Origin: Betaproteobacteria bacterium
Lineage (GTDB): Bacteria; Pseudomonadota; Gammaproteobacteria; Burkholderiales; Burkholderiaceae_E
NCBI GenBank assembly: GCA_043789035.1
Contig: JAYWIG010000039.1
Coordinates: forward strand, 2,434-66,433
Reading direction: 5' to 3'
Length of the DNA: 64,000 nucleotides
Part shown: piece after piece, positions 1 to 64,000 of the stretch
Layout of the letters: each line of letters opens with the position of its first letter
How positions within the stretch are numbered: position 1 is the first letter of the stretch
Position numbers and translations under genes: made by a program
Notes under the pieces: model-generated
Database searches by the model: none
The model's input: only the letters and a program-made list of their open reading frames with translations
What the model was told of the DNA's origin: nothing

Positions 1-1
1 T

Positions 2-412
2 TTTGATAGAGAAGTGATTCTCTCGTTAATCAACCAAATGGATGACATTTTGGATTTGATCCAAGACGTCGGCGAATCGATGTTGCTCTACGATATTCAA
101 GAAATAACGCCAGAGGCGCAACAGCTGGCTGATATTAATCAAATGTGTTGTGATCGAGTCAAAGCGGCGGTAAATCTATTAAAGTCGATGGATAACGCCG
201 AAGCAATCTTGAAGCTGTGCCAAGAGATTGACAGGCTTGAGAGCGACGCCGATAGAGTAATGCGCGCAGCAATGTCGAAACTTTTTCGTGGTGAATCGGA
301 TGTTCGTCAGCTCATCAAGCTAAAAGCTATTTATGAATTACTCGAAGCAGTTTCTGATAAGTGCGAGGATGTTGCTAATGTGCTTGAAGGCGTTGTCCTA
401 GAAAACGCTTGA
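2..412 (+). CDS. DUF47/PhoU-like putative phosphate-transport regulator (partial, 5' end off-window)
   Basis: The frame is open from nt 2, with no stop upstream of the GTG at 14. The product is acidic and helical. It ends 7 nt before a PiT transporter, matching the conserved DUF47-PiT gene pair. Confidence 0.65.
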   Translation, partial: FDREVILSLINQMDDILDLIQDVGESMLLYDIQEITPEAQQLADINQMCCDRVKAAVNLLKSMDNAEAILKLCQEIDRLESDADRVMRAAMSKLFRGESDVRQLIKLKAIYELLEAVSDKCEDVANVLEGVVLENA

Positions 413-419
413 GACGTAG

Positions 420-1430
420 ATGATGGCAACTCAAATGACCGTTTCAGTTTTAGTATTCTTGGTTATTTTAGCGCTTGCGTTTGACTTTATGAACGGCTTT
501 CATGATGCCGCGAATTCCATTGCAACCGTTGTGTCCACAGGTGTTTTGAAACCTCTTCATGCGGTTGCTTGGGCGGCATTTTTCAACGTCGTTGCGATTT
601 TCTTGTTTGAACTTAAAGTTGCGGCGACGGTCGGTAAAGGCATTGTCGATCCTAAGCTAATAGACCACTATGTGATCTTCGGCGCACTCGTGGGTGCGAT
701 CTCGTGGAATCTAATTACCTGGTTTTACGGTATTCCTTCAAGTTCGTCACATGCGCTAATCGGCGGCATGATGGGCGCCATGATGGCCAAGGCTGGCACT
801 GGTGGCTTAGTATCGACAGGCATCATCAAAGCTGCCACATTCATCTTGTTGTCTCCCTTGATGGGTTTTTTGCTTGGGTCATTATTGATGTTGGCGATTG
901 CTTGGATATTTGTCAGAGCAACACCGAAAAAGACAGACAAATGGTTTCGACGATTACAGCTAATTTCATCAGCGTTGTATAGCTTAGGACACGGCAGCAA
1001 TGATGCCCAAAAGACAATGGGCATTATTTGGTTACTTTTGATCGCAGCTGGCTCCGTCGGGCTGGATGCAAAAATGCCGCCGCAATGGGTCATTTGGTCT
1101 TGCTATCTAGCCATCGGCGCCGGAACGCTGTTCGGTGGATGGCGCATTGTGAAAACAATGGGCCAGAAAATCACCAAGTTGCGACCTGTCGGCGGTTTTT
1201 GTGCTGAAACTGGCGGCGCCCTCACACTATTTGTTGCTTCAGGGTTTGGTATTCCCGTATCGACGACGCACACAATTACTGGCGCAATTGTCGGCGTAGG
1301 GTCGTCTCAAAAGATTAGTGCAGTCCGCTGGGGGGTTGCGGGAAGCATTGTATGGGCTTGGGTACTTACCATCCCGGCATGCGCAATTATCGCTGCTATT
1401 TCTTGGTGGATAGGCAAACAAATTCTTTAA
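420..1430 (+). CDS. pit: PiT-family inorganic phosphate transporter
   Basis: 336 aa and polytopic. The PiT signature GFHDAANSIAT is near the N-terminus and its internal repeat GHGSNDAQKTMG is in the second half. Confidence 0.9.
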   Translation: MMATQMTVSVLVFLVILALAFDFMNGFHDAANSIATVVSTGVLKPLHAVAWAAFFNVVAIFLFELKVAATVGKGIVDPKLIDHYVIFGALVGAISWNLITWFYGIPSSSSHALIGGMMGAMMAKAGTGGLVSTGIIKAATFILLSPLMGFLLGSLLMLAIAWIFVRATPKKTDKWFRRLQLISSALYSLGHGSNDAQKTMGIIWLLLIAAGSVGLDAKMPPQWVIWSCYLAIGAGTLFGGWRIVKTMGQKITKLRPVGGFCAETGGALTLFVASGFGIPVSTTHTITGAIVGVGSSQKISAVRWGVAGSIVWAWVLTIPACAIIAAISWWIGKQIL

Positions 1431-2182
1431 TGCAAACAAATCCTTTAATGCCAACAAATGCCTATCAACAGCTTTGGATAGAACTCCCACCCATCAACGG
1501 TGGGCAGCCCCAGCGCTTGCTGGTATTCCTTCATGGAGCGGGTTCTAATCCAGATTCATTCGCACCCGTGGCAATTGCTTGGCAACTCAAATTTCCAACA
1601 GCGGCCGCTTTCATATTGCAGGCCTCTTTGCCCTCGGCGGTGCCTGCACCCGAAGGTTTTGCGCCACGATTCGATTGGCTACCATCGCACAACCATGAGC
1701 ACTCAGCAGTAAGAGGCGCTGCGCTTACCGTGGAAAAAGCGATTCGAACTATCCAGGCCGAGACGGGTTTAGGTGCTCATCAAACTGTGGTCATTGGTTA
1801 TTCACAGGGCGCAACCGTAGCCCTAGACACCGCTCGACTTGCCCCAAAGGTCGCCGACATAGTGGTGTCATATGCGGGCCAATTAAATGGTGCAATTCTT
1901 GCAGTCGAAAAAATCTCAGCGTCCGCGCTACACCTAATTCATGGCGAACTCGACAGCGTCGTCACCGTAGATAAGGCTCAACGCGCTTACTCCCAATTAA
2001 TGCTCGCGCATGGTGACGTTACGCTCGACATTCTTGAAAATGGTACACACACTATCGATCAAGACAGTATTAACGTGGGTACGACCCGAACCATGCAAAC
2101 TATTTTTCGCGGCCGCAAGAAAAACCTTGGCGTAACAAAAACCGAACGCCTTAACCCAATAAGCGCAGATAAACTGCATTAG
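1430..2182 (+). CDS. Phospholipase/carboxylesterase-family alpha/beta hydrolase
   Basis: The ORF-track start (1352) overlaps pit, whereas the ATG at 1430 overlaps the pit stop (TAATG). Motifs LVFLHGAGSNPDSF, nucleophile elbow GYSQGA, HGELDSVV and a late GTH give a Ser-Asp-His pattern. Confidence 0.7.
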   Translation: MQTNPLMPTNAYQQLWIELPPINGGQPQRLLVFLHGAGSNPDSFAPVAIAWQLKFPTAAAFILQASLPSAVPAPEGFAPRFDWLPSHNHEHSAVRGAALTVEKAIRTIQAETGLGAHQTVVIGYSQGATVALDTARLAPKVADIVVSYAGQLNGAILAVEKISASALHLIHGELDSVVTVDKAQRAYSQLMLAHGDVTLDILENGTHTIDQDSINVGTTRTMQTIFRGRKKNLGVTKTERLNPISADKLH

Positions 2183-2186
2183 ATAT

Positions 2187-3542
2187 ATGAACGAGTCGAA
2201 CGCAAAAACCAATATGAAAGATGCCGCTAAAAAACGTCCGAACATCATTTACATCGTAGCCGATGATCTAGGCTATGCCGATCTAGGCTGCTACGGCGGA
2301 AGAGAGCCTGTTTCACCCAACTTAGATAAGCTCGCGGCCAACGGCATTCGATTCACTCAGGGCTATTCGAACGCCCCAGTTTGCTCCCCTACCCGCTTTG
2401 CGCTCATGACTGCCAGATATCAATACCGTTTACGCGGAGCGATGGAAGAGCCTCTTGCAAGCAAAGCACGCGGCAATGCGGTCTTGGGCCTTCCACCTAG
2501 TATGCCCACGATGCCTTCGCTCTTGAAAGAGGTTGGCTACAGCACCGCTCTGATAGGCAAATGGCATTTAGGTTTCGAGCCGCACTTTGGCCCACTCAAG
2601 TCTGGTTATGACGAGCACTTTGGTCCAATGGCCGGCGGTGTAGATTACTTTACCCATAAAGATAATCCCGGAGTTCATGATCTTTGGCTCAATGGCAAAG
2701 AAGAGCATCGCGATGGCTATCTAACCGATTTACTCTCAAGGCATACGATTGAGTACATTGATAGGCACGCCACTCGGGCCAAAGCTGATACCCCATTCTT
2801 CATAAGCTTGCACTACACAGCACCTCATTGGCCCTGGGAAACCAGAGACGATTACGAAGTAGCCAAGAGCACTTCGAAGAACTTGTTTCATCTCGATGGT
2901 GGCAATATTCAAACCTATCGAAAAATGATTCATCACATGGATGAAGGCATTGGCTGGATTATGGAAGCACTAAAAAAGCATCAACTACTCGACAACACAT
3001 TCATCATTTTTACCAGTGATAATGGCGGCGAGCGGTTTTCCGATAGTTGGCCTCTGGTGGGCGGCAAGATGGATTTAACCGAAGGCGGAATTCGCGTGCC
3101 TTGGATAGCGCATTGGCCCAGTGTTATTGCCCCAAACCAAACGACATCCCAGCATTGCATGACCATGGATTGGAGCGCCACTGTCATGGATTGCGCTGGA
3201 GCGATGCCAAAGCCTGACTTTCCTCTAGATGGCGTCTCATTGATGCCCGTGCTTCAAAACGTAGGGAAAGAATTCGAGCGCCCCCTGTTTTGGCGCATGA
3301 ACCACAAACAGCAAAAAGCCTATCGTTTAGGTGATTGGAAATACCTTAAAGTGAACGAACATGAGTATTTATTCAATTTAAGCCACGACGCGCGCGAACG
3401 TTCAAATCAACGGCATAAAAACCCTGAACTTTTCGAGCAAATGAAAACCGCTTGTTATGCTTGGGAAGCAACTGTTCCAGAGATTGCGAAAGACGCTTCT
3501 ATCAGTCTAGGATATGGCATCGCTGACATGCCAGCCCGTTAG
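2187..3542 (+). CDS. Arylsulfatase (type I sulfatase, Cys-type formylglycine motif)
   Basis: Motifs IIYIVADDLGYADLGCYG, CSPTRFALMTAR (C-x-P-x-R), GKWHLG and FTSDNGG. Confidence 0.85.
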   Translation: MNESNAKTNMKDAAKKRPNIIYIVADDLGYADLGCYGGREPVSPNLDKLAANGIRFTQGYSNAPVCSPTRFALMTARYQYRLRGAMEEPLASKARGNAVLGLPPSMPTMPSLLKEVGYSTALIGKWHLGFEPHFGPLKSGYDEHFGPMAGGVDYFTHKDNPGVHDLWLNGKEEHRDGYLTDLLSRHTIEYIDRHATRAKADTPFFISLHYTAPHWPWETRDDYEVAKSTSKNLFHLDGGNIQTYRKMIHHMDEGIGWIMEALKKHQLLDNTFIIFTSDNGGERFSDSWPLVGGKMDLTEGGIRVPWIAHWPSVIAPNQTTSQHCMTMDWSATVMDCAGAMPKPDFPLDGVSLMPVLQNVGKEFERPLFWRMNHKQQKAYRLGDWKYLKVNEHEYLFNLSHDARERSNQRHKNPELFEQMKTACYAWEATVPEIAKDASISLGYGIADMPAR

Positions 3543-3550
3543 AACAAATT

Positions 3551-4234
3551 ATGCAAAATCAACTAGGCCTTTCTCATTTTTGGCAAAATGCCGACTCCGT
3601 ATCGCATGGCGTTGCGTACTTACTGTTGGCTATGTCGCTTATCAGTTGGTTCATTATTTTCAAGAAAATCTTCAGCGTCTGGCAGTCGAAAAAAGCAGCG
3701 AAATTTGCTGCAGATGACTTTTGGAATACTGCGACTCTAACCGATGGAAGTAAAGCACTATCGGCAGCGGATACATCAGGTGTTTTTAGTGGCCTCGCCG
3801 TCAAGGCTGTGCAAGCGGCGTCCTTAGAACCATCGAGCGAACTCATCGCACATTTCGACAAAGAAGCGTTGATTACTCGCACCCTACGTCAAGAAATAAA
3901 TGCAAGCTCTGCGCAGATGGAAAGCGGCTTAACGATTTTGGCATCAGTTGGCAGCGTTTCTCCATTTGTGGGTTTGTTCGGAACCGTGTGGGGCATTTAC
4001 CATGCACTGATCAATATCGCTGCAAATGGTCAGGTGCTCATTGATAAAGTTGCAGGCCCAGTGGGCGAAGCCCTGATCATGACGGCGGCAGGTTTAGCCG
4101 TTGCCATCCCCGCGGTACTTGCCTACAACGCTTTTGTACGAGCAAATCGAGTAACGCAGGCCCAGCTCGACAGCTTTGCTTACGATTTACTTGGTGTGTT
4201 AACGGCCGGTAAACGAGTCAGCAAACAAGGGTAG
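3551..4234 (+). CDS. exbB: MotA/TolQ/ExbB proton-channel protein
   Basis: 227 aa with 3 TM segments. The C-terminal channel motif is GTVWGIYHAL...GPVGEALIMTAAGLAVAIPAVLAYN. Confidence 0.85.
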   Translation: MQNQLGLSHFWQNADSVSHGVAYLLLAMSLISWFIIFKKIFSVWQSKKAAKFAADDFWNTATLTDGSKALSAADTSGVFSGLAVKAVQAASLEPSSELIAHFDKEALITRTLRQEINASSAQMESGLTILASVGSVSPFVGLFGTVWGIYHALINIAANGQVLIDKVAGPVGEALIMTAAGLAVAIPAVLAYNAFVRANRVTQAQLDSFAYDLLGVLTAGKRVSKQG

Positions 4235-4238
4235 CATC

Positions 4239-4718
4239 ATGGCATTTGGAAGTATTGACGGCCAAAGTAACAAGCAGCCTATGGCTGAAATCAACACCAC
4301 CCCTCTTGTGGACGTGATGCTAGTGTTGCTAGTGATATTCATCATCACGGCACCCTTGTTTACTCACGCCATTAAGCTAGAACTGCCTACGGCACAAGCG
4401 CCTATAGCACCAGAAAAACCAGAGACAATCACGCTCGCGATAGACCCAGCCGGTAAGCTTTTTTGGAATAATGACGCGGTCACAACTGACGAAGACTTAA
4501 AGCGAAGACTATCGCAAGCGGCTTTGAAAACTCCGCAGCCCGATATTCAACTTCGGGCGGATAAAGATACGAAGTATCAGCGCTTGGCAGAGATTATGTC
4601 AGCAGCCCAGCAATCTGGGCTTGGGAAAATTGGCTTCGTTACTGACCCAAAACCGGACCCAAAACCGGCCCCAAAACCGGCCCCAAAACCGGACCGAAAG
4701 CCAGAGGCACAAAAGTAG
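4239..4718 (+). CDS. exbD: ExbD/TolR biopolymer transport protein with Pro/Lys-rich C-terminal tail
   Basis: It starts 4 nt after exbB. The N-terminal ExbD motif is AEINTTPLVDVMLVLLVIFIITAP and the tail is DPKPDPKPAPKPAPKPDRKPEAQK. Confidence 0.85.
   Translation: MAFGSIDGQSNKQPMAEINTTPLVDVMLVLLVIFIITAPLFTHAIKLELPTAQAPIAPEKPETITLAIDPAGKLFWNNDAVTTDEDLKRRLSQAALKTPQPDIQLRADKDTKYQRLAEIMSAAQQSGLGKIGFVTDPKPDPKPAPKPAPKPDRKPEAQK
4646..4705 (+). repeat. 12-bp in-frame tandem repeat (cccaaaaccggm x4 plus one degenerate unit) encoding (PKPx)n
   Basis: Read directly: units at 4646-4657, 4658-4669, 4670-4681 and 4682-4693, then a degenerate unit ccgaaagccaga. Confidence 0.9.
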
Positions 4719-4728
4719 TTTCCCTAGT

Positions 4729-5358
4729 TTAAGAAACCCACTTAATCAACGGCTGCCAGCTGCTTACGTCTTTATCAACACGCGAAGCTGGAACATCAAA
4801 CAACGTTAGGCCATGAGCAGCAAGGTGCACATAGTTTTGTGTATCACGCAGGTAAGCTGCAACCGGTAGTTCTAAGCCACCAACAAAGCGCTCAAGTTGC
4901 TCAGCCGCTTTAGTACGAGCATCAACGCGCATACCAACAATACCTACTGTGCTTCGAAACACCTTCGAAGTCTTGCTGCTCTTAAAAATTGCTTCTAGGT
5001 CTTTCAAGAATGCGCCAGTTGCAAGCACATCAAACATTGAAGGTTGCAACGGCACAAGGATTTTGTCTGCCACACGAACTACGTCGGCAATGAATTTCTT
5101 TTGCATCGCGGCGGGGGTATCGAGCACGACATGAGTTACGCCCTTAGGTGGCTTGGCAATACCAGAACTTAACTCCCAAGTTTGAATTGCCGCCGCATTT
5201 GTTGGGCGTAAGCCTAGCCAATGACGAGCTGATTGCTGCTCATCAAAATCGCCGAGCATAGCACTCTGGCCAGTGGCAGCGAAGTAACCCGCTAAATTCG
5301 TTGCAAGTGTTGTTTTACCGACACCACCTTTGGGGTTTACTACTGCGATAACTGGCAT
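4729..5358 (-). CDS. Orphan ParA/MinD-like P-loop ATPase
   Basis: The deviant Walker A motif is VVNPKGGVGKTTLATNLA. The likely start is MPVIAVVN at 5358; the ORF-track start at 5412 adds 18 aa with no family support. No parB-like gene is adjacent. Confidence 0.75.
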   Translation of the reverse strand: MPVIAVVNPKGGVGKTTLATNLAGYFAATGQSAMLGDFDEQQSARHWLGLRPTNAAAIQTWELSSGIAKPPKGVTHVVLDTPAAMQKKFIADVVRVADKILVPLQPSMFDVLATGAFLKDLEAIFKSSKTSKVFRSTVGIVGMRVDARTKAAEQLERFVGGLELPVAAYLRDTQNYVHLAAHGLTLFDVPASRVDKDVSSWQPLIKWVS

Positions 5359-5416
5359 GGAATCCTCATTTAAAAAGTTTGATGCATGGTACCAAACAGG
5401 ACGCCCAGTCACAAAA

Positions 5417-6271
5417 CTATCTTAACGAATCGAGCCTTTCACACAACACTGTGAGAGAGTCTAAAAGTTTTGTTGACGGCTGCGACAGCGTTGATTCTGG
5501 TAAAGAGATAAATGTCCAGGATGAGCTTTTATCGACGGCCCTTTTACGCCAGTACTCCTTTGCCGAGACATTGTTAGCAGAAACTATTGCACGAGTTTCA
5601 CTTAGGACTACGGCTTCAGGATTCACGACTGCTGAACTCTGAGTTGCAGGTGCCAATAAAACTTGAGCACCACAATGCTTCAGCGCATTGGCCATGAAAC
5701 TCGATTGGCCAACTGTCATTAACGGCTCAGACCAAACCTGCACAAATACAGGTACTACCCGCGCATGGATTCGAGTTTCTAACGATTTCTTATAGGATTC
5801 AACTCGTTGGCTTGCTCTGCTTGGAGGCTGCTGCGAAATTGTTAGCAGTACCTCAAAATTGGCAATAATGTCCTTAAGCGTTTTTGGTTCACTCACAAAC
5901 ACGCGTAGCCCTAAGGACTCTAAACGAGAAACACTAGTTGCCTTTAGACCTGCGCCCCAAAGCATTACTAAATCGGGCTTCAATTTCGCAATGTTCTCAA
6001 TTGACGGCTCGGGAAAAGCTGACAAGCGAACCACTCTCTTTTCGGCAATCTTGCTGTGAACATCAACCGCAATAATCTGCCTATCAAGCCCTGCCTCAAA
6101 AGCCATGTCTGTTAGGTGGGCAGAGAGCGTCACAACGCGATTCGGCTTACCTAACAAAACAATTTCACGCCCCCAATCGTCTTTCAAAGTGATGGGGGAA
6201 ATGGCGCCCGCGAAGCCTATTGAATAAATGCAATAGGCGATAAAAAAGCAGGCTTTCGAAACTATCTTCAC
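5417..6271 (-). CDS. btuF: BtuF-like periplasmic binding protein (cobalamin/siderophore class III SBP)
   Basis: It has a signal peptide. The segment RVVTLSAHLTDMAFEAGL...KLKPDLVMLWGAG...SLGLRVFV parallels E. coli BtuF. Its start overlaps the btuB stop by 4 nt. Confidence 0.7.
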   Translation of the reverse strand: MKIVSKACFFIAYCIYSIGFAGAISPITLKDDWGREIVLLGKPNRVVTLSAHLTDMAFEAGLDRQIIAVDVHSKIAEKRVVRLSAFPEPSIENIAKLKPDLVMLWGAGLKATSVSRLESLGLRVFVSEPKTLKDIIANFEVLLTISQQPPSRASQRVESYKKSLETRIHARVVPVFVQVWSEPLMTVGQSSFMANALKHCGAQVLLAPATQSSAVVNPEAVVLSETRAIVSANNVSAKEYWRKRAVDKSSSWTFISLPESTLSQPSTKLLDSLTVLCERLDSLR

Positions 6272-8190
6272 TCGTATGAAACGCCAATCATGAAATACCT
6301 AGGAGTTGCGCGATAGCCTGAAGCAAGTTGATATTGCTTATCGAGCAGATTACCGACTTTGCCAAATACTGACCAAGCCCCAAAGCCATAACTCGTTGAT
6401 AGGTTCAACACGCCGTAACCACCTAAACGTGCACCATCGGTATCGAAACGATTACCTTGAAACTGCCATTGCGCTGAAGCTCGCATGCCATTTTTCCGGT
6501 TTGTTATCGCTGCAGCATCTTGCCAGCTCATAGCAAATGAACCGTGTACATTGGCTCTGCGCGCCAATCGCCCCACGACAGGCTGAAAGGTTGAGAAATC
6601 AGTGTAATTGCCTTCAGTATCTTGCACCGTGACATTGCCGCGCAATCGAATACTTCCCAATTGTTGACTGGCTTCAATCGTTGCGCCGCTGACTTTGGCC
6701 GCGTCATAGTTTTGCGAAACAAACGAAGAATCCAATTCAATTGCCTGCCGGATTTTTTGCGTAAATGCAGTCAGTTTAAAAGTCTGCTGGGCTTGCCGAT
6801 ATTGGGCGCCTATCTCGTAACCCAAAGACTTCTCAGGCTTCAACAGTGGGTTAGGCCCGAAAGGGTTGTACAGGTCATCAAAGGTCGGTGCTCTAAAGGC
6901 ACTGCCGGCACTAGCACGCAGCTGCCATTCCTTATTCAACGTAAAACCATAGGCAACTGTGCCGGTATTCGCTTTGGGGCTAAGTGCAGCACCTTCTGAG
7001 TGAATGGAATCATTGCGAAGTTGAAGCCGAATGCTGTGCTCATCAATGCGCGTTTCATACCCAGCAAAAACTGAATTTATACGACGCGCAGTTGCACCGT
7101 ATACAGAACTTCCAGTACTTACCCCTGGGCCCGTTACGGTCTGCTTTGACGTTTCTGCGCCTGCAAATAAAGAGCCTGCCGAAGGTTGCTCGCCAAGCTT
7201 AAATTGATTGGTCCAAGCCAAATTTAAAGTATCAGACTTCGGTGCGAAGGGAAAAAACCCTGACGCATCAAAATAGTCATAAGCAATGCTTGATTTGCCA
7301 ACTCGTAGTTCAGTGCCCCATGAGTTATTCAACTGGCCTTTCACAAAACCACTTAAGGAAGCAGTGCGGTAATCTAATCGTGTATCTGCGGGAAGAGAAA
7401 AGCTGCTGTCGTAAAAAGTTCGCCCTTGGGTAACAAAGCCGTTAAAACCAACATTGAATTGCGGCGCGATTTGATGCGAAACACCGACATTCAGCGCACT
7501 TTGGCGATTGCCATCTCTATCGGCTTGGTAACTTGATGAGCTAGGTAAAGTCGACTCATAACCCTTGGTTTGATCGCGAGCCAGAGATACTAACCATCGG
7601 GTTGATTGATCTGCGCCTGATACACCGGCATTTGCTTTCAAAGTCGAATTTGAACCAACCGAAAAGCTTCCAAAAGGTTTCACTCCTACGGGTGCGCCGT
7701 CACCGTTTTGGCGTGTAAATATTTGAATCACTCCTCCTATAGCAGCCGAACCATAAAACGACGAAGACGGGCCGCGTGATACTTCAATTCTTTCAATTGC
7801 CGCTAGCGGAATAAACTCTAAATTTGCCCCACCTGAAAGCGGGTTCTCTAACCGAACTCCATCAATGATGATTAGGGTCTGAGCAGTCTTTGTGCCTCGC
7901 AAAAACAAGCCACTGATTTTGCCTTGCCCGCCTTGCTGGGTTACCTCTAAGCCAGCTTCGATCTGCAGCAAATCGATCAGTGTCGAGGCTGGGCTATTGG
8001 CAATCGCCCTTCTATCGATAACAGTGGTGTCCGACAACACGTCAAGCACCGGTTGAATGCCACGTTTGCTCGTGATGTTGACGGTTTCAATCGTCGAATC
8101 ATTCTGCTGGGCAGTTGCGGTTGAATTAAACGCGGTTAAATTAAAAATAGCGCACGCCGATAGCGCCACTGCAATAGGCAATTTTTTCAA
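6268..8190 (-). CDS. btuB: TonB-dependent outer-membrane receptor, BtuB-like
   Basis: Plug and barrel motifs are present (IDRRAI..., GGVIQIFTR, terminal ...MIGVSYE). It lies downstream of a cobalamin riboswitch. I moved the start to the TTG at 8190, which gives MKKLPIAVALSACA and has GGAG 6 nt upstream. The GTG at 8217 is an alternative. The ORF-track ATG at 8277 lies inside the riboswitch. Confidence 0.85.
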   Translation of the reverse strand: MKKLPIAVALSACAIFNLTAFNSTATAQQNDSTIETVNITSKRGIQPVLDVLSDTTVIDRRAIANSPASTLIDLLQIEAGLEVTQQGGQGKISGLFLRGTKTAQTLIIIDGVRLENPLSGGANLEFIPLAAIERIEVSRGPSSSFYGSAAIGGVIQIFTRQNGDGAPVGVKPFGSFSVGSNSTLKANAGVSGADQSTRWLVSLARDQTKGYESTLPSSSSYQADRDGNRQSALNVGVSHQIAPQFNVGFNGFVTQGRTFYDSSFSLPADTRLDYRTASLSGFVKGQLNNSWGTELRVGKSSIAYDYFDASGFFPFAPKSDTLNLAWTNQFKLGEQPSAGSLFAGAETSKQTVTGPGVSTGSSVYGATARRINSVFAGYETRIDEHSIRLQLRNDSIHSEGAALSPKANTGTVAYGFTLNKEWQLRASAGSAFRAPTFDDLYNPFGPNPLLKPEKSLGYEIGAQYRQAQQTFKLTAFTQKIRQAIELDSSFVSQNYDAAKVSGATIEASQQLGSIRLRGNVTVQDTEGNYTDFSTFQPVVGRLARRANVHGSFAMSWQDAAAITNRKNGMRASAQWQFQGNRFDTDGARLGGYGVLNLSTSYGFGAWSVFGKVGNLLDKQYQLASGYRATPRYFMIGVSYE

Positions 8191-8239
8191 AAGAGAACTC
8201 CAAGTAACTTCGCCCACCGCGAAGCGTGAATAGGAAAAC

Positions 8240-8440
8240 CCTTTCGGCCGGTATCCGGGCTCACAAACCTCGATCATGTCGCCTTCCCAAACAGAAACTC
8301 ATTGCGAGCCCGTTCAGTGGCATGTTGACATCACCTTTTACCAAAATAGATAGCGGTTTGCTTACCGTTGCGGGGGCAGCACTGATAACAGTTTCCCGTT
8401 TAACTCTTTGAGCGTATTTTTAGTACGCCGAAAAAGCACC
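8240..8440 (-). promoter_or_regulatory. Cobalamin (B12) riboswitch in the btuB leader
   Basis: The minus strand reads AACGGGAAACUGUUAUCAGUGCUGCCCCCGCAACGGUAAGC, then AUGCCACUGAACGGG...GGGAAGGC, then the B12-box-like GAGCCCGGAUACCGGCC (8246-8262). This matches the conserved core of the E. coli btuB leader as I remember it. Confidence 0.8.
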
Positions 8441-8478
8441 GAAAGCGTCCTAATGATAACTTATGAAAATGAAGAGTC

Positions 8479-10761
8479 TTACCTGAACGCAGAAATAACG
8501 ATATCGGAAGTTAAAAGCTCAGGCAGCAATACTGCAGATTTTTGCCCGGCAGTTGGAAGCCAGACTTGGTACATAGGCACACCGCTACGTTTATAGCGGG
8601 CAAGCTCCTTCGTAATCGCTGCATCTCGCTTGGTCCAATCGGCGCGAAGCATAACGATCTTTTGCTCGGCAAAAAACTTCTTGACCGTATCGCCGTCGAG
8701 AACCGCCTTCTTGTTCACTTGGCAGCTCACACACCATGCGGCGGTGAAATCAACAAAAACCGGTTTGCCTTGCGCCAGCAGCTCATCAACTCGTTGCTGT
8801 GACCACACTTCCCATCCACTGTTTTTTGACACAGATGCGGTCGGGGTTGATACTGATTCACCAGCAGCGTTTGCCACCAAAGTCCCCGCAGATGCAGTTG
8901 CGATTAGCGCCACGCAAAGCAAAAACACGGCTTTGCCCGAAGAAGCTTTACTTAGCAAAGCCAAGCGCTGCCATTGGCCATACACCCAAGCAGCAAAGCC
9001 GATTGCAATCATTGAAAGAAGCAATGACAATACAGCGTCGATATCGAGCTGCTGGCCAAATACCCAAACAAGCCAAGCCGCTGTTGCAAACATTGGGAAG
9101 GCAAGAAAGTGCTTCAAAGTTTGCATCCATGCGCCAGGACGAGGCAACATTTTCGCAGCAGCAGGCACCAGTGTCAGGAGCACATATGGCAAAGCCATAC
9201 CTATGCCTAACGCCGTGAATACTGCAAACTGCACAGCCAAACTTTGCCCCAAGGTAGCGCCTAAGGCAGCTCCCATAAATGGCGCGGTACAAGGTGTTGC
9301 GACCAAAACAGCCAATGCACCAGAGCCAATTTCAGATAATGCCGATTGCTGCCTAACCACCATGTTCGACCTCGTTAACGAGATTCCAACTTCGAAAACA
9401 CCCGTCAGATTCAAACCAATCAACGCAAAGAGCCAAGCCATTGCGACAACGAACCAAGGTGATTGCAGCTGAAACCCCCAACCAACGGATTGTCCAGCAC
9501 TTTGAAACAAAACCATCAGCAACGCCAAGCCCCAAAACGAGGCGATAACTCCAAGAGCAAATAAAAGTGCGGCGCTTAATCTAGTTTTTGAGGTTGCACC
9601 GCTGTGACTTGCAAAACCGAGAATTTTTAGGCCCAGCACCGGAAACACGCAGGGCATTAAATTTAAGATGAGTCCACCGACAAAAGCAAAAACCAAGGTC
9701 AGGATTAACGGCTGATCGACCACTACCGGGGTTACGCTATTGTTGGTTCCACTTAGTTTCGCGGCAGATTCATTCCTTGGGCCGAGATATTGGCTAACTA
9801 ATATAGCACCCTGCGAATTAATCCACTTGCTCGTCCTCTTCGCCGAAACTTCCAGACCTTTCCCGTTAACGATGAGTAACCCCTCAAGCGAATCAGGTAA
9901 CTTTACCGAGTCAGACCACTTGGCTTCTATATTCAAAGTCGGCGAAGCGCTAACACTTGAATCCAAGTACACTTTCATCACACCAGCGGGTTGCAACATC
10001 TCTGGTTGATAGGGGAAAAAATCGATCTCCTGATCAGGTTTTGCTTCGACTACCAAGCCGGTGCCATTCAATGGGAGTCTAATTTTTGCGGCATTAGTGT
10101 CCGCAGAAAAACTTGCTTTTAAAGCCTCCCGGGCTTGATCGGCATTTTGAACTGCCGTTTGATGAGCGCGATCGAAAAGCGCCTTGTGCACTGTCTGCTT
10201 GCCACCTTCAGCGCCACCTATTGCGAGCGCGAGATCAGCTTCACCGGGAATGCAGACATCCTTGCACATCAGCCACTGCACTTTGGCTGTAATGGTTGTT
10301 ATCGTTGTAAAGTTCGCTGCGTTGTCAGGAACAGAAAGCTTTACAGGTAACAGCAAAGTTCCTTCGTAACCAAAGTTCACTAACGGGCCGATGGGAATGC
10401 GCTTGGGCACCGGCCACTCGATAGCGCCGGCTTTCCATTGCTCTGGAAGCTTCCACTGAATTTCGGTTGGAAGGCCACTATCACCTGGATTGCGCCAATA
10501 TGTGTGCCAATGAGGATCGTGTTTTAGTAGAAGCCCGATCTTTAATGGTTCGCCTGACGGCGGCTTGCCGTCGTAATTACTTACCAGCTGAACCTCGACC
10601 GCATCGACCTTTACTGGGGCTGTACTAGTTTGTTTCGAAGCGCCGTTACCTCTCTGAACGCCCGGCATTTCAATCGCAGCATTCGAACTATCAGCGCCGA
10701 AAATTACAAAAACCAAGTAAAGCGGCAAAAAATTGCAGAAAAAACGTGAAAATCTATTCAT
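8479..10761 (-). CDS. DsbD/ScsB-family thiol:disulfide reductase (long form)
   Basis: The N-terminal domain carries HWHTYWRNPGDSGLP. The CcdA-like membrane core has MPCVFPVL and ATPCTAPF. The C-terminal thioredoxin domain has the WCVSC active site. Confidence 0.85.
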   Translation of the reverse strand: MNRFSRFFCNFLPLYLVFVIFGADSSNAAIEMPGVQRGNGASKQTSTAPVKVDAVEVQLVSNYDGKPPSGEPLKIGLLLKHDPHWHTYWRNPGDSGLPTEIQWKLPEQWKAGAIEWPVPKRIPIGPLVNFGYEGTLLLPVKLSVPDNAANFTTITTITAKVQWLMCKDVCIPGEADLALAIGGAEGGKQTVHKALFDRAHQTAVQNADQAREALKASFSADTNAAKIRLPLNGTGLVVEAKPDQEIDFFPYQPEMLQPAGVMKVYLDSSVSASPTLNIEAKWSDSVKLPDSLEGLLIVNGKGLEVSAKRTSKWINSQGAILVSQYLGPRNESAAKLSGTNNSVTPVVVDQPLILTLVFAFVGGLILNLMPCVFPVLGLKILGFASHSGATSKTRLSAALLFALGVIASFWGLALLMVLFQSAGQSVGWGFQLQSPWFVVAMAWLFALIGLNLTGVFEVGISLTRSNMVVRQQSALSEIGSGALAVLVATPCTAPFMGAALGATLGQSLAVQFAVFTALGIGMALPYVLLTLVPAAAKMLPRPGAWMQTLKHFLAFPMFATAAWLVWVFGQQLDIDAVLSLLLSMIAIGFAAWVYGQWQRLALLSKASSGKAVFLLCVALIATASAGTLVANAAGESVSTPTASVSKNSGWEVWSQQRVDELLAQGKPVFVDFTAAWCVSCQVNKKAVLDGDTVKKFFAEQKIVMLRADWTKRDAAITKELARYKRSGVPMYQVWLPTAGQKSAVLLPELLTSDIVISAFR

Positions 10762-10824
10762 AGAGTGCTGATGTTAATCAATTACAAGGGTAAATGGGCA
10801 GTTAAGCGACTTGACCAACCGTGT

Positions 10825-11052
10825 ATGAGTACCTACCATCATGAAATGGATCAAGAAATTCAAGGACTTGGCGAACAAATTGAACGTTTGTTGGCAATAA
10901 CGCGCAAGCTAGGCGACGAGAACTCGCAGCTTAAAGCGCAGCTCAACTCTGCCCTATCAACCAACGATGGCATGAAGCAACGAATGGCAGATGCGAGGGC
11001 TAGGGTCGAATCCGCACTGTCTCGCTTGCCATTAGTATCGGATGAGGCATAA
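10825..11052 (+). CDS. Small coiled-coil protein (TIGR02449-like) upstream of zapA
   Basis: A heptad-rich segment reads EIQGLGEQIERLLAITRKLGDENSQLKAQL. The position immediately 5' of zapA is conserved in proteobacteria. The start is ambiguous (ATG at 10825 or 10846); the ORF-track 10765 start would abut the divergent dsbD start. Confidence 0.5.
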   Translation: MSTYHHEMDQEIQGLGEQIERLLAITRKLGDENSQLKAQLNSALSTNDGMKQRMADARARVESALSRLPLVSDEA

Positions 11053-11061
11053 GGGGCGAAC

Positions 11062-11367
11062 GTGATGGAACAACTAGGCGTAAAAATCCTTGATCGCGAA
11101 TACAAGCTCGCAGTAAAACCAGAAGAAAAAGATCGTTTGTTAGACGCTGTGAGTATCGTCGACGACAAAATGCGCTCCTTACGTGACGCAGGCAAGATTG
11201 TCGGGTTAGAAAGAATTGCAGTAATGGCCGCTTTGCAGTTAGCGCACGAGCTGCTTGGTTCGCAAGCCCCAGGTGCTGCCAATACTTCCGGCGATTTGCA
11301 ACGAAAAATTCGTCGCATGACAGCCGATATAGAAGCGGAGATCAAACGGCAGGAACGTTTGTTCTAA
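11062..11367 (+). CDS. zapA: Cell division protein ZapA
   Basis: 101 aa with the typical ZapA pattern ILDREYKLAV..EEKDRLLDAV..VDDKMRSLRD...ERIAVMAALQLAHEL. It is followed by a 6S RNA, as in many proteobacteria. Confidence 0.85.
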   Translation: MMEQLGVKILDREYKLAVKPEEKDRLLDAVSIVDDKMRSLRDAGKIVGLERIAVMAALQLAHELLGSQAPGAANTSGDLQRKIRRMTADIEAEIKRQERLF

Positions 11368-11403
11368 GCAACGAGTTTTTACGCAAATGCAGGAGTAAAA
11401 TAG

Positions 11404-11592
11404 AATCTGCCCTGCGGTGTACGAGTAGAGCCAATCATTCCTTGAACCAATGCTTATAGCAAACAGGCTGTGGTGATTAGCGTGTTTTACTGTTGTGATT
11501 GTCCCTCGCGGACGAACCTGATGTAGAGCCCACTGCGGCCGACCTGAACCCCGGTTCAGGATGCTGGCTAGACGGCACAGGCGGGGCACCCT
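11404..11592 (+). ncRNA. ssrS: 6S RNA
   Basis: It lies directly 3' of zapA. The 5' UGCCCUGC pairs with the 3' GCGGGGCA to form the closing stem. An internal hairpin GAACCCCGGUUCAGG resembles the E. coli 6S 3'-arm hairpin. A T8 run follows at 11592-11599. The ends are approximate. Confidence 0.7.
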
Positions 11593-11633
11593 TTTTTTTA
11601 GGCTTATTGGCTCAATACCTTTCGAAAGTCGAT

Positions 11634-12458
11634 GTGGATCTAAGTATCGTGGCGCTTATGCTCTTGCTAGGCGCGGTCACCGGCGTTTTGGCGGGTCTAT
11701 TGGGTATTGGCGGTGGAATGATCATGGTGCCGTTTATGTCGGCCCTGATCATTCACGAAGGCTTACCTGCAAACAATGCCACGAAGGTAGCCATCGCAAC
11801 ATCTCTCGCAACCATACTATTTACTTCCCTTTCCAGCGTTTGGGCGCATCACAAGCGTGGTGCGGTTCAGTGGGGAGTCGTAAAAGCGCTTGCCCCAGGC
11901 ATTGTTATAGGTGGCTTAATTGCAGCGCAATTCGCAGCGCTTGCAAAAGATAGCTGGATGTCCATTTTCTTTGCGATATTTGTTGGCTATATGGCTATAC
12001 AAATGCTGAGAACAAGAAAGCCATCTGCTGCGGCATTAGCCGAAACTCAATCATTACCTTCATTTTCTACGCTCACCGGAGTGGGCGCACTGATTGGTGG
12101 CCTTTCTTCGCTAGTCGGCGCGGGAGGCGGATTTATGACCGTACCATTTCTCGTAAGCAAAGGCGTCAAAATGCCGCATGCAGTGGCTACCAGCGCTGCT
12201 TGCGGCTTTCCCATAGCGCTTGCAGGGACCATTGGCTATGTTATCTCTGGTTGGCATTTAAACATCTCACCAAGTGCTATCGGCTTCATTTATCTACCTG
12301 CTCTACTTATAGTTTCGCTGGCTAGCATGGCAACCGCACCTTTGGGTGCGAAGATGGCATCTACTTTGCCAGTGGCAACTTTGAAAAAAGCCTTCGGCAC
12401 AATGCTTCTGGGTGTTGCTATCTACATGCTATGGAAAGGCATTTCGGCTAGCCATTAA
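11634..12458 (+). CDS. TauE/SafE-family (DUF81) anion exporter
   Basis: A polytopic protein with duplicated GxGGG motifs (LLGIGGGMIMVP and LVGAGGGFMTVP). The start was moved from 11499 to the in-frame GTG at 11634 because the first 135 nt overlap the 6S RNA and its T-run. The ATG at 11658 is an alternative. Confidence 0.75.
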   Translation: MDLSIVALMLLLGAVTGVLAGLLGIGGGMIMVPFMSALIIHEGLPANNATKVAIATSLATILFTSLSSVWAHHKRGAVQWGVVKALAPGIVIGGLIAAQFAALAKDSWMSIFFAIFVGYMAIQMLRTRKPSAAALAETQSLPSFSTLTGVGALIGGLSSLVGAGGGFMTVPFLVSKGVKMPHAVATSAACGFPIALAGTIGYVISGWHLNISPSAIGFIYLPALLIVSLASMATAPLGAKMASTLPVATLKKAFGTMLLGVAIYMLWKGISASH

Positions 12459-12485
12459 AAAAGGACTGCGAACAGTCCTTTTAAC
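12457..12485. terminator. Bidirectional rho-independent terminator between convergent genes
   Basis: AAAAAGGACTG-cgaa-CAGTCCTTTTA: a perfect 7-bp stem (12462-12468 / 12473-12479) flanked by an A-run and a T-run. Confidence 0.75.
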
Positions 12486-12506
12486 TATATTGGAATTCTC
12501 TATCGC

Positions 12507-13550
12507 TTAATCGAGCTTAGCGCCAGAATCTTTTACCACTTTAGCCCAACGCTTAACTTCGCCATCAATAAGTTTTGCAAACGGCTCCGGACCTTCGCCA
12601 CCCATTTCAGCACCTAATGCAGCCCAGGCGTCTTTTATTTCTTTGGTCTGCATCGCTTTTTGAATCTCAGTAACGAGCTTAGTAGCAATGTCTTTCGGAA
12701 TACCAACCGGTGCCCATAAGCCATACCAAGTCCGAGCCTCGAACCCCTTAACACCAGCTTCTTGCATCGTCGGGAGGTTCGGCAAAGCTGGTGAGCGCTG
12801 AGCGGAAGTTACTGCCAAGGCAACAATTTTGCCCGATTTAATGTGCGGCATGGACCCTGCCAAACCATCGAACATAAAGTCGACTTGGCCCGCCATTAGA
12901 TCGGCAAGCGCCGGGCCTGCACCGCGATACGGCACATGGACTGCAAATGATCTAGTCATGGTTTTATACATCTCGGCAACCAAATGCTGTGACGTTCCAT
13001 TGCCGACGGAGGCATAGTTGTATTTGCCAGGGTTCGTCTTTATGGCACGCATGAACTCGCCGATATCCTTCATTGGCATGCGATCAGGATTCACCACTAC
13101 GACGTTTGGCACATACGACACGGCAGTTAGCGGCATCATGTCCTTTTGCAAGTTATATGGCAAACGAGGGTACATGCTCACGGCGATCGTGTGATGCACT
13201 GCACCCATAATGATTGTGTAGCCATCTGCTGCAGATTTCGCTGCCTGATCCATTCCCAAAGTGCCACCAGCACCGCCCTTATTATCGATAACGATGGTTT
13301 GGCCCATTTGTTGGGTTAGTACTTTGGCTAAAGGACGTGCGAAAGCATCGGTACCACCTCCTGGTGGAAATGGAACGATCATCCGAATTGGCTTATTCGG
13401 GTAATTCGAAGCTTGAGCAGCAACTTGCGTGCTCAAACCTGCTGCGCTTAAAGCACCAAGGGATGTTGCTGCGTTCACTAAAGAACGTCGACGCGCTTGT
13501 TTGGGGGTTAGCCCTTGACTTGATTCTGAGGTTTTTTTACTTATGGCCAT
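12507..13550 (-). CDS. Bug-family (TctC-like) tripartite tricarboxylate transporter substrate-binding protein
   Basis: It has a Tat-like signal (KQARRRSLVNAATSLGAL) and the Bug hallmarks YPNKPIRMIVPFPPGGGTD and VPYRGAGPALADL. Confidence 0.9.
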   Translation of the reverse strand: MAISKKTSESSQGLTPKQARRRSLVNAATSLGALSAAGLSTQVAAQASNYPNKPIRMIVPFPPGGGTDAFARPLAKVLTQQMGQTIVIDNKGGAGGTLGMDQAAKSAADGYTIIMGAVHHTIAVSMYPRLPYNLQKDMMPLTAVSYVPNVVVVNPDRMPMKDIGEFMRAIKTNPGKYNYASVGNGTSQHLVAEMYKTMTRSFAVHVPYRGAGPALADLMAGQVDFMFDGLAGSMPHIKSGKIVALAVTSAQRSPALPNLPTMQEAGVKGFEARTWYGLWAPVGIPKDIATKLVTEIQKAMQTKEIKDAWAALGAEMGGEGPEPFAKLIDGEVKRWAKVVKDSGAKLD

Positions 13551-13586
13551 AGTGTCTCCTTACAACTTAAAAAATTATTTTGATGT

Positions 13587-14921
13587 CTAAACGCTGTTCG
13601 ATAAAGCCTTTGAAACAGGCACTTCACCAGCAATAAACGATTCGTGATTACTTTCAATTTCATCTAGATCATAAAGATAATTGACCATAGCACCACATGA
13701 CTGTTTTAAACCTTTTTTGGACAGATCGGCGGTCACATTGACCCGCTCAAGCCTTGCTCCGTTGTTTAAATGGAATCTCGCGACTGGGTCACTAGCGACG
13801 CTATTTGAAGATTTGGTATGCATCAAGTAGTAAGCGGCCAACCTTTGTAACATTTTTTGATCTTGCTCATTAGCTTCCAATTTGCTCAAATCGCCACCAC
13901 TTTTTTGCCTTAATGCAACGATACCCAAGTTGAGCTGTTTAAGGCTCAATGGTTTTACAAGTTCACTTTGCAAAGGCTCAGTTTTTAGTAACCAATGGGC
14001 GAAAGTAGGAATAGGCGATAACGTGCAGAAAGTAGAAAGCTTAGGAAACTCTTTTTTCAATTCCTCGGCAACTCGCTTGATCAAAAAATTCCCTAAATTG
14101 ACCCCTTTTAAACCAAGCTGGCAATTCGATATGGAATAAAAAGTTGCGATTTTATACTGGTTTTCATTCGCTTCAGGACTCAAGTTCCTATCGAGCAGAG
14201 GCCCAATTGCGGATGGCATGCTTTTTACCAGTGCAACCTCAACAAAAATTAACGGCTCATTGGGCCAAACTGGGTGAAAAAACACGAACAGGCGTCTATC
14301 TGGTTGCAACCTTCGACGCAAATCATTCCAGCCATCAATCTCGTGCACGGCTTCGTGATGAATGATTTTTTCGAGCAACATCGCCGGCGAGTTCCAATCG
14401 ACTTTTGCCAACGTCAAAAAGCCAGGGTTGAACCACGAGCCCAGCAAATGCTCTAAATCAGAATCAACGGCAATCAGTCGATTTTGCTGCCTGATCGTTC
14501 GCATTTGCTCGAGCAATTCTGCGCGTAACTTGACGATTGCACCAGTTGCACCTGGCGCACGATTCAAACGCCTTAGTAACTCTTGGCGCGGAGGTTCTGC
14601 TGCTCTTGAAAGTTTAATCAAATTCTCAGGCGAACGATTGACCGCGTAGGCTTCAGCTAGCTGCAATACTTCACCCGGATCAGGGTCAAAATTATTCGCT
14701 AGCACCTCGAAGAACCGCTGCCTGCCCTCGACTGACAAATGCGAATAGTGCTCTAAGGCACGGGTTGCTATGGCCACACTGTTGGCTTCACCGCGCTCTG
14801 ACAAAAGCTGCTTGCAATCATCAATCAATCGCGTGAGCTCAACTCTCTCGCGAGCGTTACGCCTAACCTGTTTTATCTTCTCGAACAAAGATACGCCCCT
14901 AACGCAATCATCGGTAGGCAA
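13587..14921 (-). CDS. Malonyl-CoA decarboxylase family protein
   Basis: 444 aa with MCD-like C-terminal catalytic-domain motifs [24 protein letters not shown] and [12 protein letters not shown]. The first ~49 nt overlap the 3' end of lgt, so the start is uncertain. Confidence 0.8.
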
Positions 14922-15652
14922 AGTAACTGCCCCATCGAAAAGCCCATGGCGAGCAAACCTAAGTGTTTATCCGGCTCACGAGCGTACTCAACCACAAATC
15001 GACAAATGCCATAGCCAATCAAAAACATGCCTGCAACATGCCCTGCTGGGCGAGGTTTTTTCGAGTACCACCACAAGAACAAGAAGAGCAAAACGCCCTC
15101 TCCAGCGAACTGATATAGCTGCGAAGGATGGCGAACAATGTTGTCATTGGCCTGCGGAAAAATCATGCCCCAAGGCACAGTCGTTTCCCGCCCCCAAAGC
15201 TCTCCGTTGATAAAGTTGCCCATTCGTCCAGCAGCTAGGCCGGCAGGAATGAGCGGAGCAACGAAATCCATCACCCGTAAGTAGTTCAGCTTGCCGCGCC
15301 GACAAAAAAGTAATAGCGCTAAACTCACTCCAATTAATCCACCATGGAACGACATGCCACCTTCCCAGATCGCAAACGCTTTCCAAGGGGCACTGACATA
15401 GTCCATGGGCTTGTAAAACAGCACGTAGCCCAAGCGCCCTCCGAGCACAACGCCAATCGCACCCCAAAACAAAAGATCTTCCAAGGCTTTCGCGTCAAGG
15501 CCAGAAGCGCTGGAGAACTGCGCCTGCTTAAGCCGTTGACGCCCTAAGAAATAAAAAAGCGCAAAGGCAGTTAAGTACATTAACCCGTACCAGCGTACAG
15601 CGAGCGGGCCAATTGAAATGGCTATGGGGTCGAATTGAGGATGGACAAGCAT
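14873..15652 (-). CDS. lgt: Prolipoprotein diacylglyceryl transferase
   Basis: The motifs [32 protein letters not shown] and [14 protein letters not shown] are canonical Lgt. Confidence 0.9.
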
Positions 15653-15957
15653 GTATGCGTCAATGAACTAGGGAAAGACTCAAATTCTATCGGGCTGGAT
15701 GGCGAAATAGAGCAGTGTTGTTTTTATGGGGACTCGGATAAAAAAATCTAACGGCAAACACACCCCCAAAACCTATTTTGTTTGGATTGTTCGAACTTCA
15801 ATTATTGGCATCAAGAAGGAAGCAGTGGCCCCGACCACTTGTCGGGGTCACGTTGACCGGACAAGCTCCAAATAGCCAGAATTAAGGATAGAAAAGTGTT
15901 AAGGCAACTGGATCGCTCGCTCCAATGGCGATTCGGCAGATTTTAACGAACAAACAC

Positions 15958-17934
15958 ATGAAGTTTATTAGCCAGTTACCAGGACCCATTAAATCGCTAC
16001 GCTTTAAGCGGGCTGTAGCTTTACGCCTATCGATGGCAGCCGTATTTGTTTGCCTTACAGGCTGCGCAGCCGCTCCTGCAACTACGGGTGTTAGCGTACG
16101 GGACACTACTGCGGAACCAAGCCTAGGCTACTTCATTCCCCAAAATACTTTTAGCCAACAAAAACCTAGTTTGCAGGTAGCTTTACCGCAGACATACCCA
16201 CCTCTTTCTACTTCAGAAACGCTAAAACCGTTTACAGCAAAAGTGGTTTTGTATGTTTCTACTACTACTCAGAATTACCTTAATAACGGTAACCTAGATG
16301 CTGGCTACGCACCACAGGTCTGGGAAGTGTTCCTAAAAAAATACAAAATCCCCTACCAAGTTGTCACGAGTATAGGGGACCTAGAGACCACGAGCACCGG
16401 CGTTCTGGTCTTACCTTCATCCGTCGCCTTATCCATAAGAGAGCGACATGCGATAGCCAGTTTTCGTGCGCGTGGCGGAAGCGTCTTAGCAACGTGGCTC
16501 TGCGGAGTAAGAGACGATACTGGCAATTGGGTTGGTTTCGACTTCATGGAAAAGACGCTTGACGCAAAGGTTGTCGGAGATACTTCAAAGGATAAGCACG
16601 ATAATTTTTTAATGCCCAACGGTGACAGCCCGATTTCGAACGCCTTGCCCGCGGGCCGCAGAGTCTGGTTGGAAAGAGCCAAAGAATGGTACCCATTGCG
16701 GTTAGCTGGTCGAAATAGCGCTGCACACATCATGGACTGGTCACGCACATTCGACGTCGACAAAGAAACTAGTGTCATCGTTTTTGACGAGCGGCCTTTA
16801 GACCAAAGCGGAGCTTCTCGCAGCGTTGTGATTGGCTATCCCGAAAGGCTTTGGCAAAGTGCAAACCCTGAACACATAGAAGCGATAAACTATGATGCCA
16901 TTATGTGGCTACTTAGACTTCCAAGCGCCTACAAAGTGGCCTGGCCCGCACCGTTTACGAGCGCAACCGCAATCACCATAGATGCTGCAGAAGTAATCGC
17001 TGCGCCCGATATGAGCATCGCAGATCTTATAGAAAAGACTGGTGCAAAAGCAACCTACTACAGTGTTGCTGAACACGTTCCAAAATCGGTAAAGAACCTA
17101 GTTGAGTTGCAAAAGCGAGGACATGAACTTGGCTTTATGGGGGATTCGTTTAATGGCTTCGAAGGGCAATCGCCGGCAATTCAAGCTATGCGCCTTGAAA
17201 AAATGAAGCAAAAATTTAAAGACGCAGGCCTGTCGATGCCAGCTAACCCCGGCTTTCATGCTCCGACCGAATCCTACGACAAGAACACGGTAGAACTGCT
17301 TTTGAAAAGAGGATTTGGCCATTATGTTTCGTTCATGGATGCGACAGATTCAAGGCTCCCGTTTATTGCGCCTACAGGTAACAATGCAGCAACAAACACC
17401 GCCTCAATCTCGACAGTTGTTCTGCCCCGAACCCAGCGCGGGCCTGAAGACGCAACCGAAGAAGGTGTTGTTGACGACGGCTTAAAGTCATTTTTCGCAG
17501 AACTCACGCTCGCAGAGAAAATGGGCGGCTTATCCGTCGTTCGATTACCTACTCAGAGCCTATTACCCATAGAAGAGTGGACAAAAGTCTTTAAGGACTT
17601 TGAAACTCGCAAAAATAGGATGTGGATGCCGACTGGCGCAACCATTGCCCATTGGTGGCGTGAGCGTGAACGAGTCAATGCAAAAATTGAAGGAATATCG
17701 AGTTCACCAGAATTAAAAGTTGAAATCATAGGCACAACGACTCTCGAGAAAGACGTTGTGGTGTGGGTGAACTTACCGACTTCAGGAAGTACGCTAACGA
17801 TGATCAACTCCGATTCATCAACGGCCTCCGACCCTTTGCCAAAAGTGTTCCGAGTAGACCAATGGCGAGCAGGAATACTGCTGGTCAACTTGAAACCCGG
17901 CAGCCACCGCTGGCGCTTACAGTTCAAAAGTTAA
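15958..17934 (+). CDS. Lipoprotein: conserved N-terminal domain plus a CE4/NodB-like polysaccharide-deacetylase-fold domain with degenerate active-site motifs
   Basis: The lipobox is VCLTGC. It is a paralog of 35368-37221, sharing GVLVLPSxVALS...GGSVLATW, VVLPRTQR and HWWRxRxR. The deacetylase motif positions read TIDAAE / GFMGDSF / FHAPTESY, so the His-His pair and the Arg are missing. Confidence 0.6.
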   Translation: MKFISQLPGPIKSLRFKRAVALRLSMAAVFVCLTGCAAAPATTGVSVRDTTAEPSLGYFIPQNTFSQQKPSLQVALPQTYPPLSTSETLKPFTAKVVLYVSTTTQNYLNNGNLDAGYAPQVWEVFLKKYKIPYQVVTSIGDLETTSTGVLVLPSSVALSIRERHAIASFRARGGSVLATWLCGVRDDTGNWVGFDFMEKTLDAKVVGDTSKDKHDNFLMPNGDSPISNALPAGRRVWLERAKEWYPLRLAGRNSAAHIMDWSRTFDVDKETSVIVFDERPLDQSGASRSVVIGYPERLWQSANPEHIEAINYDAIMWLLRLPSAYKVAWPAPFTSATAITIDAAEVIAAPDMSIADLIEKTGAKATYYSVAEHVPKSVKNLVELQKRGHELGFMGDSFNGFEGQSPAIQAMRLEKMKQKFKDAGLSMPANPGFHAPTESYDKNTVELLLKRGFGHYVSFMDATDSRLPFIAPTGNNAATNTASISTVVLPRTQRGPEDATEEGVVDDGLKSFFAELTLAEKMGGLSVVRLPTQSLLPIEEWTKVFKDFETRKNRMWMPTGATIAHWWRERERVNAKIEGISSSPELKVEIIGTTTLEKDVVVWVNLPTSGSTLTMINSDSSTASDPLPKVFRVDQWRAGILLVNLKPGSHRWRLQFKS

Positions 17935-17948
17935 AAGTTAGAAATTCA

Positions 17949-18407
17949 ATGAACACACTTACTGATTACTTTCGTTCGCAACAAGTCCCCTTGCAATGGT
18001 CTCCTTTGTTAAGGGCACTTGGCCAAGAACTAGTAGTAAATGCGGATAAGCAGGCTCTGCATCAATTGTTTTTTAATGTCGGCAGCAGATTTGCGACAAC
18101 TGTATTGCCACAATTCTCTGGAATTGCAACGCTGAAAGAACTAAATGAAGCTCTTAACGGCGTGTGGGCATCTATGAGTTGGGGTTATGTAGAGCTCACT
18201 GAGGCCACTACTGCCATTGAAATAGAACATCGTTACGCGCCGCTAGCAGAAGCCTTCGGTGACGAAATGTTGGAATGGTCTATCGGCGTAATGGAAGGCT
18301 TTTATCAAGCTGTTTTTCATTCTTTTGGTGCGAGCGAGAAAATGACTGCAAAATATGTTTCTGAGAAAAGTGATGCTTTACAAATTCACCTACGCTTGGT
18401 TCCTTAA
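17949..18407 (+). CDS. bcsD: Cellulose synthase subunit D (BcsD/AcsD-like)
   Basis: 152 aa. LNEALNGVWASMSWGYVELTE...IEIEHRY and WSIGVMEGFYQAV parallel Komagataeibacter AcsD (LQIELNALLAMINWGYVKLDL...RIVHEDL, WLAPVLEGLYGRW, from memory). The ORF-track start at 17763 overlaps the upstream gene, so the ATG at 17949 is preferred. Confidence 0.75.
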   Translation: MNTLTDYFRSQQVPLQWSPLLRALGQELVVNADKQALHQLFFNVGSRFATTVLPQFSGIATLKELNEALNGVWASMSWGYVELTEATTAIEIEHRYAPLAEAFGDEMLEWSIGVMEGFYQAVFHSFGASEKMTAKYVSEKSDALQIHLRLVP

Positions 18408-18444
18408 GGTGCCCGTGTTTCAGTAATTAACACCAGAACCGACC

Positions 18445-19065
18445 ATGACCAACATAACACCAACCCAGCAACTGTTTGCAGCCTTAAAACCGGAAGATAG
18501 TTCAAGTCAAAAGGCAATCAATGAGGCTACACAAGCTGCAGAGAAACGCTGGCCACTATTAAAGTCACTCGCTCCTGAAAAGTGGGCCATCGCCCCGGCG
18601 CTTTCTGAAGATGAGAAGCTACGTCGGAATCGACTAGAGCCAATCGAAGTAGTTCCTCGAAAACCGGCTGCGTCAGCGCCAAACATTAACGCTCAACTAG
18701 CAAACGCTTTAAACCGCATGGCAGCTGCAAAGCCTTTAGGCGTTACAAAAGATATTACGCATGCACCAACTACCCCAGCTCAATTGCCGACTACAGGTTC
18801 AATTGTTAAGACGGCTCCAGTTACCGCTGCCTTTACCTCTGTACTTACCGCCTCCATTGCAGCGCAGGCATCCACCCACGAAGCGGAGCCAACAACCACT
18901 CCAGTGCCAATATTCAAGCCTGCTTCAGCCTCAGTAGTGCAGCCCAGTAAGCCTAGCGACAATTCGATTTTGTCTGTACTGAAACGCGTCGAACTGGCAA
19001 ACGTTGCAGAGCCTATCGACAAAGAAAAAATATCAGGATTTCTTTCAAGGCTAGGCAAAAGATGA
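18445..19065 (+). CDS. BcsR-like (RWPLL motif) protein with long Pro/Thr/Ala-rich extension
   Basis: AAEKRWPLLKSLAPEK resembles the C-terminal ALKRWPLLAEF of E. coli BcsR. The gene lies directly 5' of bcsQ with an ATGA overlap. The remaining ~150 aa are low-complexity and P/T/A-rich. Confidence 0.5.
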   Translation: MTNITPTQQLFAALKPEDSSSQKAINEATQAAEKRWPLLKSLAPEKWAIAPALSEDEKLRRNRLEPIEVVPRKPAASAPNINAQLANALNRMAAAKPLGVTKDITHAPTTPAQLPTTGSIVKTAPVTAAFTSVLTASIAAQASTHEAEPTTTPVPIFKPASASVVQPSKPSDNSILSVLKRVELANVAEPIDKEKISGFLSRLGKR

Positions 19066-19826
19066 GTGTGATTAGTGTTATTTCGATGAAGGGAGGGGTA
19101 GGAAAAACCTCGATCACGGCTAATTTAGCCAGTGCTATCTCCCAACGTCCAAATGCACCAACAGTGGCGGTCATTGATCTCGACCCACAAAACGCGCTGC
19201 AATGGCACTTTGGTTTCATGGAACAACAGTCTGCGGGAATTTGCCAACTTTCAGTCAAGGTCGGCGCACTAAACGAAGCTCACCTAAAAACAGACAAAAA
19301 CATCCTTTGTTACCCCTATGGGTTTGCTGATGAACCTACCCGCAAAGATTTTGAATCGCTTTTGAAAGAGAATCCAGAATGGTTGAAGCAGCAAATTCAG
19401 AGTCTAGATTTACCATCTGAATCGATTATCTTAATAGATACACCGCCAGGCCAATCACCCTATATGGCCCAAGCAATGTCTGCCGCCAATCTTGCTCTGG
19501 TGGTCCTATTGGCGGATGGTGCATCCTATGCAACCGCTCCTATGATGGAAACAGTCTTTGAGGAAATGATTCCTCTGAATCCGTACTTAAGAAGCGCGTA
19601 CCTGATCAATCAGGTAGACCCGACCAATGCCTTAAGTACAGATATCCAAGTAATGCTTACCCAACGATTAGGCAATAGATTGGTGCCGGTTCAGATTAGT
19701 GAAGATGAAGCGGTACGAGAAGCATTAGCCTTCCAGCAATCAGTTTTGATTTACGATGAAAACGGTTTAGCTAGCCATGATTTTGCAAGGCTAGCCGAAT
19801 GGACAATGGGGCTAGATTTGTCATGA
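19062..19826 (+). CDS. bcsQ: BcsQ (YhjQ/WssA)-like MinD/ParA-family ATPase
   Basis: Motifs VISMKGGVGKTSITANLA, VIDLDPQN and IDTPPG. It lies immediately upstream of the bcsA-like gene. Confidence 0.8.
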   Translation: MSVISVISMKGGVGKTSITANLASAISQRPNAPTVAVIDLDPQNALQWHFGFMEQQSAGICQLSVKVGALNEAHLKTDKNILCYPYGFADEPTRKDFESLLKENPEWLKQQIQSLDLPSESIILIDTPPGQSPYMAQAMSAANLALVVLLADGASYATAPMMETVFEEMIPLNPYLRSAYLINQVDPTNALSTDIQVMLTQRLGNRLVPVQISEDEAVREALAFQQSVLIYDENGLASHDFARLAEWTMGLDLS

Positions 19827-21901
19827 ATCCTAGGCTAGTGCTACAGCTTTGGCGTCAAAGATGGGGGAAGGCCGAGGAAGGCTTTGCTGAAAAGATGTAC
19901 GTTGAAGGCAAGATATCAGATTGGCTGGGAAACGTACCGTATTCAACGGTATGGAGTAACGCCGGAGTAACTGGCTTAGTGGTGCTTGTAAGCGCAGTTT
20001 TTCTTTTGGTTGTTAGCCAAATCAACTTCTCCATGAACGGACAAATTACATTTGCTGGTTTAATGATCACGATCGCAATGTACTTACGCCGTTTCAAAGG
20101 CCAATTAATTACCCTTATGCTTGCGTGTCTATCACTAATTTGTACGCTTCAATACTTCATATGGAGGTTGGAGCAATCAATAGCCGAGCAGACTGGCATT
20201 GCATTTGTTTGGGCCTTTGTTGTTGGTTCAGCCGAAGTTTGCGTAGCGTTTTACCTAGCCGTCGGTTGGCTCATTCACCTATGGCCTAGCGAACAAGGGG
20301 AAGTTGTTCTTGGTCCAAACGAAAACGCCTATCCATTGATCGATCTCGTCATCATTTGCTCAGATGCCGATGAGCAACAAGCCACTAAACAAATAAATGC
20401 CGGTGCCGGCCTAGACTGGCCAACTAAAAAAGTTCAACTTTTTATTACCGATTCACAAAATAGACAAGCGATTAAAGAACTCGCGGCAAAACTTAATGCA
20501 AATTTCAACGAGACACTAGCGTCAAACATTGCAGTAGGCACCAGTGATCTGCTTGTGCTGATCGAGGTAGGAGATGACGACCCAACGCTACTGCCAAAAG
20601 ACTTTCTACAGCATACTATTGGGTGGTTCGTAGAGGACGCGGGTCTCGCTATTTTGTCGAATTCAACGCATTTCTTGGCACACAAACCTTGTGAAAAAAT
20701 TCTAAGAAAGTATTCGCAGTCAAGCCATAGCCGCGCGGTCCTTCGGCGAGCAGAATTACCTATTGACCAGAACGCTACTAACAACGCCCTAAAAGCCAGA
20801 CTAAAAGCCAGAAGCGCGTTACTCGTCGATGCACCTGTTCGGCAGGCAAACGTGCAAAGTAAGTTTCTTCGGGTTGATCGTGCCGATTCAAACGTAATTA
20901 CACAAGGCAAAGAAGCCCTTGTTAACCTATACCAAATGCTACAGTTTTATAGCCTGCTCGTAACGCTCTTGTTTTTTGTCGTACCGGTTGCAACCCTTTT
21001 CGGCGGTGTACGACTATTGCAAGCTCCAATTGAATGGTGGGCCGCACACTTTTTACCATTTCTAGCCTTAGGCGCAATCACAGAAGCTAGATGTAGGGGT
21101 AACTACCGATTAGGGACATTGAAGGATATCAAAGAACTCGCTCTGAGCGCTTACTTCCTTGTTCCCGCGGCAAAGTCATTCTTAAAAACAAAACTTGCAA
21201 GCCCAGCAGTTGCAATCACTCGCTTTCAAGCAGATCAAAATACGTACCAGTTGCTTCGCACCACCGTCATTTATTTACTTTTTTGGGCAAACACTATCGG
21301 TGCCTTGCTGGGTTTCTGGGCATTACTTTTCGGAAGTACGATTCAAATTGAATGGTCGATTTTTTTCTGCGTTTGGGCGATTTGCAACTCGGCAATTTTG
21401 CTTGCAAAAAAAGCTATCGATCATGAATCCAGTGAAGTAAAGTATTTCGCTAAGAATCAAGGAAATCTAAACGGCGCAATTCGAATGCCATTTGGAAGAA
21501 CACTCGCCTGTGAAACGATGAACTTTCCAAGCCCAACGCTAACCCTAAAGACGCCGGCGACAATAGGGCTGAGTAAAGATTCAGAGGCTCAGGTGATACT
21601 CCAACATCAAAATAAATCTTATGCACTGAAGACTAAAATTTTAGAAATCAATGATCAACAATGCACAGTGTTGGTAGGTTCAGACTCTCAATCCGAATAC
21701 CAAGCACTAAAAGATGCGGTGTTTGCACGAGGTGCCAATTGGCCGAAATGGCTACCAGATCAAAATGCAGATAAACCGTTTCCAGATTGGGTCTACAAAA
21801 CCGTAGCAATTATTTCTGGCAAATCGGTAGATTTACTCACCAGTCTGACGACACGACCGAGCTGGGAGATCTTCATTCAACTTTGGAAAAAACAAAAATG
21901 A
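19823..21901 (+). CDS. BcsA-like cellulose-synthase homolog with degenerate catalytic and PilZ motifs (putative pseudo-glycosyltransferase)
   Basis: The BcsA architecture is present: N-terminal TMs, a GT2-like region, TMs and a C-terminal PilZ-like region. Collinear matches include GWFVEDAGLAILSNSTHF (BcsA GYFVEDPxLxLVQTPHFF), AVLRRAEL (AVLRRxAL) and FARGANWPKW (E. coli FARADTWALW). At the catalytic positions TED reads IDQ and Q(R/Q)xRW reads TQGKEA. HAKAGN is absent. At the PilZ positions RxxxR reads GAIR and DxSxxG reads NFPSPT. Confidence 0.7.
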   Translation: MNPRLVLQLWRQRWGKAEEGFAEKMYVEGKISDWLGNVPYSTVWSNAGVTGLVVLVSAVFLLVVSQINFSMNGQITFAGLMITIAMYLRRFKGQLITLMLACLSLICTLQYFIWRLEQSIAEQTGIAFVWAFVVGSAEVCVAFYLAVGWLIHLWPSEQGEVVLGPNENAYPLIDLVIICSDADEQQATKQINAGAGLDWPTKKVQLFITDSQNRQAIKELAAKLNANFNETLASNIAVGTSDLLVLIEVGDDDPTLLPKDFLQHTIGWFVEDAGLAILSNSTHFLAHKPCEKILRKYSQSSHSRAVLRRAELPIDQNATNNALKARLKARSALLVDAPVRQANVQSKFLRVDRADSNVITQGKEALVNLYQMLQFYSLLVTLLFFVVPVATLFGGVRLLQAPIEWWAAHFLPFLALGAITEARCRGNYRLGTLKDIKELALSAYFLVPAAKSFLKTKLASPAVAITRFQADQNTYQLLRTTVIYLLFWANTIGALLGFWALLFGSTIQIEWSIFFCVWAICNSAILLAKKAIDHESSEVKYFAKNQGNLNGAIRMPFGRTLACETMNFPSPTLTLKTPATIGLSKDSEAQVILQHQNKSYALKTKILEINDQQCTVLVGSDSQSEYQALKDAVFARGANWPKWLPDQNADKPFPDWVYKTVAIISGKSVDLLTSLTTRPSWEIFIQLWKKQK

Positions 21902-24267
21902 ACTTAAACCATCGTAAGACTTGGCTGCCGTTCGTTGATCGCTATTTGCTCGCTTTCTCCATCGTTGTAACGCTAATGATTGTTAGCCAACCTACTTTTT
22001 CCCAGACAAAACAACCTGTCGCAACAGAAACGGCTAAAGTCAAATCTTCGGTCACAACACAAGCAGTTAGTGCACTAAAAACCGTAAAAGCAGCGCCGCC
22101 ATTAGAAACACCCCTTCCGATTGCTAGTGGTGTCGAAAACTCAAATTCAGGACGCCGAGTTATTAGCCTTCCTATCAAGCAAATAGGCGCATGGTCAGCA
22201 ATTAAATTGAGAGGAGTTGACGCATCCAGAGTTCTGGCCTTCACTGTTAGAGCCGACGAGATGATTGTCGGAGCAAGACTTAGCTTGAATTATGACTACT
22301 CACCTTCATTGATTGAGGAATTGAGCCATCTTAAAGTTCTTATCAACGACAAAATTACTGCAGTCGAACAGCTCAGCCTAAACAAGGGCGTTGGTATAAA
22401 GAAGGAATATGTCCTTGATCACACCAATATGAAGGAATATAACGAACTTCGTTTTAATTTTATTGGTCACTACACGAGGCAATGTGAAGATCCTTTTCAC
22501 TCTTCGCTTTGGCTCTCCATCAATGAATCTACTACGCTTGAGCTGACTGTTGTACCGCGCGCAATCAGTGCGGATCTAAAGTATTTGCCTGCCCCGTTTC
22601 TCGACAAAAGGGACACTAATCCCTTAAATTTACCGGTTGTATTTTCCGCAACGCCATCGCTGGGAACCCTTAAGGCTGCCGGAATCGTTACATCTTGGTT
22701 TGCACTTCAAGCGGGTACTCGAGGCGCGCAATTTCCTGCCTTTTTGAATGAATTACCGAAGACCCATGCCATTGTTTTTATCAATGGCAATGAAGATGTA
22801 GCGGGGTATAAAGGTGTGCCCGGCGCGTTAATCTCCATTCAACCTAATCCTAATAATCCTCAGGCTCAATTGCTTATTATCAATGGCACCTCTGATGTGG
22901 ATTTGCTCAAAGTCGCTAGTGCCCTTGCGCTCATGCATCAAACCATGGCAGGCAGAAGTGTTGGCATCACTGAAGACGTAGTGTCTGCACTCAGAAAGCC
23001 GTATGATGCGCCGGCTTGGATAAGAACAGATCGGCCTATGAAATTCGGCGAATTGGCAAAACTCGAAGAGCTTAAAGTGCAAGGTTACTACCCAGAGTAC
23101 ATTCGCGTAAATTATCGAGTTCCTCCCGATGTATTTACCTGGCGCACAAACGGTGCACCTATCGATTTGAAGTATCGAGCGACGCGCTTGCCGTTTCATA
23201 AAAACTCGGCCTTAAACGTCGGTATCAACAACAACTTTATCGATACGATTGCATTAAATGATCCTGCTGAAAACCCTGCAAATATTCAGCTCATCCAAAC
23301 TGCGAAAAAATCGGTACGTGACGCTCATCTTAAGCTGCCGCCATATGCACTGGGGGGACGCGATCAGATGCAATTCGCATTTTCCTTTGATGTTATTAAG
23401 CAGGGTGAATGCCAAGCCTTGCCTCCGGACAATTTAACCGCATCGATTGACGCAGAATCAACGATTGATTTCAGCGTGTTCCCAAAATTCACCGCTCTGC
23501 CTAATCTCGCATTTTTTACCCAAATCGGGTTCCCTTTTACACGCGTCGCTGACTTATCAGAGACTAATGTGGTGATTTCGGATAGACCTACATCTGACGA
23601 AATCGGAGTTTACCTAATGGTGATGGGACGCATGGCCGAGGCGACCGGCTACCCACCAATAAATCATACCCTTATCAGCATTGCTGAAGTTGGCAGGGAT
23701 ATAGATAAAGACCTGATCATCATTGGTACTAGCCAGAGCCAGAAGCTCTTGTCCGATTGGGCTGCCAAGATGCCAGTGTATACCGACGGTGGCATTCGAA
23801 AGCTTAGGGAGGCAAACGTTAGTTGGCGGCCCACCTATCGCTGGGAACAAAAAGACATTGACGGAGATACAAAACCTAAGGGCTCCGTGAACCTTTCAGG
23901 CGTGGGTAACTTGGTCGCCATGATGGGTTTCGAATCTCCGCTGAAAGCCACTAGAAGCGTCGTTTTTCTGTATGCGGATCAAGCCAGCGACTTTAAGCGA
24001 ATGATCGAAACATTGCTTGATTCAGAGCGAGTGAGAAATATTCAGGGTGACTTTGTAGTCGTTGGTGACAAGGCAATTCAGCACGCCAGAGCAAGCGATA
24101 CCTACTACCTTGGACACATTCCTTGGTACAACAAGTTTCGTTGGTTCTTAGCCGACAACCCCATCCTAGTCGCATTTGTCGCATTGCTTCTAGCGTTACT
24201 GGCCTCCGCTGTTTTGTATAGGCCATTGAAGTTCGTCACAAATAAAGTATTCAAAAAAGGCAAATGA
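21898..24267 (+). CDS. bcsB: Cellulose synthase periplasmic subunit BcsB
   Basis: The ATG at 21898 overlaps the upstream stop (ATGA). It has a signal/anchor sequence and the BcsB hallmark LSLNYDYSPSLIEELSHLKVLIND. A single C-terminal TM anchor reads LVAFVALLLALLASAVLY. Confidence 0.8.
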   Translation: MNLNHRKTWLPFVDRYLLAFSIVVTLMIVSQPTFSQTKQPVATETAKVKSSVTTQAVSALKTVKAAPPLETPLPIASGVENSNSGRRVISLPIKQIGAWSAIKLRGVDASRVLAFTVRADEMIVGARLSLNYDYSPSLIEELSHLKVLINDKITAVEQLSLNKGVGIKKEYVLDHTNMKEYNELRFNFIGHYTRQCEDPFHSSLWLSINESTTLELTVVPRAISADLKYLPAPFLDKRDTNPLNLPVVFSATPSLGTLKAAGIVTSWFALQAGTRGAQFPAFLNELPKTHAIVFINGNEDVAGYKGVPGALISIQPNPNNPQAQLLIINGTSDVDLLKVASALALMHQTMAGRSVGITEDVVSALRKPYDAPAWIRTDRPMKFGELAKLEELKVQGYYPEYIRVNYRVPPDVFTWRTNGAPIDLKYRATRLPFHKNSALNVGINNNFIDTIALNDPAENPANIQLIQTAKKSVRDAHLKLPPYALGGRDQMQFAFSFDVIKQGECQALPPDNLTASIDAESTIDFSVFPKFTALPNLAFFTQIGFPFTRVADLSETNVVISDRPTSDEIGVYLMVMGRMAEATGYPPINHTLISIAEVGRDIDKDLIIIGTSQSQKLLSDWAAKMPVYTDGGIRKLREANVSWRPTYRWEQKDIDGDTKPKGSVNLSGVGNLVAMMGFESPLKATRSVVFLYADQASDFKRMIETLLDSERVRNIQGDFVVVGDKAIQHARASDTYYLGHIPWYNKFRWFLADNPILVAFVALLLALLASAVLYRPLKFVTNKVFKKGK

Positions 24268-25013
24268 AAACTGTCGCGTTTATTTCTGGTAAAGGAGGGG
24301 TTGGGAAATCCACCGTTTGCGCAAACTTAGCCGTTGCGCTGGCAAAGCGTGGAAAGAAAGTGGCCGTTATTGATCTCGATCCACAGAACAGCCAGCGTTT
24401 GCATCTTGGCCTAGGTGTTGACGAGATAGCGGGCTTGGTACGCGAAAGCATTGATGTCACTGCATTATTCGATAGCCCCTTTGGCGTATTTTTTATCCCT
24501 TTCGGGCGTGCCAGCGATGAAGATTTAGAAGAGTTCAGAAGCCTATTGCTTAAAGAAGATCAATGGGTGCGCAACCGAATTGCCAGCCTCGTTTCTTGCG
24601 GCTTCGATTATGTATTTCTAGACACACCTCCCGGCGCATCGGTCTACTTAGAGCAAGCCATTAATGCGGCGAACAAAGCAATCGTAGTGGTACTGCCGGA
24701 TGCGGCATCGTTTCTAACCCTGTCGAAAACGACATCACTTATTGCACAGTATTCGGCAGGCAGAAGTGACTTTCAAGGAGCCATAAGACTCATCAATCAG
24801 ATGCCAACCGAAAGTCGATTGGGTCATCAAGTTCGAGACGCCATTTATGCGGATTCCACCATGCCGGTGATACCGCTCGTTATTCATAAAGACAGCGCTG
24901 TATCGCAGTCTCTTGCCTTCGAGCAACCCGTACTTGAGTACGAACCGGGCACTATGGCAAGCCTAGACTTCCAGTATTTAGCTGATTGGTTTTTAGACAG
25001 CATGCAGCAATGA
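24264..25013 (+). CDS. Second BcsQ/WssJ-like MinD/ParA-family ATPase
   Basis: Motifs FISGKGGVGKSTVCANLA, VIDLDPQN and LDTPPG. It is a paralog of 19062-19826 and has an ATGA overlap with bcsB. Confidence 0.75.
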   Translation: MKTVAFISGKGGVGKSTVCANLAVALAKRGKKVAVIDLDPQNSQRLHLGLGVDEIAGLVRESIDVTALFDSPFGVFFIPFGRASDEDLEEFRSLLLKEDQWVRNRIASLVSCGFDYVFLDTPPGASVYLEQAINAANKAIVVVLPDAASFLTLSKTTSLIAQYSAGRSDFQGAIRLINQMPTESRLGHQVRDAIYADSTMPVIPLVIHKDSAVSQSLAFEQPVLEYEPGTMASLDFQYLADWFLDSMQQ

Positions 25014-26116
25014 CATTTCGCCTCGTTTGTAGTCTATTTGCGGCTTTAACATTATTGACATTGATAACACCGCAAACAGTGTTCGCGAATACCTCGCATA
25101 AGGCTTGGGTGTATCAGGCATGGTGGCAACCTGAAAGTTGGAAGAAAGCGCCTCTCGATAAGATTGATCGAGTACTTTTCTTTGAAATCAAAGTAAACCC
25201 CAATGGCACTATTTCCGAGAAGAACGGCTGGCCAGAAAAATGGTTTGACCTAAGCGCTGCGTTACATAAAGCCAATACACCGCTTGACCTCACACTCACT
25301 TTGCTGAACACCAAAGATTTTCAGGAGGTTTTTTCATCTGATCAAGCCACCGCAACCCTTCTGGAGCATGCGGCAAACCTTGCGAGCGATAAAACCGTCG
25401 CTGGTATACATTTAGATTTCGAGGTTTACACGACTCTACCTGAAGCAGTTAAAACGCGATTTCAGAAATTTGTGATCGATTTAGCAAAAAGACTTCGAAG
25501 TACGATTCCTGCCAAGAATTTATCGGTATTTTTGCCTATCGGTGGAACGGCCTCAATTTATACGGCGCAAGCCTTGACCGAAGTAAATTATGTGGTCGCA
25601 CAAGGCTACGACGCGCACTGGGCCAGCGGAGCAAACGCTGGGCCAGTCGCGCCATTAGACGGTGCGGGCGCTGTGACTTGGAAAAAGGCAGTTGCGCAGG
25701 CTCAGAAACTCGGCGTAAAACCTTCCAAACTCTTACTTAGTTACCCGTTTTATGGGTACGAATGGCGAACCGCAGATAAAAATATCCAAGGCAATTCGAT
25801 CGCGGAAGGTGTAACAACAACCCTCGCCCCGATGGATATAAAGGTCATGCCAGACATTCGGATCAACGTTGAGGACCGTATCAAAGCTTATAGGACTAGT
25901 AATGACCTTCTTAGCAGTTCGTCGTTTTACCAATTCCAGAAAGACGGGCAGTGGGTAACTGGATGGTATGAAGGGCAATGGGCGTTGGGGAAAAAAATGC
26001 AATTTATGCAAAATCAGAAAATAGCTGGCATGGCATTTTTTGTACTCGGCTATGACAATGGTAAGTTACTGAATTCATTTCTATCAAGTAACGATGCAAA
26101 AAAGGAACGAAGGTAA
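25010..26116 (+). CDS. Secreted GH18-like (chitinase/SleL-YaaH-like) glycoside hydrolase
   Basis: The signal peptide is MTFRLVCSLFAALTLLTLITPQTVFA. VAGIHLDFEVY matches the GH18 DxxDxDxE region with the D-x-E retained. The late IAGMAFFVLGYDNG is typical of the GH18 C-terminus. Confidence 0.55.
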   Translation: MTFRLVCSLFAALTLLTLITPQTVFANTSHKAWVYQAWWQPESWKKAPLDKIDRVLFFEIKVNPNGTISEKNGWPEKWFDLSAALHKANTPLDLTLTLLNTKDFQEVFSSDQATATLLEHAANLASDKTVAGIHLDFEVYTTLPEAVKTRFQKFVIDLAKRLRSTIPAKNLSVFLPIGGTASIYTAQALTEVNYVVAQGYDAHWASGANAGPVAPLDGAGAVTWKKAVAQAQKLGVKPSKLLLSYPFYGYEWRTADKNIQGNSIAEGVTTTLAPMDIKVMPDIRINVEDRIKAYRTSNDLLSSSSFYQFQKDGQWVTGWYEGQWALGKKMQFMQNQKIAGMAFFVLGYDNGKLLNSFLSSNDAKKERR

Positions 26117-26124
26117 AGGTAAAC

Positions 26125-27510
26125 ATGGTCTTTAGTTCAAATTTATTCCTATTTGCCTTTTTACCTCTGTTTTTGCTTTGTTACTACGCGGTGCCGTCAA
26201 AGTTTCGTTCGGCTCAGATCCTACTCTTTAGCTATGTATTTTATGCTTGGTGGCGCCCCGATTTCCTTTTTCTACTTATGGGAGTATCGGCCGGCACTTA
26301 CGCATTTGCTTTAGCTATTAACGCTACTGTCGATGAGACAAAGCGCTATCGCTTGCTCATCATAGCCGTGACTTTGAACTTAATGACTCTGGCCTACTTT
26401 AAGTATGCGAACTTTGGTGTTGAAAGCTTCAACACAGCATTGGCCGCCCTCGGTGTTAACAAGATACCGTTCACTCATGTCTTGTTACCAATTGGTTTGT
26501 CTTTCTATATATTTCACGCCATTAGTTACCTTGTTGACATCTACCGGAAAGAGGCGCCTCCGGCGAGAAATCTTATCGATTTTGCCGCCTTCATCGCACT
26601 TTTTCCGCATCTAGTAGCGGGCCCGGTTCTTCGATATCACTTACTCGCGGAGCAATTCAAGAGTCGAGTTCATTCCATCGATCAATTCGCACGCGGATGC
26701 GTTATCTTTATGGTCGGCTTTTGCATGAAGGTGTTGATTGCGGATTCAGTCGCCCCCCTAGCCGATGCAGCCTTCACCGCCGCCAACCCTAGTTTTATCG
26801 ATGCCTGGCTAGGTACATTTGCTTACACGATTCAGCTATTCTTCGATTTCAGTGGTTACTCATCTATGGCGGTAGGCCTAGCTTTGATGATCGGATTCAA
26901 ATTTCCCGAAAACTTTAACGACCCCTATCTTTCGGTTTCGATAACGGACTTTTGGAAGCGCTGGCATATGTCGCTTTCGAACTGGTTACGTGAATATCTC
27001 TATATTCCATTAGGGGGCAATCGAAAAGGGGTATGGCGTACTTACCTTAACCTATTTCTCACTATGTTGCTTGGGGGTATATGGCATGGCGCTAACTGGA
27101 CCTTCGTAGCCTGGGGAGCGTGGCATGGCGCGATTTTGGCCATTGAAAAATTCTACGGTGACAAATATGGGCCACTTCCAATTCCTCGATGGTTACGAAT
27201 CGCGAAAACAATGTTGCTCGTCATGATCGGCTGGGTGTTTTTCAGAGCAGAAAGCCTTACAGATGCATGGCGTATGTTCAAGGCTATGCTCGGCTTAAGT
27301 GGTGTTGGTTTAAGCCCATCAATACTGTGGCAAATTAACTCCGACGCGCTTTGGGTACTTCTCATAGGGGCGGTGATGGTCTATGCGTTGCCAGTCATTC
27401 GTCGCTACGCGCATACCCCAATCCGCTTTTTGCTGATTCCTTTGTTCCTATGGGCGCTGACAACACTGTCCGCGCAATCGTTCACCCCGTTCCTTTACTT
27501 CCAGTTTTAA
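26125..27510 (+). CDS. algI: MBOAT-family polysaccharide O-acetyltransferase (AlgI/WssH-like)
   Basis: 461 aa and polytopic. It carries the MBOAT signature FWKRWHMSLSNWLREYLYIPLGGNR and GGIWHGANW. Confidence 0.9.
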   Translation: MVFSSNLFLFAFLPLFLLCYYAVPSKFRSAQILLFSYVFYAWWRPDFLFLLMGVSAGTYAFALAINATVDETKRYRLLIIAVTLNLMTLAYFKYANFGVESFNTALAALGVNKIPFTHVLLPIGLSFYIFHAISYLVDIYRKEAPPARNLIDFAAFIALFPHLVAGPVLRYHLLAEQFKSRVHSIDQFARGCVIFMVGFCMKVLIADSVAPLADAAFTAANPSFIDAWLGTFAYTIQLFFDFSGYSSMAVGLALMIGFKFPENFNDPYLSVSITDFWKRWHMSLSNWLREYLYIPLGGNRKGVWRTYLNLFLTMLLGGIWHGANWTFVAWGAWHGAILAIEKFYGDKYGPLPIPRWLRIAKTMLLVMIGWVFFRAESLTDAWRMFKAMLGLSGVGLSPSILWQINSDALWVLLIGAVMVYALPVIRRYAHTPIRFLLIPLFLWALTTLSAQSFTPFLYFQF

Positions 27511-27536
27511 CTTAAAGTGCGCGAAATACACCCGAA

Positions 27537-28694
27537 ATGAATACGCCAACTCAAGCTACACCCAAGCACACGCTTTTATGCGCAAGCGTCTTTAGCGGAT
27601 TAATGGTGTTTGGCAGCTATCAAATTATGTTGTCTGCAACAAATCCCACAGGCTTAGAGTATCCAAGGACCTTCAAAGCATTCCAGGTTGGGGAGCTTAC
27701 TCAAGGACTGGAAAAACAACTCGACTTAAAACTTCCTATTCGATCAACCTTGATTGCCCTTGCCAACACCATTCGGTATCAACTATTCGGTGGGGCAGGC
27801 GATCAGGTAAGAACGGGCAAGGATAACTGGCTTTTTATTGCAGACGAACTGAAGTATGAAGGGCCTCGCGCCCATAGTAAATCGACTGTAGATACTGCGG
27901 CGGCCTTACAAACAAGAGTTGGGTTAATTACTGATTTATCTAAACAGCTAGAAGCTCAGGGCGTCAAACTTGTCGTAGCACTGGTACCAGATAAGGCTAG
28001 GATTTATGCAGATCAGCTCAAAAATGCAGACTACCCTGCTTATAACCAAGGGCGGTACAAATCGGCTTTGGACGGTTTAAAGAGCAATGGCGTTACGACC
28101 GTAGATCTATTCGCAGTTTTAGCACCGGCCGCCAAACAAGGTGAAATTTACTACCGCACAGATACACATTGGAATCAAAAAGGTGCAGTATTGGCAGCCA
28201 AGGAAATTGCTTCGGTTGTACAAAGCTTGAAGCTTGATTTACAGAAAACCACATTTACAACACAAGCTGCGGCTCAGTCCGAAGAGCGGCCTGGCGACTT
28301 AATTCGCTTAATGGGGTTGGAGTTCGTGTCCAATCGACTTAGACCTAAATCAGACCAAGAAAGCATTGAAATAACGGTCGAGGTCATCGAGAAAGGCGCA
28401 GCGCCAAAGTCGGTCGGTTTATTCGATGACACTAGCGTGCCAGTAGCATTAGTCGGAACATCTTACTCGCTCAGAGCCAATTTCCACGGCAGACTTCAAG
28501 AATTTATGTCGGTTAAGGTACTCAACACAGCGAAGGATGGTGGAGGTTTTCTGCAAGCCATGACTGCGTACTTAAAGGACGATGCTTTTCGCACCGCCAA
28601 ACCAAGGGTTCTCATCTGGGAGATCCCCGAGAGAATGCTACAGAGCCCTCTTCGCGATGAAAAGGGCTGGCTAGAGAAGAATTTACTTCAATGA
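27537..28694 (+). CDS. AlgJ/WssI-like membrane-anchored SGNH-type O-acetyltransferase
   Basis: It has an N-terminal TM anchor, then LVVALVPDK, YYRTDTHWNQKGA (D-x-H) and LVGTSYS (Ser). Confidence 0.8.
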   Translation: MNTPTQATPKHTLLCASVFSGLMVFGSYQIMLSATNPTGLEYPRTFKAFQVGELTQGLEKQLDLKLPIRSTLIALANTIRYQLFGGAGDQVRTGKDNWLFIADELKYEGPRAHSKSTVDTAAALQTRVGLITDLSKQLEAQGVKLVVALVPDKARIYADQLKNADYPAYNQGRYKSALDGLKSNGVTTVDLFAVLAPAAKQGEIYYRTDTHWNQKGAVLAAKEIASVVQSLKLDLQKTTFTTQAAAQSEERPGDLIRLMGLEFVSNRLRPKSDQESIEITVEVIEKGAAPKSVGLFDDTSVPVALVGTSYSLRANFHGRLQEFMSVKVLNTAKDGGGFLQAMTAYLKDDAFRTAKPRVLIWEIPERMLQSPLRDEKGWLEKNLLQ

Positions 28695-29687
28695 GGCAGT
28701 AATGCGATCTAACCAAGCAGTGTTCTCAATCTGATAACGTGGGTCACGAAACTTGTAGTTAGGAGGCGAACGGAACTCGCGCTCTGGAATTTCCCAAATA
28801 ATCAATTTGGGCTTGCGTGTTTTGAACGCGTCGTCTTTGAGGTAGTTATCCATGCCTACCCAAGGCCCTTGATCTACTGGGATAGAAATATCAAGTACCT
28901 CGCGTTGCAGCATAAAACGAATTGCATCCGGGTATGAAGTGTTTTTGTTTGAAAAACTACTGCCAATTACAGTAATACCTACTTTATCATCACCGAGCAA
29001 ACCAGCTTGAGACTCTTTTACGCGTACCGCTTTAAACTGCATCGCCTGCTCAATAGGGTAGCTTTGGGCATTGACGGGCAACAAACGAACTAAGTCACGA
29101 GCGCGTTGATTAACCTTCGCCTTACTCCAGTTACCTTCAAATTTCTCTTCTGGCGTTGCCGCTAATGCTGCTTTTAGAGTTGGGTGTGCGTCGATCGCAG
29201 CCTTAATTGTTTCAGCGGCAAGCATGGAGCCAGTATGCGACCAATGCGTATCGAGGCGTAAAAATAGCGGTGTGTCGCTATTGCGATGAGGACTACTCAT
29301 AAACACCGAATTTAAGTTCACAACATTTACACCACTCGCAGAGAGGCTTTTTACAATATTGTCATATTTGCCATTGGTGTAGCTGTCTAACGGCTTATTG
29401 CTAGGTAGCTGTTCCGAATGAATACGAATTTTTGATGGGACAATGACTACAGCAAGCGCAACACTATTACTCTGCAAAAGCTTGTTTGTTTTATCGAGAA
29501 GCGCAATGGTTGACTGTGTATCACCTGCATCACTTTGATCAGCAAACTCATATTTTGTAAACAGCCAGTCATTGTTTTTTCCAACAACAACCGTCGACTC
29601 GTCTTGCGCAGATGCGGTGCCAAGTGCAAGTAAATTTGCGGTTGCTACAGCTAAAAACGCCTTATTAAAACCACGTTTGTTCATCAA
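28683..29687 (-). CDS. Periplasmic AlgX/AlgJ-like SGNH-type O-acetyltransferase (no CBM)
   Basis: It has a cleavable signal peptide, then LAVVIVPSK, LRLDTHWSHTGS and VIGSSFS. Its 3' end overlaps the convergent 27537-28694 gene by 12 nt. Confidence 0.75.
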   Translation of the reverse strand: MMNKRGFNKAFLAVATANLLALGTASAQDESTVVVGKNNDWLFTKYEFADQSDAGDTQSTIALLDKTNKLLQSNSVALAVVIVPSKIRIHSEQLPSNKPLDSYTNGKYDNIVKSLSASGVNVVNLNSVFMSSPHRNSDTPLFLRLDTHWSHTGSMLAAETIKAAIDAHPTLKAALAATPEEKFEGNWSKAKVNQRARDLVRLLPVNAQSYPIEQAMQFKAVRVKESQAGLLGDDKVGITVIGSSFSNKNTSYPDAIRFMLQREVLDISIPVDQGPWVGMDNYLKDDAFKTRKPKLIIWEIPEREFRSPPNYKFRDPRYQIENTAWLDRITASLK

Positions 29688-29727
29688 TCAATCCTTCGAA
29701 AGAAAATATAAGTAAGAAAATAGGAAA

Positions 29728-30459
29728 CTACTTACCTGTGTAGCGTTCAGTTCTGTTTTGTACGGACTTAGCAGTCAACATACCTTTTTCATTTGGCATC
29801 AAAAACAAGCTGTAATTCGCACCGGCAGCCATTGCAAGTCTGATCCTCGGCGCATTCGCAGCAACCGTTTCCTCTGAAGATTTCGCCGCAATCAGCTCAA
29901 CAGAAATTGGATTCACTTGGATTGAGTTGGATGTGCCGTAGCCCAAATTGGTGAAAACTTTAGTGCCTCCGTCTACAGTCATGACATTCAAAGGCCCAGA
30001 TTTGCCATCGAGGTGATAAGCCGCAACCAGCGACTTCAACTTATTTGTATTTGCTTTGTCTTCGAAAATCGCCGGAGCTGCACCAGACTTGCTGGAAAAA
30101 AATGCCACCGTCATCGCCTTGCCAGGAACCACATCAAATACATGGGACGTCAATACTGTTGATTTCGATGCAGCATGCAAGGCAATAGTATGTTTACCAG
30201 CGGTAAGCACCATGTAGTCGCTGACCTCACCGGCACCGATCTTTAACGCCTTCGGCTTACCGTCGATGAAAATATCAAAGGGGGCATCAGTATTGACGAC
30301 TAGCACTCGAACATAGGCGGAATCCGCCGGAGGTTCGGGATCGTATAGGAGCCCCGCCGGTTGAGCAATACCAGCAACAGGATGTATTAAAAGCTGCGCA
30401 GTGACAAGGCCAGTCAAACCTTGTAATGCACTTCGCCTCGACGAAAAGAAACGATTCAT
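29728..30459 (-). CDS. AlgF/WssG-like periplasmic acetylation protein
   Basis: The likely start MNRFFSSRRSALQG has a Tat-like RR. LLYDPEPPADSAYVRVLVVN, a two-domain beta-rich pattern and VNPISVELIAA parallel P. aeruginosa AlgF (ALYGPSAPKGSTFVRLYNAS, INPVKVNLALF, from memory). Confidence 0.65.
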   Translation of the reverse strand: MNRFFSSRRSALQGLTGLVTAQLLIHPVAGIAQPAGLLYDPEPPADSAYVRVLVVNTDAPFDIFIDGKPKALKIGAGEVSDYMVLTAGKHTIALHAASKSTVLTSHVFDVVPGKAMTVAFFSSKSGAAPAIFEDKANTNKLKSLVAAYHLDGKSGPLNVMTVDGGTKVFTNLGYGTSNSIQVNPISVELIAAKSSEETVAANAPRIRLAMAAGANYSLFLMPNEKGMLTAKSVQNRTERYTGK

Positions 30460-30777
30460 AAAGCCTCCTTCGAAGCACGACAACTAAATCGTGCCAACGT
30501 AAATACAGTCTAGGGCATTGCCTACCTAGATAGGATCGCTAAGGCTAAGAATGTACAGCGCAAAGGTCAAAGTGCTTACGACTACCGGCCTAATTTTCAG
30601 GCCCAAAGGAGACGGGGTAATGCAGATACACGATTCGCAATTGCAAAACAAGCAACAAGTAAAGAACTTTAGGTTGGATTTTTCCGCTGATCGAATTTTC
30701 TCGACCGTCCAATCATTTACTTCGTTCAACCGGACAATGAGCTGCGGATAATTGCGTGAAACTGAAGTTAAAGACGG

Positions 30778-32253
30778 ATGAAAACAGATACTCATACAAA
30801 TCAGCAACCGGCGACTCCAGCAACCGAACGAAGGAAGATCGTAGCGTCGATTTTTTCCGTCAGCTTAGGCGTAGCCGGAATGCGCGACGTAACTGCCGAT
30901 ATGGCCAGCGGCGGTATGTACGCGGTACATGTAAAAACTTCATCAGCGAGATTTGCCTTACTTGCGAGTAGCTTACAAAGCGCACTTGCTACCGGTCTGC
31001 CATGCACCATCATTACTGGTTCGGCACCAGAAGATGTACTACTGCGTTTAGAACAGTGTGGGGGTTTCTCAGTTGCAGAACTGCTTAAAAACAATCAGTT
31101 GGCAGTCTTTAGCAGTCAGGATGAATTCTCAAAAAACATGTTTCGCTATGGGGCGGAACGTTTACTTCGCGAGCTTGAAAGCGCAGGCGTCCCTGCAAGA
31201 AGTTTCCTAATTTTTGACCAAGCAGATGAGCTCTTAAGTCTGCACGACCTATTCTTAGCCTCTCAGCAAATCAAGTTAATTTCAGCGTGGTTTCGTTCAA
31301 GACAGGTCACTGCACTCATTACATTTTGCCGCTCTAATGAGCAACGAATAGAAGCTTTAAACGCGTTACTTGATGATCTTTCTGGCCTAGCACGCTTAGG
31401 TGGTGACAAAGATGGCATTGAACTAACATTTACCTATTGGCGCTCATCAGTCGAGATTATCGCGGCACGCAACTTTAGGCTTTATGTAGAAGCACTCGGA
31501 AACTATGCAGTTTCACGGCGTAGTGCCGAAAGAGCGGTCGTTGTCGAGAACACTGCACAGACCGACGAAGACGTAGTGCAACCCATGCTTGGACTTGCAG
31601 ATCTAACGCTTCCTGATGCAACTGCAGGCATAACGAGCTCGGAACGCGCAAAGCCATTTGATGATTTGCCGCATTATGTTTACACCGATCCTGATCTCGA
31701 TATACTTAAATCTAGTATTGATGGGCACTTACATAGAGTAGAAAGTTTGATTGACGTTTTGCACGCCTGCCTTGGGCGATCAAAATCGGTGATTATTCTT
31801 TCAGTCGATGAGCGGACTGACTTAAAAGAGTTGGCTAAAACAACTCACCTCTTGCGAAAAAGCCTAGGCCCAACCTCCCAGATCATTGTCCGTGAAAAAG
31901 CCGTCTCCATTACTCCCGAACTAAAGCAACTATTTACCCATTGCGGCGCAAACGCAATCATTAGCAAAGAAACCGAAATCAGCCAATACGCTACATTCTT
32001 GAATGCGGTACGGAATCAAATTTATTCGAAAGAAATCGAACCTCATTTCGAATCAATTTTCGCCAGAATTTCTCTAACTCAGAATTCGCCGATGATGCCC
32101 TTAGTACCCGGTTTTGGTAATCAGATTGAGCCAACTAAACTAAGCAATTCGTTCAGTTACAAGCCTTCACAATCAGTGCAAACAAGCGCGCATCCCATTG
32201 CCAAAAAAGCCATTGAAAAGGCCAAGAGGAGCGCAATTTCGGCGATTAACTAG
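30778..32253 (+). CDS. BcsE-like protein (N-terminal and REC*-like domains only; GIL/GGDEF* domain missing)
   Basis: IFSVSLGVAGMRDV...ASGGMYAVHV parallels E. coli BcsE VFSIGISSLWDEL..PAGGVWWFNV. LARLGGDKDGIELTFTYWRS parallels LASLRFQGDQHLLDIAFWCN. HLLRKSLGPTSQIIVREKAVSITPELKQLFTHCGANAIIS parallels HTLRRQRGSAMKILVRENTASLRATDERLLLACGANMVIP. Only ~80 low-complexity residues follow. Confidence 0.6.
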   Translation: MKTDTHTNQQPATPATERRKIVASIFSVSLGVAGMRDVTADMASGGMYAVHVKTSSARFALLASSLQSALATGLPCTIITGSAPEDVLLRLEQCGGFSVAELLKNNQLAVFSSQDEFSKNMFRYGAERLLRELESAGVPARSFLIFDQADELLSLHDLFLASQQIKLISAWFRSRQVTALITFCRSNEQRIEALNALLDDLSGLARLGGDKDGIELTFTYWRSSVEIIAARNFRLYVEALGNYAVSRRSAERAVVVENTAQTDEDVVQPMLGLADLTLPDATAGITSSERAKPFDDLPHYVYTDPDLDILKSSIDGHLHRVESLIDVLHACLGRSKSVIILSVDERTDLKELAKTTHLLRKSLGPTSQIIVREKAVSITPELKQLFTHCGANAIISKETEISQYATFLNAVRNQIYSKEIEPHFESIFARISLTQNSPMMPLVPGFGNQIEPTKLSNSFSYKPSQSVQTSAHPIAKKAIEKAKRSAISAIN

Positions 32254-32391
32254 GCACGATTGTTATGCTCTGTGGTTTGGCAGCATCCGCTCAACCACTC
32301 ATCGCCCACTTCTAACCATCCGTTATTTGAGCTAAATGGTTGCTGAACAGGCCACGTATGCTTGGAGTACTTATAAATATATGGTTCGAAA

Positions 32392-33795
32392 ATGACCAAG
32401 TTCCTCAGCCAAACCGAAAAAAATTTAAGCAGTCGTGCATGCTTGTTTGTCGTTTCGCTTGTGGTGTCGATCAGCTCGAATAACGCGATTGCGTCGGGAC
32501 CGGCAGCCCAACAACCATTATCACAGGCAAGCACCACTGATGGTGCAATTCCCTTAGCACCGTTTCAGTACATTCCAAGCCCACGCTGGAAAGAGCCCGA
32601 CGTCTCTGAAACGGCGAATCGTACACCAGCACAGCAAAAAGTTGCCGAGCTTTATAAGCAAGGTAACTATTCAAAAGCTGCTACGGAAGGCATGCTTTTA
32701 CTGACTAAAGAAAAGGTTGACGACTTACTGCAACTTTCCATTGCGAACAGCCTCGCGTGGGTGGGTCGCACGAAAGAAGCTGGTCAGCTCTATCGAGTTT
32801 TGCAGCCAAGCAAATACAAAACAGAAGCCCTGCTCGGCTTAGCCAACCTCCATCGTTGGCAAGGTCGCGATCATTTGGCCCTTCCGATGTATAAAGAAAT
32901 TCTTACGATAGAGCCTGAAAACAAAGACGCGATTGAAGGCCTAAGGCTAGCCACAAGAGAGGTGAGGCCACGCACAACTATTACCCTTGGTGCCCTACAC
33001 GATTCTTCTAACGTCGAGGTTCGTTCACTTAAACTAAACCATCGCTGGACAGACGAATCAATGGCCAATGTTTGGGAAATTGAAACTGGCACTTTACACA
33101 GTAAAGGCCCTACAGTTACCGTAAGCCGACCAAGTCTTACTGTTCGATTCAAGGCTCAGGAATCGATCTTTAAGCCTCGGCTAGAGCTAGGGTCTGATGG
33201 CAAAAACGTCTACGGCAATGTCGGGATTTCGCTCGGGGACTTACCCGTGTTAATCGATGTCGGACGAGTCAATTGGGGTGAAATCTCAAACAATCCAAGA
33301 GCCTTGGCCGCACAGCTAGCGGCAACGAGAGTTAGCGCTCAAATAAACACAAGTCTTGCCTCTGGCAACCTTTTCGCACGAGCGGAGGTTAATAACATTT
33401 CAGACGGCAACACAATTATCGCTAGCACCGTTCGATTTACGCCAGGCTGGCGGCCTCTAGGGCCATACCTAAAACCACTGATCGGCTTTGAAACCCGCGA
33501 CTCAAAACAGAGCAAACTTGAATACTGGTCACCTGCTGCCGGGTATGGCTCGGCATTCGCAGGCATTACTTTGGAAAGGCAAGAATCCGACTGGAACATC
33601 TCCGCCACAATTCAGGCTGGAACCCGGCTTTATGGCGAAGCTGGGAGCAGTTGGAGCGCTTCTATGGGTGGTAAGTATTGGATGAACAAGGACTGGGCCC
33701 TAGGCTTAAGGTTATGGTCTATGGCTAGCCAGCGTGACCTACAACGTTACCGAGCCACTTCTGCTTTTGCGACCGTAGAAAAGCTGTGGGATTAA
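32392..33795 (+). CDS. Outer-membrane TPR plus beta-barrel export porin (PgaA/BcsC-like, short)
   Basis: It has a signal peptide and TPR-like repeats (AELYKQGNYSKAATEGMLLL; LGLANLHRWQGRDHLALPMYKEILTIEPENKDAIEGL). The following ~290 aa show an alternating-hydrophobic, Gly/aromatic-rich strand pattern. Confidence 0.5.
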   Translation: MTKFLSQTEKNLSSRACLFVVSLVVSISSNNAIASGPAAQQPLSQASTTDGAIPLAPFQYIPSPRWKEPDVSETANRTPAQQKVAELYKQGNYSKAATEGMLLLTKEKVDDLLQLSIANSLAWVGRTKEAGQLYRVLQPSKYKTEALLGLANLHRWQGRDHLALPMYKEILTIEPENKDAIEGLRLATREVRPRTTITLGALHDSSNVEVRSLKLNHRWTDESMANVWEIETGTLHSKGPTVTVSRPSLTVRFKAQESIFKPRLELGSDGKNVYGNVGISLGDLPVLIDVGRVNWGEISNNPRALAAQLAATRVSAQINTSLASGNLFARAEVNNISDGNTIIASTVRFTPGWRPLGPYLKPLIGFETRDSKQSKLEYWSPAAGYGSAFAGITLERQESDWNISATIQAGTRLYGEAGSSWSASMGGKYWMNKDWALGLRLWSMASQRDLQRYRATSAFATVEKLWD

Positions 33796-35135
33796 AGAAG
33801 TATTACAAGTACATCATCAGTGGAGCTGTTCTAGGCACGCTGGCGATTCTGCTCAGCTTAAGTTATGAGTCCGTAGTTCAGTCAAAGGCATCATTTGCGC
33901 TTTTACTTGAAAACTATGTTCTGGCCGCAATTAGCCTTTATCTCATTGTATTTCTCGGGCTTTTAGTTCTTCGATACGCCGTGCTCATTCTTTATTCGTT
34001 TCTGGACCATCTCGAAGCGCTAAAAAGAGGGCCAATCATTTACTCCGAAAAAAAGGAGAGCTCTTTACCGATGGTAACTTTGGTAGTGCCAGCCTATAAC
34101 GAGGGAGTAGTAATTGAGGCCGCGATTAGATCCCTATTAAATCTTGACTATCCCAATTATGAAATTCTAGTCATTGACGACGGATCAACTGACGATACCT
34201 ATGAGAAGGCGCTCGCTGTTGCGAATACTTCTGCGCTGGTTTCCGTCCGAGTTATCACTAAGCGAAACGGCGGTAAGGCAGAAGCGCTCAACACCGGCAT
34301 GAGTGCTGCCCGGGGAGAGTTCATTCTCAACATGGACGGCGATTCAAAAATGTCGCGAAACGTTCTACGGGCTTGCATTAGACATTTCGACGATCCACGA
34401 ATTGGCGCGGTTGCCGGTAATGTCAAAGTGATCAACCGTGAAAACATTTGGTCAAACATCCAAGCACTCGAGTATGTTGAAGGCCTGGCAATGGCTCGCA
34501 AAGCCCAGAGTTTTATGCGAGCCGTAAACATCATTCCTGGCCCTTTGGGCATGTTCCGCAAAAGTGTCTTACAAGAAGTGGGCGGTTATGACCACGATAC
34601 TTTCGCGGAAGATTGCGATCTGACGCTAAAACTATTAGTTAGAGGTTGGCATATCGCCTATGAACCTGACGCGGTTGCCTGGGTAGAAACGCCTAGCAAG
34701 TTACTAGACTTATTAAAACAGCGCTATCGATGGACTCGCGGCATTCTTCAGGCAACATCGAAGCACAGCTCTGCACTGTGGCAACCCCGCAAGGCGGGGT
34801 TGAACTGTTTTATTCTTTGGTACATGCTATTTGAAGGCATCATGTGGCCTTTCTCAACGGTACTAGGCAATTTATTCTTTGCCTATGTGGGTTTGCAATA
34901 TGGCTTGGCAGTTCTACTATTTTATTGGTGGTTACAACTCACAGCGCTCGACGTTATTGCCGCAGCCTACTGTGTAATTATTGAAGACGAAGATCCAAAG
35001 CTTATTTACTACTCGATTATGTTCAGACTTTTTTACATCAACATTATTGACATCTCAAAAGTGTTCGCGACCATTGAAGAATGGCGGGGAAATGCAATGA
35101 CTTGGGGAAAACTCGATAGGGAAGGGAAGCTTTAA
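33786..35135 (+). CDS. Processive family-2 glycosyltransferase, PgaC/IcaA-like, all catalytic motifs intact
   Basis: Motifs LVVPAYNE, VIDDGSTDDT, NGGKAEALN, NMDGDS (DxD), AEDCDLTLKL and QRYRWTRG (QxxRW). TM helices flank the GT domain. The GTG start overlaps the porin gene by 10 nt. Confidence 0.9.
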   Translation: MGLKKYYKYIISGAVLGTLAILLSLSYESVVQSKASFALLLENYVLAAISLYLIVFLGLLVLRYAVLILYSFLDHLEALKRGPIIYSEKKESSLPMVTLVVPAYNEGVVIEAAIRSLLNLDYPNYEILVIDDGSTDDTYEKALAVANTSALVSVRVITKRNGGKAEALNTGMSAARGEFILNMDGDSKMSRNVLRACIRHFDDPRIGAVAGNVKVINRENIWSNIQALEYVEGLAMARKAQSFMRAVNIIPGPLGMFRKSVLQEVGGYDHDTFAEDCDLTLKLLVRGWHIAYEPDAVAWVETPSKLLDLLKQRYRWTRGILQATSKHSSALWQPRKAGLNCFILWYMLFEGIMWPFSTVLGNLFFAYVGLQYGLAVLLFYWWLQLTALDVIAAAYCVIIEDEDPKLIYYSIMFRLFYINIIDISKVFATIEEWRGNAMTWGKLDREGKL

Positions 35136-35136
35136 A

Positions 35137-35361
35137 TTGGATCTGATTTCGATACTAACGACAATTATTCTTGCCACCACTATTGGCACAATTATCGTTG
35201 GCATTGCTGCGTATGCAGCATTCAAACTACGCGACAAGCGTAAACCAAAAAAGAAAGTTTCCGCTGATGGAAGTAGCTCTAATGTTGAAGAAGCTGTATT
35301 TATCAAACGATACACGCCGGCCCCCGTCAATCAAGTCGCCACAGAAGCTCCCAAACCTTAA
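35137..35361 (+). CDS. Small single-pass membrane protein (BcsF/PgaD-like position)
   Basis: 74 aa with a TTG start 2 nt after the GT2 stop. It has one N-terminal TM (ILTTIILATTIGTIIVGIAAYAAF) followed by a basic KLRDKRKPKKK tail. No sequence-family assignment was possible. Confidence 0.4.
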   Translation: MDLISILTTIILATTIGTIIVGIAAYAAFKLRDKRKPKKKVSADGSSSNVEEAVFIKRYTPAPVNQVATEAPKP

Positions 35362-35367
35362 ATTGCA

Positions 35368-37221
35368 ATGAGCACCATAGAAGCGTCGTCAAAGTCTCTA
35401 TTTTCGAAAATTGGCCCATTCATGCCAACTGTCGCGATATTGGGCGTAACCATCCCCGCTGTCATTTACATCTCCATCATGATCAGTCTCGGGTGGAGCT
35501 ACCCCATTCTGGGTGCTAAAGCCGCCACTAGTGCGTTCAGCTCTGCAAATGCCAATGTGTATTTGTACGAATCGACGGCCACGAAAGATCACTTTACAAA
35601 AATCGGCGGCAATTATGACACCCTACTAACTCCATGGCGCACGTATTTTTCGGAGCGTAATCGCTCCTACAAAACAGTCAACACAGAAGCTGCGCTAGCA
35701 AAGTTAAAAACTGGCGTACTGGTTTTGCCGTCGGCCGTCGCGTTAAGCGATGCCGAGCGAATATCAATTCTCAAATTTCGAGAAAATGGTGGTTCCGTGC
35801 TCGCCACCTGGGCAACTGGCACCAGAAACGACAGAGGCGAATGGACAGGATGGGAGCTGCTCCAACAGTTCGGAGCAACTTATATCGGCGATATTCCAAA
35901 CGACGCAGAAGCCCGTCAATTAATTTTGACAGGGGAGTCGCCACTTAGTCACAGCCAGCCCGCTGGCCAAAGAATTTGGATGGGAAAAACGCCCGAATTA
36001 CTATTAAGAATTCAAGGTGAAATGGCAGCAGGTCGGCTTATGAACTGGGCTCGTATTGCAGATGACTCTCGCAAGCAAGAAGGCGCTGTGGTGTATTCTG
36101 AAAGCGCAAATACAGGCGCAAGGGCTGCGGTATTTGCATTCTCAGAGAATGCTTGGGAATCGCGCCCTTTTGCAGCTCAACAACTCATTGATGACACCAT
36201 GAAATGGTTACTGCATGAAGCTGTGGCAGTACGCGCAGCATGGCCCAGCGGCAAACGAGCTGCGCAAGTAATAGAAATGGATACTGAAGAAGGCTTTCCA
36301 AATTCTCTGGAATTTGCGTCGATCATGGTTAAAAACGGTATTCCTGCAACCTGTTATGTGCTCACTTCGGTTGCAAAGTCGTTTGCTCAAACTCTGACGA
36401 GCTTGGCTAAGGGCTGCGAAATCGCGTTGCACGGCGACGTACACGATAGCTTCAAGGCTCAGGCACCCAGCGTTCAACAAAAGCGAATCAGTGACATGAA
36501 AACCGATATCGCAACTCTACTACCTGGCAACAACAAAATCACAGGTTTTAGAGCACCTACCGAAGGCTATGACCGAACTACGGAAAGCTTGTTACACAAA
36601 GCGGGTATCAGCCATCATGCAGCTGACCCTCAACGTACTGAGGCAAGGCTACCATTATTTGCGGGCATACCTGAAACAGAACCGAGTACCGATCTCGTCG
36701 TGCTGCCTCGAACTCAACGCGATGATATTAATTTAGCGTCACAAAATTTAAGTGCGGAACAAACTAGCAAAGCGTTAATTGACGACTTCGACGAAGCCGT
36801 TCGTACAGGTGCTCTCGGTTGGCTAAGCGTGCATAGCCAAAACTTCGCAGCGGGAAGTACATTGGCCAACGCATTTCCTGAGTACTTGGCACACCTTCGA
36901 AAGAGTAGCGGTAAGGTTTGGCTGGCTAGTGCAAACCAAGTGACGCAGTGGTGGCGCAATCGCGATCGGTTTAAACTTGACACGGCATATAACGGCAAAC
37001 GCTTTGACATGAACATCACTATCAAAGGATCAGAACCAGTTGCAGGCGCCAGTGTCGTGGTCATGCTACCGAAAAGAGGTTTCGTACCAAATGTCGCCGG
37101 CACAAAAATTGGCATGCCATCACCCACTGTTGAAGTGATTGACGACTTTAGAGCGTCTATCATCTACCCAACTTTAAAGCCAGGAAACTACAGCTATCAG
37201 GTAACTTTCGCGCCGAGGTAA
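35368..37221 (+). CDS. Membrane-anchored protein: conserved N-terminal domain plus a CE4/NodB-like polysaccharide deacetylase domain with motifs retained
   Basis: It has an N-terminal TM and is a paralog of 15958-17934. The deacetylase motif positions read IEMDTEEG / ALHGDVH (H-x3-H) / FRAPTEGY (R-x-P). Confidence 0.65.
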   Translation: MSTIEASSKSLFSKIGPFMPTVAILGVTIPAVIYISIMISLGWSYPILGAKAATSAFSSANANVYLYESTATKDHFTKIGGNYDTLLTPWRTYFSERNRSYKTVNTEAALAKLKTGVLVLPSAVALSDAERISILKFRENGGSVLATWATGTRNDRGEWTGWELLQQFGATYIGDIPNDAEARQLILTGESPLSHSQPAGQRIWMGKTPELLLRIQGEMAAGRLMNWARIADDSRKQEGAVVYSESANTGARAAVFAFSENAWESRPFAAQQLIDDTMKWLLHEAVAVRAAWPSGKRAAQVIEMDTEEGFPNSLEFASIMVKNGIPATCYVLTSVAKSFAQTLTSLAKGCEIALHGDVHDSFKAQAPSVQQKRISDMKTDIATLLPGNNKITGFRAPTEGYDRTTESLLHKAGISHHAADPQRTEARLPLFAGIPETEPSTDLVVLPRTQRDDINLASQNLSAEQTSKALIDDFDEAVRTGALGWLSVHSQNFAAGSTLANAFPEYLAHLRKSSGKVWLASANQVTQWWRNRDRFKLDTAYNGKRFDMNITIKGSEPVAGASVVVMLPKRGFVPNVAGTKIGMPSPTVEVIDDFRASIIYPTLKPGNYSYQVTFAPR

Positions 37222-37228
37222 ACTTAAA

Positions 37229-37718
37229 GTGATGAAGTTACATTACAACATTGCACCGGGCTCAATTAAAGTGGCTTTGCTATTGGCAGAGCTAGGAATC
37301 GCCTATGATTCAAATCCGGTAGACACTAGAAAAACTCCGAACGCCAAAGCGCCCGCACTTGAAGATGGCACGGTTACTGTATTCGATAGCAGCGCGATTT
37401 TGCTTTATCTCGCAGACCTAGATAATCGCTTTTTGCCAGCGACAGACAACCCACAATTGCGAGCTAAGGCACTTTCGCTACATTGCCCCGCAACCAAATA
37501 ATTATGGGCTTACGCTTTTCGACTATGAAGCCAACAGGCATCTCCTTACGACTGTATGGCAGCGCTACCCTAACATCAAACGCCATACCGATTTAATCTC
37601 GCAACGCCCTTCGATTCAAAACGTCGAACAACTCAAAAAGAAACATAACTTTAAAGTCGCCAGGCGTTATCGCCCAGTACCTGTGGTTACTTCGACTAGC
37701 GCTGAAGCATCTATTTAG
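37229..37718 (+). pseudogene. Glutathione S-transferase remnant (internal deletion plus frameshift)
   Basis: The 37229-37501 frame gives a GST N-terminal thioredoxin-like domain (...APALEDGTVTVFDSSAILLYLAD) and stops after 90 aa. The +1 frame from about 37503 gives a GST C-terminal tail (FDYEANRHLLTTVWQRYPNIKRHTDLISQRPSIQNVE...) ending at the TAG at 37716-37718. The alpha4-alpha5 region is absent. Confidence 0.65.
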
Positions 37719-38964
37719 CTTGCAGCTCTTGCTTTAATCCGTAAGCTGCCACCAAGCAACCAAAGGTCAGCGCTGCCATGACCCACCAAGCGCTGGCCCA
37801 ATCGTTGGAGCGTTGCACTGTCCAAGCAATCAGCGGTGGTGTCATCACCTGCCCGAAGGCACTACCTTGCTGAAACATACCAGCGGTCGTACCCACCGCC
37901 CGTTCACCGTTCTTTAGCAATGGTGCCAATGCAGCGACCAAGCCGAAAATCGTGCTCGGAATAAAACCGCCTATCAATGAGAAAGTTACTACAGCGGCGA
38001 ATCGAACCGTAAATGAGAGCTCAATTCCGATAAACCGCTGCAAAGCACCCAGCACAACCGCTAAACATAAGCTCATAACGCAAGCTGCTATCGCCACTAT
38101 CGACCAAGGTGACAATCGGATTTTCGAAGAGCCCGCCACAACATTGCCGATAGAGTTCGCGAAAACAGCCAAAGCGGTAAGCCACCCAATCGTGATTGCG
38201 TCTATGCCCTGCTCTTTGTAAATTGTCGGCAAAAAACCAAATAAACCTGACCATTGCGCAGCATAGCAAAGAAATAGCAGCGCCAGTAACCACGGGCCAC
38301 TTTCACCAACGGTTGCGCGAAGAATTGACGCAAAACTAAGCATCTGGGTCGAGCCCGATGTAGCAACAGCATCTTTAGGCAAATTTCGTGACACCACAGC
38401 GAATAGCAATAAACTGATAACGCCTAGAACAATCCACACACCACGCCACCCCATCACCCGAGAAAGCATGGGTGCAGCTACAAGCCCTAGCGCCATCCCG
38501 GTGGGCATATAGGCCGACCACCAGCCCATGTATCGCCTAAGCTGTGCAATAGGGACTAAACCTTGCAACAAACCCGGCCCTGGTAGTACCGTGAAAATAA
38601 ACGCAAAACTCTCAATCGTTCGGAATACGAGTAACCAAACTAGACCGTTCACGCTTCCACGCTCGACTAGCAAGCCAGCGCCAACGCTCGAACATCCCAA
38701 CAGCGCAAGGCCCGTCAACATTAAGCGTTTACGACCGATTTTGTCGGCTAAAAGGCCCCCCATCATGCCAAGCAACATGCCAGCGATCTGAAAAACGGCC
38801 AGCAACCAACCGGTTTCGATGCGGCTTAAGCGCATTTCTTCAGCCACCAAAGGCAACATTGCAGGTAACTTACCCACATGGAGCGCCGCTGCAACACCGC
38901 AAACTAGCACCCACATTGCAGCGGCCCGAGGTTGTTCGCTTGGTGTATGGGAAAATGCCGTCAT
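37711..38964 (-). CDS. MFS transporter
   Basis: About 12 TM segments, with the loop motif GLLADKIGRKRLM (MFS motif A-like). The ORF-track start at 39147 runs antisense into uup, so the ATG at 38964 (or 38916) is preferred. Confidence 0.8.
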   Translation of the reverse strand: MTAFSHTPSEQPRAAAMWVLVCGVAAALHVGKLPAMLPLVAEEMRLSRIETGWLLAVFQIAGMLLGMMGGLLADKIGRKRLMLTGLALLGCSSVGAGLLVERGSVNGLVWLLVFRTIESFAFIFTVLPGPGLLQGLVPIAQLRRYMGWWSAYMPTGMALGLVAAPMLSRVMGWRGVWIVLGVISLLLFAVVSRNLPKDAVATSGSTQMLSFASILRATVGESGPWLLALLFLCYAAQWSGLFGFLPTIYKEQGIDAITIGWLTALAVFANSIGNVVAGSSKIRLSPWSIVAIAACVMSLCLAVVLGALQRFIGIELSFTVRFAAVVTFSLIGGFIPSTIFGLVAALAPLLKNGERAVGTTAGMFQQGSAFGQVMTPPLIAWTVQRSNDWASAWWVMAALTFGCLVAAYGLKQELQAK

Positions 38965-40888
38965 GTCTTTAATAACTCTTATGAATGCGCATCTGGCTTT
39001 TGGCCATGTAGCGTTGTTGGATGGTGCTGATTTTTCGCTACAAGCTGGTGAAAGAGTCGGTTTAATTGGTCGCAATGGTACGGGGAAGTCTAGTCTACTA
39101 AAAATTCTCAGTGGCACGCAAAAAGCCGATGATGGCGAATTGCGCATGATCGGCGGCTTAAGGGTCTACTACGTAGCCCAAGAAGCCGATATTGCCGATG
39201 AACTCACGGTTTTCGACGCTGTAGCACTCGGTTTGGGGGAAGTTAAAACCGCTCGCGACCGCTATGAAGCTCTGTCGATGGAAACTGAGCTCGATGTAAG
39301 CGCAGAAGTCGATGAGCTACATGCCAAAATCGATTCGCTCGACGGCTGGGCTTGGGAGCAAAAAGTAGAAACGGCTCTTGAGCGGTTTTCTTTAAATGGC
39401 ACTGCCATTATTGGCACCTTGTCAGGTGGGCAGCGCAAGCGTGTATCGTTAGCTCAGGCATTAGTGGCCCAGCCCGATGTGCTTTTACTCGACGAACCTA
39501 CCAATCACTTAGACATTGCCTCTATCGGCTGGCTTGAAGGCTTGCTTAAATCGTTCAAGGGTGCGGTGGTGTACGTCACCCATGATCGAGTCTTTCTCGA
39601 TCAGCTTGCAACTCGAATTTTAGAACTCGATCGAGGCAATTTACGCAGCTACCCCGGTAACTTCACGACTTACCAAGAATTCAAAGTCAAGCAATTGGCC
39701 GAGGAAGCTGTACTCGCCGCCAAAGCCGACAAGTTGCTCAGCCAAGAAGAAGTATGGATTCGCCAAGGCGTTGAAGCTCGCCGCACTCGCAGCGTATCGC
39801 GAGTGAATCGTTTACAAGAGTTACGGGCTAATCGCCAAGCTCGCCGAGAGCAAGTCGGTAGCGTTCGATTAAACGTTGATGCAGGTGAGAAGAGCGGCAA
39901 GATTGTTGCTGAACTTGAAAACGTGAATGTACGTTTCGGGCACAAAAACATTATTGAAGACTTTTCAGCCATCGTGCTGCGGGGTGACAAAGTTGGTTTA
40001 ATCGGCCCAAATGGTGCCGGTAAAACTACCCTGCTCAAACTTATTCTCGGTGAACTGCTGCCGGACAGCGGCACGGTAAAGCAAGGTACCAACTTGCAAG
40101 TTGCTTACTACGATCAAATGCGCGAAGCGCTTGACCCTGATGCGACATTGATGGATTTCATCAGCCCCGGCTCGGAATGGGTAGAGATTGGCGGCAAGCG
40201 TACGCATGTGATGAGTTACCTAGGGGATTTCTTGTTTAGCCCTAAGCGGGCCATGTCGCCTATCAAATCGCTAAGTGGTGGTGAACGGAATCGGCTTTTG
40301 CTTGCGCGTTTATTCGCAAGGCCTGCCAACATTTTGGTGCTCGATGAGCCAACCAACGATTTGGACATCGAAACATTGGAGCTACTGGAAGACTTGCTGC
40401 AAAGCTACAAGGGCACGGTATTTTTGGTAAGCCACGACAGAGAGTTTTTAGATAACGTGGTGACCAGCACGATTGCTTTTGAGAAGCCGGGTAAATGGCG
40501 TGAGTATGAGGGCGGCTTTCAGGATTGGATGACTCAATCAGGCAATAACTTGGCCAGCCTTGCGAACCTGAGTCTGGCATCTTCGCTTAGCCAAATTGCA
40601 CCTGAACCCAAAACTGCTTCAACTGAAACAAAGGTCATTGCAACGGTTGCAGCGCCAACTAAAGGCCCAAAACTCAGTTATAAAGAGCAACGCGAACTGG
40701 ATGCCCTGCCCAAGCTCATCGATTCCTTAGAAGCAGAGCAACGCACGATTGCAAAAGCGCTTGCTGAAGGTTCTATATATCGAACTGACCCAAAAGCTGC
40801 GACCGCCATGCAACAACGTAATGCAGTCATTGAAGATGAGCTACTTGTAGCGCTAGAAAAGTGGGAAGCACTGAGTGCTAGGGGCTAG
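38963..40888 (+). CDS. uup: ABC-F family ATPase (Uup-like)
   Basis: [14 protein letters not shown] matches the Uup N-terminus. It has two ABC cassettes (GRNGTGKSS / LSGGQRKR / [11 protein letters not shown] and GPNGAGKTT / LSGGERNR / [11 protein letters not shown]) and a C-terminal coiled coil. Confidence 0.9.
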
Positions 40889-42725
40889 CCTACTTAAAAA
40901 GTACTTCGGCTATAACGCGTTTCGAGGCGAGCAACAGGCCATTATCGAAACCGTTGCTAACGGGGGCGACTGCCTAGTGCTTATGCCAACGGGTGGCGGC
41001 AAATCCATGTGCTATCAGTTGCCCTCTCTCATGCGCGAAGGTACGGGCATTGTTGTATCGCCATTGATCGCGTTAATGCAAGATCAGGTGAGCGCGCTCA
41101 CCGCAGTGGGCATTAAGGCCGCATATTTAAACTCTAGCTTAAGCCAACGAGAAGCTGCTGAAGTCGAACAAGCATTGCGCCTAGGCAAGCTCGATTTGCT
41201 TTACGTGGCACCTGAGCGCTTGCTGACCGAGCGCTGCATGAGTTTGCTAAACGACTGCAAGATTGCATTGTTCGCTATTGATGAAGCTCACTGCGTCTCA
41301 CAGTGGGGGCATGACTTTCGACCAGAGTATGCGCAGCTTTGCGTGCTGGCAGCGAGATTTCCTTCAGTGCCAAGAGTCGCGCTGACGGCTACTGCGGATA
41401 CGCTGACTCGCCAAGAGATTATCGAAAGGCTAAGCTTGCAACGAGCAAGAGTTTTCGTATCCAGCTTCGATAGGCCAAATATCGAATATCTCATCGTCGA
41501 GAAAACCGATCCAAAAAAGCAGTTGTTACAGTTTCTTCGAAAATATCACGAAGGCGATGCCGGTGTTGTGTACTGTTTATCTCGCAGCAAAGTCGATATG
41601 ACGGCCGCATTTCTCCAAGAAGAAGGCTTCGACGCCCTGCCCTACCACGCAGGCCTTGACACGGAAGTACGGAGCAAAAACCAGGCTCGTTTCCTAAGGG
41701 ACGAAAGTGTAGTAATTGTGGCAACCATTGCTTTCGGCATGGGTATTGACAAGCCCGATGTGCGCTTCGTCGCCCATTTAGATTTGCCCAAAAGCATTGA
41801 AGGTTATTACCAAGAAACTGGCCGCGCCGGACGCGATGGTTTACCTTCTAACGCTTGGATGACTTACGGACTGCAAGACGTTGTACAACAACGGCGCATG
41901 ATTGATCAGTCCGAAGCGAGCGATGAATACAAGCAAGTATGCACCGGCAAGCTTGATGCGTTGTTAGCACTTGCAGAAAGTGCGCAATGCAGACGGCGAC
42001 ATTTGCTGACCTACTTCGGCGAAGAGCGTGGGCCGCAATATCAATGCGGGAACTGTGACAACTGCAAAACACCACCAGTCACTTTTGACGGCACGGAAGT
42101 TATGCAAAAGCTACTATCTTGTTGCTACCGTACCGGGCAGCGCTTCGGTGCCCTGCATCTTATCGATGTGTTGCGAGGTAAAACCACTGAAAAAATCACT
42201 CGCTTTCAACACGATGCCTTGGCCGTTTTTGGCGTAGGCGCCGAGCTTGATGAGAAACAATGGCGTACCGTCCTGAGGCAAGCCATTGCACTCGGGCTTT
42301 TATCGGTCGATGCCCAAGCATTCAATACATTAAAACTTACCGATGCAGCTAGGTCGATATTAAAAGGCGAGCGGCGACTTGCCTTGCGGCAAAGCTTGCT
42401 CGAAGCTAACGAGACCAGCACTGGACGAGGCAAAGCCGCAAATAGAGGTGTAAACAGCGGCAGCGCAAAGCCTAAAAAAACTGTCATGGCCAATGTCCAA
42501 GACCAAGGCCTATTCGACGCCTTACGTTCGTGGCGCACGCAACGAGCAAAACAAGATAACGTACCCGCTTATGTAGTGATGCACGATGCGACCATGCAAT
42601 TGCTCGCGACGGAAAAGCCGACTCGAATGTCGACGCTTGAACAAATTTCAGGCTTAGGCGAAACTAAACGTGCGCGCTATGGCGAAGATATTATTCAAGT
42701 CATTCAAGAATTTGAGCAGCAGTAA
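40875..42725 (+). CDS. recQ: ATP-dependent DNA helicase RecQ
   Basis: Motifs [22 protein letters not shown] box ([20 protein letters not shown]), a Zn-binding Cys cluster ([10 protein letters not shown]...CGNCDNC) and a C-terminal HRDC domain. Confidence 0.9.
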
Positions 42726-42740
42726 CTTTAGGACTTCAAA

Positions 42741-43736
42741 GTGAGCAAATTGAGCAATTTGAAAATAGGAATCTACGGTGCGGGTGCCATTGGTGGTTGG
42801 TTAGGCGCAAGAGTGGGTGCACTAGGCCATGAGATGAGTGTCGTTGCTCGTGGTGCTAACTTAGCCGCATTACAAGCCAAGGGCCTGCGCCTGCTTCAGA
42901 ACACTGGGCAAGAAATTCAAGTGCCAGTAAAAGCCTCGGATAAGCCCGCAGATTTTGGCGCGCAAGACCTCATCATTGTCTCGGTAAAAGCTCAGTCGAT
43001 GCCAGACGTCGCGCGAGCAATTGGCCCTATGATAGGCCCAAAAACATTAGTGTTTACGGCAATGAATGGCGTACCTTGGTGGTTTCTCAATGGCTTCGGT
43101 GGTGCATTCGCAAATCGGCAATTACCCTCTATCGACCCAGGCAGCGTGATTGCAAACGCTATTCCTGCCGAACAGGTTGTTGGTTGCGTCGTACATGCCA
43201 CCTGCTCAACCCCTGAACCCGGTTTGGTTAAACACCAGTTCGGCAACAAACTCATTATTGGCGAGCCCTCAGGCGGCAACTCCGCAAGATTACAAATCCT
43301 CCATGATGTGTTTACTCAGGCCGGATACGAAACCGTTACCAGCACTGAAATTCAGAAAGATGTTTGGTTCAAACTTTGGGGCAACATGACGGTGAACCCA
43401 ATTTCCGGCATGACAGGTGCCACAACCGACAAAATTCTCGATGACGATTTGGTGCGAGCCTTTATCTCTTCGATCATGTTGGAAGCAAAAGAGATTGGTA
43501 ACCGATTAGGGATAGTGATTGATCAAGAACCTGAAGACAGGCATCTCGTTACACGAAAATTAGGGGCCTTCAAGCCTTCGATGTTGCAAGACGTGGAAGC
43601 AGGTAAATCAATCGAACTCGACGCTCTCGTTACCGTGGTTACCGAACTTGGAAAAATGACTGGAATAGAAACGCCCAACACGAACATTTTGCTGGGCTTA
43701 AGTCGTTTGCATGCAAGAACCCATGGGCTGTATTGA
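42741..43736 (+). CDS. panE: 2-dehydropantoate 2-reductase (ApbA/PanE family)
   Basis: An N-terminal Rossmann motif IGIYGAGAIGGWLG and the ApbA C-terminal domain pattern (KLWGN..VNP...SMLQD...G...E.D). Confidence 0.8.
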   Translation: MSKLSNLKIGIYGAGAIGGWLGARVGALGHEMSVVARGANLAALQAKGLRLLQNTGQEIQVPVKASDKPADFGAQDLIIVSVKAQSMPDVARAIGPMIGPKTLVFTAMNGVPWWFLNGFGGAFANRQLPSIDPGSVIANAIPAEQVVGCVVHATCSTPEPGLVKHQFGNKLIIGEPSGGNSARLQILHDVFTQAGYETVTSTEIQKDVWFKLWGNMTVNPISGMTGATTDKILDDDLVRAFISSIMLEAKEIGNRLGIVIDQEPEDRHLVTRKLGAFKPSMLQDVEAGKSIELDALVTVVTELGKMTGIETPNTNILLGLSRLHARTHGLY

Positions 43737-43750
43737 GAAAGAGCGATCGC

Positions 43751-45934
43751 CTAACTAGGAGCCCCTCGCACCTCGAATCTCACCTGTTCAAGCAATGCGC
43801 CACTTTGGCTATGTAAGGCCAGGCTATGCTTACCGACCGCCAACTTCCAAGCCATCGCATTCGGGTAGTTCTTACCATTGAGCCGCCATTGCGCATTGGC
43901 CGGTGTAGAAGTACCAGAAGTAAATCGAATCACCTGCTTCGTCAACGGAATGTCTGGATCGATGGCATAAATCGCGCCATCAACTGGATAGGCAATTAAA
44001 CGGCTAGCTCTATTGGCTTGGCTTACTAAGCGAATTTCTTTGGTCTGCGTTCCAGCCAAAAACAATTCGTTACGCTCTGGTTCGGAAACGCCCACGAACG
44101 AAATCGGTTGGGTCACCACTAGTGCAGGCGGCAATGCACGAGTTGAATTCAACGCAACCCCGCTATGCACAAACCGCATCATGCCATTCCAAATCGGCGC
44201 AGCACCACTCACACCTGAAACACCGCGCATGGGTGTGCCACTGGCATTACCCACCCAAACTCCCACGGTAAATCTCTCACTAAACCCAATGCACCAGTTA
44301 TCACGCATGTCTTTGCTAGTGCCCGTTTTTACAGAGGCGCGAAACGGTAAACGCAAAGCGCTATCCAAGCCAAAGGTTGATGCTCTGGCTTCATTGTCGC
44401 TCAACATATCGCTCACAATGTAGGCCACCTCGGCCGACATCACTCTTTTGCTCTCATTCGTAGTTGGCAAGAAACTTGGTGGCGACATCAAACCACCGTT
44501 AGCTAAAGCTCGATAGGCGTTCGTCAAATCGATCAAGCGCACGTCTGCGCTCCCCAAGGCAAGGCTGTATCCGTAGAAGCCCCCGTCATGCGAAACAGAT
44601 TGCAACCCAATGTGTCGTAAGGAGTTCGCAAACTCATCAATATCGAGCATTGCCAGGGTTCGCACCGCTGGCACATTTAAAGAACTAGCCAGCGCCTTGC
44701 GTACGCTTACCCAACCTTTGTAGTCTTCGCTGTAATTGCGTGGCACATATTGCGCATCGGCAGTGCGAATGGCAAAAGCAGAATCATCAATGAGCGATGC
44801 GGCCGTAAGCTTTTTCTTCTCAATCGCCATGGCATATAAAAACGGCTTGAGTGTGGAGCCAGCTTGCCTAAGCGAAGCCGCAGCATCAAATTGCGCAGCT
44901 CGGGAGAAATCCCCGCTTGAACCTACATAGGCAAGCACTTGCCCAGTCGCGTTATCGAGAACCACCACGGCACCGTCTTCAACGCCACGGTTAACTAACT
45001 CGCGAAGCTGTTCTGCCAATGCTTGTTGAGCATGCTTTTGAGTCGGTAAATCAATACTCGTTTGTAGAGTTTTACCACTTACCAGTGTTTGGGTAGCTTT
45101 TAGGCGTTGGGCAACGTGCGGCACGAAGTTGTCATCATGCCGCTGAACATAGGGCTTATTTAAACGAGCAATCGGCATATCTTGCGGCTCGCAATGCTCG
45201 GCAAGGTGAAGGTACAAACGGCATGCCCGCTTAGCCACTAACGCAGGCTTGGCTTGAGGCGCTGCGATCAAACTCGCTAATACGGCGGATTCCCGGTGGG
45301 TAAGGCCAACGGCACTCTTCGCAAAGAATGCTTGGGCAGCAGCTTCAATACCCCGTTGCTCGCCGCGATAGTAAATTGTATTGAGGTAGGCTTCAAGAAG
45401 TTCGTTTTTACTCGCCTGATTTTCCAACTGCCATGCCGAACGCATTTGCTGCAGTTTCGCCCAGAAATTCCTCCTAGAACGTTGGCCCTGCGATTGAACA
45501 GAATCGGCCAAGATTTGACCCACGAGCTGCATTGATATCGTACTGGCGCCACGTCTAGCCTTTGAACCTGTGAGCAATGCATAGGTGTTCTGCCCAACCG
45601 CTGCAGCAGTAGCGACAAAATCGACACCGCCGTGAGAATAAAAATTCTTATCCTCCGCTAACAATACTGCGCTCACCAAAGCGGGTGACACTTTGCTTAA
45701 AGGCACCCATTCCAAACGTCGTTCATTTTCGTTTAATCGAATCGTATGTAGCGCTTGTCCTTGCCTGTCCATTAAGTAAGCATTCGATGACGGGGCTACC
45801 TCAGCTGTCGGCAAACGCAATACTTTAGGTTGCGTTTGCCATGCCGCCAGAGCGACAACAACCGTTGTAAGGCAACCACCTAAAACTATAAGACCCTTGC
45901 TTGGCATCGACATCATTTGGCCACCACTGTCCAA
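43751..45934 (-). CDS. pbpC: Penicillin-binding protein 1C
   Basis: The GT51 motif is EDKNFYSHGGVD, the transpeptidase motif is STLKP and there is a PbpC-type C-terminal domain. It lies directly downstream of, and overlaps, the alpha-2-macroglobulin gene. The start is ambiguous (ATGs at 45934, 45916, 45913, 45907). Confidence 0.85.
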   Translation of the reverse strand: MDSGGQMMSMPSKGLIVLGGCLTTVVVALAAWQTQPKVLRLPTAEVAPSSNAYLMDRQGQALHTIRLNENERRLEWVPLSKVSPALVSAVLLAEDKNFYSHGGVDFVATAAAVGQNTYALLTGSKARRGASTISMQLVGQILADSVQSQGQRSRRNFWAKLQQMRSAWQLENQASKNELLEAYLNTIYYRGEQRGIEAAAQAFFAKSAVGLTHRESAVLASLIAAPQAKPALVAKRACRLYLHLAEHCEPQDMPIARLNKPYVQRHDDNFVPHVAQRLKATQTLVSGKTLQTSIDLPTQKHAQQALAEQLRELVNRGVEDGAVVVLDNATGQVLAYVGSSGDFSRAAQFDAAASLRQAGSTLKPFLYAMAIEKKKLTAASLIDDSAFAIRTADAQYVPRNYSEDYKGWVSVRKALASSLNVPAVRTLAMLDIDEFANSLRHIGLQSVSHDGGFYGYSLALGSADVRLIDLTNAYRALANGGLMSPPSFLPTTNESKRVMSAEVAYIVSDMLSDNEARASTFGLDSALRLPFRASVKTGTSKDMRDNWCIGFSERFTVGVWVGNASGTPMRGVSGVSGAAPIWNGMMRFVHSGVALNSTRALPPALVVTQPISFVGVSEPERNELFLAGTQTKEIRLVSQANRASRLIAYPVDGAIYAIDPDIPLTKQVIRFTSGTSTPANAQWRLNGKNYPNAMAWKLAVGKHSLALHSQSGALLEQVRFEVRGAPS

Positions 45935-48900
45935 TCCGCATTCGGCAGCAACCCATATACGCTAGGCTTATACATGGCTTCGATCCTACTCGCTGGCACC
46001 TTCAATACACCGGCTTGCGATACCCGGAAGGTATAGCTCAAGGTTGTGACACCTTTTGGCAAGTACTCATAAAACGCGCGATAAGAATCGAAACGTTGCT
46101 CCTCGAATGCCAACCATGCATAACTCCTGCGCGAACCATCATTACTCGGTTTGCTCGCCGCTTCGCTGCTCTTTTTCAACTCCACTTCACTAGCCCGCAA
46201 GCTGCCTAAAATGCTTGCGCCTGCAGGGATGGTGTCCGACATTGCCACCCAAGTCATGCTCTGTGCGGCATCAATGGTTAGCTCCACTCGATAAACATCA
46301 CCCACAGTCACCTTACCCGCTTGGGCCTGCGAAACCGGGATAAGTTTCTTAGCCAGCTTAAAGCCTTGGTCAACGGCACCTTGGACGGGAATAGCAGCTA
46401 CCACCATCACAGTGGCATAGGGGCGACCGGTACCTTGGTGCTTAATGTCAAGTCGATCTGCCCGGGCTCCATTAGCTTGCCCTGCAGCAGTTACTTCCTT
46501 GTCTGAAGGCCAAGGCACTTCTAATTGCTTAGCAGAGTTAGGGCCACCAGCCACTGTGGCTGTAAGCCACGCACTAGTTGCCGTTCTTGCTCCCAAATCG
46601 ACAGTGGTGGAACCAGTCACGGCATCACGCTCAAAGCCTTGCGCATATTTCTCTAACGCAAAACTACCCCACAAATTGGCTGTGGTTGTACCCCATGCGC
46701 CATTACGCTGCCTAGCCATCAGACCTTGCATCAATCTAGGCATGTCTTGCAACCATTCAGCTAAGAGCGCTGGCGAACTTTCACGGCTATCCATGATCGC
46801 GTACAGCAGTTTCGCAGCGTTAGTATCGCTACTGGCCATCATCCACCACCAGTCATCCCTGCCCTCGTTGTCGAAAGTCATCTCCATGCCGACCATACGC
46901 ATGCGATTCCGCAATACACCATAGCCTTGGGCTAACCATTGTTCTTTTTGCTTGGTCCTAGCGGCATCAAACTTCATTCGCGCCACCACCGATACCCAAT
47001 CAATCACCTGCGATGTTGGCCATTTCGCCATACTCTCTGCAGACGCATCAATCACTGAAAGCATGGCCGGTGTTGCTCTACCGTGTAAGGTAAGCGCTTC
47101 AATCGCTGTTAGCAATCGAGCTGAATCGACACCAACAAAACTACTCGGGCTGTACAAATCGCGTCGTAACTTGCCTTGAGCAAACAAGCTCAAGGCATTC
47201 AACATGCGCTCTAATGGCTCCTCCGGTATTACCCATTTACCCGCATGCGCGGCAGAAATAACATAGGCTGTCAGTACATCACTGCCTTGGGTTCGTTCCG
47301 ACGGATAGTAGGCAGCCAAACCATCTTTATCTAAATAAGTTGGCAAGGTATCGGAAATGATTTTCCACAACGGCGCGCTGCGCATGCCCACCGCTTTGGA
47401 GGTGCGCTGCTCAAGGCAATAAAACGGATACTCATCAAAGTATCTTTTCACACCCGCCGTTGCAAACCCAAGCTTCTCAGTAAACTCCACTCGTACTTGG
47501 CTTCGGCCAGAAATACCACCAACTGGTGCTTTCACTGGTATCGATTGCGGGCCATCAACGCGAACCAACTGGGCTGCAACAATGCCATTGGCCACAAAGG
47601 GCTTCACCACTTGAGTCACTGTAAGCTCGTCACTCCGCTGGCCCGAGGTCGCTCTTAACAGCCACTTCAAGTCACCCAATATCGAAGCACTATCCTGCTC
47701 TGCTGCATAGTTCACAGGCCAATTCACCTGCTGGTTAGCTTGCGCCGGTAGCTCAATGGCTTGCTCGAAACTAAATTTTCCAGCAGCGGCTTTGAATTGC
47801 ACGGTAAGTGGCGCATTCGTCGTGTTTCGCAAAGTAGCGCTGGCGGTAATCTGGTCGCCTTCTCTCACCAATGGCGGTAAGCCAGAAATGATTTGCAAGT
47901 CTTTAGTCACATCGAACGCAGTCGAACCCGTACCAACTAGATCGTCGCCCGATTCTGCAAACACCATCACCCTGAATCGCGTCAAGGAATCATTGGCTTT
48001 AAATTTAATCTGCGCTTTGCCTTCGCTATCTAGCACCACATCCGGGTTCCAATAGGCAAGCGTATCCAACATTTCACGGGTTGCACCACGTCCGCCACCT
48101 CCGCCGGGGGCTTGGGCTTTCAATCCAAAGTGGCGTTTACCTATCACTAGCATTTGCGCGGTCGATGTTTGCACACCATAGCTTCGATTGCGCCACAAAC
48201 CAGCCACCAAATCCCAGCTATCGTTGGCTTTCAGTTCTAGCAATGCCTCATCAACCACGGCTACAGCGATACGCGAAGGTGTTTTATCTCTCGCTTTCAT
48301 GCCTTGCACTTGCACCATGGCAGTAACTTCTTGCCTCGGTTCTACCTTCAGCATTGAAGGCATCACAGTGACTTTTAACGATTGCGTTGCAGGCACTTTT
48401 ATTTCGGTTAAACCAATTCGAAAACTAGGCTTGGCCAAATCAACCATTGCAGTGGCAGGCAACAGCGATTGTTTTCTAGACTTCCACCATTGCAAGGGCG
48501 ACTTCCAACCCCAAGTAAAGAAACTACCCCAACTCAAAGGTTCCAAGCGAGGGCGAATCGCGAGAACCGAGACCATAACGTTCGGGGCATATTCTGCCTT
48601 TATTGGCACTTCAATCGTCGGGTTGCCGCGATTCAGTTCCATCACAAACGCCTCAATAATTCCTTCACGTTCGACAGAAACCAATGCCGTTGCTTTCTCG
48701 AACGGCATCAATAGTTGAAACCGTGCGTTCTCACCAGCAACTACCGTGCGCTTCTCTGGAATCAAATCAATTCGGTCACTATCGCCTTGCTCATACCAAG
48801 ATGTATCGCTGGCCTCATCCCCGCCATAGTTGTAGGACCAAACCTGCTTACCTGCATTAGCTTCTTGGCCATTGCTATCTTTAGCAGTAGCAAGCAAAAG

Positions 48901-51900
48901 TAGGTTTGCACTTGAATTGCGCTCTTTATTGTCTAGACTGGCTTTTGCAATCGTGCAATTCAACATCCCTTTTGCATCTGTCTTGCCACTACATACCTCG
49001 CCAAGCGCTTTGTATTCGGTATTGTTTTCATATCGATAAAAGCCGCCAACGGTTCGATTGCGAACACTCGTCGTTGTCTTGACAAAACCGTCAACGCTGA
49101 CTGCCACACCTGCTATTGGTTTACCTGCTGGAGACAGCGCAATGATCTGATGCGTCCTATCCTTACCAGCCCACCAATCGCTGCCTTTAAAACCTAGCAC
49201 TAAATGAGCTGGCCACACCACCGCACTATTCGATATGGTTTGAATCTCACCATTAGGGTCAGGGTAGTTTACTTCCACCCTTATGCTTTGAGCTTCTGAA
49301 AATACCGTAGGCTTGGCATTCAATAGCAACTTACCCGCACCGTTGGCGTCTAGCTTCAACTCCTTCTTATCAGCTAAAAGAACACTATCGGTCTGCCCTC
49401 TTAACTTTTTTAACTTCTCGGGTATGGTTTGGATACTTGCATTACTCTCAGTTGCTTCATTTCTTTCTTCGTCTTCAATTCGAATTCCTAATTTCGATGC
49501 AACCCCACCAAAACTAAACTCAGGGTATTCAGAAAACCTTGGGTTGTATCGATTAGCCAACGCACTCACTGTGGTCGATAGCCCAGCAGCAGCCCCACCA
49601 TTAATGAAATTCATTTGCACAGCCACGTCATTGCCGGATTTCACATCAATCACGCCGCGCATCGTTGGTAAGCGAAATTCAGCGACCTGAAAACCGCCAA
49701 GATCAACCGAATTGACCCCAGCGCCATTATCGAGTTCGCTCGTGTTGCTTGTATTCGCTTTTACGGCGCGTACCGAATACATACCTAACCTTGCCTGAGC
49801 GGGAATTGACCATTCAGATGTTGCCGTGCCACCCTTCTTGTCATGCGTTAGCCACTTAATGGGCACGGTATAGGTTTGTTCCGAACCTTGATGGGCAATT
49901 TCAATTGTTGTAAAACCATTCATAATCTCCGCACCGGGGCGAGCTAGGCCAGCCGCAACTGCTTTTCGGAACATGTGCTTCATATGCACCACTTCGCCTT
50001 GGCGCAACAAGTTGCGAGCGAAGATCGTGTGCCCAAACAATGCCTCTTCCGGGCTACTGCCATAACTTGTACTCACGTTAAAGCGCCACGGTTCTATGCC
50101 CTCATTCCAGGTGCTTGAAACGAACGAGAAATCATTGTCTTTCCTTGCTGTAGCGACATACCAAGCAGCAGGCTGGTCGTAGCCTCCCTCATCCCTGGCA
50201 TCTTCTACGGGGGCTTGCTTCGCCTTGCTATCGCTAGCTTTCGATTTTTCAGCAAACATTGCCGATACTTTCTTACCCGCTGCCTCACACTTAGCAGGAG
50301 CAACTTTGGCTAAAGGCTCCGCAATCCGAGCAATACCATTTTTGTCAGTCACGCCTTTCCAAACACTGTCGCCCAAACAATTCAAAACATTGAGCTGCGC
50401 CTCGGGAATTACTTTGCCGGTTTCAAGTGACGTTACCCATACCAAGGCATTCTCACTGCTGAGTTTCAAATGCACCGCCATTCCAGTAACGAGCGCATAA
50501 GAGCGCACATACATTTTTCGATCAGTACCGTCTGCGCGTGGCTCTAAGATAGTCTTGCCCAGCACGTCGCTTTCGATTTCAACCCTGTGCAACCCAGGTT
50601 GCGTTAGCGGAATACCCATTACCTGCATAGATTGTGTCGTGGCCAAGGCGGGAACATTCAAAGGCTTCAACGCGCCGTCTTTTGCCAGAAGCGGTATCTG
50701 CCGAGTCGTGTATTCATTGCGGCTCTCAAACTCAGACATTTGCAGCCATTGAATCAACTTCGCGTCATCAGAAGTGCTTTCAGAACGAATCGACAAACCA
50801 TCTTTTTGGCCAAGGTTTCGGATAGTCACGGGTAACGCGCCAATCTGACGCTCAACCACACCAAAACTTGCAGAAAATTTCGCCAAGGGCGGCGCATTAC
50901 CTGTCTTAAACTTCAGCGAATCGAGCGAGGTTTGAGTTAAGGTTCGACCGAACAAATCGATTAAACCTTTGCCCGGCACCACCGTGTATTGCATGCTTTC
51001 CTCAAACGGCGGCTTAAACTCAACCGACGTTATCTCGTCACCGTCTCTAGCGCCAACTGTCGCCTTAATCACTTGGCCCTTTGCTGATTTCAGCACAATC
51101 TCCTTTGCATCCTTCACGCTCACAGGGGTTGAAAAAACCAGGCTCACCGGCCTGACGGGAATACACGGCCGATTTGCCTGCTCTCGCTCACAAGTCATGG
51201 AAGCGCGAAACGCTGGTTGGGTTGAATACTCGATGGCCTTACCCCACACAATATTCACTCGCGCATCTTCCCCTAATGGCCGCGCACAACGCGCCACCGC
51301 CAACCGAGCCGTATCTAACCCCCTAGGCAATTGCTTCTTCAACGCATCGACAACTGCCTTAGCCTCTTCAGGCTTCACCAGTTGTAAATCGATGCGCTCA
51401 CCAAACTTCGAACTACTGCAATAGGGTTTACCCGCCTTAAACGCATCGGCAATTGAAACGTTCGACGGTACGTTGGTTTGCAACACAAAAATCTGATTTT
51501 CATCGATGCGCTCATAGCTATCTGGCCACGCACGAATAACTACCGGTTGCGCACTTGCAAACTTAAACGTTACAGGTTTAAAGCCAGGGTTATTGGCCAA
51601 ACTCACCACCGCTTCGCATTGGCTGCCTGCAGCAATAGGCTCCGCAAAACTCGCTTCCCACTGTTCGCCAGTCGCCCACCGCGCCCGCACCAACGGCATT
51701 TTCTGCCCATTGCAAACCACGCTCACCGGAATGTTGGACTTTTCACCCAATGCAGAGACATTTGTATTGAAGCGAACGCTGGTTTGTTCGATCAGCGCAT
51801 CAACGCCCGTAGGCGTAAATTTTTCGATGCGTATTTGTGTAGGCGAAGGTGCTTGCGCGAAGGAATACCCAGTCAATAAACCAAGAGTGAGAAACGCGCC

Positions 51901-51930
51901 AGCGAGGGGAGAAAATTGAATCTTCATCAT
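45913..51930 (-). CDS. Bacterial alpha-2-macroglobulin family protein (2005 aa) with thioester motif
   Basis: A single 6-kb ORF with a signal peptide, MG-domain-like repeats and the thioester CLEQ in YPFYCLEQRTSKA. It shows the conserved pairing with pbpC. Confidence 0.9.
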   Translation of the reverse strand: MMKIQFSPLAGAFLTLGLLTGYSFAQAPSPTQIRIEKFTPTGVDALIEQTSVRFNTNVSALGEKSNIPVSVVCNGQKMPLVRARWATGEQWEASFAEPIAAGSQCEAVVSLANNPGFKPVTFKFASAQPVVIRAWPDSYERIDENQIFVLQTNVPSNVSIADAFKAGKPYCSSSKFGERIDLQLVKPEEAKAVVDALKKQLPRGLDTARLAVARCARPLGEDARVNIVWGKAIEYSTQPAFRASMTCEREQANRPCIPVRPVSLVFSTPVSVKDAKEIVLKSAKGQVIKATVGARDGDEITSVEFKPPFEESMQYTVVPGKGLIDLFGRTLTQTSLDSLKFKTGNAPPLAKFSASFGVVERQIGALPVTIRNLGQKDGLSIRSESTSDDAKLIQWLQMSEFESRNEYTTRQIPLLAKDGALKPLNVPALATTQSMQVMGIPLTQPGLHRVEIESDVLGKTILEPRADGTDRKMYVRSYALVTGMAVHLKLSSENALVWVTSLETGKVIPEAQLNVLNCLGDSVWKGVTDKNGIARIAEPLAKVAPAKCEAAGKKVSAMFAEKSKASDSKAKQAPVEDARDEGGYDQPAAWYVATARKDNDFSFVSSTWNEGIEPWRFNVSTSYGSSPEEALFGHTIFARNLLRQGEVVHMKHMFRKAVAAGLARPGAEIMNGFTTIEIAHQGSEQTYTVPIKWLTHDKKGGTATSEWSIPAQARLGMYSVRAVKANTSNTSELDNGAGVNSVDLGGFQVAEFRLPTMRGVIDVKSGNDVAVQMNFINGGAAAGLSTTVSALANRYNPRFSEYPEFSFGGVASKLGIRIEDEERNEATESNASIQTIPEKLKKLRGQTDSVLLADKKELKLDANGAGKLLLNAKPTVFSEAQSIRVEVNYPDPNGEIQTISNSAVVWPAHLVLGFKGSDWWAGKDRTHQIIALSPAGKPIAGVAVSVDGFVKTTTSVRNRTVGGFYRYENNTEYKALGEVCSGKTDAKGMLNCTIAKASLDNKERNSSANLLLLATAKDSNGQEANAGKQVWSYNYGGDEASDTSWYEQGDSDRIDLIPEKRTVVAGENARFQLLMPFEKATALVSVEREGIIEAFVMELNRGNPTIEVPIKAEYAPNVMVSVLAIRPRLEPLSWGSFFTWGWKSPLQWWKSRKQSLLPATAMVDLAKPSFRIGLTEIKVPATQSLKVTVMPSMLKVEPRQEVTAMVQVQGMKARDKTPSRIAVAVVDEALLELKANDSWDLVAGLWRNRSYGVQTSTAQMLVIGKRHFGLKAQAPGGGGGRGATREMLDTLAYWNPDVVLDSEGKAQIKFKANDSLTRFRVMVFAESGDDLVGTGSTAFDVTKDLQIISGLPPLVREGDQITASATLRNTTNAPLTVQFKAAAGKFSFEQAIELPAQANQQVNWPVNYAAEQDSASILGDLKWLLRATSGQRSDELTVTQVVKPFVANGIVAAQLVRVDGPQSIPVKAPVGGISGRSQVRVEFTEKLGFATAGVKRYFDEYPFYCLEQRTSKAVGMRSAPLWKIISDTLPTYLDKDGLAAYYPSERTQGSDVLTAYVISAAHAGKWVIPEEPLERMLNALSLFAQGKLRRDLYSPSSFVGVDSARLLTAIEALTLHGRATPAMLSVIDASAESMAKWPTSQVIDWVSVVARMKFDAARTKQKEQWLAQGYGVLRNRMRMVGMEMTFDNEGRDDWWWMMASSDTNAAKLLYAIMDSRESSPALLAEWLQDMPRLMQGLMARQRNGAWGTTTANLWGSFALEKYAQGFERDAVTGSTTVDLGARTATSAWLTATVAGGPNSAKQLEVPWPSDKEVTAAGQANGARADRLDIKHQGTGRPYATVMVVAAIPVQGAVDQGFKLAKKLIPVSQAQAGKVTVGDVYRVELTIDAAQSMTWVAMSDTIPAGASILGSLRASEVELKKSSEAASKPSNDGSRRSYAWLAFEEQRFDSYRAFYEYLPKGVTTLSYTFRVSQAGVLKVPASRIEAMYKPSVYGLLPNADWTVVAK

Positions 51931-52235
51931 TAATCCTGATATGCAAATCGACCTAGCTCACCCGAACGGTTACGGCGAAGAAGGCAACAATTGGCAGGTA
52001 AGCGTAGCGCATAAAAACTTCTATGTCGTCAATGTTTTAATAAGATCGGCAGTACAGACATTTATAATAGCAACCAGTAATCTCGCAAAACAGCGGGTTC
52101 TAGGAATCTATAGGGGGTGCGTCGGAATTTTTCTTCCGGGCTCAAGTTGCTTAACTGCTTGCCCAGGCAAACCTACTTACACCAAATTGCCACGGCCAGA
52201 TTAGAGAACCTTAAAGCGCAATAGGACAGGCTTCG

Positions 52236-52285
52236 CAGAAAAGCAAAGAGCCGTGCTGATGTTCAATCTGAATCGGCTCTAAGTA
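52236..52285 (-). terminator. Possible rho-independent terminator after the 52297-53040 gene
   Basis: The minus strand reads AGAGCCG-(20 nt loop)-CGGCTCT followed by TTGCTTTTC. The stem is only 7 bp and the loop is long, so this is weak. Confidence 0.35.
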
Positions 52286-52296
52286 AGTCAAGGGTG

Positions 52297-53040
52297 TTAC
52301 GCCAAACCCATCAACAACCTAACCAGCTCCTCCGGCGCACTAACCATAGCATCATGCCCCGTTTGCAACTCGGTCAAATCCCAACCGCCGCCCCAAAACT
52401 TCTCGTCACGCACCCGTAACCGGCTTGGTGCGATACCTGGCGATGCTGGTGCCACACAATCGTAAAAGTAGCGTGGCAACCTCGCTAACCTTGCAATATC
52501 GAATTGCAAAGGTTGTAGATAAGTACCCAAAGGCTGCGGCCGTTGCCTGCGATTCACCCAATCAGCATCTGCACCTTCCAACCCAAAGCCAGATGCGGGC
52601 GGAACTGCAATACCCTTTAAGGGATGGCCCATCGCACTCTCGGTTCTGGCCTTCACCATATCCGGGTTTTGGGTGCTCGACCAAGACTCACCTGGCAATG
52701 GCAATATCGCATCGACATACACAAGCTTAGCAACCTTGGGATTCTCGTTTTTGGCTTCATATGCAGCCATCAATCGATCGGCAGTGCCGGTGATAACCAT
52801 GCCGCCATAACTGTGGCCTACCAAGATAGGTTGAGTTAACTCTTCGTTAGCAATGAGAGCGAGAACATCGGCAATATGTGTATCTAAATTAATATTGGGC
52901 GATAACTGGTGCGATCTATCGCCAACCCCAGTTAAGGTCAGCGCGTGAGCTTTATGCCCAGCTTTAATCAACGCAGGCAATATTCTTTGCCAACACCAAC
53001 CACCATGCCAAGCACCATGCACTAAAACAAACTCAGCCAT
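52297..53040 (-). CDS. Alpha/beta hydrolase (methylesterase/SABP2-like)
   Basis: FVLVHGAWHGGWCW and the nucleophile elbow GHSYGG. There is no signal peptide. Confidence 0.75.
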   Translation of the reverse strand: MAEFVLVHGAWHGGWCWQRILPALIKAGHKAHALTLTGVGDRSHQLSPNINLDTHIADVLALIANEELTQPILVGHSYGGMVITGTADRLMAAYEAKNENPKVAKLVYVDAILPLPGESWSSTQNPDMVKARTESAMGHPLKGIAVPPASGFGLEGADADWVNRRQRPQPLGTYLQPLQFDIARLARLPRYFYDCVAPASPGIAPSRLRVRDEKFWGGGWDLTELQTGHDAMVSAPEELVRLLMGLA

Positions 53041-53071
53041 TTTTGTCTACCCTATCTACACTATGTATCTT

Positions 53072-54781
53072 TTATTTCTCGCAAGCAAAGCTGCTTGCCG
53101 CATCCACGTCGCCTGATTTGTAACGCGGCACCAACGGGAATTCACACATAGGCCGCTGGCGCAGTGCTTTAAATGGCGGCACCGTTTCTTGTTCTGTCAG
53201 TATCAATAGTTGTTTTGTCCCCGGTGCTCTGCCGCGCTCAACCCAATCAACTAGTAAATTAGGCATGTCGATGTTGGCAGGTGCACCTGAACCAACATGG
53301 TCTACACCTGGGGCTAGATATAAACGTGCAAAATCACCTACCGTGCCCTCTCCCATTTTATTCTTAACAGTCTTAAAGTATTGAATGCCCGCATTAGCAC
53401 TCTGAGCATAGTCGGCAATGTGCTCCATCATGATCAGTTTGCCACCACGTGCTTTGAAAGCAGAAAGATCGGGGTTGGTGGCATCCATGTTTTGCGAAAG
53501 CGCGCGCACCCTCTCCGCAAAGTCGCCAGGCTTAAAGTTACGCACATCGTAGTTGGCATCTCTAGCAAAAAAATACTGCACTGCACCTGCACCGTAAAAC
53601 CAAGTAATGCTGTTGGCTGGCCCCGGCGGTATAGTGGGTGCAGATTGCCCAGTCCACCAACTTACCCAACCGCCAGTTGGCCCACTACCTACCGTACCTT
53701 CACCGCCCATTGCATAACCCGGATATTGCGTTACGCCATTGGCCATCGGGAACGGGTACTTCAAAGGAGTACGTAAAAGCTTTACGGCATTCACCTGCCC
53801 ATCGCTCAAACACTGATCGCCAGCATCCGCACCGTTTGGGCAGCGCAACGCGGTAGGATCGAATTTCTTTTCACAAGCCTGAAAATCGCTCACGATGCCG
53901 TCTGCCAAACCATCTAAGGTATCGCAAGCGGCCAAGGTAGCCTCATGCACCAGCTTCACCTTGGATGGGTTAATCCATGAGGCACCCGAGAGCGAAATAC
54001 CGCTTCGCGTACCGAACATCTGCAACCCTACCCAGTTGAGTACAGGTACCCGACTAAACACGCCATCGAAATCATTCGGGTAACGTTGGACAACCAACAT
54101 ACCCTCGCGCCCCCCTTCGGAACTACCGGCAAAATAAAGTTTATTCGGGCCTTCGCCGTAATACCGCTTCATTGCCTCGACCGCTACGTCACGAACTTTT
54201 TTGTACGAGAGGTGCGTAAAGTTATCTAGCGCTTCATCATTCAGCGCAAACACCTGTGGCGGAGTATTCGGCTTGTTCTGATGGCCTGAATCGGTACCGT
54301 AAGTCACAAAGCCATTCTGTAGCGGTGCCGGTAAATCGAAACGCCCGCTAGGTACCAAACCGAGCGCGTTAATCAGTACGCCATTAAAACCACCACCGCC
54401 GTATTGCACAGAGCGGCCATTCCACGAAGTTGGCATATTGATTTGAAACTCAATATTGGGCGCGGTGGCGTCAATAGGCGCTATAAACCCTAGTAGTTGG
54501 CAATAATCGGGCTTTGCAGGGTTAATTAAACTGGCGGGTGTTGGCCCAGCAGCATTGACGCTAATGGGTGACGCGGCAACCGCCTGAGCGCTACGAATCG
54601 TCACTTGCCCCGCTAAGACACCGATGACTGAAGCAGGCATTACACCGACCAGCGCTGAGCAAGTTAACACCGGCAACCGTATTGTGGCAGGTGCAGCATT
54701 CCCAGTAGGAGTTACCGTTGAAGTGCAACTTGTTAACAATCCGATGGCAAAAAAGCCACTCACGCAATGAACTATTTTCAT
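53072..54781 (-). CDS. Tannase/feruloyl-esterase family lipoprotein
   Basis: The lipobox is LLTSC. The family-typical FAGSSEGGREG reads G-S-S-x-G-G-R-x-G, versus GCSxGGRxG in the family. There are multiple conserved Cys. Confidence 0.75.
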   Translation of the reverse strand: MKIVHCVSGFFAIGLLTSCTSTVTPTGNAAPATIRLPVLTCSALVGVMPASVIGVLAGQVTIRSAQAVAASPISVNAAGPTPASLINPAKPDYCQLLGFIAPIDATAPNIEFQINMPTSWNGRSVQYGGGGFNGVLINALGLVPSGRFDLPAPLQNGFVTYGTDSGHQNKPNTPPQVFALNDEALDNFTHLSYKKVRDVAVEAMKRYYGEGPNKLYFAGSSEGGREGMLVVQRYPNDFDGVFSRVPVLNWVGLQMFGTRSGISLSGASWINPSKVKLVHEATLAACDTLDGLADGIVSDFQACEKKFDPTALRCPNGADAGDQCLSDGQVNAVKLLRTPLKYPFPMANGVTQYPGYAMGGEGTVGSGPTGGWVSWWTGQSAPTIPPGPANSITWFYGAGAVQYFFARDANYDVRNFKPGDFAERVRALSQNMDATNPDLSAFKARGGKLIMMEHIADYAQSANAGIQYFKTVKNKMGEGTVGDFARLYLAPGVDHVGSGAPANIDMPNLLVDWVERGRAPGTKQLLILTEQETVPPFKALRQRPMCEFPLVPRYKSGDVDAASSFACEK

Positions 54782-54884
54782 CCTATGCTTCCAGAAGTTT
54801 TATCAATACCGCTTTAGGACTATCCTAGCGCAACACGTTTAAACACGCCCCGGCCACGAAAGTAACCTTCGAGCAAATTCCATT

Positions 54885-55667
54885 ATGCAAACTTTTAAAC
54901 CAATTAAGCTTTTCCAAACAAATTGCAGAAGCTTGCTCCCCATAAGTCTCGGGTTTTTATGCCAATCATTCCAGGCAGTTCACGCCCAAGACTACGACCG
55001 AGAAGCGCGTTATGAAGAGCAAGTCATCTCGCAGCTGGTAGTTGGAGATGCGGTCAAAATTCGCGCCACCAGCGGCAAAGAATTCTTGGGGCTATTCGCG
55101 GCTGGTAAAGACAAAACCAAGGCGATTATTTTGCTTCATAGCGTAGGCTCCCACCCAGATTTTGGCATTATCGGGCAGCTAAGAAGTAGCTTAAATGATC
55201 TTGGCTATACGACATTAGCGATACAACTTCCGATACAAGGAAAAGACGCGAAACTAGAAGATTACTACCCCAAAGTGTTTGGGGACGCAAAAGATCGAAT
55301 CGCTCAAAGCATCGCTTGGCTCAATAAAAAAGGTTTCGATAAGCCAGTGCTGCTGAGCCATACCATGGGTTCATGGATGGCCAATGAATACCTTGATGAA
55401 AACTTTTCGAAAAACAACTTTAGTGCATGGGTGTGCATGTCGCTCACTGGCAGCTATTCATGGACGATGCGTCGCTACACCATGCCCATACTCGATATCT
55501 ATGCAGAAAACGACATTGTTCCTGCGTTGTCGAGTGCAGGTAGAAGAAAAACAGCCCTCACTTCCGAGGGCTCTAGTCAATACATGGTGGCGGGAGCTGG
55601 GCCAGATTACTCTGGCCACGCAACCGCTATGGCTCAACGCATTCGACAGTTTATTGAACGGCGTTAA
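54885..55667 (+). CDS. Secreted alpha/beta-hydrolase-fold protein (DUF3530-like)
   Basis: It has a signal peptide, then ILLHSVGSHPDF and a degenerate nucleophile-elbow position (SHTMGS). The family assignment is tentative. Confidence 0.45.
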   Translation: MQTFKPIKLFQTNCRSLLPISLGFLCQSFQAVHAQDYDREARYEEQVISQLVVGDAVKIRATSGKEFLGLFAAGKDKTKAIILLHSVGSHPDFGIIGQLRSSLNDLGYTTLAIQLPIQGKDAKLEDYYPKVFGDAKDRIAQSIAWLNKKGFDKPVLLSHTMGSWMANEYLDENFSKNNFSAWVCMSLTGSYSWTMRRYTMPILDIYAENDIVPALSSAGRRKTALTSEGSSQYMVAGAGPDYSGHATAMAQRIRQFIERR

Positions 55668-55676
55668 GCCTTGCCA

Positions 55677-57119
55677 TTACATCATCGTCGTAACGGCTGT
55701 TTTGGTATTCAAGTAAGCCTCAAGCGCTTCTGAACCACCCTCACTACCATAGCCAGAATCCTTTATGCCGCCGAATGGAATTTCAGGCACAGGCGCAGCT
55801 GCTTGGTTTATCCACAGCATACCGGCTTGAATGTTATGAGTGATGTAATGTGCGTTCTTCAAGCTACGGGTGAACGCATAACTCGATAAACCGAGCGGGA
55901 GTCGGTTGGCTTCTACCACCATTTGCTCCACAGTATCGAAACCACGAATTCCTAACATCGGGCCAAATGGCTCGTTATTGAAAATATCGGCATCGAGTGG
56001 CACGTCGGTAAAGATGGTCGGCGCAAAGAAATTACCCGATGTTCCAACTTGCTCACCACCCACGGCAACCGTCGCGCCTGCTTGCACGGTGCGTTCGGTG
56101 ATTTGCTTCATTGCCGCCAATCGGCGGGAGTTAGCTAAAGGCCCCATTGTTGTACTTTCCGCCATACCATCGCCCACTTTGACTTTACTAGTCATAGCTA
56201 GCAGCGCTTGCGTAAATTCAGCCTTCACACTGTTTTGAACTAAGAAGCGAGTTGGTGAAATACACACCTGACCAGCATTTCGAAACTTTGCACCGCCCAT
56301 CATTTTTGCTGCCAATGCAATATCAGCATCTTCCGCAATGATGACTGGTGCATGGCCGCCTAACTCCATAGTGGCACGCTTCATGTACTGCCCTGCCATT
56401 GCCGCCAATTGCTTACCTACAGGCGTGCTACCGGTAAAGGTAATCTTACGAACAATCGGATGCGCGATTAAATAGGAAGAAATCTCAGCTGGGTTGCCGT
56501 AAAGCAAACCAACTGTACCCGCTGGTACGCCCGCATCGATAAAAGCACGAATCAGTTCAGCGGGCGACGCAGGCGTTTCTTCAGGTGCTTTTACAATCAT
56601 GCTGCAACCTGTTGCAAGCGCCGCAGAAAGCTTTCGTACCACTTGGTTAATTGGAAAATTCCACGGAGTGAATGCAGCAACCACGCCGACAGGCTCTTTC
56701 AATACTTGTTGCTGAACATTCCAAGCGCGCGGCGAAACGATGCGACCGAACACACGGCGGCCTTCTTCGGCAAAATATTCGACAATGTCAGCAGCAGCCA
56801 TTACTTCGATTTTCGCTTCCGCTAGTGGCTTGCCTTGCTCTTGCGTCATCAACCATGCAATCGAATCAGCACGTTCTCGCAGTAAACCGGCGGCTTTGCG
56901 CATTACCTTGCTACGCTCTAAAGCTGAGATCACTTTCCAAGCTTCAAAGCCTTTTTGAGCGGCCAGTAATGCAACATCCATATCAGCAATAGTGGCATGG
57001 GCCACACGGCCAATTTCTTTCCCACTAGCTGGGTTAATTACTGCAAGCGATTTGCCGCCCGTAGCTTCTCGCCATTGGTTTTCGATGAAAAGTTGCGTGT
57101 TTGGATAAGTGGTTGTCAT
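55677..57119 (-). CDS. NAD(P)-dependent aldehyde dehydrogenase (succinate-semialdehyde dehydrogenase-like)
   Basis: Motifs [23 protein letters not shown] and the catalytic Cys in [12 protein letters not shown]. The likely start is [12 protein letters not shown] at 57119. Confidence 0.85.
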
Positions 57120-57225
57120 AGTAACGGCCCTAGGTGAAGAAAAAAGCAAATTAGCTGACATATTACCCTGTCAAAAAACCACGCTTCAAATCGTCTCCGA
57201 GTAACTGCACTGATATCCTTACCCT

Positions 57226-57858
57226 ATGGAAATAGACTTCAACCAAATCACTGCCTACCAGCGCTACAAGCTTATGGCTAGCTTAATTGTGCCAAGGCCA
57301 ATTGCGTTAGTAACAACCATTGGCCCAACCGGCGTGGTGAATGCGGCGCCTTTTTCAATGTTTAACATGATGGGTGAAGACCCGCCGATTGTGATGATCA
57401 GTATTAATCGCAAGCAAGGCATTCATCAAAAAGATACAGCAACCAATATTCTCGCGAATGAAGAATTTGTCGTGCATCTTTGCGACGAGGCAATGGCCAA
57501 CGAGATGCATGCCTGCGGTGAATCATTGCCACCTGAAATTAGCGAACTTACTCATGTCGGCTTTACCTCTGAGCCATCAAAAACCGTTGCACCTCCTAGA
57601 ATTGCTCAAGCGCCAGTTGCATTTGAATGTGTTTTGCATGAAAAAATCGTGACTGATAGTCGCTATATTTTTATCGGCAAAGTGCAATGGCTTAGTGTTC
57701 GTGAAGGTTTGGTCGATATTGAGACTTGGCGGGTACGCCTGCAAGACTATCACCCAGTTGGGCGATTCGGTGCCAGCTTTTATGTCACTACCCGTGATCG
57801 ATTTGCTATCGAGGGTAATAACTTGGAGGCTAGAACTACGCCGATCGACGAGATTTAA
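57226..57858 (+). CDS. Flavin reductase-like (FMN-binding split-barrel) protein
   Basis: The family pattern is VPRPIALVTT.....NAAPFS.FN....PP....S. Confidence 0.8.
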   Translation: MEIDFNQITAYQRYKLMASLIVPRPIALVTTIGPTGVVNAAPFSMFNMMGEDPPIVMISINRKQGIHQKDTATNILANEEFVVHLCDEAMANEMHACGESLPPEISELTHVGFTSEPSKTVAPPRIAQAPVAFECVLHEKIVTDSRYIFIGKVQWLSVREGLVDIETWRVRLQDYHPVGRFGASFYVTTRDRFAIEGNNLEARTTPIDEI

Positions 57859-57920
57859 TTTACCTATACGTCATCGATACAAGTGCATCGCTTTGTAAAA
57901 GGATGCACCCTTGAAGAGAT

Positions 57921-58439
57921 TTAGAACGCGAACCGTCCACCACGCTCGTAGCCGCCGCGTTCATATCCACCACGATCTTCGTAACCGCGGTTGCCATAGC
58001 CATGGTCATGATGGCGATGTTCTGGATAGCGCACTACTTCGCGATAAACCACTTGCGGCGCATATTCAACCCGCTGCGGGTAAACTACCACAGGTGCTTG
58101 AACAACAGGCGCTGGCAGGTAAACAGGGGCAGGCGAATATACAGGCGCGGGCTGCATGATGACCGGTGCGCGACTATTACCGTAATAGCCAACTGGGGCC
58201 GGGCCATAGCCGTAGCCTTGATGACTTGTTGCAACGGTTGTGCCTACAGCAGCGCCAATCGCGCCACCTAAAATCGCACCTTCGCGGCCACCAAACTGCC
58301 CGCCAATCATGGCCCCGGCACCAGCGCCGATGACTGCACCGATTACGGCGCGTTCGCCCGCCTGTGCAGCGGTCACCGAGGCAATCGTGATGAATGCCAC
58401 TGTTGCAATGCGAATCGATTTAACTAGCTTGGTACCCAT
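57921..58439 (-). CDS. Glycine-zipper (Rick_17kDa_Anti-like) protein with Pro/Val and Tyr/Arg/Gly/Glu-rich repeat tail
   Basis: It has a signal peptide (MGTKLVKSIRIATVAFITIASVTAAQA) and a glycine zipper (AVIGAVIGAGAGAMIGGQFGG...ILGGAIGAAVG). The tail carries APVYSPAPVYLPAPVVQAPVVV and GYERGGYERGG. Confidence 0.6.
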   Translation of the reverse strand: MGTKLVKSIRIATVAFITIASVTAAQAGERAVIGAVIGAGAGAMIGGQFGGREGAILGGAIGAAVGTTVATSHQGYGYGPAPVGYYGNSRAPVIMQPAPVYSPAPVYLPAPVVQAPVVVYPQRVEYAPQVVYREVVRYPEHRHHDHGYGNRGYEDRGGYERGGYERGGRFAF

Positions 58440-58553
58440 ATAAACCCTTTGTTGATTGTACGTAGGTATAGAGCGCTCTAGATCGACACCTTGATGACCA
58501 GGAATCTGCAAGATTTGTAATAAAACGTAATTGAACCTTGAAACTAACGTCGA

Positions 58554-59738
58554 TCAGAGGCCCAACTTATTCAATATCCCCTGTCGCACATTGAGCCACC
58601 AACCAAACTGCTTTGGCCACAAAGCAAAGGTTTTGTCGGCAGCCAAGGTTTGAGCAGCATGGACTGGCCAGTTTGGATCGTCCAGCGCTTCGCGGGCAAT
58701 GGCAATTAAATCCGCATCACCGGAGGTAACTACCTCTTCAGCTTGCTGCGCGGTGAGTATCAAACCTACAGCTATCGTCGGTATGCCCGCACCCGCCTTA
58801 ATCGCTTTAGCCCAAGGCACTTGAAAACCGGGAACTCGCTTTGTTCTAGGCACGGCGGCTACTGGCATTTGTGCGGCTACCGCACCGACGGCATTAGTTG
58901 CAGGAGCACTGGCCGAACCAACAATACCGCCTGAAGAGCAGTCAATCGCATCTACACCGCAGGCTCTTAGTTGCTGGGCTAACCAAATCGAATCGTCGAT
59001 CTCCCAACCACCGTCTAAATCGTCAATTGCCGATAAACGAACAAGCAATGGTTTACCGTCTGGCCAAACCGCACGAAGCGCAATTGCAATGTCGATGACG
59101 ATCTTGCTGCGCCCTGCTCTATCGCCGCCATAAACATCACTGCGCTTGTTTGAAAATGGGGATAAAAAGCTATGCAATAAGTAACCATGGGCAGCGTGAA
59201 GCTCAATCACATCAAACCCAGCGGCAAGAGCTCGTTTTGCTGCAGCCATAAAATCATTTGTGAGCGCATGAATATCTTCGACGCTCATTTGCTTTGGTAC
59301 AGTCCAACCCTGCGCAACGGCAATATCACTCGGTGCGCTAGGTGGCCAAGCCATATCGCCACGATCAAAATCACCTTGTGTAAGCGGCCCATTACCATAC
59401 CAAGGCCGAGCCATACTAGCCTTGCGCCCAGCGTGACCTAGTTGAATCGCAGGCACAGAGCCATTCGCGCGTAAAAAATCGGCAAGTCGTTTTAGGCCGG
59501 AAATATGCTCGTCTTTCCAAATGCCCAAATCGCCGTGCGTAATACGACCATTGGCTTGCACCGCCGATGCTTCAAGTATGACCATTGCAGCGCCACCCAG
59601 AGCATATCTACCCACTGTCACCATATGCCAATCATTCACAAAACCGTCATGCGCAGAGTAGTTGCACATGGGGGAAATGACTAAACGGTTCTTTAATGTA
59701 ATGCTGGCAAGTTGGTAACTAGAAAACAGATTACTCAT
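58554..59738 (-). CDS. NADH:flavin oxidoreductase (Old Yellow Enzyme family)
   Basis: Motifs NRLVISPMC, QLGHAGRK and ELHAAHGYLLHSFLSP. Confidence 0.85.
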   Translation of the reverse strand: MSNLFSSYQLASITLKNRLVISPMCNYSAHDGFVNDWHMVTVGRYALGGAAMVILEASAVQANGRITHGDLGIWKDEHISGLKRLADFLRANGSVPAIQLGHAGRKASMARPWYGNGPLTQGDFDRGDMAWPPSAPSDIAVAQGWTVPKQMSVEDIHALTNDFMAAAKRALAAGFDVIELHAAHGYLLHSFLSPFSNKRSDVYGGDRAGRSKIVIDIAIALRAVWPDGKPLLVRLSAIDDLDGGWEIDDSIWLAQQLRACGVDAIDCSSGGIVGSASAPATNAVGAVAAQMPVAAVPRTKRVPGFQVPWAKAIKAGAGIPTIAVGLILTAQQAEEVVTSGDADLIAIAREALDDPNWPVHAAQTLAADKTFALWPKQFGWWLNVRQGILNKLGL

Positions 59739-59751
59739 GGGAATTTTTTAT

Positions 59752-60177
59752 CTATTGAATTTGAATCTCAACCAAAGAACCGTTGCCGGGTCTTAAGCTC
59801 GGGTAGGCGACAGATTTCACAGCAACCCAACCGTCAGTTGCCTGCATGAAGTTCGGTTTTCGGGCATTGCCGCCATCGCTTAAATCATCTGTCTTTTTTA
59901 GCGACTGGTTACCGTCGCAGCTCGACAATGGTACGGCCTTATTAATTTTGGCTTGGGTCACGGTCGATAGCGCCGCCTTATCGCTTAACAAAACCATTTT
60001 TCCCTGAGCATTAAATAGTTGCACCGCTGCGATTCGAGGTGCCCATTGGTTAGCCTCGTTTAGCCTACCAGCAACAACACATTGCCGTCCTTGGGATGCC
60101 AGAACCACCGAGCTAAACACCATGCTCGATAAAACGAACGCAGTGACACCTGTGCTTGCTAAAAGTACTCTTTTCAT
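59752..60177 (-). CDS. Hypothetical secreted protein (141 aa, two Cys)
   Basis: A signal peptide and a good ORF context between flanking genes. No family was recognised. Confidence 0.4.
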   Translation of the reverse strand: MKRVLLASTGVTAFVLSSMVFSSVVLASQGRQCVVAGRLNEANQWAPRIAAVQLFNAQGKMVLLSDKAALSTVTQAKINKAVPLSSCDGNQSLKKTDDLSDGGNARKPNFMQATDGWVAVKSVAYPSLRPGNGSLVEIQIQ

Positions 60178-60302
60178 CTTGAACTCCTATAAGTTAATCA
60201 ACGTCACCGTCAACAACGCGGTAGCGCTGGACAGAAGCAAAGTTTAACAAGCCGCTAGCTTAGCGCAAGAGCGCGAAAATACGTAAGTACAAACCACCAG
60301 CC

Positions 60303-61040
60303 CTATAAATCTGCTTTTGTTGGCGCTGGACGAGAACCAAGGAATAAGCGATCAATGTCAGGGTCCGCTAAAAGCTCATAAGCTCGCTTATGCAACACGC
60401 AGCGGCCCGACTCTAATGCGATGGCCTCGTCTGAAATTTTAAGCGCACTTTTCACGTTCTGCTCTACCATCATGATGGTGGTGCCATCCGATGCCAAGCT
60501 GCGCAGTAGCTTGAATACATCTTGCACAACAATGGGCGACAAACCAATCGATGGTTCATCAATCAATAAAACTTTAGGGCGAAGCAATAAAGCACGCCCA
60601 ACTTCGAGCTGCTTTTGCTCGCCACCCGACAGCGCAGATGCTTGACTATTCAAGCGTTGCGCCACTCTTGGGAAAAGCTTCAGTACCTCAGGAATTCGTT
60701 TTCGCGTTTCCTCCATACCTAAGGTAATGCCACCTAACTCTAAGTTTTGCAAAACTGTTAACTGACCAAAAAGGTTCCTGCCTTGGGGCACAAAAGCCAC
60801 ACCCTGCGCGAGCAGTGCTTTCTGGGTAAACCCAGTCACATCGATTCCATTACAAATCACTTTTCCTAGCCGCGGTTTGAGTAAACCGAACAAGGTTTTC
60901 AACACTGTCGATTTCCCCGCACCGTTAGGGCCAATTAAGAGTGTAATTTTCCCGGTGGCAACCGTTAGCGACAAATCATTCAAGATCATCAGATCTTTAT
61001 AACCTGCTGTTACGTTCTGGAATTCAATTGCGTTCGACAT
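60303..61040 (-). CDS. livF: Branched-chain amino acid-type ABC transporter ATP-binding protein (LivF-like)
   Basis: Motifs GPNGAGKST, LSGGEQKQL and LLIDEPSIGL. The likely start is MSNAIEF at 61040. Confidence 0.85.
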   Translation of the reverse strand: MSNAIEFQNVTAGYKDLMILNDLSLTVATGKITLLIGPNGAGKSTVLKTLFGLLKPRLGKVICNGIDVTGFTQKALLAQGVAFVPQGRNLFGQLTVLQNLELGGITLGMEETRKRIPEVLKLFPRVAQRLNSQASALSGGEQKQLEVGRALLLRPKVLLIDEPSIGLSPIVVQDVFKLLRSLASDGTTIMMVEQNVKSALKISDEAIALESGRCVLHKRAYELLADPDIDRLFLGSRPAPTKADL

Positions 61041-61041
61041 G

Positions 61042-61791
61042 TTAATTCCCAAGGTAGGCGTCCAGTACCGCTTGATTGCCACGAATCTCAGCAGGTGTGC
61101 CCACCGCCAACACTTCGCCTTCAACCATCACCAGAATTCGATGGCATAAGTTCATCACAAACTCCATGTTGTGCTCAATCACCACAAAAGCTTTGTCCGG
61201 GTACTTCTGATTCAGTTGTTTAAGTAACGTCGATATACCACCCACCAAGGACGGATTAACACCGGCACAAGGTTCATCGAGCAAAACCAATGAGGGTTCA
61301 CTCATAAATGCCATGGCTATGTCAACCAGCTTTTGTTGCCCGTAACTCAAACTACCTGCCGGGAGATCAGCCACTTGCTCGATTCGAAACAGCGCGATCA
61401 ACTCATTTGCTCGCTTGGTTAAACCGGAATCGGAAGGGGAAAATAATCGGCCAAACATCGATTTTTGATGCTCTTGTGCAGCCACAATTAAGTTATCGCG
61501 CACGCTTAGTTTACCGAACACTTGCAAGGTTTGGAAGGTACGCCCAACGCCTTTGCGACTTAGCTGCAATGGACTCAAGCCAGAAATGTTTTCGCTCTTC
61601 AAACTAATGCTGCCTGCATCAGGTTTGATCTGCCCGAGCATGGAATTAAACAGCGTAGTTTTTCCCGAACCATTGGGTCCAATGACTCCAAAAATTTCGC
61701 CAGGGAAAACTTCAAACGAAACACCTCCTACCGCCTGAATTGCGCCATAGGCCTTTCTAATGCCTTCGACTTTTAAAACCGGGGCGCTCAT
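61042..61791 (-). CDS. livG: Branched-chain amino acid-type ABC transporter ATP-binding protein (LivG-like)
   Basis: Motifs GPNGSGKTT, LSYGQQKLV and LLDEPCAGVNP. Confidence 0.85.
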   Translation of the reverse strand: MSAPVLKVEGIRKAYGAIQAVGGVSFEVFPGEIFGVIGPNGSGKTTLFNSMLGQIKPDAGSISLKSENISGLSPLQLSRKGVGRTFQTLQVFGKLSVRDNLIVAAQEHQKSMFGRLFSPSDSGLTKRANELIALFRIEQVADLPAGSLSYGQQKLVDIAMAFMSEPSLVLLDEPCAGVNPSLVGGISTLLKQLNQKYPDKAFVVIEHNMEFVMNLCHRILVMVEGEVLAVGTPAEIRGNQAVLDAYLGN

Positions 61792-62738
61792 TTTTTTGTC
61801 TCCGTCTTTTTAAACTTCTCTGGCAAACTTAACAAACCATCGGGCAACCAAATCATAAGCAACATCACAACAACACCAAATATTGGTAAATACCAGGGCG
61901 CTAAGTTGGGAATATCGCGAATCCATTCTGGCACGACCACTCCAATGAGCGCGCCTACGATTGGCCCGAAGAAGTAGCCTGCTCCACCAATCACCACCAT
62001 CAAATACATCATGATGGAAACACCAACCGTAAACGGCCCTGGCTCAATAAACTGTACGAGCGACGCAAACAATGCACCGGCAACACCCGCATAAGCTGCG
62101 CCAATCGCAAAGCTTAAAAGCGTGTAAGTTCGAATGTCGACACCTAAGCTTTCCGCGCGTATCGGGTTATCGCGCAAGGCTTTGAAAGCTTTGCCCCATG
62201 GTGAATTCAGTATCCACCAAAGCACCGCCATGGCCAATAACGCGAAGAAGAACACTAAGTAGTAGTAAGCGAGCGCCCCATCGAAAGAAACACCAAAAAC
62301 GCTAGGCCTTGCAATGTTGTTGATCCCAAAGGTACCGCCAGTAAGCCACTCTTCATTGCGCATAACCAAATAAACGGCGGTGTTAAAACCAAGCGTTGCA
62401 AAAGCTAGGTATATCGTTTGAACTCGAAGCGCCGGAAAACCAAGCACAAGCCCAACCACAAAACACAAAATGGCAGCCAATGGCAAACCTAACCAAAAGC
62501 TAAAGCCTGCCTTCATCAGTATCGCTACTGTATAAGCGCCAATACCAAAGAAGGCTGCATGGCCTAAGGATTTCTGCCCTGCATAGCCAACCGTTAGATT
62601 TAAACCAAACGTGGCGATAATAAATATCAACCAGTAGGTCAGCATATACACGCCAAAGCTCTTTAAGAAGTGCGGCGCTATCAACATGAGGGCAAGCGCC
62701 ACTGCACTAAAAAGCATAGCCGATTTAGTGAGCTTCAT
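61788..62738 (-). CDS. livM: Branched-chain amino acid-type ABC transporter permease (LivM-like)
   Basis: A polytopic protein with the LivM pattern GYAGQ.SLGHAAFFGIGAY. It has 4-nt overlaps with both neighbours. Confidence 0.85.
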   Translation of the reverse strand: MKLTKSAMLFSAVALALMLIAPHFLKSFGVYMLTYWLIFIIATFGLNLTVGYAGQKSLGHAAFFGIGAYTVAILMKAGFSFWLGLPLAAILCFVVGLVLGFPALRVQTIYLAFATLGFNTAVYLVMRNEEWLTGGTFGINNIARPSVFGVSFDGALAYYYLVFFFALLAMAVLWWILNSPWGKAFKALRDNPIRAESLGVDIRTYTLLSFAIGAAYAGVAGALFASLVQFIEPGPFTVGVSIMMYLMVVIGGAGYFFGPIVGALIGVVVPEWIRDIPNLAPWYLPIFGVVVMLLMIWLPDGLLSLPEKFKKTETKK

Positions 62739-63610
62739 ACCTTGCGCTCCTCTTTTTTACCGAGAAGGCCTTGCGGCTTAAAGAAGATCACCAACATAAA
62801 CAATACCAACGCAACAGCGTCTTTGTAGGCGGGGGAAATATAAGCTGCGGCTAGGTTCTCGCCAACACCAACAATCACGCCCCCCAGCAAGGCCCCTCGC
62901 GAATTATTAAAGCCACCGATGATGGCGGCGAAGAACGCCTTCATGCCAAGGGACTCACCCATATCGAACTTGGCAAGGTATGTAGGTGTTACTAATAAAG
63001 CCGCAGCACAAGCAAGCACAGCATTAATAATAAAAACATACAAAATCATTCGCGGCACATCAATACCAAGCACGGAGGCACTTTCAGTATTTTGCGCCAC
63101 CGCCTGCATGGCTCGGCCAGTCACAGTCTTTTGCAAAAAGGCCTGGGTTGCTACAACAATTACTAGCGCTAAAGCTAAAGTACCAATATCACCCAAAGTA
63201 ATCGTAACACCGGCAATATTAAAAATCTTATCGGCAAACAAACTCGAAAACGGGTGTGCTTCTGCGCTATAACCCGCTCTTACACCATTACGCATAGCAA
63301 TCGACAAACCGATGGTGGCTACTACTATGGGCATCATTCCAAACTTAAACATGGGGTCGACTAAGCCCCGTTTGAATACCCAGCCCAGTAGTATGCAGGC
63401 CACAATGATGGTGAGGAAAAAACTCAACAGCAAAGGCGCTCCCATTGCAGAAAAGGCCAACATGATGAATGCAGGCAACATCACGAACTCACCTTGCGCA
63501 AAATTAATTGTTCCCGATGCTTGCCATAGCAAGGTGAAACCCAGAGCGGCAAGGGCATAAATGCTGCCCGTTGCGCAACCCGAGATAAAGAGTTGGAGAA
63601 AATCGGTCAT
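62735..63610 (-). CDS. livH: Branched-chain amino acid-type ABC transporter permease (LivH-like)
   Basis: A polytopic protein with the LivH pattern G.INFAQGEF.M. Confidence 0.85.
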   Translation of the reverse strand: MTDFLQLFISGCATGSIYALAALGFTLLWQASGTINFAQGEFVMLPAFIMLAFSAMGAPLLLSFFLTIIVACILLGWVFKRGLVDPMFKFGMMPIVVATIGLSIAMRNGVRAGYSAEAHPFSSLFADKIFNIAGVTITLGDIGTLALALVIVVATQAFLQKTVTGRAMQAVAQNTESASVLGIDVPRMILYVFIINAVLACAAALLVTPTYLAKFDMGESLGMKAFFAAIIGGFNNSRGALLGGVIVGVGENLAAAYISPAYKDAVALVLFMLVIFFKPQGLLGKKEERKV

Positions 63611-63905
63611 GAACGAATTACTTTTTACTTATTTCTTATTAACTTTGTACTCCAGGGCGGCAAGGACGAAGCAACTTCCAAGCCTTACCTGACCTTGGCA
63701 ACCGCAGGCAATTCTCGCATTTGTTACAACGATGAACCTAGATGCAATTAGTTATATTACAGAATCATGTTCGCTTAAAATTAAAACAATGTGGTTCTCA
63801 AACGTGCAAAACAACATCAAGCGCGAGGATTGTGCGAATTTCTAACCCAGCAAACGCCCTGTTACCCTTGCCTTAAACTCTTCGAATACCTGTAACAATG
63901 CACAG

Positions 63906-64000
63906 ATGAAATCCAAAACTATTGTCGCCATAATCGGCGCTGGCCCTGCTGGTTTAATGGCCGCACAAACCATTTCACAAAACAATGACTTTGAAGTACA
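63906..64000 (+). CDS. FAD/NAD(P)-binding flavoprotein (partial, 3' end off-window)
   Basis: The ATG at 63906 gives MKSKTIVAIIGAGPAGLMAAQ, which carries the GxGxxG dinucleotide-binding motif. Only 31 codons are visible. Confidence 0.45.
   Translation, partial: MKSKTIVAIIGAGPAGLMAAQTISQNNDFEV

Follow-up and report, generated by a model that had tools for sequence, protein, structure and literature searches.

A degenerate BcsA homologue on a conserved Bcs gene set shares a betaproteobacterial exopolysaccharide locus with a PgaC-like synthase

The ORF listing and Pfam/NCBIfam scans of the window (the whole 64 kb stretch of DNA analyzed, which is the part of the source genome covered here) identified 17 adjoining genes spanning ~21 kb (15925-37221), arranged as ten genes on the plus strand, two on the minus strand and a further five on the plus strand. 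Nearly all gene calls of an earlier, sequence-only reading were upheld by the HMM searches, and the contiguous run it described is real, with 17 genes in place of the ~20 it counted. The locus genes are tightly linked, with overlaps of 4 nt between bcsB and bcsQ2, 4 nt between bcsQ2 and the GH18 gene, and 10 nt between the porin and GT2 genes. HMM searches and recurring loci elsewhere confirmed that Bcs parts, an AlgI/J/F/X set and a Pga-like GT2, porin and deacetylase occur together as a conserved combination. No published account of the locus was found in the texts accessible to a full-text literature search or in the reviews and surveys targeted, which agrees, within those sources, with the earlier claim that the combination is undescribed. 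Genes with GH8 (BcsZ) or BCSC_C domains were not detected among the locus genes by the Pfam/NCBIfam scans, consistent with the reported lack of a full-length BcsC.

The Bcs-derived genes of the upstream part all lie on the plus strand. BcsD, a marker of type I bcs operons, is encoded at 17949..18407 (PF03500, E 1.4e-16; start taken from the gene call in locus L001) and is followed by a BcsR/BcsP-like protein (18445..19065) with an N-terminal KRWPLL motif and then an Ala/Pro-rich region. The "bcsR-like" label given previously to this protein has as its basis that single motif and a weak match to NCBIfam BcsP (E 8.7e-4, under the cutoff); E. coli BcsR/YhjR also matched over 20 aa (E 9e-5), and RWPLL and the C-terminal FLxRLGKR are kept in most aligned orthologues, L020 being the exception. 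Downstream are BcsQ1 (19062..19826; TIGR03371, 202 bits, cutoff 158), a SIMIBI/MinD-type ATPase, the BcsA homologue (19799..21901), referred to here as psBcsA, and BcsB (21898..24267), a periplasmic co-polymerase subunit, membrane-anchored at the C-terminus, that matched the full PF03170 profile at 649 bits and NCBIfam BcsB at 732 bits. The earlier calls of BcsD, BcsB and, as a partial PF10995 match, BcsE hold.

No Pfam match was obtained for psBcsA, and its score against the NCBIfam BcsA model was 200 bits (cutoff 992). Alignment with E. coli BcsA gave two blocks, one on each side of a deletion of ~50 aa that takes both TED and QxxRW, and Foldseek returned E. coli BcsA as the top matches (E 2.5e-23) to a low-confidence AF2 model (pLDDT 54), a model too poor to establish that the transmembrane channel is retained. 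By these comparisons psBcsA is a genuine but degenerate BcsA homologue; the homology in the earlier "BcsA-like" label thus stands on the score and the alignment, while the implied synthase falls with its motifs. Across ten degenerate BcsA sequences aligned with E. coli and Gallionella BcsA, TYNE, DDG, KAGN, DxD, TED, QxxRW, RxxxR and DxSxxG were all unconserved, with the first Asp of DDG still present and RxxxR readable in two of the ten (it survives in a few family members). Clustering at 50% identity divides the family into at least 65 clusters, all with full-length open frames of ~700 aa and all equally dead: QxxRW was found in none of 65 full-length representatives, and a motif table showed their other motifs to be likewise degenerate. 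Nearly all BcsA or BcsAB matches of at least 865 aa from the same search kept the catalytic motifs. Having lost all GT2 and PilZ motifs, psBcsA is predicted to be a protein that cannot act as a synthase, which means that the locus is not a pairing of two synthases. On a two-synthase reading of the locus, active BcsA-like and PgaC-like enzymes would make either separate polymers or one that contains both glucose and GlcNAc. Homologues of both are present, and a Gallionella-type locus with intact BcsA could operate so, but the functional DxD, TED, QxxRW and UDP-binding motifs are missing from the window protein and from the 65 family representatives, and the segment bearing TED/QxxRW is physically deleted throughout the window clade, which makes two active synthases extremely unlikely here.

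The Bcs genes could instead be functionless leftovers of a cellulose system since lost, leaving only GT2, porin, CE4b, GH18 and the acetylation genes of consequence. The loss of every functional motif of BcsA, together with BcsZ and BcsC, would fit this explanation, as would the evolution of psBcsA, which is several-fold faster than that of its neighbors. Conservation within psBcsA is lowest in the GT-like core and in the linker that once bore TED/QxxRW. However, dN/dS values of 0.23 and 0.13 place psBcsA under purifying selection, alongside values of 0.04-0.14 for BcsD (0.07-0.09), BcsQ1 (0.04-0.10) and BcsB (0.04-0.14). Its reading frames stay uninterrupted across identities of 23-87% and in each of the 50%-identity clusters, and the N-terminus, the TM region, an NFP motif and the C-terminus form conserved or invariant patches. 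The window clade, L010, L014 and L021 also share the same five Bcs genes in one order, and Noviherbaspirillum and L020, whose loci are cut upstream, show that order in the four genes that can be seen. Judged by its intact frames, dN/dS and conserved patches, psBcsA is not a pseudogene, and relic status for the Bcs genes is distinctly improbable.

A second BcsQ-type ATPase, BcsQ2 (24264..25013, plus strand; TIGR03371, 167 bits), shares 36% identity with BcsQ1, and the start of its gene overlaps the bcsB stop codon. The order BcsB-BcsQ2-GH18 was found in the window, L002, L006, L008-L011 and L014; in L021, BcsB-BcsQ2 is followed by an unannotated ORF. BcsQ2 lies directly upstream of GH18 in 9 of the 11 loci in which GH18 was mapped (the contigs of L007 and L017 end upstream), and in a Gallionella MAG bcsC and a small TPR gene precede it, with GH18 again directly after; the companions of BcsQ2 are GH18 and the GT2 module described below. 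The GH18 glycoside hydrolase (25010..26116, plus strand; PF00704, E 1.2e-22) is periplasmic with a signal peptide and keeps the catalytic D-x-E, with HLDFE invariant among aligned orthologues; the solved structures closest to it are those of YdhD, SleL and YaaH. It had been proposed to replace BcsZ, an idea contradicted by the Gallionella locus, which holds both GH8 BcsZ and GH18, and by the association of GH18 with BcsQ2 and the GT2 module.

GH18 is followed on the plus strand by an AlgI-like MBOAT membrane O-acetyltransferase (26125..27510; PF03062, E 2e-34), 70-88% identical between loci, and a membrane-anchored AlgJ-like SGNH acetyltransferase (27537..28694; PF16822 (ALGX), E 2.6e-72). The minus-strand pair encodes a periplasmic AlgX-like SGNH acetyltransferase (28683..29687; PF16822, E 3.5e-52) and an AlgF-like acetylation machinery protein (29728..30483; PF11182, 50.4 bits, cutoff 34.4; also PF14344). 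At the opposite end of the locus, the first plus-strand gene encodes the periplasmic lipoprotein CE4a (15925..17934; PF01522, 30.5 bits; lipobox LTGC), a paralogue of the terminal deacetylase CE4b with 31% identity over the full length. Both HxxxH histidines and the motif-5 His of CE4a are replaced in all seven orthologues compared (window, L002, L006, L018, L010, L016 and L017), and the motif-3 Arg in all except L016. With its polysaccharide-deacetylase motifs degenerate and the metal-binding histidines gone, CE4a is probably non-catalytic.

The final five plus-strand genes (BcsE, porin, GT2, a small membrane protein and CE4b) form a block present in all ten loci with GT2 visible; the contigs of L007, L009 and L014 hold only the start of CE4b. 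The BcsE homologue (30778..32253, start possibly 30880; PF10995, E 4e-34) is matched best over profile positions 249-355 only, and its similarity to E. coli BcsE is limited to the REC*-like region. Orthologues of 650 aa keep the RxGD I-site of the GGDEF-like c-di-GMP-binding domain; alignment showed this whole domain to be deleted in the window and L014, with the KAKRS tail kept. The earlier TPR-porin call (32392..33795) was upheld by structure modeling only, as sequence-level matches to TPR and PgaA were weak. Its confident AF2 model (pLDDT 82.9, pTM 0.76) predicts, after a signal peptide, ~7 TPR helices and a 16-stranded beta-barrel, a putative outer-membrane exporter most like BcsC and PelB (Foldseek top matches E. 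coli BcsC, 9b8a, 9b8h and 6tzk, and PelB, 9h80).

The PgaC-like processive GT2 (33786..35135; PF13641, PF00535, PF13632) keeps VPAYNE, IDDGS, GKAEALN, DGD, AED and QRYRW intact and is predicted to be the sole catalytically intact synthase of the locus. Its identity between lineages or genera is 74-92%, compared with only 23-48% for psBcsA, and more than 6600 homologues were found at E<1e-30. The adjacent 74-aa protein (35137..35361), with one N-terminal TM helix and then a basic segment, is 72-81 aa long between loci, nearly invariant over its N-terminal 35 residues in eight lineages including Gallionella and Noviherbaspirillum, and a called gene in L016, L017, L024 and L025; it is the obligate neighbor of GT2. 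Searches of this protein against Pfam gave no matches, and similarity to BcsF or PgaD was not found. CE4b (35368..37221; PF01522, E 1.8e-10) is a membrane-anchored periplasmic CE4 deacetylase whose orthologues keep MDTE(E/D/Q), HxDxH, GFRAPTE, LPRTQRDD and LS(V/I)HxQN; comparison with PDB sequences gave no match. The Pga label previously attached to this block could not be kept, as GT2 (32% identical to E. coli PgaC) scored 220 bits against TIGR03937 PgaC_IcaA, under the cutoff of 422, CE4b showed no similarity to PgaB and contains no GH153 domain, and the small protein is unlike PgaD.

The locus, described earlier as chimeric, is not a singular case: its architecture is shared by Rhodoferax, Curvibacter, Noviherbaspirillum, Polaromonas and many MAGs, and the cluster is carried by many freshwater Betaproteobacteria. 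Intact BcsA, BcsB, BcsZ (GH8) and full BcsC lie beside BcsQ2-GH18 and the GT2 module in the Gallionella MAG; in Noviherbaspirillum, BcsA is dead, BcsZ is missing and only the TPR part of BcsC is left; and in the window clade nothing of BcsC remains. Read in this order, the loci give an apparent series in which BcsA passes from intact to dead while BcsZ and the barrel of BcsC disappear. The Gallionella coexistence of bcsABZC and the GT2 module implies that they can be separate machines, and two independent systems might accordingly lie side by side in the window: a wss-like acetylated-cellulose apparatus (BcsD, R/P, Q and B with AlgI/J/X/F) that draws on a functional BcsA from another part of the genome, beyond the 64 kb covered here, and a Pga-like system of BcsE, porin, GT2 and CE4b. 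The gene order of the locus, in which another BcsQ and then AlgI/J/F homologues come after BcsQ-BcsA-BcsB, is reminiscent of the wss operon of Pseudomonas fluorescens SBW25. In L010, a Burkholderiales MAG, the Bcs and acetylation part is present, but the 10 kb lying downstream of its GH18 and acetylation genes contain no GT2 module, and Bcs/GT2 adjacency is therefore not universal. Conversely, a cellulose route in the window would have neither BcsZ nor a BcsC barrel as dedicated hydrolase and exporter, BcsQ2 and GH18 go with the GT2 module in Gallionella but show translational coupling to bcsB in the window, and Noviherbaspirillum retains dead BcsA and BcsB without acetylation genes. A trans-acting BcsA would also need to displace a conserved, membrane-embedded dead paralogue. 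Overall, two separate systems seem unlikely.

We favor, at a probability of about one half, a single synthase-dependent exopolysaccharide secretion system that makes a GlcNAc-containing polymer and has taken over a non-catalytic Bcs scaffold. BcsD, the BcsR/P-like protein, BcsQ1, dead BcsA and BcsB would descend from a type I cellulose operon that ceased to make cellulose, and may be kept as an inner-membrane/periplasmic scaffold or regulatory platform coupled physically or functionally to GT2, with BcsQ2 and BcsE as links between the two parts. GT2 and its 74-aa single-pass partner would polymerize the chain and translocate it across the inner membrane; in the periplasm, GH18 would trim it, CE4b would remove N-acetyl groups and, in the window lineage, the AlgI/J/X/F set would O-acetylate it before exit through the small TPR and 16-strand barrel porin. 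It counts against this reading that the window clade, with PilZ motifs and the BcsE GGDEF-like domain both gone, has no recognizable c-di-GMP sites left through which such a system could be regulated.

Sugar specificity cannot be read from the GT2 sequence. Catalysis by GH18 enzymes depends on a 2-acetamido group and is directed at beta-1,4 linkages; these substrate needs, together with a CE4 enzyme with retained motifs, make a GlcNAc-containing beta-glycan the most likely product. The nearest characterized family to GT2 produces beta-1,6 PNAG, which to our knowledge is not a GH18 substrate; the polymer is possibly chitin- or chitosan-like instead.

The 17 genes at 15925-37221 are tightly packed in the ORF listing, with start/stop overlaps at bcsQ1/psbcsA, psbcsA/bcsB, bcsB/bcsQ2, bcsQ2/GH18 and porin/GT2. 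Pfam and NCBIfam scans showed that the gene list of the sequence-only reading was essentially right. The first plus-strand set encodes a CE4-type lipoprotein (CE4a, 15925..17934), BcsD, a 206-aa Ala/Pro-rich protein, a first BcsQ copy (BcsQ1), a 700-aa protein without a Pfam match (psBcsA, 19799..21901), BcsB, a second BcsQ copy (BcsQ2), a GH18 protein, an AlgI-type MBOAT protein and an AlgJ-type SGNH protein. An AlgX-type SGNH protein and AlgF follow on the minus strand, and the second plus-strand set (the GT2 module) consists of BcsE (partial match, 30778-32253), a TPR protein (porin, 32392..33795), a GT2 with PgaC/IcaA as its best-scoring family (33786..35135), a 74-aa single-pass membrane protein (35137..35361) and a second CE4 protein (CE4b, 35368..37221). 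Housekeeping genes lie on the left (lgt, malonyl-CoA decarboxylase) and on the right (MFS transporter, ABC-F protein, RecQ). Gene order and chromosomal flanks are common to four diverged metagenomic relatives, in which dsbD-zapA-tauE-tctC-mcd-lgt flank the locus too; together with a GC content similar to that of the flanks, this leaves the idea of a horizontally transferred island unsupported.

The 700-aa protein psBcsA is a degenerate homologue of the cellulose synthase subunit BcsA. It reached 200 bits against the NCBIfam model for BcsA (cutoff 992), had no match to the Pfam GT2 domain or to PF07238, and aligned with E. coli BcsA (7lby, 9fmv) in two blocks around a gap where approximately 50 residues are missing. 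In a multiple alignment of psBcsA with E. coli BcsA, the intact BcsA of a Gallionella relative and ten relatives, the UDP-binding motifs TYNE, DDG and KAGN, the DxD motif, the TED catalytic base and QxxRW were all replaced or deleted, the TED/QxxRW segment being deleted in the window clade. Of the catalytic set, only the initial Asp of DDG persists, along with a DxD that turns up now and then by chance, and these make up no functional set. The PilZ motifs are altered as well: RxxxR reads KYFAK in the window and varies among relatives, and DxSxxG is replaced by a family-specific NFP (signature NFPxxx). An AlphaFold 2 (AF2) model built from ten sequences had a pLDDT of 54 overall and was too poor in the transmembrane region to judge a channel; a GT-A-like core and a PilZ-like beta-barrel were modeled at 70-85, and the best Foldseek matches were to E. 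coli BcsA, which we take as support for homology only. The Bcs-like assignments made from sequence held under HMM search for BcsD, BcsB and, partially, BcsE, while the BcsA call survived as a degenerate homologue (200 against 992). A locus with two active synthases is contradicted for the window by this loss of motifs and appears highly improbable.

A word-indexed search returned 11 clusters of psBcsA homologues, an understatement of family size that was corrected by an exhaustive profile search over 1.84 billion cluster representatives, which gave 972 matches. When motifs were tabulated for the best 150 of these 972, a clean split emerged between proteins of approximately 700 aa, which had none of the motifs (65 full-length representatives), and longer BcsA (~865-900 aa) or BcsAB fusions (~1450 aa), nearly all of which retained the full catalytic set. 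Reading frames of psBcsA remain open at 23-87% identity, with dN/dS values of 0.23 (window versus L018) and 0.13 (L002 versus L019, both related loci), and values of 0.04-0.14 were obtained for BcsD, BcsQ1 and BcsB. Conserved patches comprise a new N-terminal LxxWRxRW, the transmembrane segments, an RR pair, the NFP signature and a C-terminal RxxxWPxWLP. Judged by its motifs and substitution pattern, psBcsA is a dead BcsA that is nonetheless maintained, and no decaying pseudogene. That the Bcs genes are mere relics is therefore improbable, as both the purifying selection and the breadth of the psBcsA family speak against it.

The GT2 at 33786-35135, by comparison, retains VPAYNE, IDDGS, GKAEALN, DGD, AED and QRYRW, and is on this motif evidence the sole competent synthase in the locus. 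With E. coli PgaC it shares 32% identity over 277 aa, and its best-scoring family is the PgaC_IcaA equivalog TIGR03937, on which it reached 220 bits; this is below the cutoff of 422, and the earlier PgaC/IcaA-like call can be kept in the sense that the protein is, by these scores, a PgaC homologue and no equivalog. The enzyme is 92% identical in the metagenome-assembled genome (MAG) L014, where psBcsA is 34% identical, and 74-76% identical in Noviherbaspirillum and Gallionella. More than 6600 homologues were found at E<1e-30, and identity is 75% or more in each of the best 120 clusters. The 74-aa protein encoded 3' of the GT2 has an N-terminal transmembrane segment and a basic segment that are almost invariant across eight lineages; no similarity was found to PgaD (by BLASTP) or BcsF, and a BcsF-like role could be proposed by architectural analogy only. 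For the porin, a high-confidence AF2 model (pLDDT 82.9) predicted seven TPR helices and a 16-stranded barrel as well as a signal peptide, in agreement with the TPR-porin call made from sequence, and BcsC and PelB were the best structural matches. Its similarity to PgaA is limited to 84 TPR residues in BLASTP and to 23 bits on TIGR03939 (cutoff 367). Model and fold matches together suggest that the locus has an exporter, even without a BcsC recognizable at sequence level.

Among the remaining Bcs components, BcsB beside psBcsA matched PF03170 over its full length with 649 bits and reached at most 732 bits on the NCBIfam BcsB models, each time below the model's own cutoff (best 732 versus 750), and BcsD was identified by PF03500. 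No ORF of the locus matched GH8 BcsZ (PF01270) or the BCSC_C domain of BcsC (PF05420), which agrees with the earlier observation that full-length BcsC is missing; the Gallionella relative has both. BcsG was not found in the locus. These absences bear on the alternative that two independent systems are juxtaposed and that an intact BcsA lies elsewhere in the genome. The window covers 64 kb of that genome, which leaves room for such a BcsA, and the related locus of a Burkholderiales MAG (L010) has no GT2 module within 10 kb, which would fit two systems; however, an independent cellulose system would lack BcsZ and BcsC here, and bcsB is translationally coupled to bcsQ2-GH18. We consider this alternative unlikely, albeit less so than the relic explanation. 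In the window and L014 only, BcsE is short (491-513 aa; 30778-32253 in the window, 15802-17343 in L014), as the entire GGDEF-like domain including the RxGD c-di-GMP I-site has been deleted, whereas 650-aa versions of BcsE retain this I-site and share the C-terminal KAKRS tail with the short form. With the PilZ motifs of psBcsA and the GGDEF-like domain of BcsE gone, no recognizable c-di-GMP receptor is left in the locus of the window clade, which appears to have lost every recognizable site for this messenger.

The two CE4 proteins, which bound the locus, are paralogues with 31% identity. With motifs assigned by eye against the family consensus, CE4b orthologues retain HxDxH, GFRAPTE and LS(V/I)H and carry EE where DD is usual. 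On the same by-eye assignment, both His of the metal-binding HxxxH (motif 2) and the motif-5 His are lost in all seven CE4a orthologues examined, and the motif-3 Arg in six of them, so that CE4a is probably a second non-catalytic paralogue in the locus. In Comamonadaceae, CE4a is found among the acetylation genes and not at the 5' end of the locus. The sole Pfam match of CE4b was PF01522 in the middle of the protein, with no hydrolase domain; its best E value against E. coli PgaB was 0.49, and a search of PDB sequences gave no match. The GH18 protein matched PF00704 over its full length and has an HLDFE motif that is invariant among orthologues and aligns with the DFE of YdhD (3cz8), its nearest group being YdhD/SleL/YaaH. 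As in the YdhD/SleL subgroup, the upstream aspartates of DxxDxDxE are replaced and the minimal catalytic DxE is retained. Membership of AlgI, AlgJ, AlgX and AlgF in a predicted acetylation set, as previously proposed, was supported by Pfam matches (AlgI, PF03062, E 2e-34; AlgJ/AlgX, PF16822, E 3e-72 and 4e-52; AlgF, PF11182, 50.4 bits with a cutoff of 34.4). These genes are an optional add-on, being absent from the Noviherbaspirillum and Gallionella loci.

When a single genome per species was scanned with the GH18 alignment and the loci were mapped by tblastn and Pfam, eight loci were identified, all from Betaproteobacteria (four MAGs labeled Betaproteobacteria, a Burkholderiales MAG, Polaromonas, Noviherbaspirillum malthae CC-AFH3 and a Gallionella MAG); a metagenome scan with the same alignment returned one weak and unrelated locus. 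Look-ups of GT2 homologues added four loci, from Rhodoferax aquaticus (complete genome), Curvibacter sp. APW13 and two other contigs, with the order BcsE-porin-GT2-small ORF-CE4b and a divergent CE4a-AlgF-AlgX upstream. All relatives found are Betaproteobacteria. In Rhodoferax and Curvibacter, ssb-MFS-uvrA follow the GT2 module, and in a soil metagenome contig (L024, 13496-21356) a complete type II secretion (gsp) cluster lies directly after it. The loci can be arranged as a series. Gallionella has an intact BcsA (GT2 and PilZ Pfam matches), BcsB, GH8 BcsZ, full BcsC, a small TPR protein, BcsQ2 and GH18, and its GT2 module follows BcsQ2 and GH18 on the opposite strand. Noviherbaspirillum has a dead BcsA, BcsB, no BcsZ, full-length BcsE and no acetylation genes, and its BcsC is cut to a TPR part without the barrel, which shares 37% identity with Gallionella BcsC. 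In the window clade, L014 and Comamonadaceae, BcsA is dead, BcsZ and BcsC are missing, and acetylation genes have been added. The Noviherbaspirillum locus (L012) encodes the barrel-less, BcsC-derived TPR protein (896 aa, 6120-8810) and also a second TPR-porin (19132-20856) that is divergently oriented downstream of CE4b and 41% identical to the porin of the window. Gallionella carries BcsZ and GH18 together. Across the series GH18 goes with BcsQ2 and the GT2 module and, contrary to the sequence-only reading, does not replace BcsZ.

The simplest reading of these facts, to which we assign a probability of about 0.5, is that the locus encodes a single synthase-dependent secretion system. The PgaC-like GT2 would act as polymerase and GH18 as hydrolase, the polymer would be modified by CE4b and, in the window lineage, by AlgI/J/X/F, and export would proceed via the mini TPR-porin. 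What is left of a type I cellulose machine (BcsD, BcsR/P-like protein, BcsQ1, psBcsA and BcsB) would have been kept as a non-catalytic scaffold. Enzymes of family GH18 act on beta-1,4 linkages by substrate-assisted catalysis, for which a 2-acetamido group is required. Together with the motif-retaining CE4b, this mechanism points to a product that contains GlcNAc and is partly de-N-acetylated, and which may be chitin- or chitosan-like; such a polymer would suit cellulose-shaped partners. In E. coli, the periplasmic crown is formed by BcsB, and the BcsR-Q-E module docks on BcsA, according to a Bcs review (PMC8892547). That precisely these partners persist beside a dead BcsA would be expected if selection preserves an assembly platform and not catalysis. 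The coupling of the two halves in one system and the nature of the product are inferred. A more far-reaching version is put forward tentatively: the dead, c-di-GMP-blind psBcsA might survive with BcsB, BcsD and BcsR/Q, the entire cellulose "weaving" machinery having been co-opted to organize, guide or bundle the polymer of a separate GT2, a chitin/chitosan-like beta-1,4 GlcNAc/GlcN glycan.

Compared with Bcs systems of type I (BcsD) and type II (E. coli-like BcsE, BcsR, BcsQ and BcsF), the locus has D-R/P-Q-A-B in the usual order and homologues of BcsD, BcsR/P, BcsQ (two), BcsA, BcsB and BcsE, and its modeled exporter, TPR helices plus a 16-stranded barrel, is closest to BcsC by predicted fold. 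In contrast to these systems, its BcsA lacks catalytic and PilZ motifs, its BcsE lacks the GGDEF-like c-di-GMP domain, GH8 BcsZ, BcsC (BCSC_C) and BcsG are missing, and the locus incorporates a separate GT2, a GH18 protein, a pair of CE4 proteins and an acetylation set. The defining features of a cellulose system (catalytic BcsA, PilZ, BcsZ, BcsC) are accordingly absent from its predicted proteins. Similarities to PgaABCD/IcaADBC comprise a processive GT2 of approximately 450 aa with N- and C-terminal transmembrane helices, a small membrane partner, a CE4 protein and, in the model, a TPR-plus-barrel porin. PgaB joins a CE4 deacetylase at its N-terminus to a GH153 hydrolase at its C-terminus, and PgaD is a small partner with two transmembrane segments that forms a c-di-GMP site with PgaC; here, CE4b has neither PgaB similarity nor a GH153 domain, the small protein has one predicted transmembrane segment, the porin has 467 aa (PgaA, 807 aa) and TPR similarity only, and GH18, BcsE and BcsQ accompany the module. 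By PgaC equivalog score, PgaB and PgaD, the locus thus fails as a Pga system too. With the Wss operon of Pseudomonas fluorescens SBW25, the locus shares a BcsQ-BcsA-BcsB core and a second BcsQ-like gene and, as in Wss and the alginate machinery, has homologues of AlgI (MBOAT), AlgJ/AlgX (SGNH) and AlgF. However, Wss has an active BcsA (WssB), BcsZ (WssD) and BcsC (WssE) and is not known to include a second GT2, GH18, CE4, BcsD or BcsE.

The combination of BcsD, the type I marker, with BcsE but without BcsG (BcsE plus BcsG defining type II) lies outside the types described in PMC8892547, and the arrangement is absent from the operon types given there. Nor is it covered by a systematic EPS-operon survey, which queried bcsA, B, Z and C only, and a full-text literature search returned no description of the arrangement or of dead BcsA proteins. 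The closest published concept is the sfz/sfb cluster, a stalk-formation candidate of Fe-oxidizing Zeta- and Betaproteobacteria in which a BcsB-like protein adjoins a non-BcsA GT2 proposed to make an extracellular polysaccharide, the cluster itself being without experimental characterization (PMC8250860). It provides a precedent for pairing a BcsB-type protein with another synthase, but in that cluster Sfz2 fuses a GT2 to an EpsE-like domain, a GH10-like hydrolase is encoded, and BcsD, BcsQ, BcsE, CE4, GH18 and a dead BcsA are absent (PMC8250860). A link to the sheath genes of Leptothrix/Sphaerotilus or to Fe-oxidizer stalk genes was rejected, as LthB is a GT8 and the sfz/sfb gene sets differ. 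Overall, we place the locus among the synthase-dependent EPS systems, with the pseudo-synthase family as its most interesting and most testable element.

Cellulose, PNAG, alginate and Pel systems serve as models of how biofilm matrices are built, and in each the synthase is central. The psBcsA family shows the opposite, with the synthase dead and its partners and membrane body under selection beside another synthase. If the Bcs remnant serves the GT2, the functions of BcsB, BcsD and BcsQ would be separable from glucan polymerization, an open question in the cellulose field, and abundant environmental Betaproteobacteria (Rhodoferax, Polaromonas, Curvibacter and Gallionella relatives) would possess a new matrix polymer. 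Should the more far-reaching version hold, bacterial exopolysaccharide secretion would gain its first pseudo-synthase scaffold, and the locus might be a dedicated bacterial route to a chitosan-like matrix polymer, widespread in freshwater and glacier-stream Betaproteobacteria. Automatic annotation currently names these genes "cellulose synthase (UDP-forming)" and "poly-beta-1,6-N-acetyl-D-glucosamine synthase", which would mislead metagenomic inference on cellulose or PNAG production. Since cultured carriers exist, the idea is directly testable and the experiments are feasible.

An Rfam scan found no riboswitch or other RNA family inside the locus. Over 28-38 kb of the window, promoter-like sites were below shuffled expectation, and terminator-like sites were modestly above it, with none at an operon-defining gene boundary. 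Immediately 3' of the locus, a 90-aa ORF (37229-37501, plus strand) matches the N-terminal domain of glutathione S-transferase only and may be a truncated gene remnant. Elsewhere in the window, a cobalamin riboswitch (RF00174, 87 bits; 8229-8458, minus strand) lies upstream of a 669-aa ORF (6268-8277, minus strand), presumed to encode a B12-related transporter. A 6S RNA (RF00013, 46.8 bits, slightly over the gathering score; 11406-11591, plus strand) lies approximately 60 nt downstream of the place at which zapA is found in relatives, a commonly seen arrangement. The region 43751-51930 (minus strand) encodes a 2005-aa bacterial alpha-2-macroglobulin with the domains bMG3, bMG10 and A2M bait region. 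Its gene lies directly upstream of that for a penicillin-binding protein of the PBP1C type, which has transglycosylase, transpeptidase and BiPBP_C domains, and the two represent the known A2M-PBP1C gene pair.

Follow-up and report, generated by a model that had tools for sequence, protein, structure and literature searches.

What does a protein do that is encoded exactly where a cellulose synthase is expected, if the residues by which that enzyme works are missing from it? The question is raised by a 64-kb stretch of DNA (the window, which here means the whole stretch analysed), in which the plus-strand gene at 19823-21901 encodes a 692-residue protein, designated BcsA* in the following. The answer favoured here is that BcsA* is probably a pseudo-synthase, retained in the membrane as the hub to which BcsB and the cytosolic Bcs proteins attach, and that the polymer is probably made by a GT2 enzyme encoded further downstream. 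No description of a system of the BcsA* type was found in the literature searched.

Homology and architecture of BcsA*

Translation shows an uninterrupted reading frame, and the junction sequences confirm the coupling to both neighbours claimed in the original prediction, with ATGA overlaps between the bcsQ stop and the BcsA* start (19823-19826) and between the BcsA* stop (codon 21899-21901) and the bcsB start (21898-21901). The start is placed at 19823 rather than at the upstream ATG at 19799 on the basis of the M1, P3, L7 and W10 residues, which are near-invariant in the family. The proposed collinearity with BcsA is also well founded, since hhalign aligns the BcsA* family with canonical BcsA over 646 columns (probability 100%, E 5e-108), and phmmer matches BcsA* to E. 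coli BcsA (7lby_A) with an E-value of 7e-41. The peptides on which the first reading was built (GWFVEDAGLAILSNSTHF, AVLRRAEL, FARGANWPKW, ICSDAD, IDQ, TQGKEA, AITRF, GAIR and NFPSPT) were all found in place. The relation does not reach the thresholds of the general models: a Pfam search of BcsA* gave no match, including the GT2 models and PilZ (PF07238), and the scores against the NCBIfam BcsA models (199.6 and 133.5 bits) fall below both cut-offs (992 and 699, respectively).

The AlphaFold model calculated from the family alignment is of good quality (pLDDT 88.3, pTM 0.82), and BcsA structures are its top Foldseek matches (E 6e-30). Thus, BcsA* is a full-length BcsA homologue that has kept the fold. 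Superposition of the whole model on BcsA structures is poor (TM 0.31-0.37), so that its membrane packing may depart from that of a BcsA-like hub. With canonical BcsA (R. sphaeroides 4HG6/4P00; E. coli 9FP0/9FMV) it shares near-full-length homology, the order of the domains, the position of the gene between bcsQ and bcsB, and the invariant residues Y213, W216, R217, E240, R439/R440, R792 and W796 (E. coli numbering). BcsA* probably descends from a type-I (bcsD-containing) cellulose synthase, and it keeps the BcsA plan, in which a first set of four membrane helices is followed by a GT-A fold, a second set of four membrane or interface helices, a PilZ barrel and, at the C-terminus, one more helix.

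Residues 1-45 (19823-19957) form a family-specific segment in which M1, P3, L7, W10, R11, R13, W14 and K16 are near-invariant among 68 family members; it replaces the long N-terminus of canonical BcsA, which has no counterpart of it and aligns only from approximately profile position 31 onward. Four membrane helices (49-66, 71-88, 94-120 and 126-153 in the model) make up residues 46-155 (19958-20287), where Y111, W114, R115 and E138, equivalent to E. coli Y213, W216, R217 and E240, are found in 74 out of 74 members. The shrunken remnant of the GT-A domain spans residues 156-356 (20288-20890), and it is followed at 357-546 (20891-21460) by interface and membrane helices that alignment and model identify as homologous to TM5-8 of BcsA. 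A PilZ-like beta-barrel, with six modelled strands at 550-618, occupies residues 547-633 (21461-21721) and contains the near-invariant N567-F568-P569. The C-terminal segment (residues 634-692; 21722-21901), with conserved R636, W640, P641, W643, L644, P645 and D650, is partly common to canonical BcsA (R792, W796).

Loss of the catalytic and c-di-GMP-binding motifs

In BcsA, TED provides the catalytic base, QxxRW and FFCGS bind the acceptor, HAKAGN binds the diphosphate and DxD the metal, and contacts to the donor are made by HAKAGN, by the DxD motif through its second Asp, and by the gating loop. Equivalences were established by profile alignment (hhalign, E. coli BcsA numbering). YNE is replaced by SDA, DDG by DSQ, QTPHHF by SNSTHF and DCD (DxD) by EVG, the latter being immediately followed by a DDD that the orthologues do not keep. 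HAKAGN lies within a 10-residue deletion and FFCGS within one of approximately 23 residues; of TED, the Thr and Glu are deleted and D457 has become N317; QxxRW is affected by a 16-residue deletion, with IRW changed to RQA (W497 to A342). The FxVTxK gating loop (FNVTAK) reads PAVAIT, and in the PilZ region RxxxR (RRSHR) reads KYFAK (K540 to K544) and DxSxxG (DFSDGG) reads NFPSPT. Overall, the catalytic core is approximately 50 residues shorter than that of canonical BcsA. An alignment-free scan of the whole protein found no TED, QxxRW or FxVTxK, and [DN]xSxxG is matched only at residue 68, by NFSMNG, within a membrane helix. The absence of both sets of motifs, as originally predicted, is therefore confirmed, and the profile alignment places no intact TED, QxxRW or PilZ motif elsewhere in the protein. 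Three of the replacements had been misplaced by a few residues: IDQ aligns with the E. coli E-I-G directly before TED, TQGKEA lies downstream of the FRLDNP segment, and GAIR is 11 residues past the true RxxxR position.

The loss is family-wide and not a one-off, as found by aligning approximately 74 representative clusters of these degenerate proteins of about 700 residues together with 12 canonical BcsA representatives. None of the 74 has the Asp of TED or the Gln and Trp of QxxRW, none contains HAKAGN or FxVTxK anywhere in its sequence, and in none are F617, T620 and K622 kept together; HAKAGN, TED, QxxRW and FxVTxK are intact in all 12 controls. In the PilZ region, N-F-P takes the place of D-x-S (N in 69, F in 72 and P in 73 of the 74, the Pro being at the Ser position). 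BcsA* would therefore no longer be expected to bind or transfer UDP-glucose, to hold the acceptor glucan, to operate a gating loop or to bind c-di-GMP through PilZ motifs, and it may well be without any residual activity.

That BcsA* might still be an active glycosyltransferase with non-canonical catalytic residues is very improbable. An intact frame under purifying selection and a GT-A-like beta/alpha core still visible in the model would be compatible with activity, but the protein lacks the catalytic base, QxxRW, FFCGS, HAKAGN, DxD and the gating loop as well as the 50 or so core residues, conservation reaches its minimum in the catalytic segment, and no conserved acidic residue at or near TED replaces the lost Asp.

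Some vestiges persist, namely D312 (56/74), D360 as Asp or Glu (55/74), H391 (60/74) and R439/R440 (approx. 67/74), and they make residual binding of a nucleotide or glycan possible. In one alternative reading, what remains of the GT-A domain, or else the PilZ-like barrel, would have turned into a sensor that binds a nucleotide sugar or messenger non-canonically and regulates the GT2 or the acetylation machinery. Two of these vestiges, D312 and D360, are UDP-contacting residues, the first Arg of RxxxR is retained in 32 of the 74 members, and the invariance of the NFP motif argues for a specific function. Furthermore, the BcsE homologue of the window has no recognisable c-di-GMP site, so that another sensor may be needed. 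However, the donor-contacting HAKAGN, second Asp of DxD and gating loop are all lost, and such a sensor role is considered improbable.

Selection acting on BcsA*

Against the 87%-identical orthologue of locus L007, dN/dS is 0.226 (dS 0.29), with values of 0.13-0.28 for the individual sub-regions, the lowest (0.13) being that of residues 1-45; over five orthologue pairs the range is 0.12-0.29, far from 1. The full-length frame is kept in approximately 30 loci, down to 24% identity and each time between bcsQ and bcsB. BcsA* is thus under purifying selection and not a pseudogene, and the original view that the gene is retained rather than decaying stands; the non-catalytic role suggested along with it, as a channel or scaffold, is an inference.

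Constraint is nonetheless relaxed, as judged from the higher dN/dS of BcsA* (0.23) with respect to the neighbouring BcsQ, BcsD, BcsB and PDA1 (0.09-0.15). Across loci BcsA* is the most diverged protein (24-35% identity versus 49-60% for BcsB, 39-52% for BcsQ, 71-78% for the MBOAT protein and 71-90% for the GT2), and its gene and bcsP are the fastest evolving. This rapid change is what a decaying, as yet uninterrupted pseudogene would show, but that explanation is extremely unlikely in view of the low dN/dS in all five pairs and every sub-region, the full-length frames across lineages, the confident model obtained from the family alignment and the rise of new invariant motifs (N-terminal LWRxRWGK, NFP and WPxWLP). 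The pattern of conservation is inverted: residues 301-356, corresponding to the former catalytic segment, show the weakest conservation in the family (1.36 bits), and the segment homologous to them shows the strongest in canonical BcsA (3.56 bits).

The Bcs/Alg array and the adjacent synthase

The conserved order of the array is BcsD-BcsP-BcsQ-BcsA*-BcsB-BcsQ2-GH18-AlgI-AlgX-AlgX-AlgF-BcsE, its first part, up to BcsQ2, being found in approximately 30 loci. In the window the co-directional array opens with PDA1 (15925-17934, plus strand), a 669-residue CE4-like polysaccharide deacetylase homologue (PF01522, E 4e-07) with no H-x-x-x-H motif in a motif scan of its sequence, syntenic in L001, L003, L007 and L038. 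Still on the plus strand, it is followed by BcsD (17949-18407; PF03500, E 1.4e-16; syntenic in nearly all loci), a Pro/Ala-rich protein tentatively regarded as BcsP-like (18445-19065; weak NF040718 match, 18.8 bits versus a cut-off of 55) with a constant position between bcsD and bcsQ across loci, and the SIMIBI ATPase BcsQ (19062-19826; TIGR03371, 201.9 bits versus 157.85). Downstream of BcsA*, also on the plus strand, there are a near-canonical BcsB (21898-24267; PF03170, E 7.7e-195; NF008323, 732 bits), a second, syntenic BcsQ-like ATPase in a WssJ-like position (BcsQ2, 24264-25013; TIGR03371, 167.4 bits), a GH18-family protein with H-L-D-F-E at the catalytic motif (25010-26116; PF00704, E 1.2e-22), an MBOAT O-acyltransferase similar to AlgI/WssH (26125-27510; PF03062, E 2.1e-34) and a first AlgX/AlgJ-like SGNH protein (27537-28694; PF16822, E 2.6e-72). 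A second one (28683-29687; PF16822, E 3.5e-52) and an AlgF-like protein (29728-30483; PF11182, E 2.4e-13) are on the minus strand. The BcsE homologue (30778-32253, plus strand; PF10995, E 4e-34) is recognisable only up to the degenerate receiver (REC*) domain: BLASTP aligns only residues 264-359 with E. coli BcsE, with RATD replaced by TPEL, and neither RxxD nor RxGD, nor any R..D, is found in its sequence.

Two BcsQ-like proteins, BcsA, BcsB and alginate-type O-acetylation genes (AlgI/WssH, AlgJ-X/WssI and AlgF/WssG) are also the components of the wss operon (WssA-J) of Pseudomonas fluorescens SBW25 (PMC8892547, PMC7112194), whose polysaccharide synthase is given as WssB (PMC7112194). The wss operon differs from the window in having BcsZ (GH8) and BcsC, and in lacking BcsD, BcsP, BcsE, the GH18 and CE4 genes and a PgaC-like synthase. 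By analogy, BcsA* could assist, without catalysis of its own, a canonical BcsA encoded at another place in the genome, or there could be a second Bcs system, and the product of the locus would then still be an acetylated cellulose-type glucan. Besides the wss-like gene content (PMC8892547), the occurrence of two bcs clusters in some Comamonadaceae (PMC13453990) is in keeping with this proposal. It is, however, rather unlikely: no canonical BcsA was found in the 64-kb window or in any of the approximately 35 fetched loci, bcsZ is missing, and bcsC is missing or shrinking across loci. The TPR gene after bcsB goes from 812 residues down to nothing, which suggests that the export function of the Bcs system has also been given up. 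Moreover, GH18 and CE4 proteins hint, from the usual substrates of their families, at a polymer of N-acetyl-hexosamine and not at a glucan, and time and again the array borders on an intact GT2 that brings an exporter and a deacetylase of its own.

This GT2 belongs to a Pga-like module, all on the plus strand, consisting of a TPR protein (32392-33795) whose C-terminal half is beta-rich and which is suspected to be a PgaA-like exporter (TPR_1; weak PgaA TPR match TIGR03939, E 1.7e-05; the single-sequence model, with pLDDT 37, is unreliable), the intact processive GT2 itself (33786-35135), a 74-residue single-pass membrane protein from the ORF list in a PgaD-like position (35137-35361) and PDA2, a CE4 deacetylase homologue with an HGDVH motif (35368-37221; PF01522, E 1.8e-10). 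The GT2, which did not enter the first reading of the locus, matches Pfam GT2 families with E-values of 1e-29 to 1e-34, and AYNE, DDGS, GGKAEALN, DGD, AED and QRYRW are all present. It is very strongly conserved, its homologues being 75-96% identical and the overall range 71-96%. Its best NCBIfam match is PgaC_IcaA (TIGR03937) at 220 bits, below the cut-off of 422, so that it is not a PgaC_IcaA equivalog. The content of the module mirrors PgaA, PgaC, PgaD and PgaB of the poly-N-acetylglucosamine systems (pgaABCD/icaADBC), with differences in gene order, in the sizes of exporter and deacetylase, and in being embedded in a Bcs/Alg-type locus. This GT2 is likely the polymerase of the locus, supplying the activity missing from BcsA*.

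Another possibility is that BcsA* still acts as a translocation channel without being a synthase, its membrane domain passing on to BcsB a glycan that the GT2 or another enzyme has made. Eight membrane helices and the interface helices are kept and confidently modelled, TM5-8 match BcsA column by column (hhalign), and BcsB is near-canonical. On the other hand, GT2 enzymes of the PgaC/HAS type have a membrane channel of their own, and the PDB relatives of the window GT2 include hyaluronan synthase, with a match that takes in the membrane region. Residues at the channel entrance (W497 of QxxRW, FFCGS) are deleted in BcsA*, and TM5-8, at 1.64 bits, do not exceed the remainder of the protein in conservation. 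A channel role is therefore unlikely, though somewhat less so than the other alternatives.

An intact, conserved BcsA* devoid of motifs, next to BcsB and to an intact synthase, is best regarded as probably a structural part of a slime-secreting machine. It would form the hub, in the inner membrane, of an accessory module derived from Bcs, anchoring the periplasmic BcsB, and its PilZ-like and C-terminal domains and N-terminal segment may dock BcsQ, BcsQ2, BcsE, BcsD and BcsP. The PgaC-like GT2 and its 74-residue membrane partner would probably polymerise and translocate a polymer that the CE4, GH18 and AlgI/AlgX/AlgF-type enzymes may trim or modify, and that the TPR protein may export.

The same division of labour is found in the Alg8-Alg44 alginate system, where catalysis resides in one membrane GT2 and a second membrane protein has the PilZ fold and a periplasmic partner. 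Alg44 is not derived from a synthase and its PilZ domain binds c-di-GMP, whereas its counterpart in the window is a dead synthase whose PilZ domain is degenerate and whose partner is BcsB. An enzyme fold kept in a secretion complex after catalysis was lost is also known from the GGDEF* domain of PelD and the REC*-GGDEF* domains of BcsE (PMC8892547), but these retain a defined ligand site (I-site), none being recognisable in BcsA*, and only in BcsA* is the degenerate unit the synthase itself. The BcsA-like 'Orphan' proteins of pseudomonads are likewise divergent relatives automatically annotated as cellulose synthase; they keep DxD, ED and QRFRW, have a GH17 domain and no PilZ, and are not encoded beside bcsB, so that BcsA*, with the motifs gone, the PilZ fold kept and bcsB adjacent, is their reverse (PMC10237404).

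At least six independent types of locus (the window, L003, L024, L036/L037, L038 and L040) have the GT2 module next to the Bcs array, a count in which the 10-kb flanks stop before a possible GT2 in L008, L020, L031 and L039. Small frames of 72-80 residues occupy the place of the 74-residue one in L032, L033, L036, L037, L038 and L040. The right-hand half of the locus (MBOAT-AlgX-AlgX-AlgF-BcsE-TPR-GT2-small ORF-PDA) recurs in Rhodoferax aquaticus and in Curvibacter sp. APW13.

BcsA homology and motif loss

The open reading frame at 19823-21901 (+) is uninterrupted and encodes a degenerate BcsA homologue of 692 residues, here termed BcsA*, the ATG of which overlaps the TGA of bcsQ (ATGA at 19823-19826), its own TGA being overlapped by the ATG of bcsB (ATGA at 21898-21901). 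Gene callers chose the upstream ATG at 19799, which yields a version of 700 residues; conservation within the family starts at M1-P3-L7-W10, as counted from the start at 19823. The original prediction had described a BcsA-like pseudo-synthase devoid of catalytic and c-di-GMP-binding motifs and retained as a channel or scaffold, and the peptides that it quoted were all found in this translation in the places assigned to them.

Homology to BcsA (the NF008558/TIGR03030 family) was found to span the full length of the protein by phmmer, hhalign and Foldseek (E 6e-30). In a phmmer search of PDB sequences BcsA* matched E. coli BcsA (7lby_A, 9fmv_A) with E 7e-41 in two blocks, residues 49-301 and 361-654, the stretch between them being approximately 48 residues shorter than in the E. 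coli protein. Comparison with hhalign of 68 members of the BcsA* family with 12 canonical BcsA, including that of E. coli K-12, gave a probability of 100% (E 5e-108) over 646 aligned columns. The NCBIfam BcsA models NF008558 and TIGR03030 scored BcsA* at 199.6 and 133.5 bits, under their equivalog cut-offs of 992 and 699.1, and a Pfam scan at E ≤ 0.01 returned no family, neither GT2 (PF00535, PF13632, PF13641) nor PilZ (PF07238). By contrast, the neighbouring glycosyltransferase (GT2, 33786-35135) matched these Pfam GT2 families with E values of 1e-29 to 1e-34, and the scores of the adjoining BcsB were 649 bits with PF03170 and 732 with NF008323. As is the case for bcsA, the gene lies next to bcsB, and it does so in all the related loci that reach that far.

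The motifs of BcsA are assigned to UDP-glucose coordination, metal binding, the catalytic base, acceptor binding, the gating loop and c-di-GMP binding (PMC10237404). The profile-profile alignment obtained with hhalign (E. coli BcsA numbering) bore out their absence from BcsA*, in which the catalytic and PilZ motifs are all substituted or deleted, so that the GT2 signature D, DxD, (T)ED and Q(Q/R)xRW, along with HAKAGN, FFCGS and FxVTxK, is not found. In the catalytic region YNE is replaced by SDA, D312-D-G by D-S-Q, D360-C-D362 by E-V-G and QTPHHF by SNSTHF; HAKAGN falls inside a 10-residue deletion, and FFCGS is lost in another of approximately 23 residues, after which CAVIRR persists as RAVLRR. 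T455 and E456 of TED are deleted, the catalytic base D457 corresponding to N317, and a 16-residue deletion removes Q493 and R494 of QxxRW, the following I-R-W497 being R340-Q-A342. PAVAIT stands in place of the gating loop FNVTAK. In the PilZ region, where RxxxR and (D/N)xSxxG are expected, KYFAK and NFPSPT occupy the positions of RRSHR and DFSDGG. A scan made without any alignment gave no TED, QxxRW or FxVTxK at any position of BcsA*, which disposes of the first refuting outcome named in the original prediction, that intact motifs stand elsewhere in the sequence. The conclusion drawn originally on motif absence was correct, whereas three of the replacement segments then named (IDQ, TQGKEA and GAIR) each lie a few residues off the homologous positions.

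The DDD at residues 250-252, which phmmer aligns to DCD, was considered as a retained DxD and rejected by taking into account the hhalign result, which places EVG there, and the lack of conservation of DDD even in a 74%-identical orthologue. Residual catalysis and a function as ligand sensor were among the rival readings weighed; judged from its sequence, BcsA* can possess neither the active site of BcsA nor its gating loop nor the PilZ c-di-GMP site.

The BcsA* family: conservation, selection and fold

Word-indexed protein searches returned nine close homologues only, and the larger family surfaced via an exhaustive HMM search over 1.84 billion representatives (threshold, E ≤ 1e-30). This search gave 174 matches, about 75 of which are proteins of approximately 700 residues aligned end to end with BcsA*; next came canonical BcsA (865-907 residues) and BcsA-BcsB fusions (approx. 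1450 residues), aligned in two separate stretches.

Per-site counts were obtained from a MAFFT alignment including E. coli BcsA, with 74 degenerate and 12 canonical representatives. HAKAGN, TED, QxxRW and FxVTxK are kept in all 12 canonical sequences, whereas none of the 74 degenerate ones has Asp at the D457 position, Q493 or W497, nor HAKAGN or FxVTxK at any place in the sequence. At the PilZ D-F-S positions the degenerate set has N (69/74), F (72/74) and P (73/74). Motif decay is graded: the members found at the metagenomic loci L008 and L020 still have DD, GKPGN, DCD, QTPYHF, T-D-Q and RRQTR, and the subfamily of the window is the most eroded. Vestiges persist across the degenerate set at D312 (56/74), D360 as D or E (55/74), H391 (60/74), R439 (69/74) and R440 (66/74), R792 and W796 also being kept by most, and Y213, W216, R217 and E240 are invariant in degenerate and canonical groups alike. 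Three invariant motifs are specific to the family and have no counterpart in canonical BcsA, namely L7/W10/R11/R13/W14/K16 at the N-terminus (19823-19957), N567-F568-P569 (21521-21529) and, at the C-terminus, R636/W640/P641/W643/L644/P645/D650 (21728-21772).

In a neighbour-joining tree the 12 canonical representatives and P0157, a BcsA relative with altered motifs, fall together on one side of a single branch. The midpoint root is located among the fast-evolving degenerate sequences and, therefore, the tree alone is no proof of a single origin of the degenerate family, which is nevertheless likely.

Decay of the gene into a pseudogene was weighed with the dN/dS analysis that the original prediction had named as a check, taking as a reference the 87%-identical orthologue on a metagenome contig (L007; dS approx. 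0.25-0.36, unsaturated). The value for BcsA* is 0.226, ranging among its sub-regions from 0.13 for the N-terminal 45 residues up to 0.28 for the glycosyltransferase remnant, and further orthologue pairs gave 0.12-0.29. These values, overall and per sub-region, led to reject the pseudogene reading and agree with retention rather than decay. The same comparison yielded 0.085 for BcsD, 0.095 for BcsQ, 0.142 for BcsB, 0.152 for the CE4-like deacetylase homologue PDA1 and 0.310 for the BcsP-like protein. BcsA* is under purifying selection, yet less constrained than its neighbours.

Conservation along BcsA* runs opposite to that of a real synthase: the former TED/QxxRW segment is the least conserved region of the BcsA* family (1.36 bits per column), whereas the homologous segment is the most conserved one in canonical BcsA (3.56 bits). 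Within the BcsA* family, conservation is highest at the family-specific N-terminus, in TM1-4, in the PilZ-like barrel and in the WPxWLP segment near the C-terminus.

The AlphaFold2 model calculated with a 68-sequence alignment (pLDDT 88.3, pTM 0.82) comprises, in this order, four N-terminal helices, an alternating beta/alpha domain (residues 173-352), a further set of helices (357-546), a barrel of six strands (550-618) and, at the C-terminus, helices again. The best Foldseek match in the PDB was E. coli BcsA (9fp0_A, E 6e-30), with R. sphaeroides BcsA (4p00_A, 4hg6_A; E 1e-19 to 4e-18) also among the best. As modelled, the domains are BcsA-like, and the global TM-scores of just 0.31-0.37 against BcsA structures (rmsd approx. 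20 Å) could reflect either a different domain packing in the model or an effect of multi-domain superposition.

Organization of the locus in the window and in relatives

BcsA* belongs to a co-directional array encoding, in order, PDA1 (CE4-like, 15925-17934), BcsD, a BcsP-like protein, BcsQ, BcsA*, BcsB, the second BcsQ-like ATPase BcsQ2 (24264-25013), a GH18 protein (25010-26116), an AlgI-like MBOAT protein and an AlgX-like protein, all tightly packed with overlaps or gaps of at most 37 bp. Next, on the opposite strand, come another gene of the AlgX-like type and one of the AlgF-like type, and then BcsE (30778-32253), a TPR protein (32392-33795), the intact GT2, a 74-residue membrane ORF (35137-35361) and a second CE4 protein, PDA2 (35368-37221). 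The G+C content of the window is 48%, and the closest loci are those of Betaproteobacteria MAGs.

The GT2 has AYNE, DDGS, GGKAEALN, DGD, AED and QRYRW; its best NCBIfam match is PgaC/IcaA (TIGR03937), and hyaluronan synthase aligns with it through the membrane region. The module also comprises the small membrane ORF, the CE4 protein and the TPR protein, none of them at the level of a Pga equivalog model. For the TPR protein a single-sequence AlphaFold model had a pLDDT of 37 and a PDB profile search gave only generic TPR proteins, so that a role as exporter would be a guess. A canonical BcsA is absent from the 64-kb window, in which neither GH8 nor BcsC was found. The reading in which BcsA* partners a distant canonical BcsA was also weighed; the absence of a canonical bcsA applies to these 64 kb of the genome.

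Several features of the accessory proteins were noted. The 74-residue ORF, with a TTG start, encodes a single hydrophobic helix and, after it, a stretch of basic residues; ORFs of 72-80 residues are found at the same place in L032 (Rhodoferax aquaticus), L033, L036, L037, L038 and L040, and the product, in a PgaD-like position, could be a partner of the GT2. The BcsE homologue (491 residues) aligns to E. coli BcsE only over the degenerate receiver (REC*) domain; it has TPEL in place of RATD, is devoid of the GGDEF*/RxGD module and has no R..D motif anywhere. The R. aquaticus homologue (L032:6478-8433) has the full length, with RPGD preserved. In the window organism no recognizable form of either known Bcs c-di-GMP sensor is present. 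In the GH18 protein H-L-D-F-E replaces the chitinase D-x-D-x-E, D-x-E being kept and the preceding Asp changed to His. PDA1 and PDA2 are paralogous CE4-like proteins, approximately 30% identical, with large flanking regions that have no Pfam match; PDA2 has an HGDVH motif, and PDA1 is without H-x-x-x-H and may itself be non-catalytic.

The related loci compared comprise three from Betaproteobacteria MAGs of the genome collection (L001-L003), 24 from metagenomes found with a 16-sequence alignment subset (L008-L031) and nine more obtained by exact look-up. Those on long enough contigs have the order BcsD-BcsP-BcsQ-BcsA*-BcsB-BcsQ2, then usually GH18-MBOAT-AlgX-AlgX-AlgF. BcsP aside, BcsA* is always the most diverged protein, with 24-35% identity to that of the window, as compared with 39-52% for BcsQ, 49-60% for BcsB, 71-78% for MBOAT and 71-90% for GT2. 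The TPR-GT2-small ORF-PDA module, downstream in the window, is directly upstream of BcsD in L003, L024, L036/L037, L038 and L040. In L001, L008, L020, L031 and L039 the flanks stop at AlgX, AlgF, PDA or BcsE, with the GT2 just out of reach if the order is of the window type; the association of BcsA* with GT2 is a repeated, not necessarily universal, one. Housekeeping genes (lgt, tctC and tauE-family) border the locus both in the window (12507-15652) and in L038 (19835-22133), but on opposite sides of the rearranged cluster, an arrangement suggesting that the cluster was reshuffled internally while its place on the chromosome stayed the same.

Between bcsB and bcsQ2 relatives have a TPR gene, missing from the window, of 812, 388, approximately 310 or approximately 200 residues (L021:11349-13787; L024:14371-15537; L036:19867-20808; L040:14495-15424; L008:14456-15088; L039:14516-15094). 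This shrinking gene looks like the stepwise loss of the outer-membrane exporter BcsC, parallel to the decay of BcsA. In a more distant locus an 883-residue gene with no recorded Pfam match occupies the bcsB position (L034:4380-7031), so that in some lineages divergence may extend to BcsB.

Comparison with known systems and proposed role

With the acetylated cellulose (wss) system the window shares BcsB, two BcsQ-like proteins and the AlgF/I/J-like genes for acetylation; however, wss has an active BcsA/WssB, BcsZ/WssD and BcsC/WssE, whereas here the synthase is degenerate and GH8 and BcsC are missing, so that the locus does not qualify as wss. In type I clusters bcsD accompanies bcsA, bcsB and bcsC, plus bcsP and bcsQ in subtype Ic (Romling and Galperin 2015, cited in PMC13453990). 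The window has bcsD, the bcsP-like gene, bcsQ and bcsB in canonical order, but no bcsC, a TPR remnant of which is seen in relatives, and a degenerate bcsA; it appears to be derived from a type I cluster rather than to be one. With respect to the Pga/Ica system of PNAG synthesis, possible counterparts of PgaD, PgaB and PgaA are seen in the small membrane ORF, the CE4 protein and the TPR protein, and the GT2 scores 220 bits on TIGR03937 versus a cut-off of 422.

The Acidovorax soli Q11 cluster is assigned by its authors to type Ic, with bcsC and a cellulose-like EPS (PMC13453990), and therefore offers no hint that its BcsA is degenerate; the 'Orphan' BcsA-like proteins of pseudomonads keep the catalytic motifs (PMC10237404). 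No degenerate BcsA, and no hybrid locus of this make-up, is described in the open-access papers and preprints consulted, including a Bcs review (PMC8892547) and an operon survey (PMC7112194), and no Pfam or NCBIfam model captures the BcsA* family. BcsA* can be classed as a pseudo-enzyme derived from BcsA and belonging to a recombined Bcs/Pga/Alg-type system; the locus illustrates how parts of the Bcs, Pga and alginate machineries can be combined anew.

BcsA* is under selection, its translation is coupled to that of bcsQ and bcsB, and the conserved locus around it holds a complete alternative synthase. Its role would be that of a hub, in the membrane, for an accessory module of Bcs origin: it would retain BcsB there, as BcsA does in solved complexes, and BcsQ, BcsE, BcsD and BcsP would be offered its PilZ-like and C-terminal surfaces and its new N-terminal segment. 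The cytosolic Bcs proteins of E. coli gather around the PilZ module (PMC8892547, PMC7840130). A channel-only function was the remaining rival reading weighed; with BcsA* as a hub, the polymer would be made and translocated by the GT2 with its small membrane partner. From the usual substrates of the CE4, GH18 and AlgI/X/F-type families, the polymer may be guessed to be an N-acetyl-hexosamine one, de-N-acetylated and O-acetylated. Tentatively, and with rather more doubt than confidence, a new class of exopolysaccharide machine, of the synthase-dependent type, can be envisaged, in which a dead BcsA-BcsB with BcsD, BcsP, BcsQ and BcsE forms a platform for a PgaC/chitin-synthase-like GT2 and its small partner, the product being a partly de-N-acetylated, O-acetylated and GH18-trimmed N-acetyl-hexosamine polymer; BcsA* would then be the first synthase turned pseudo-enzyme subunit in bacterial secretion.

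Bacterial cellulose systems are taken to be defined by BcsA as their catalytic subunit, and members of the BcsA* family are annotated by JGI as 'cellulose synthase (UDP-forming)'. Because of both this status and this automated label, carriers of BcsA* are probably mis-scored as cellulose producers. A conserved and selected dead BcsA, still coupled to BcsB, would split two roles of BcsA that are otherwise confounded, enzyme and assembly hub. The GT2 homologues, more than 5000 at 75-96% identity, point to an uncharacterized polysaccharide widespread in freshwater and soil betaproteobacteria. Among cultured Comamonadaceae, Rhodoferax aquaticus (CP036282.1) and Curvibacter sp. APW13 have window-like MBOAT/GH18-AlgX-AlgF-BcsE-TPR-GT2-small ORF-PDA arrays; the fetched range covers the GT2-containing half, BcsA* falling outside it if present. 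Since at least this half of the locus occurs there, both strains are candidate carriers and, were BcsA* confirmed in them, its non-catalytic role would be open to genetics.

Elsewhere in the window, a 2005-residue ORF within 43751-51930 (-) is found directly upstream of the gene for a penicillin-binding protein of the PBP1C type, with transglycosylase, transpeptidase and BiPBP_C domains, an arrangement that by gene order resembles the usual alpha-2-macroglobulin/pbpC pair.
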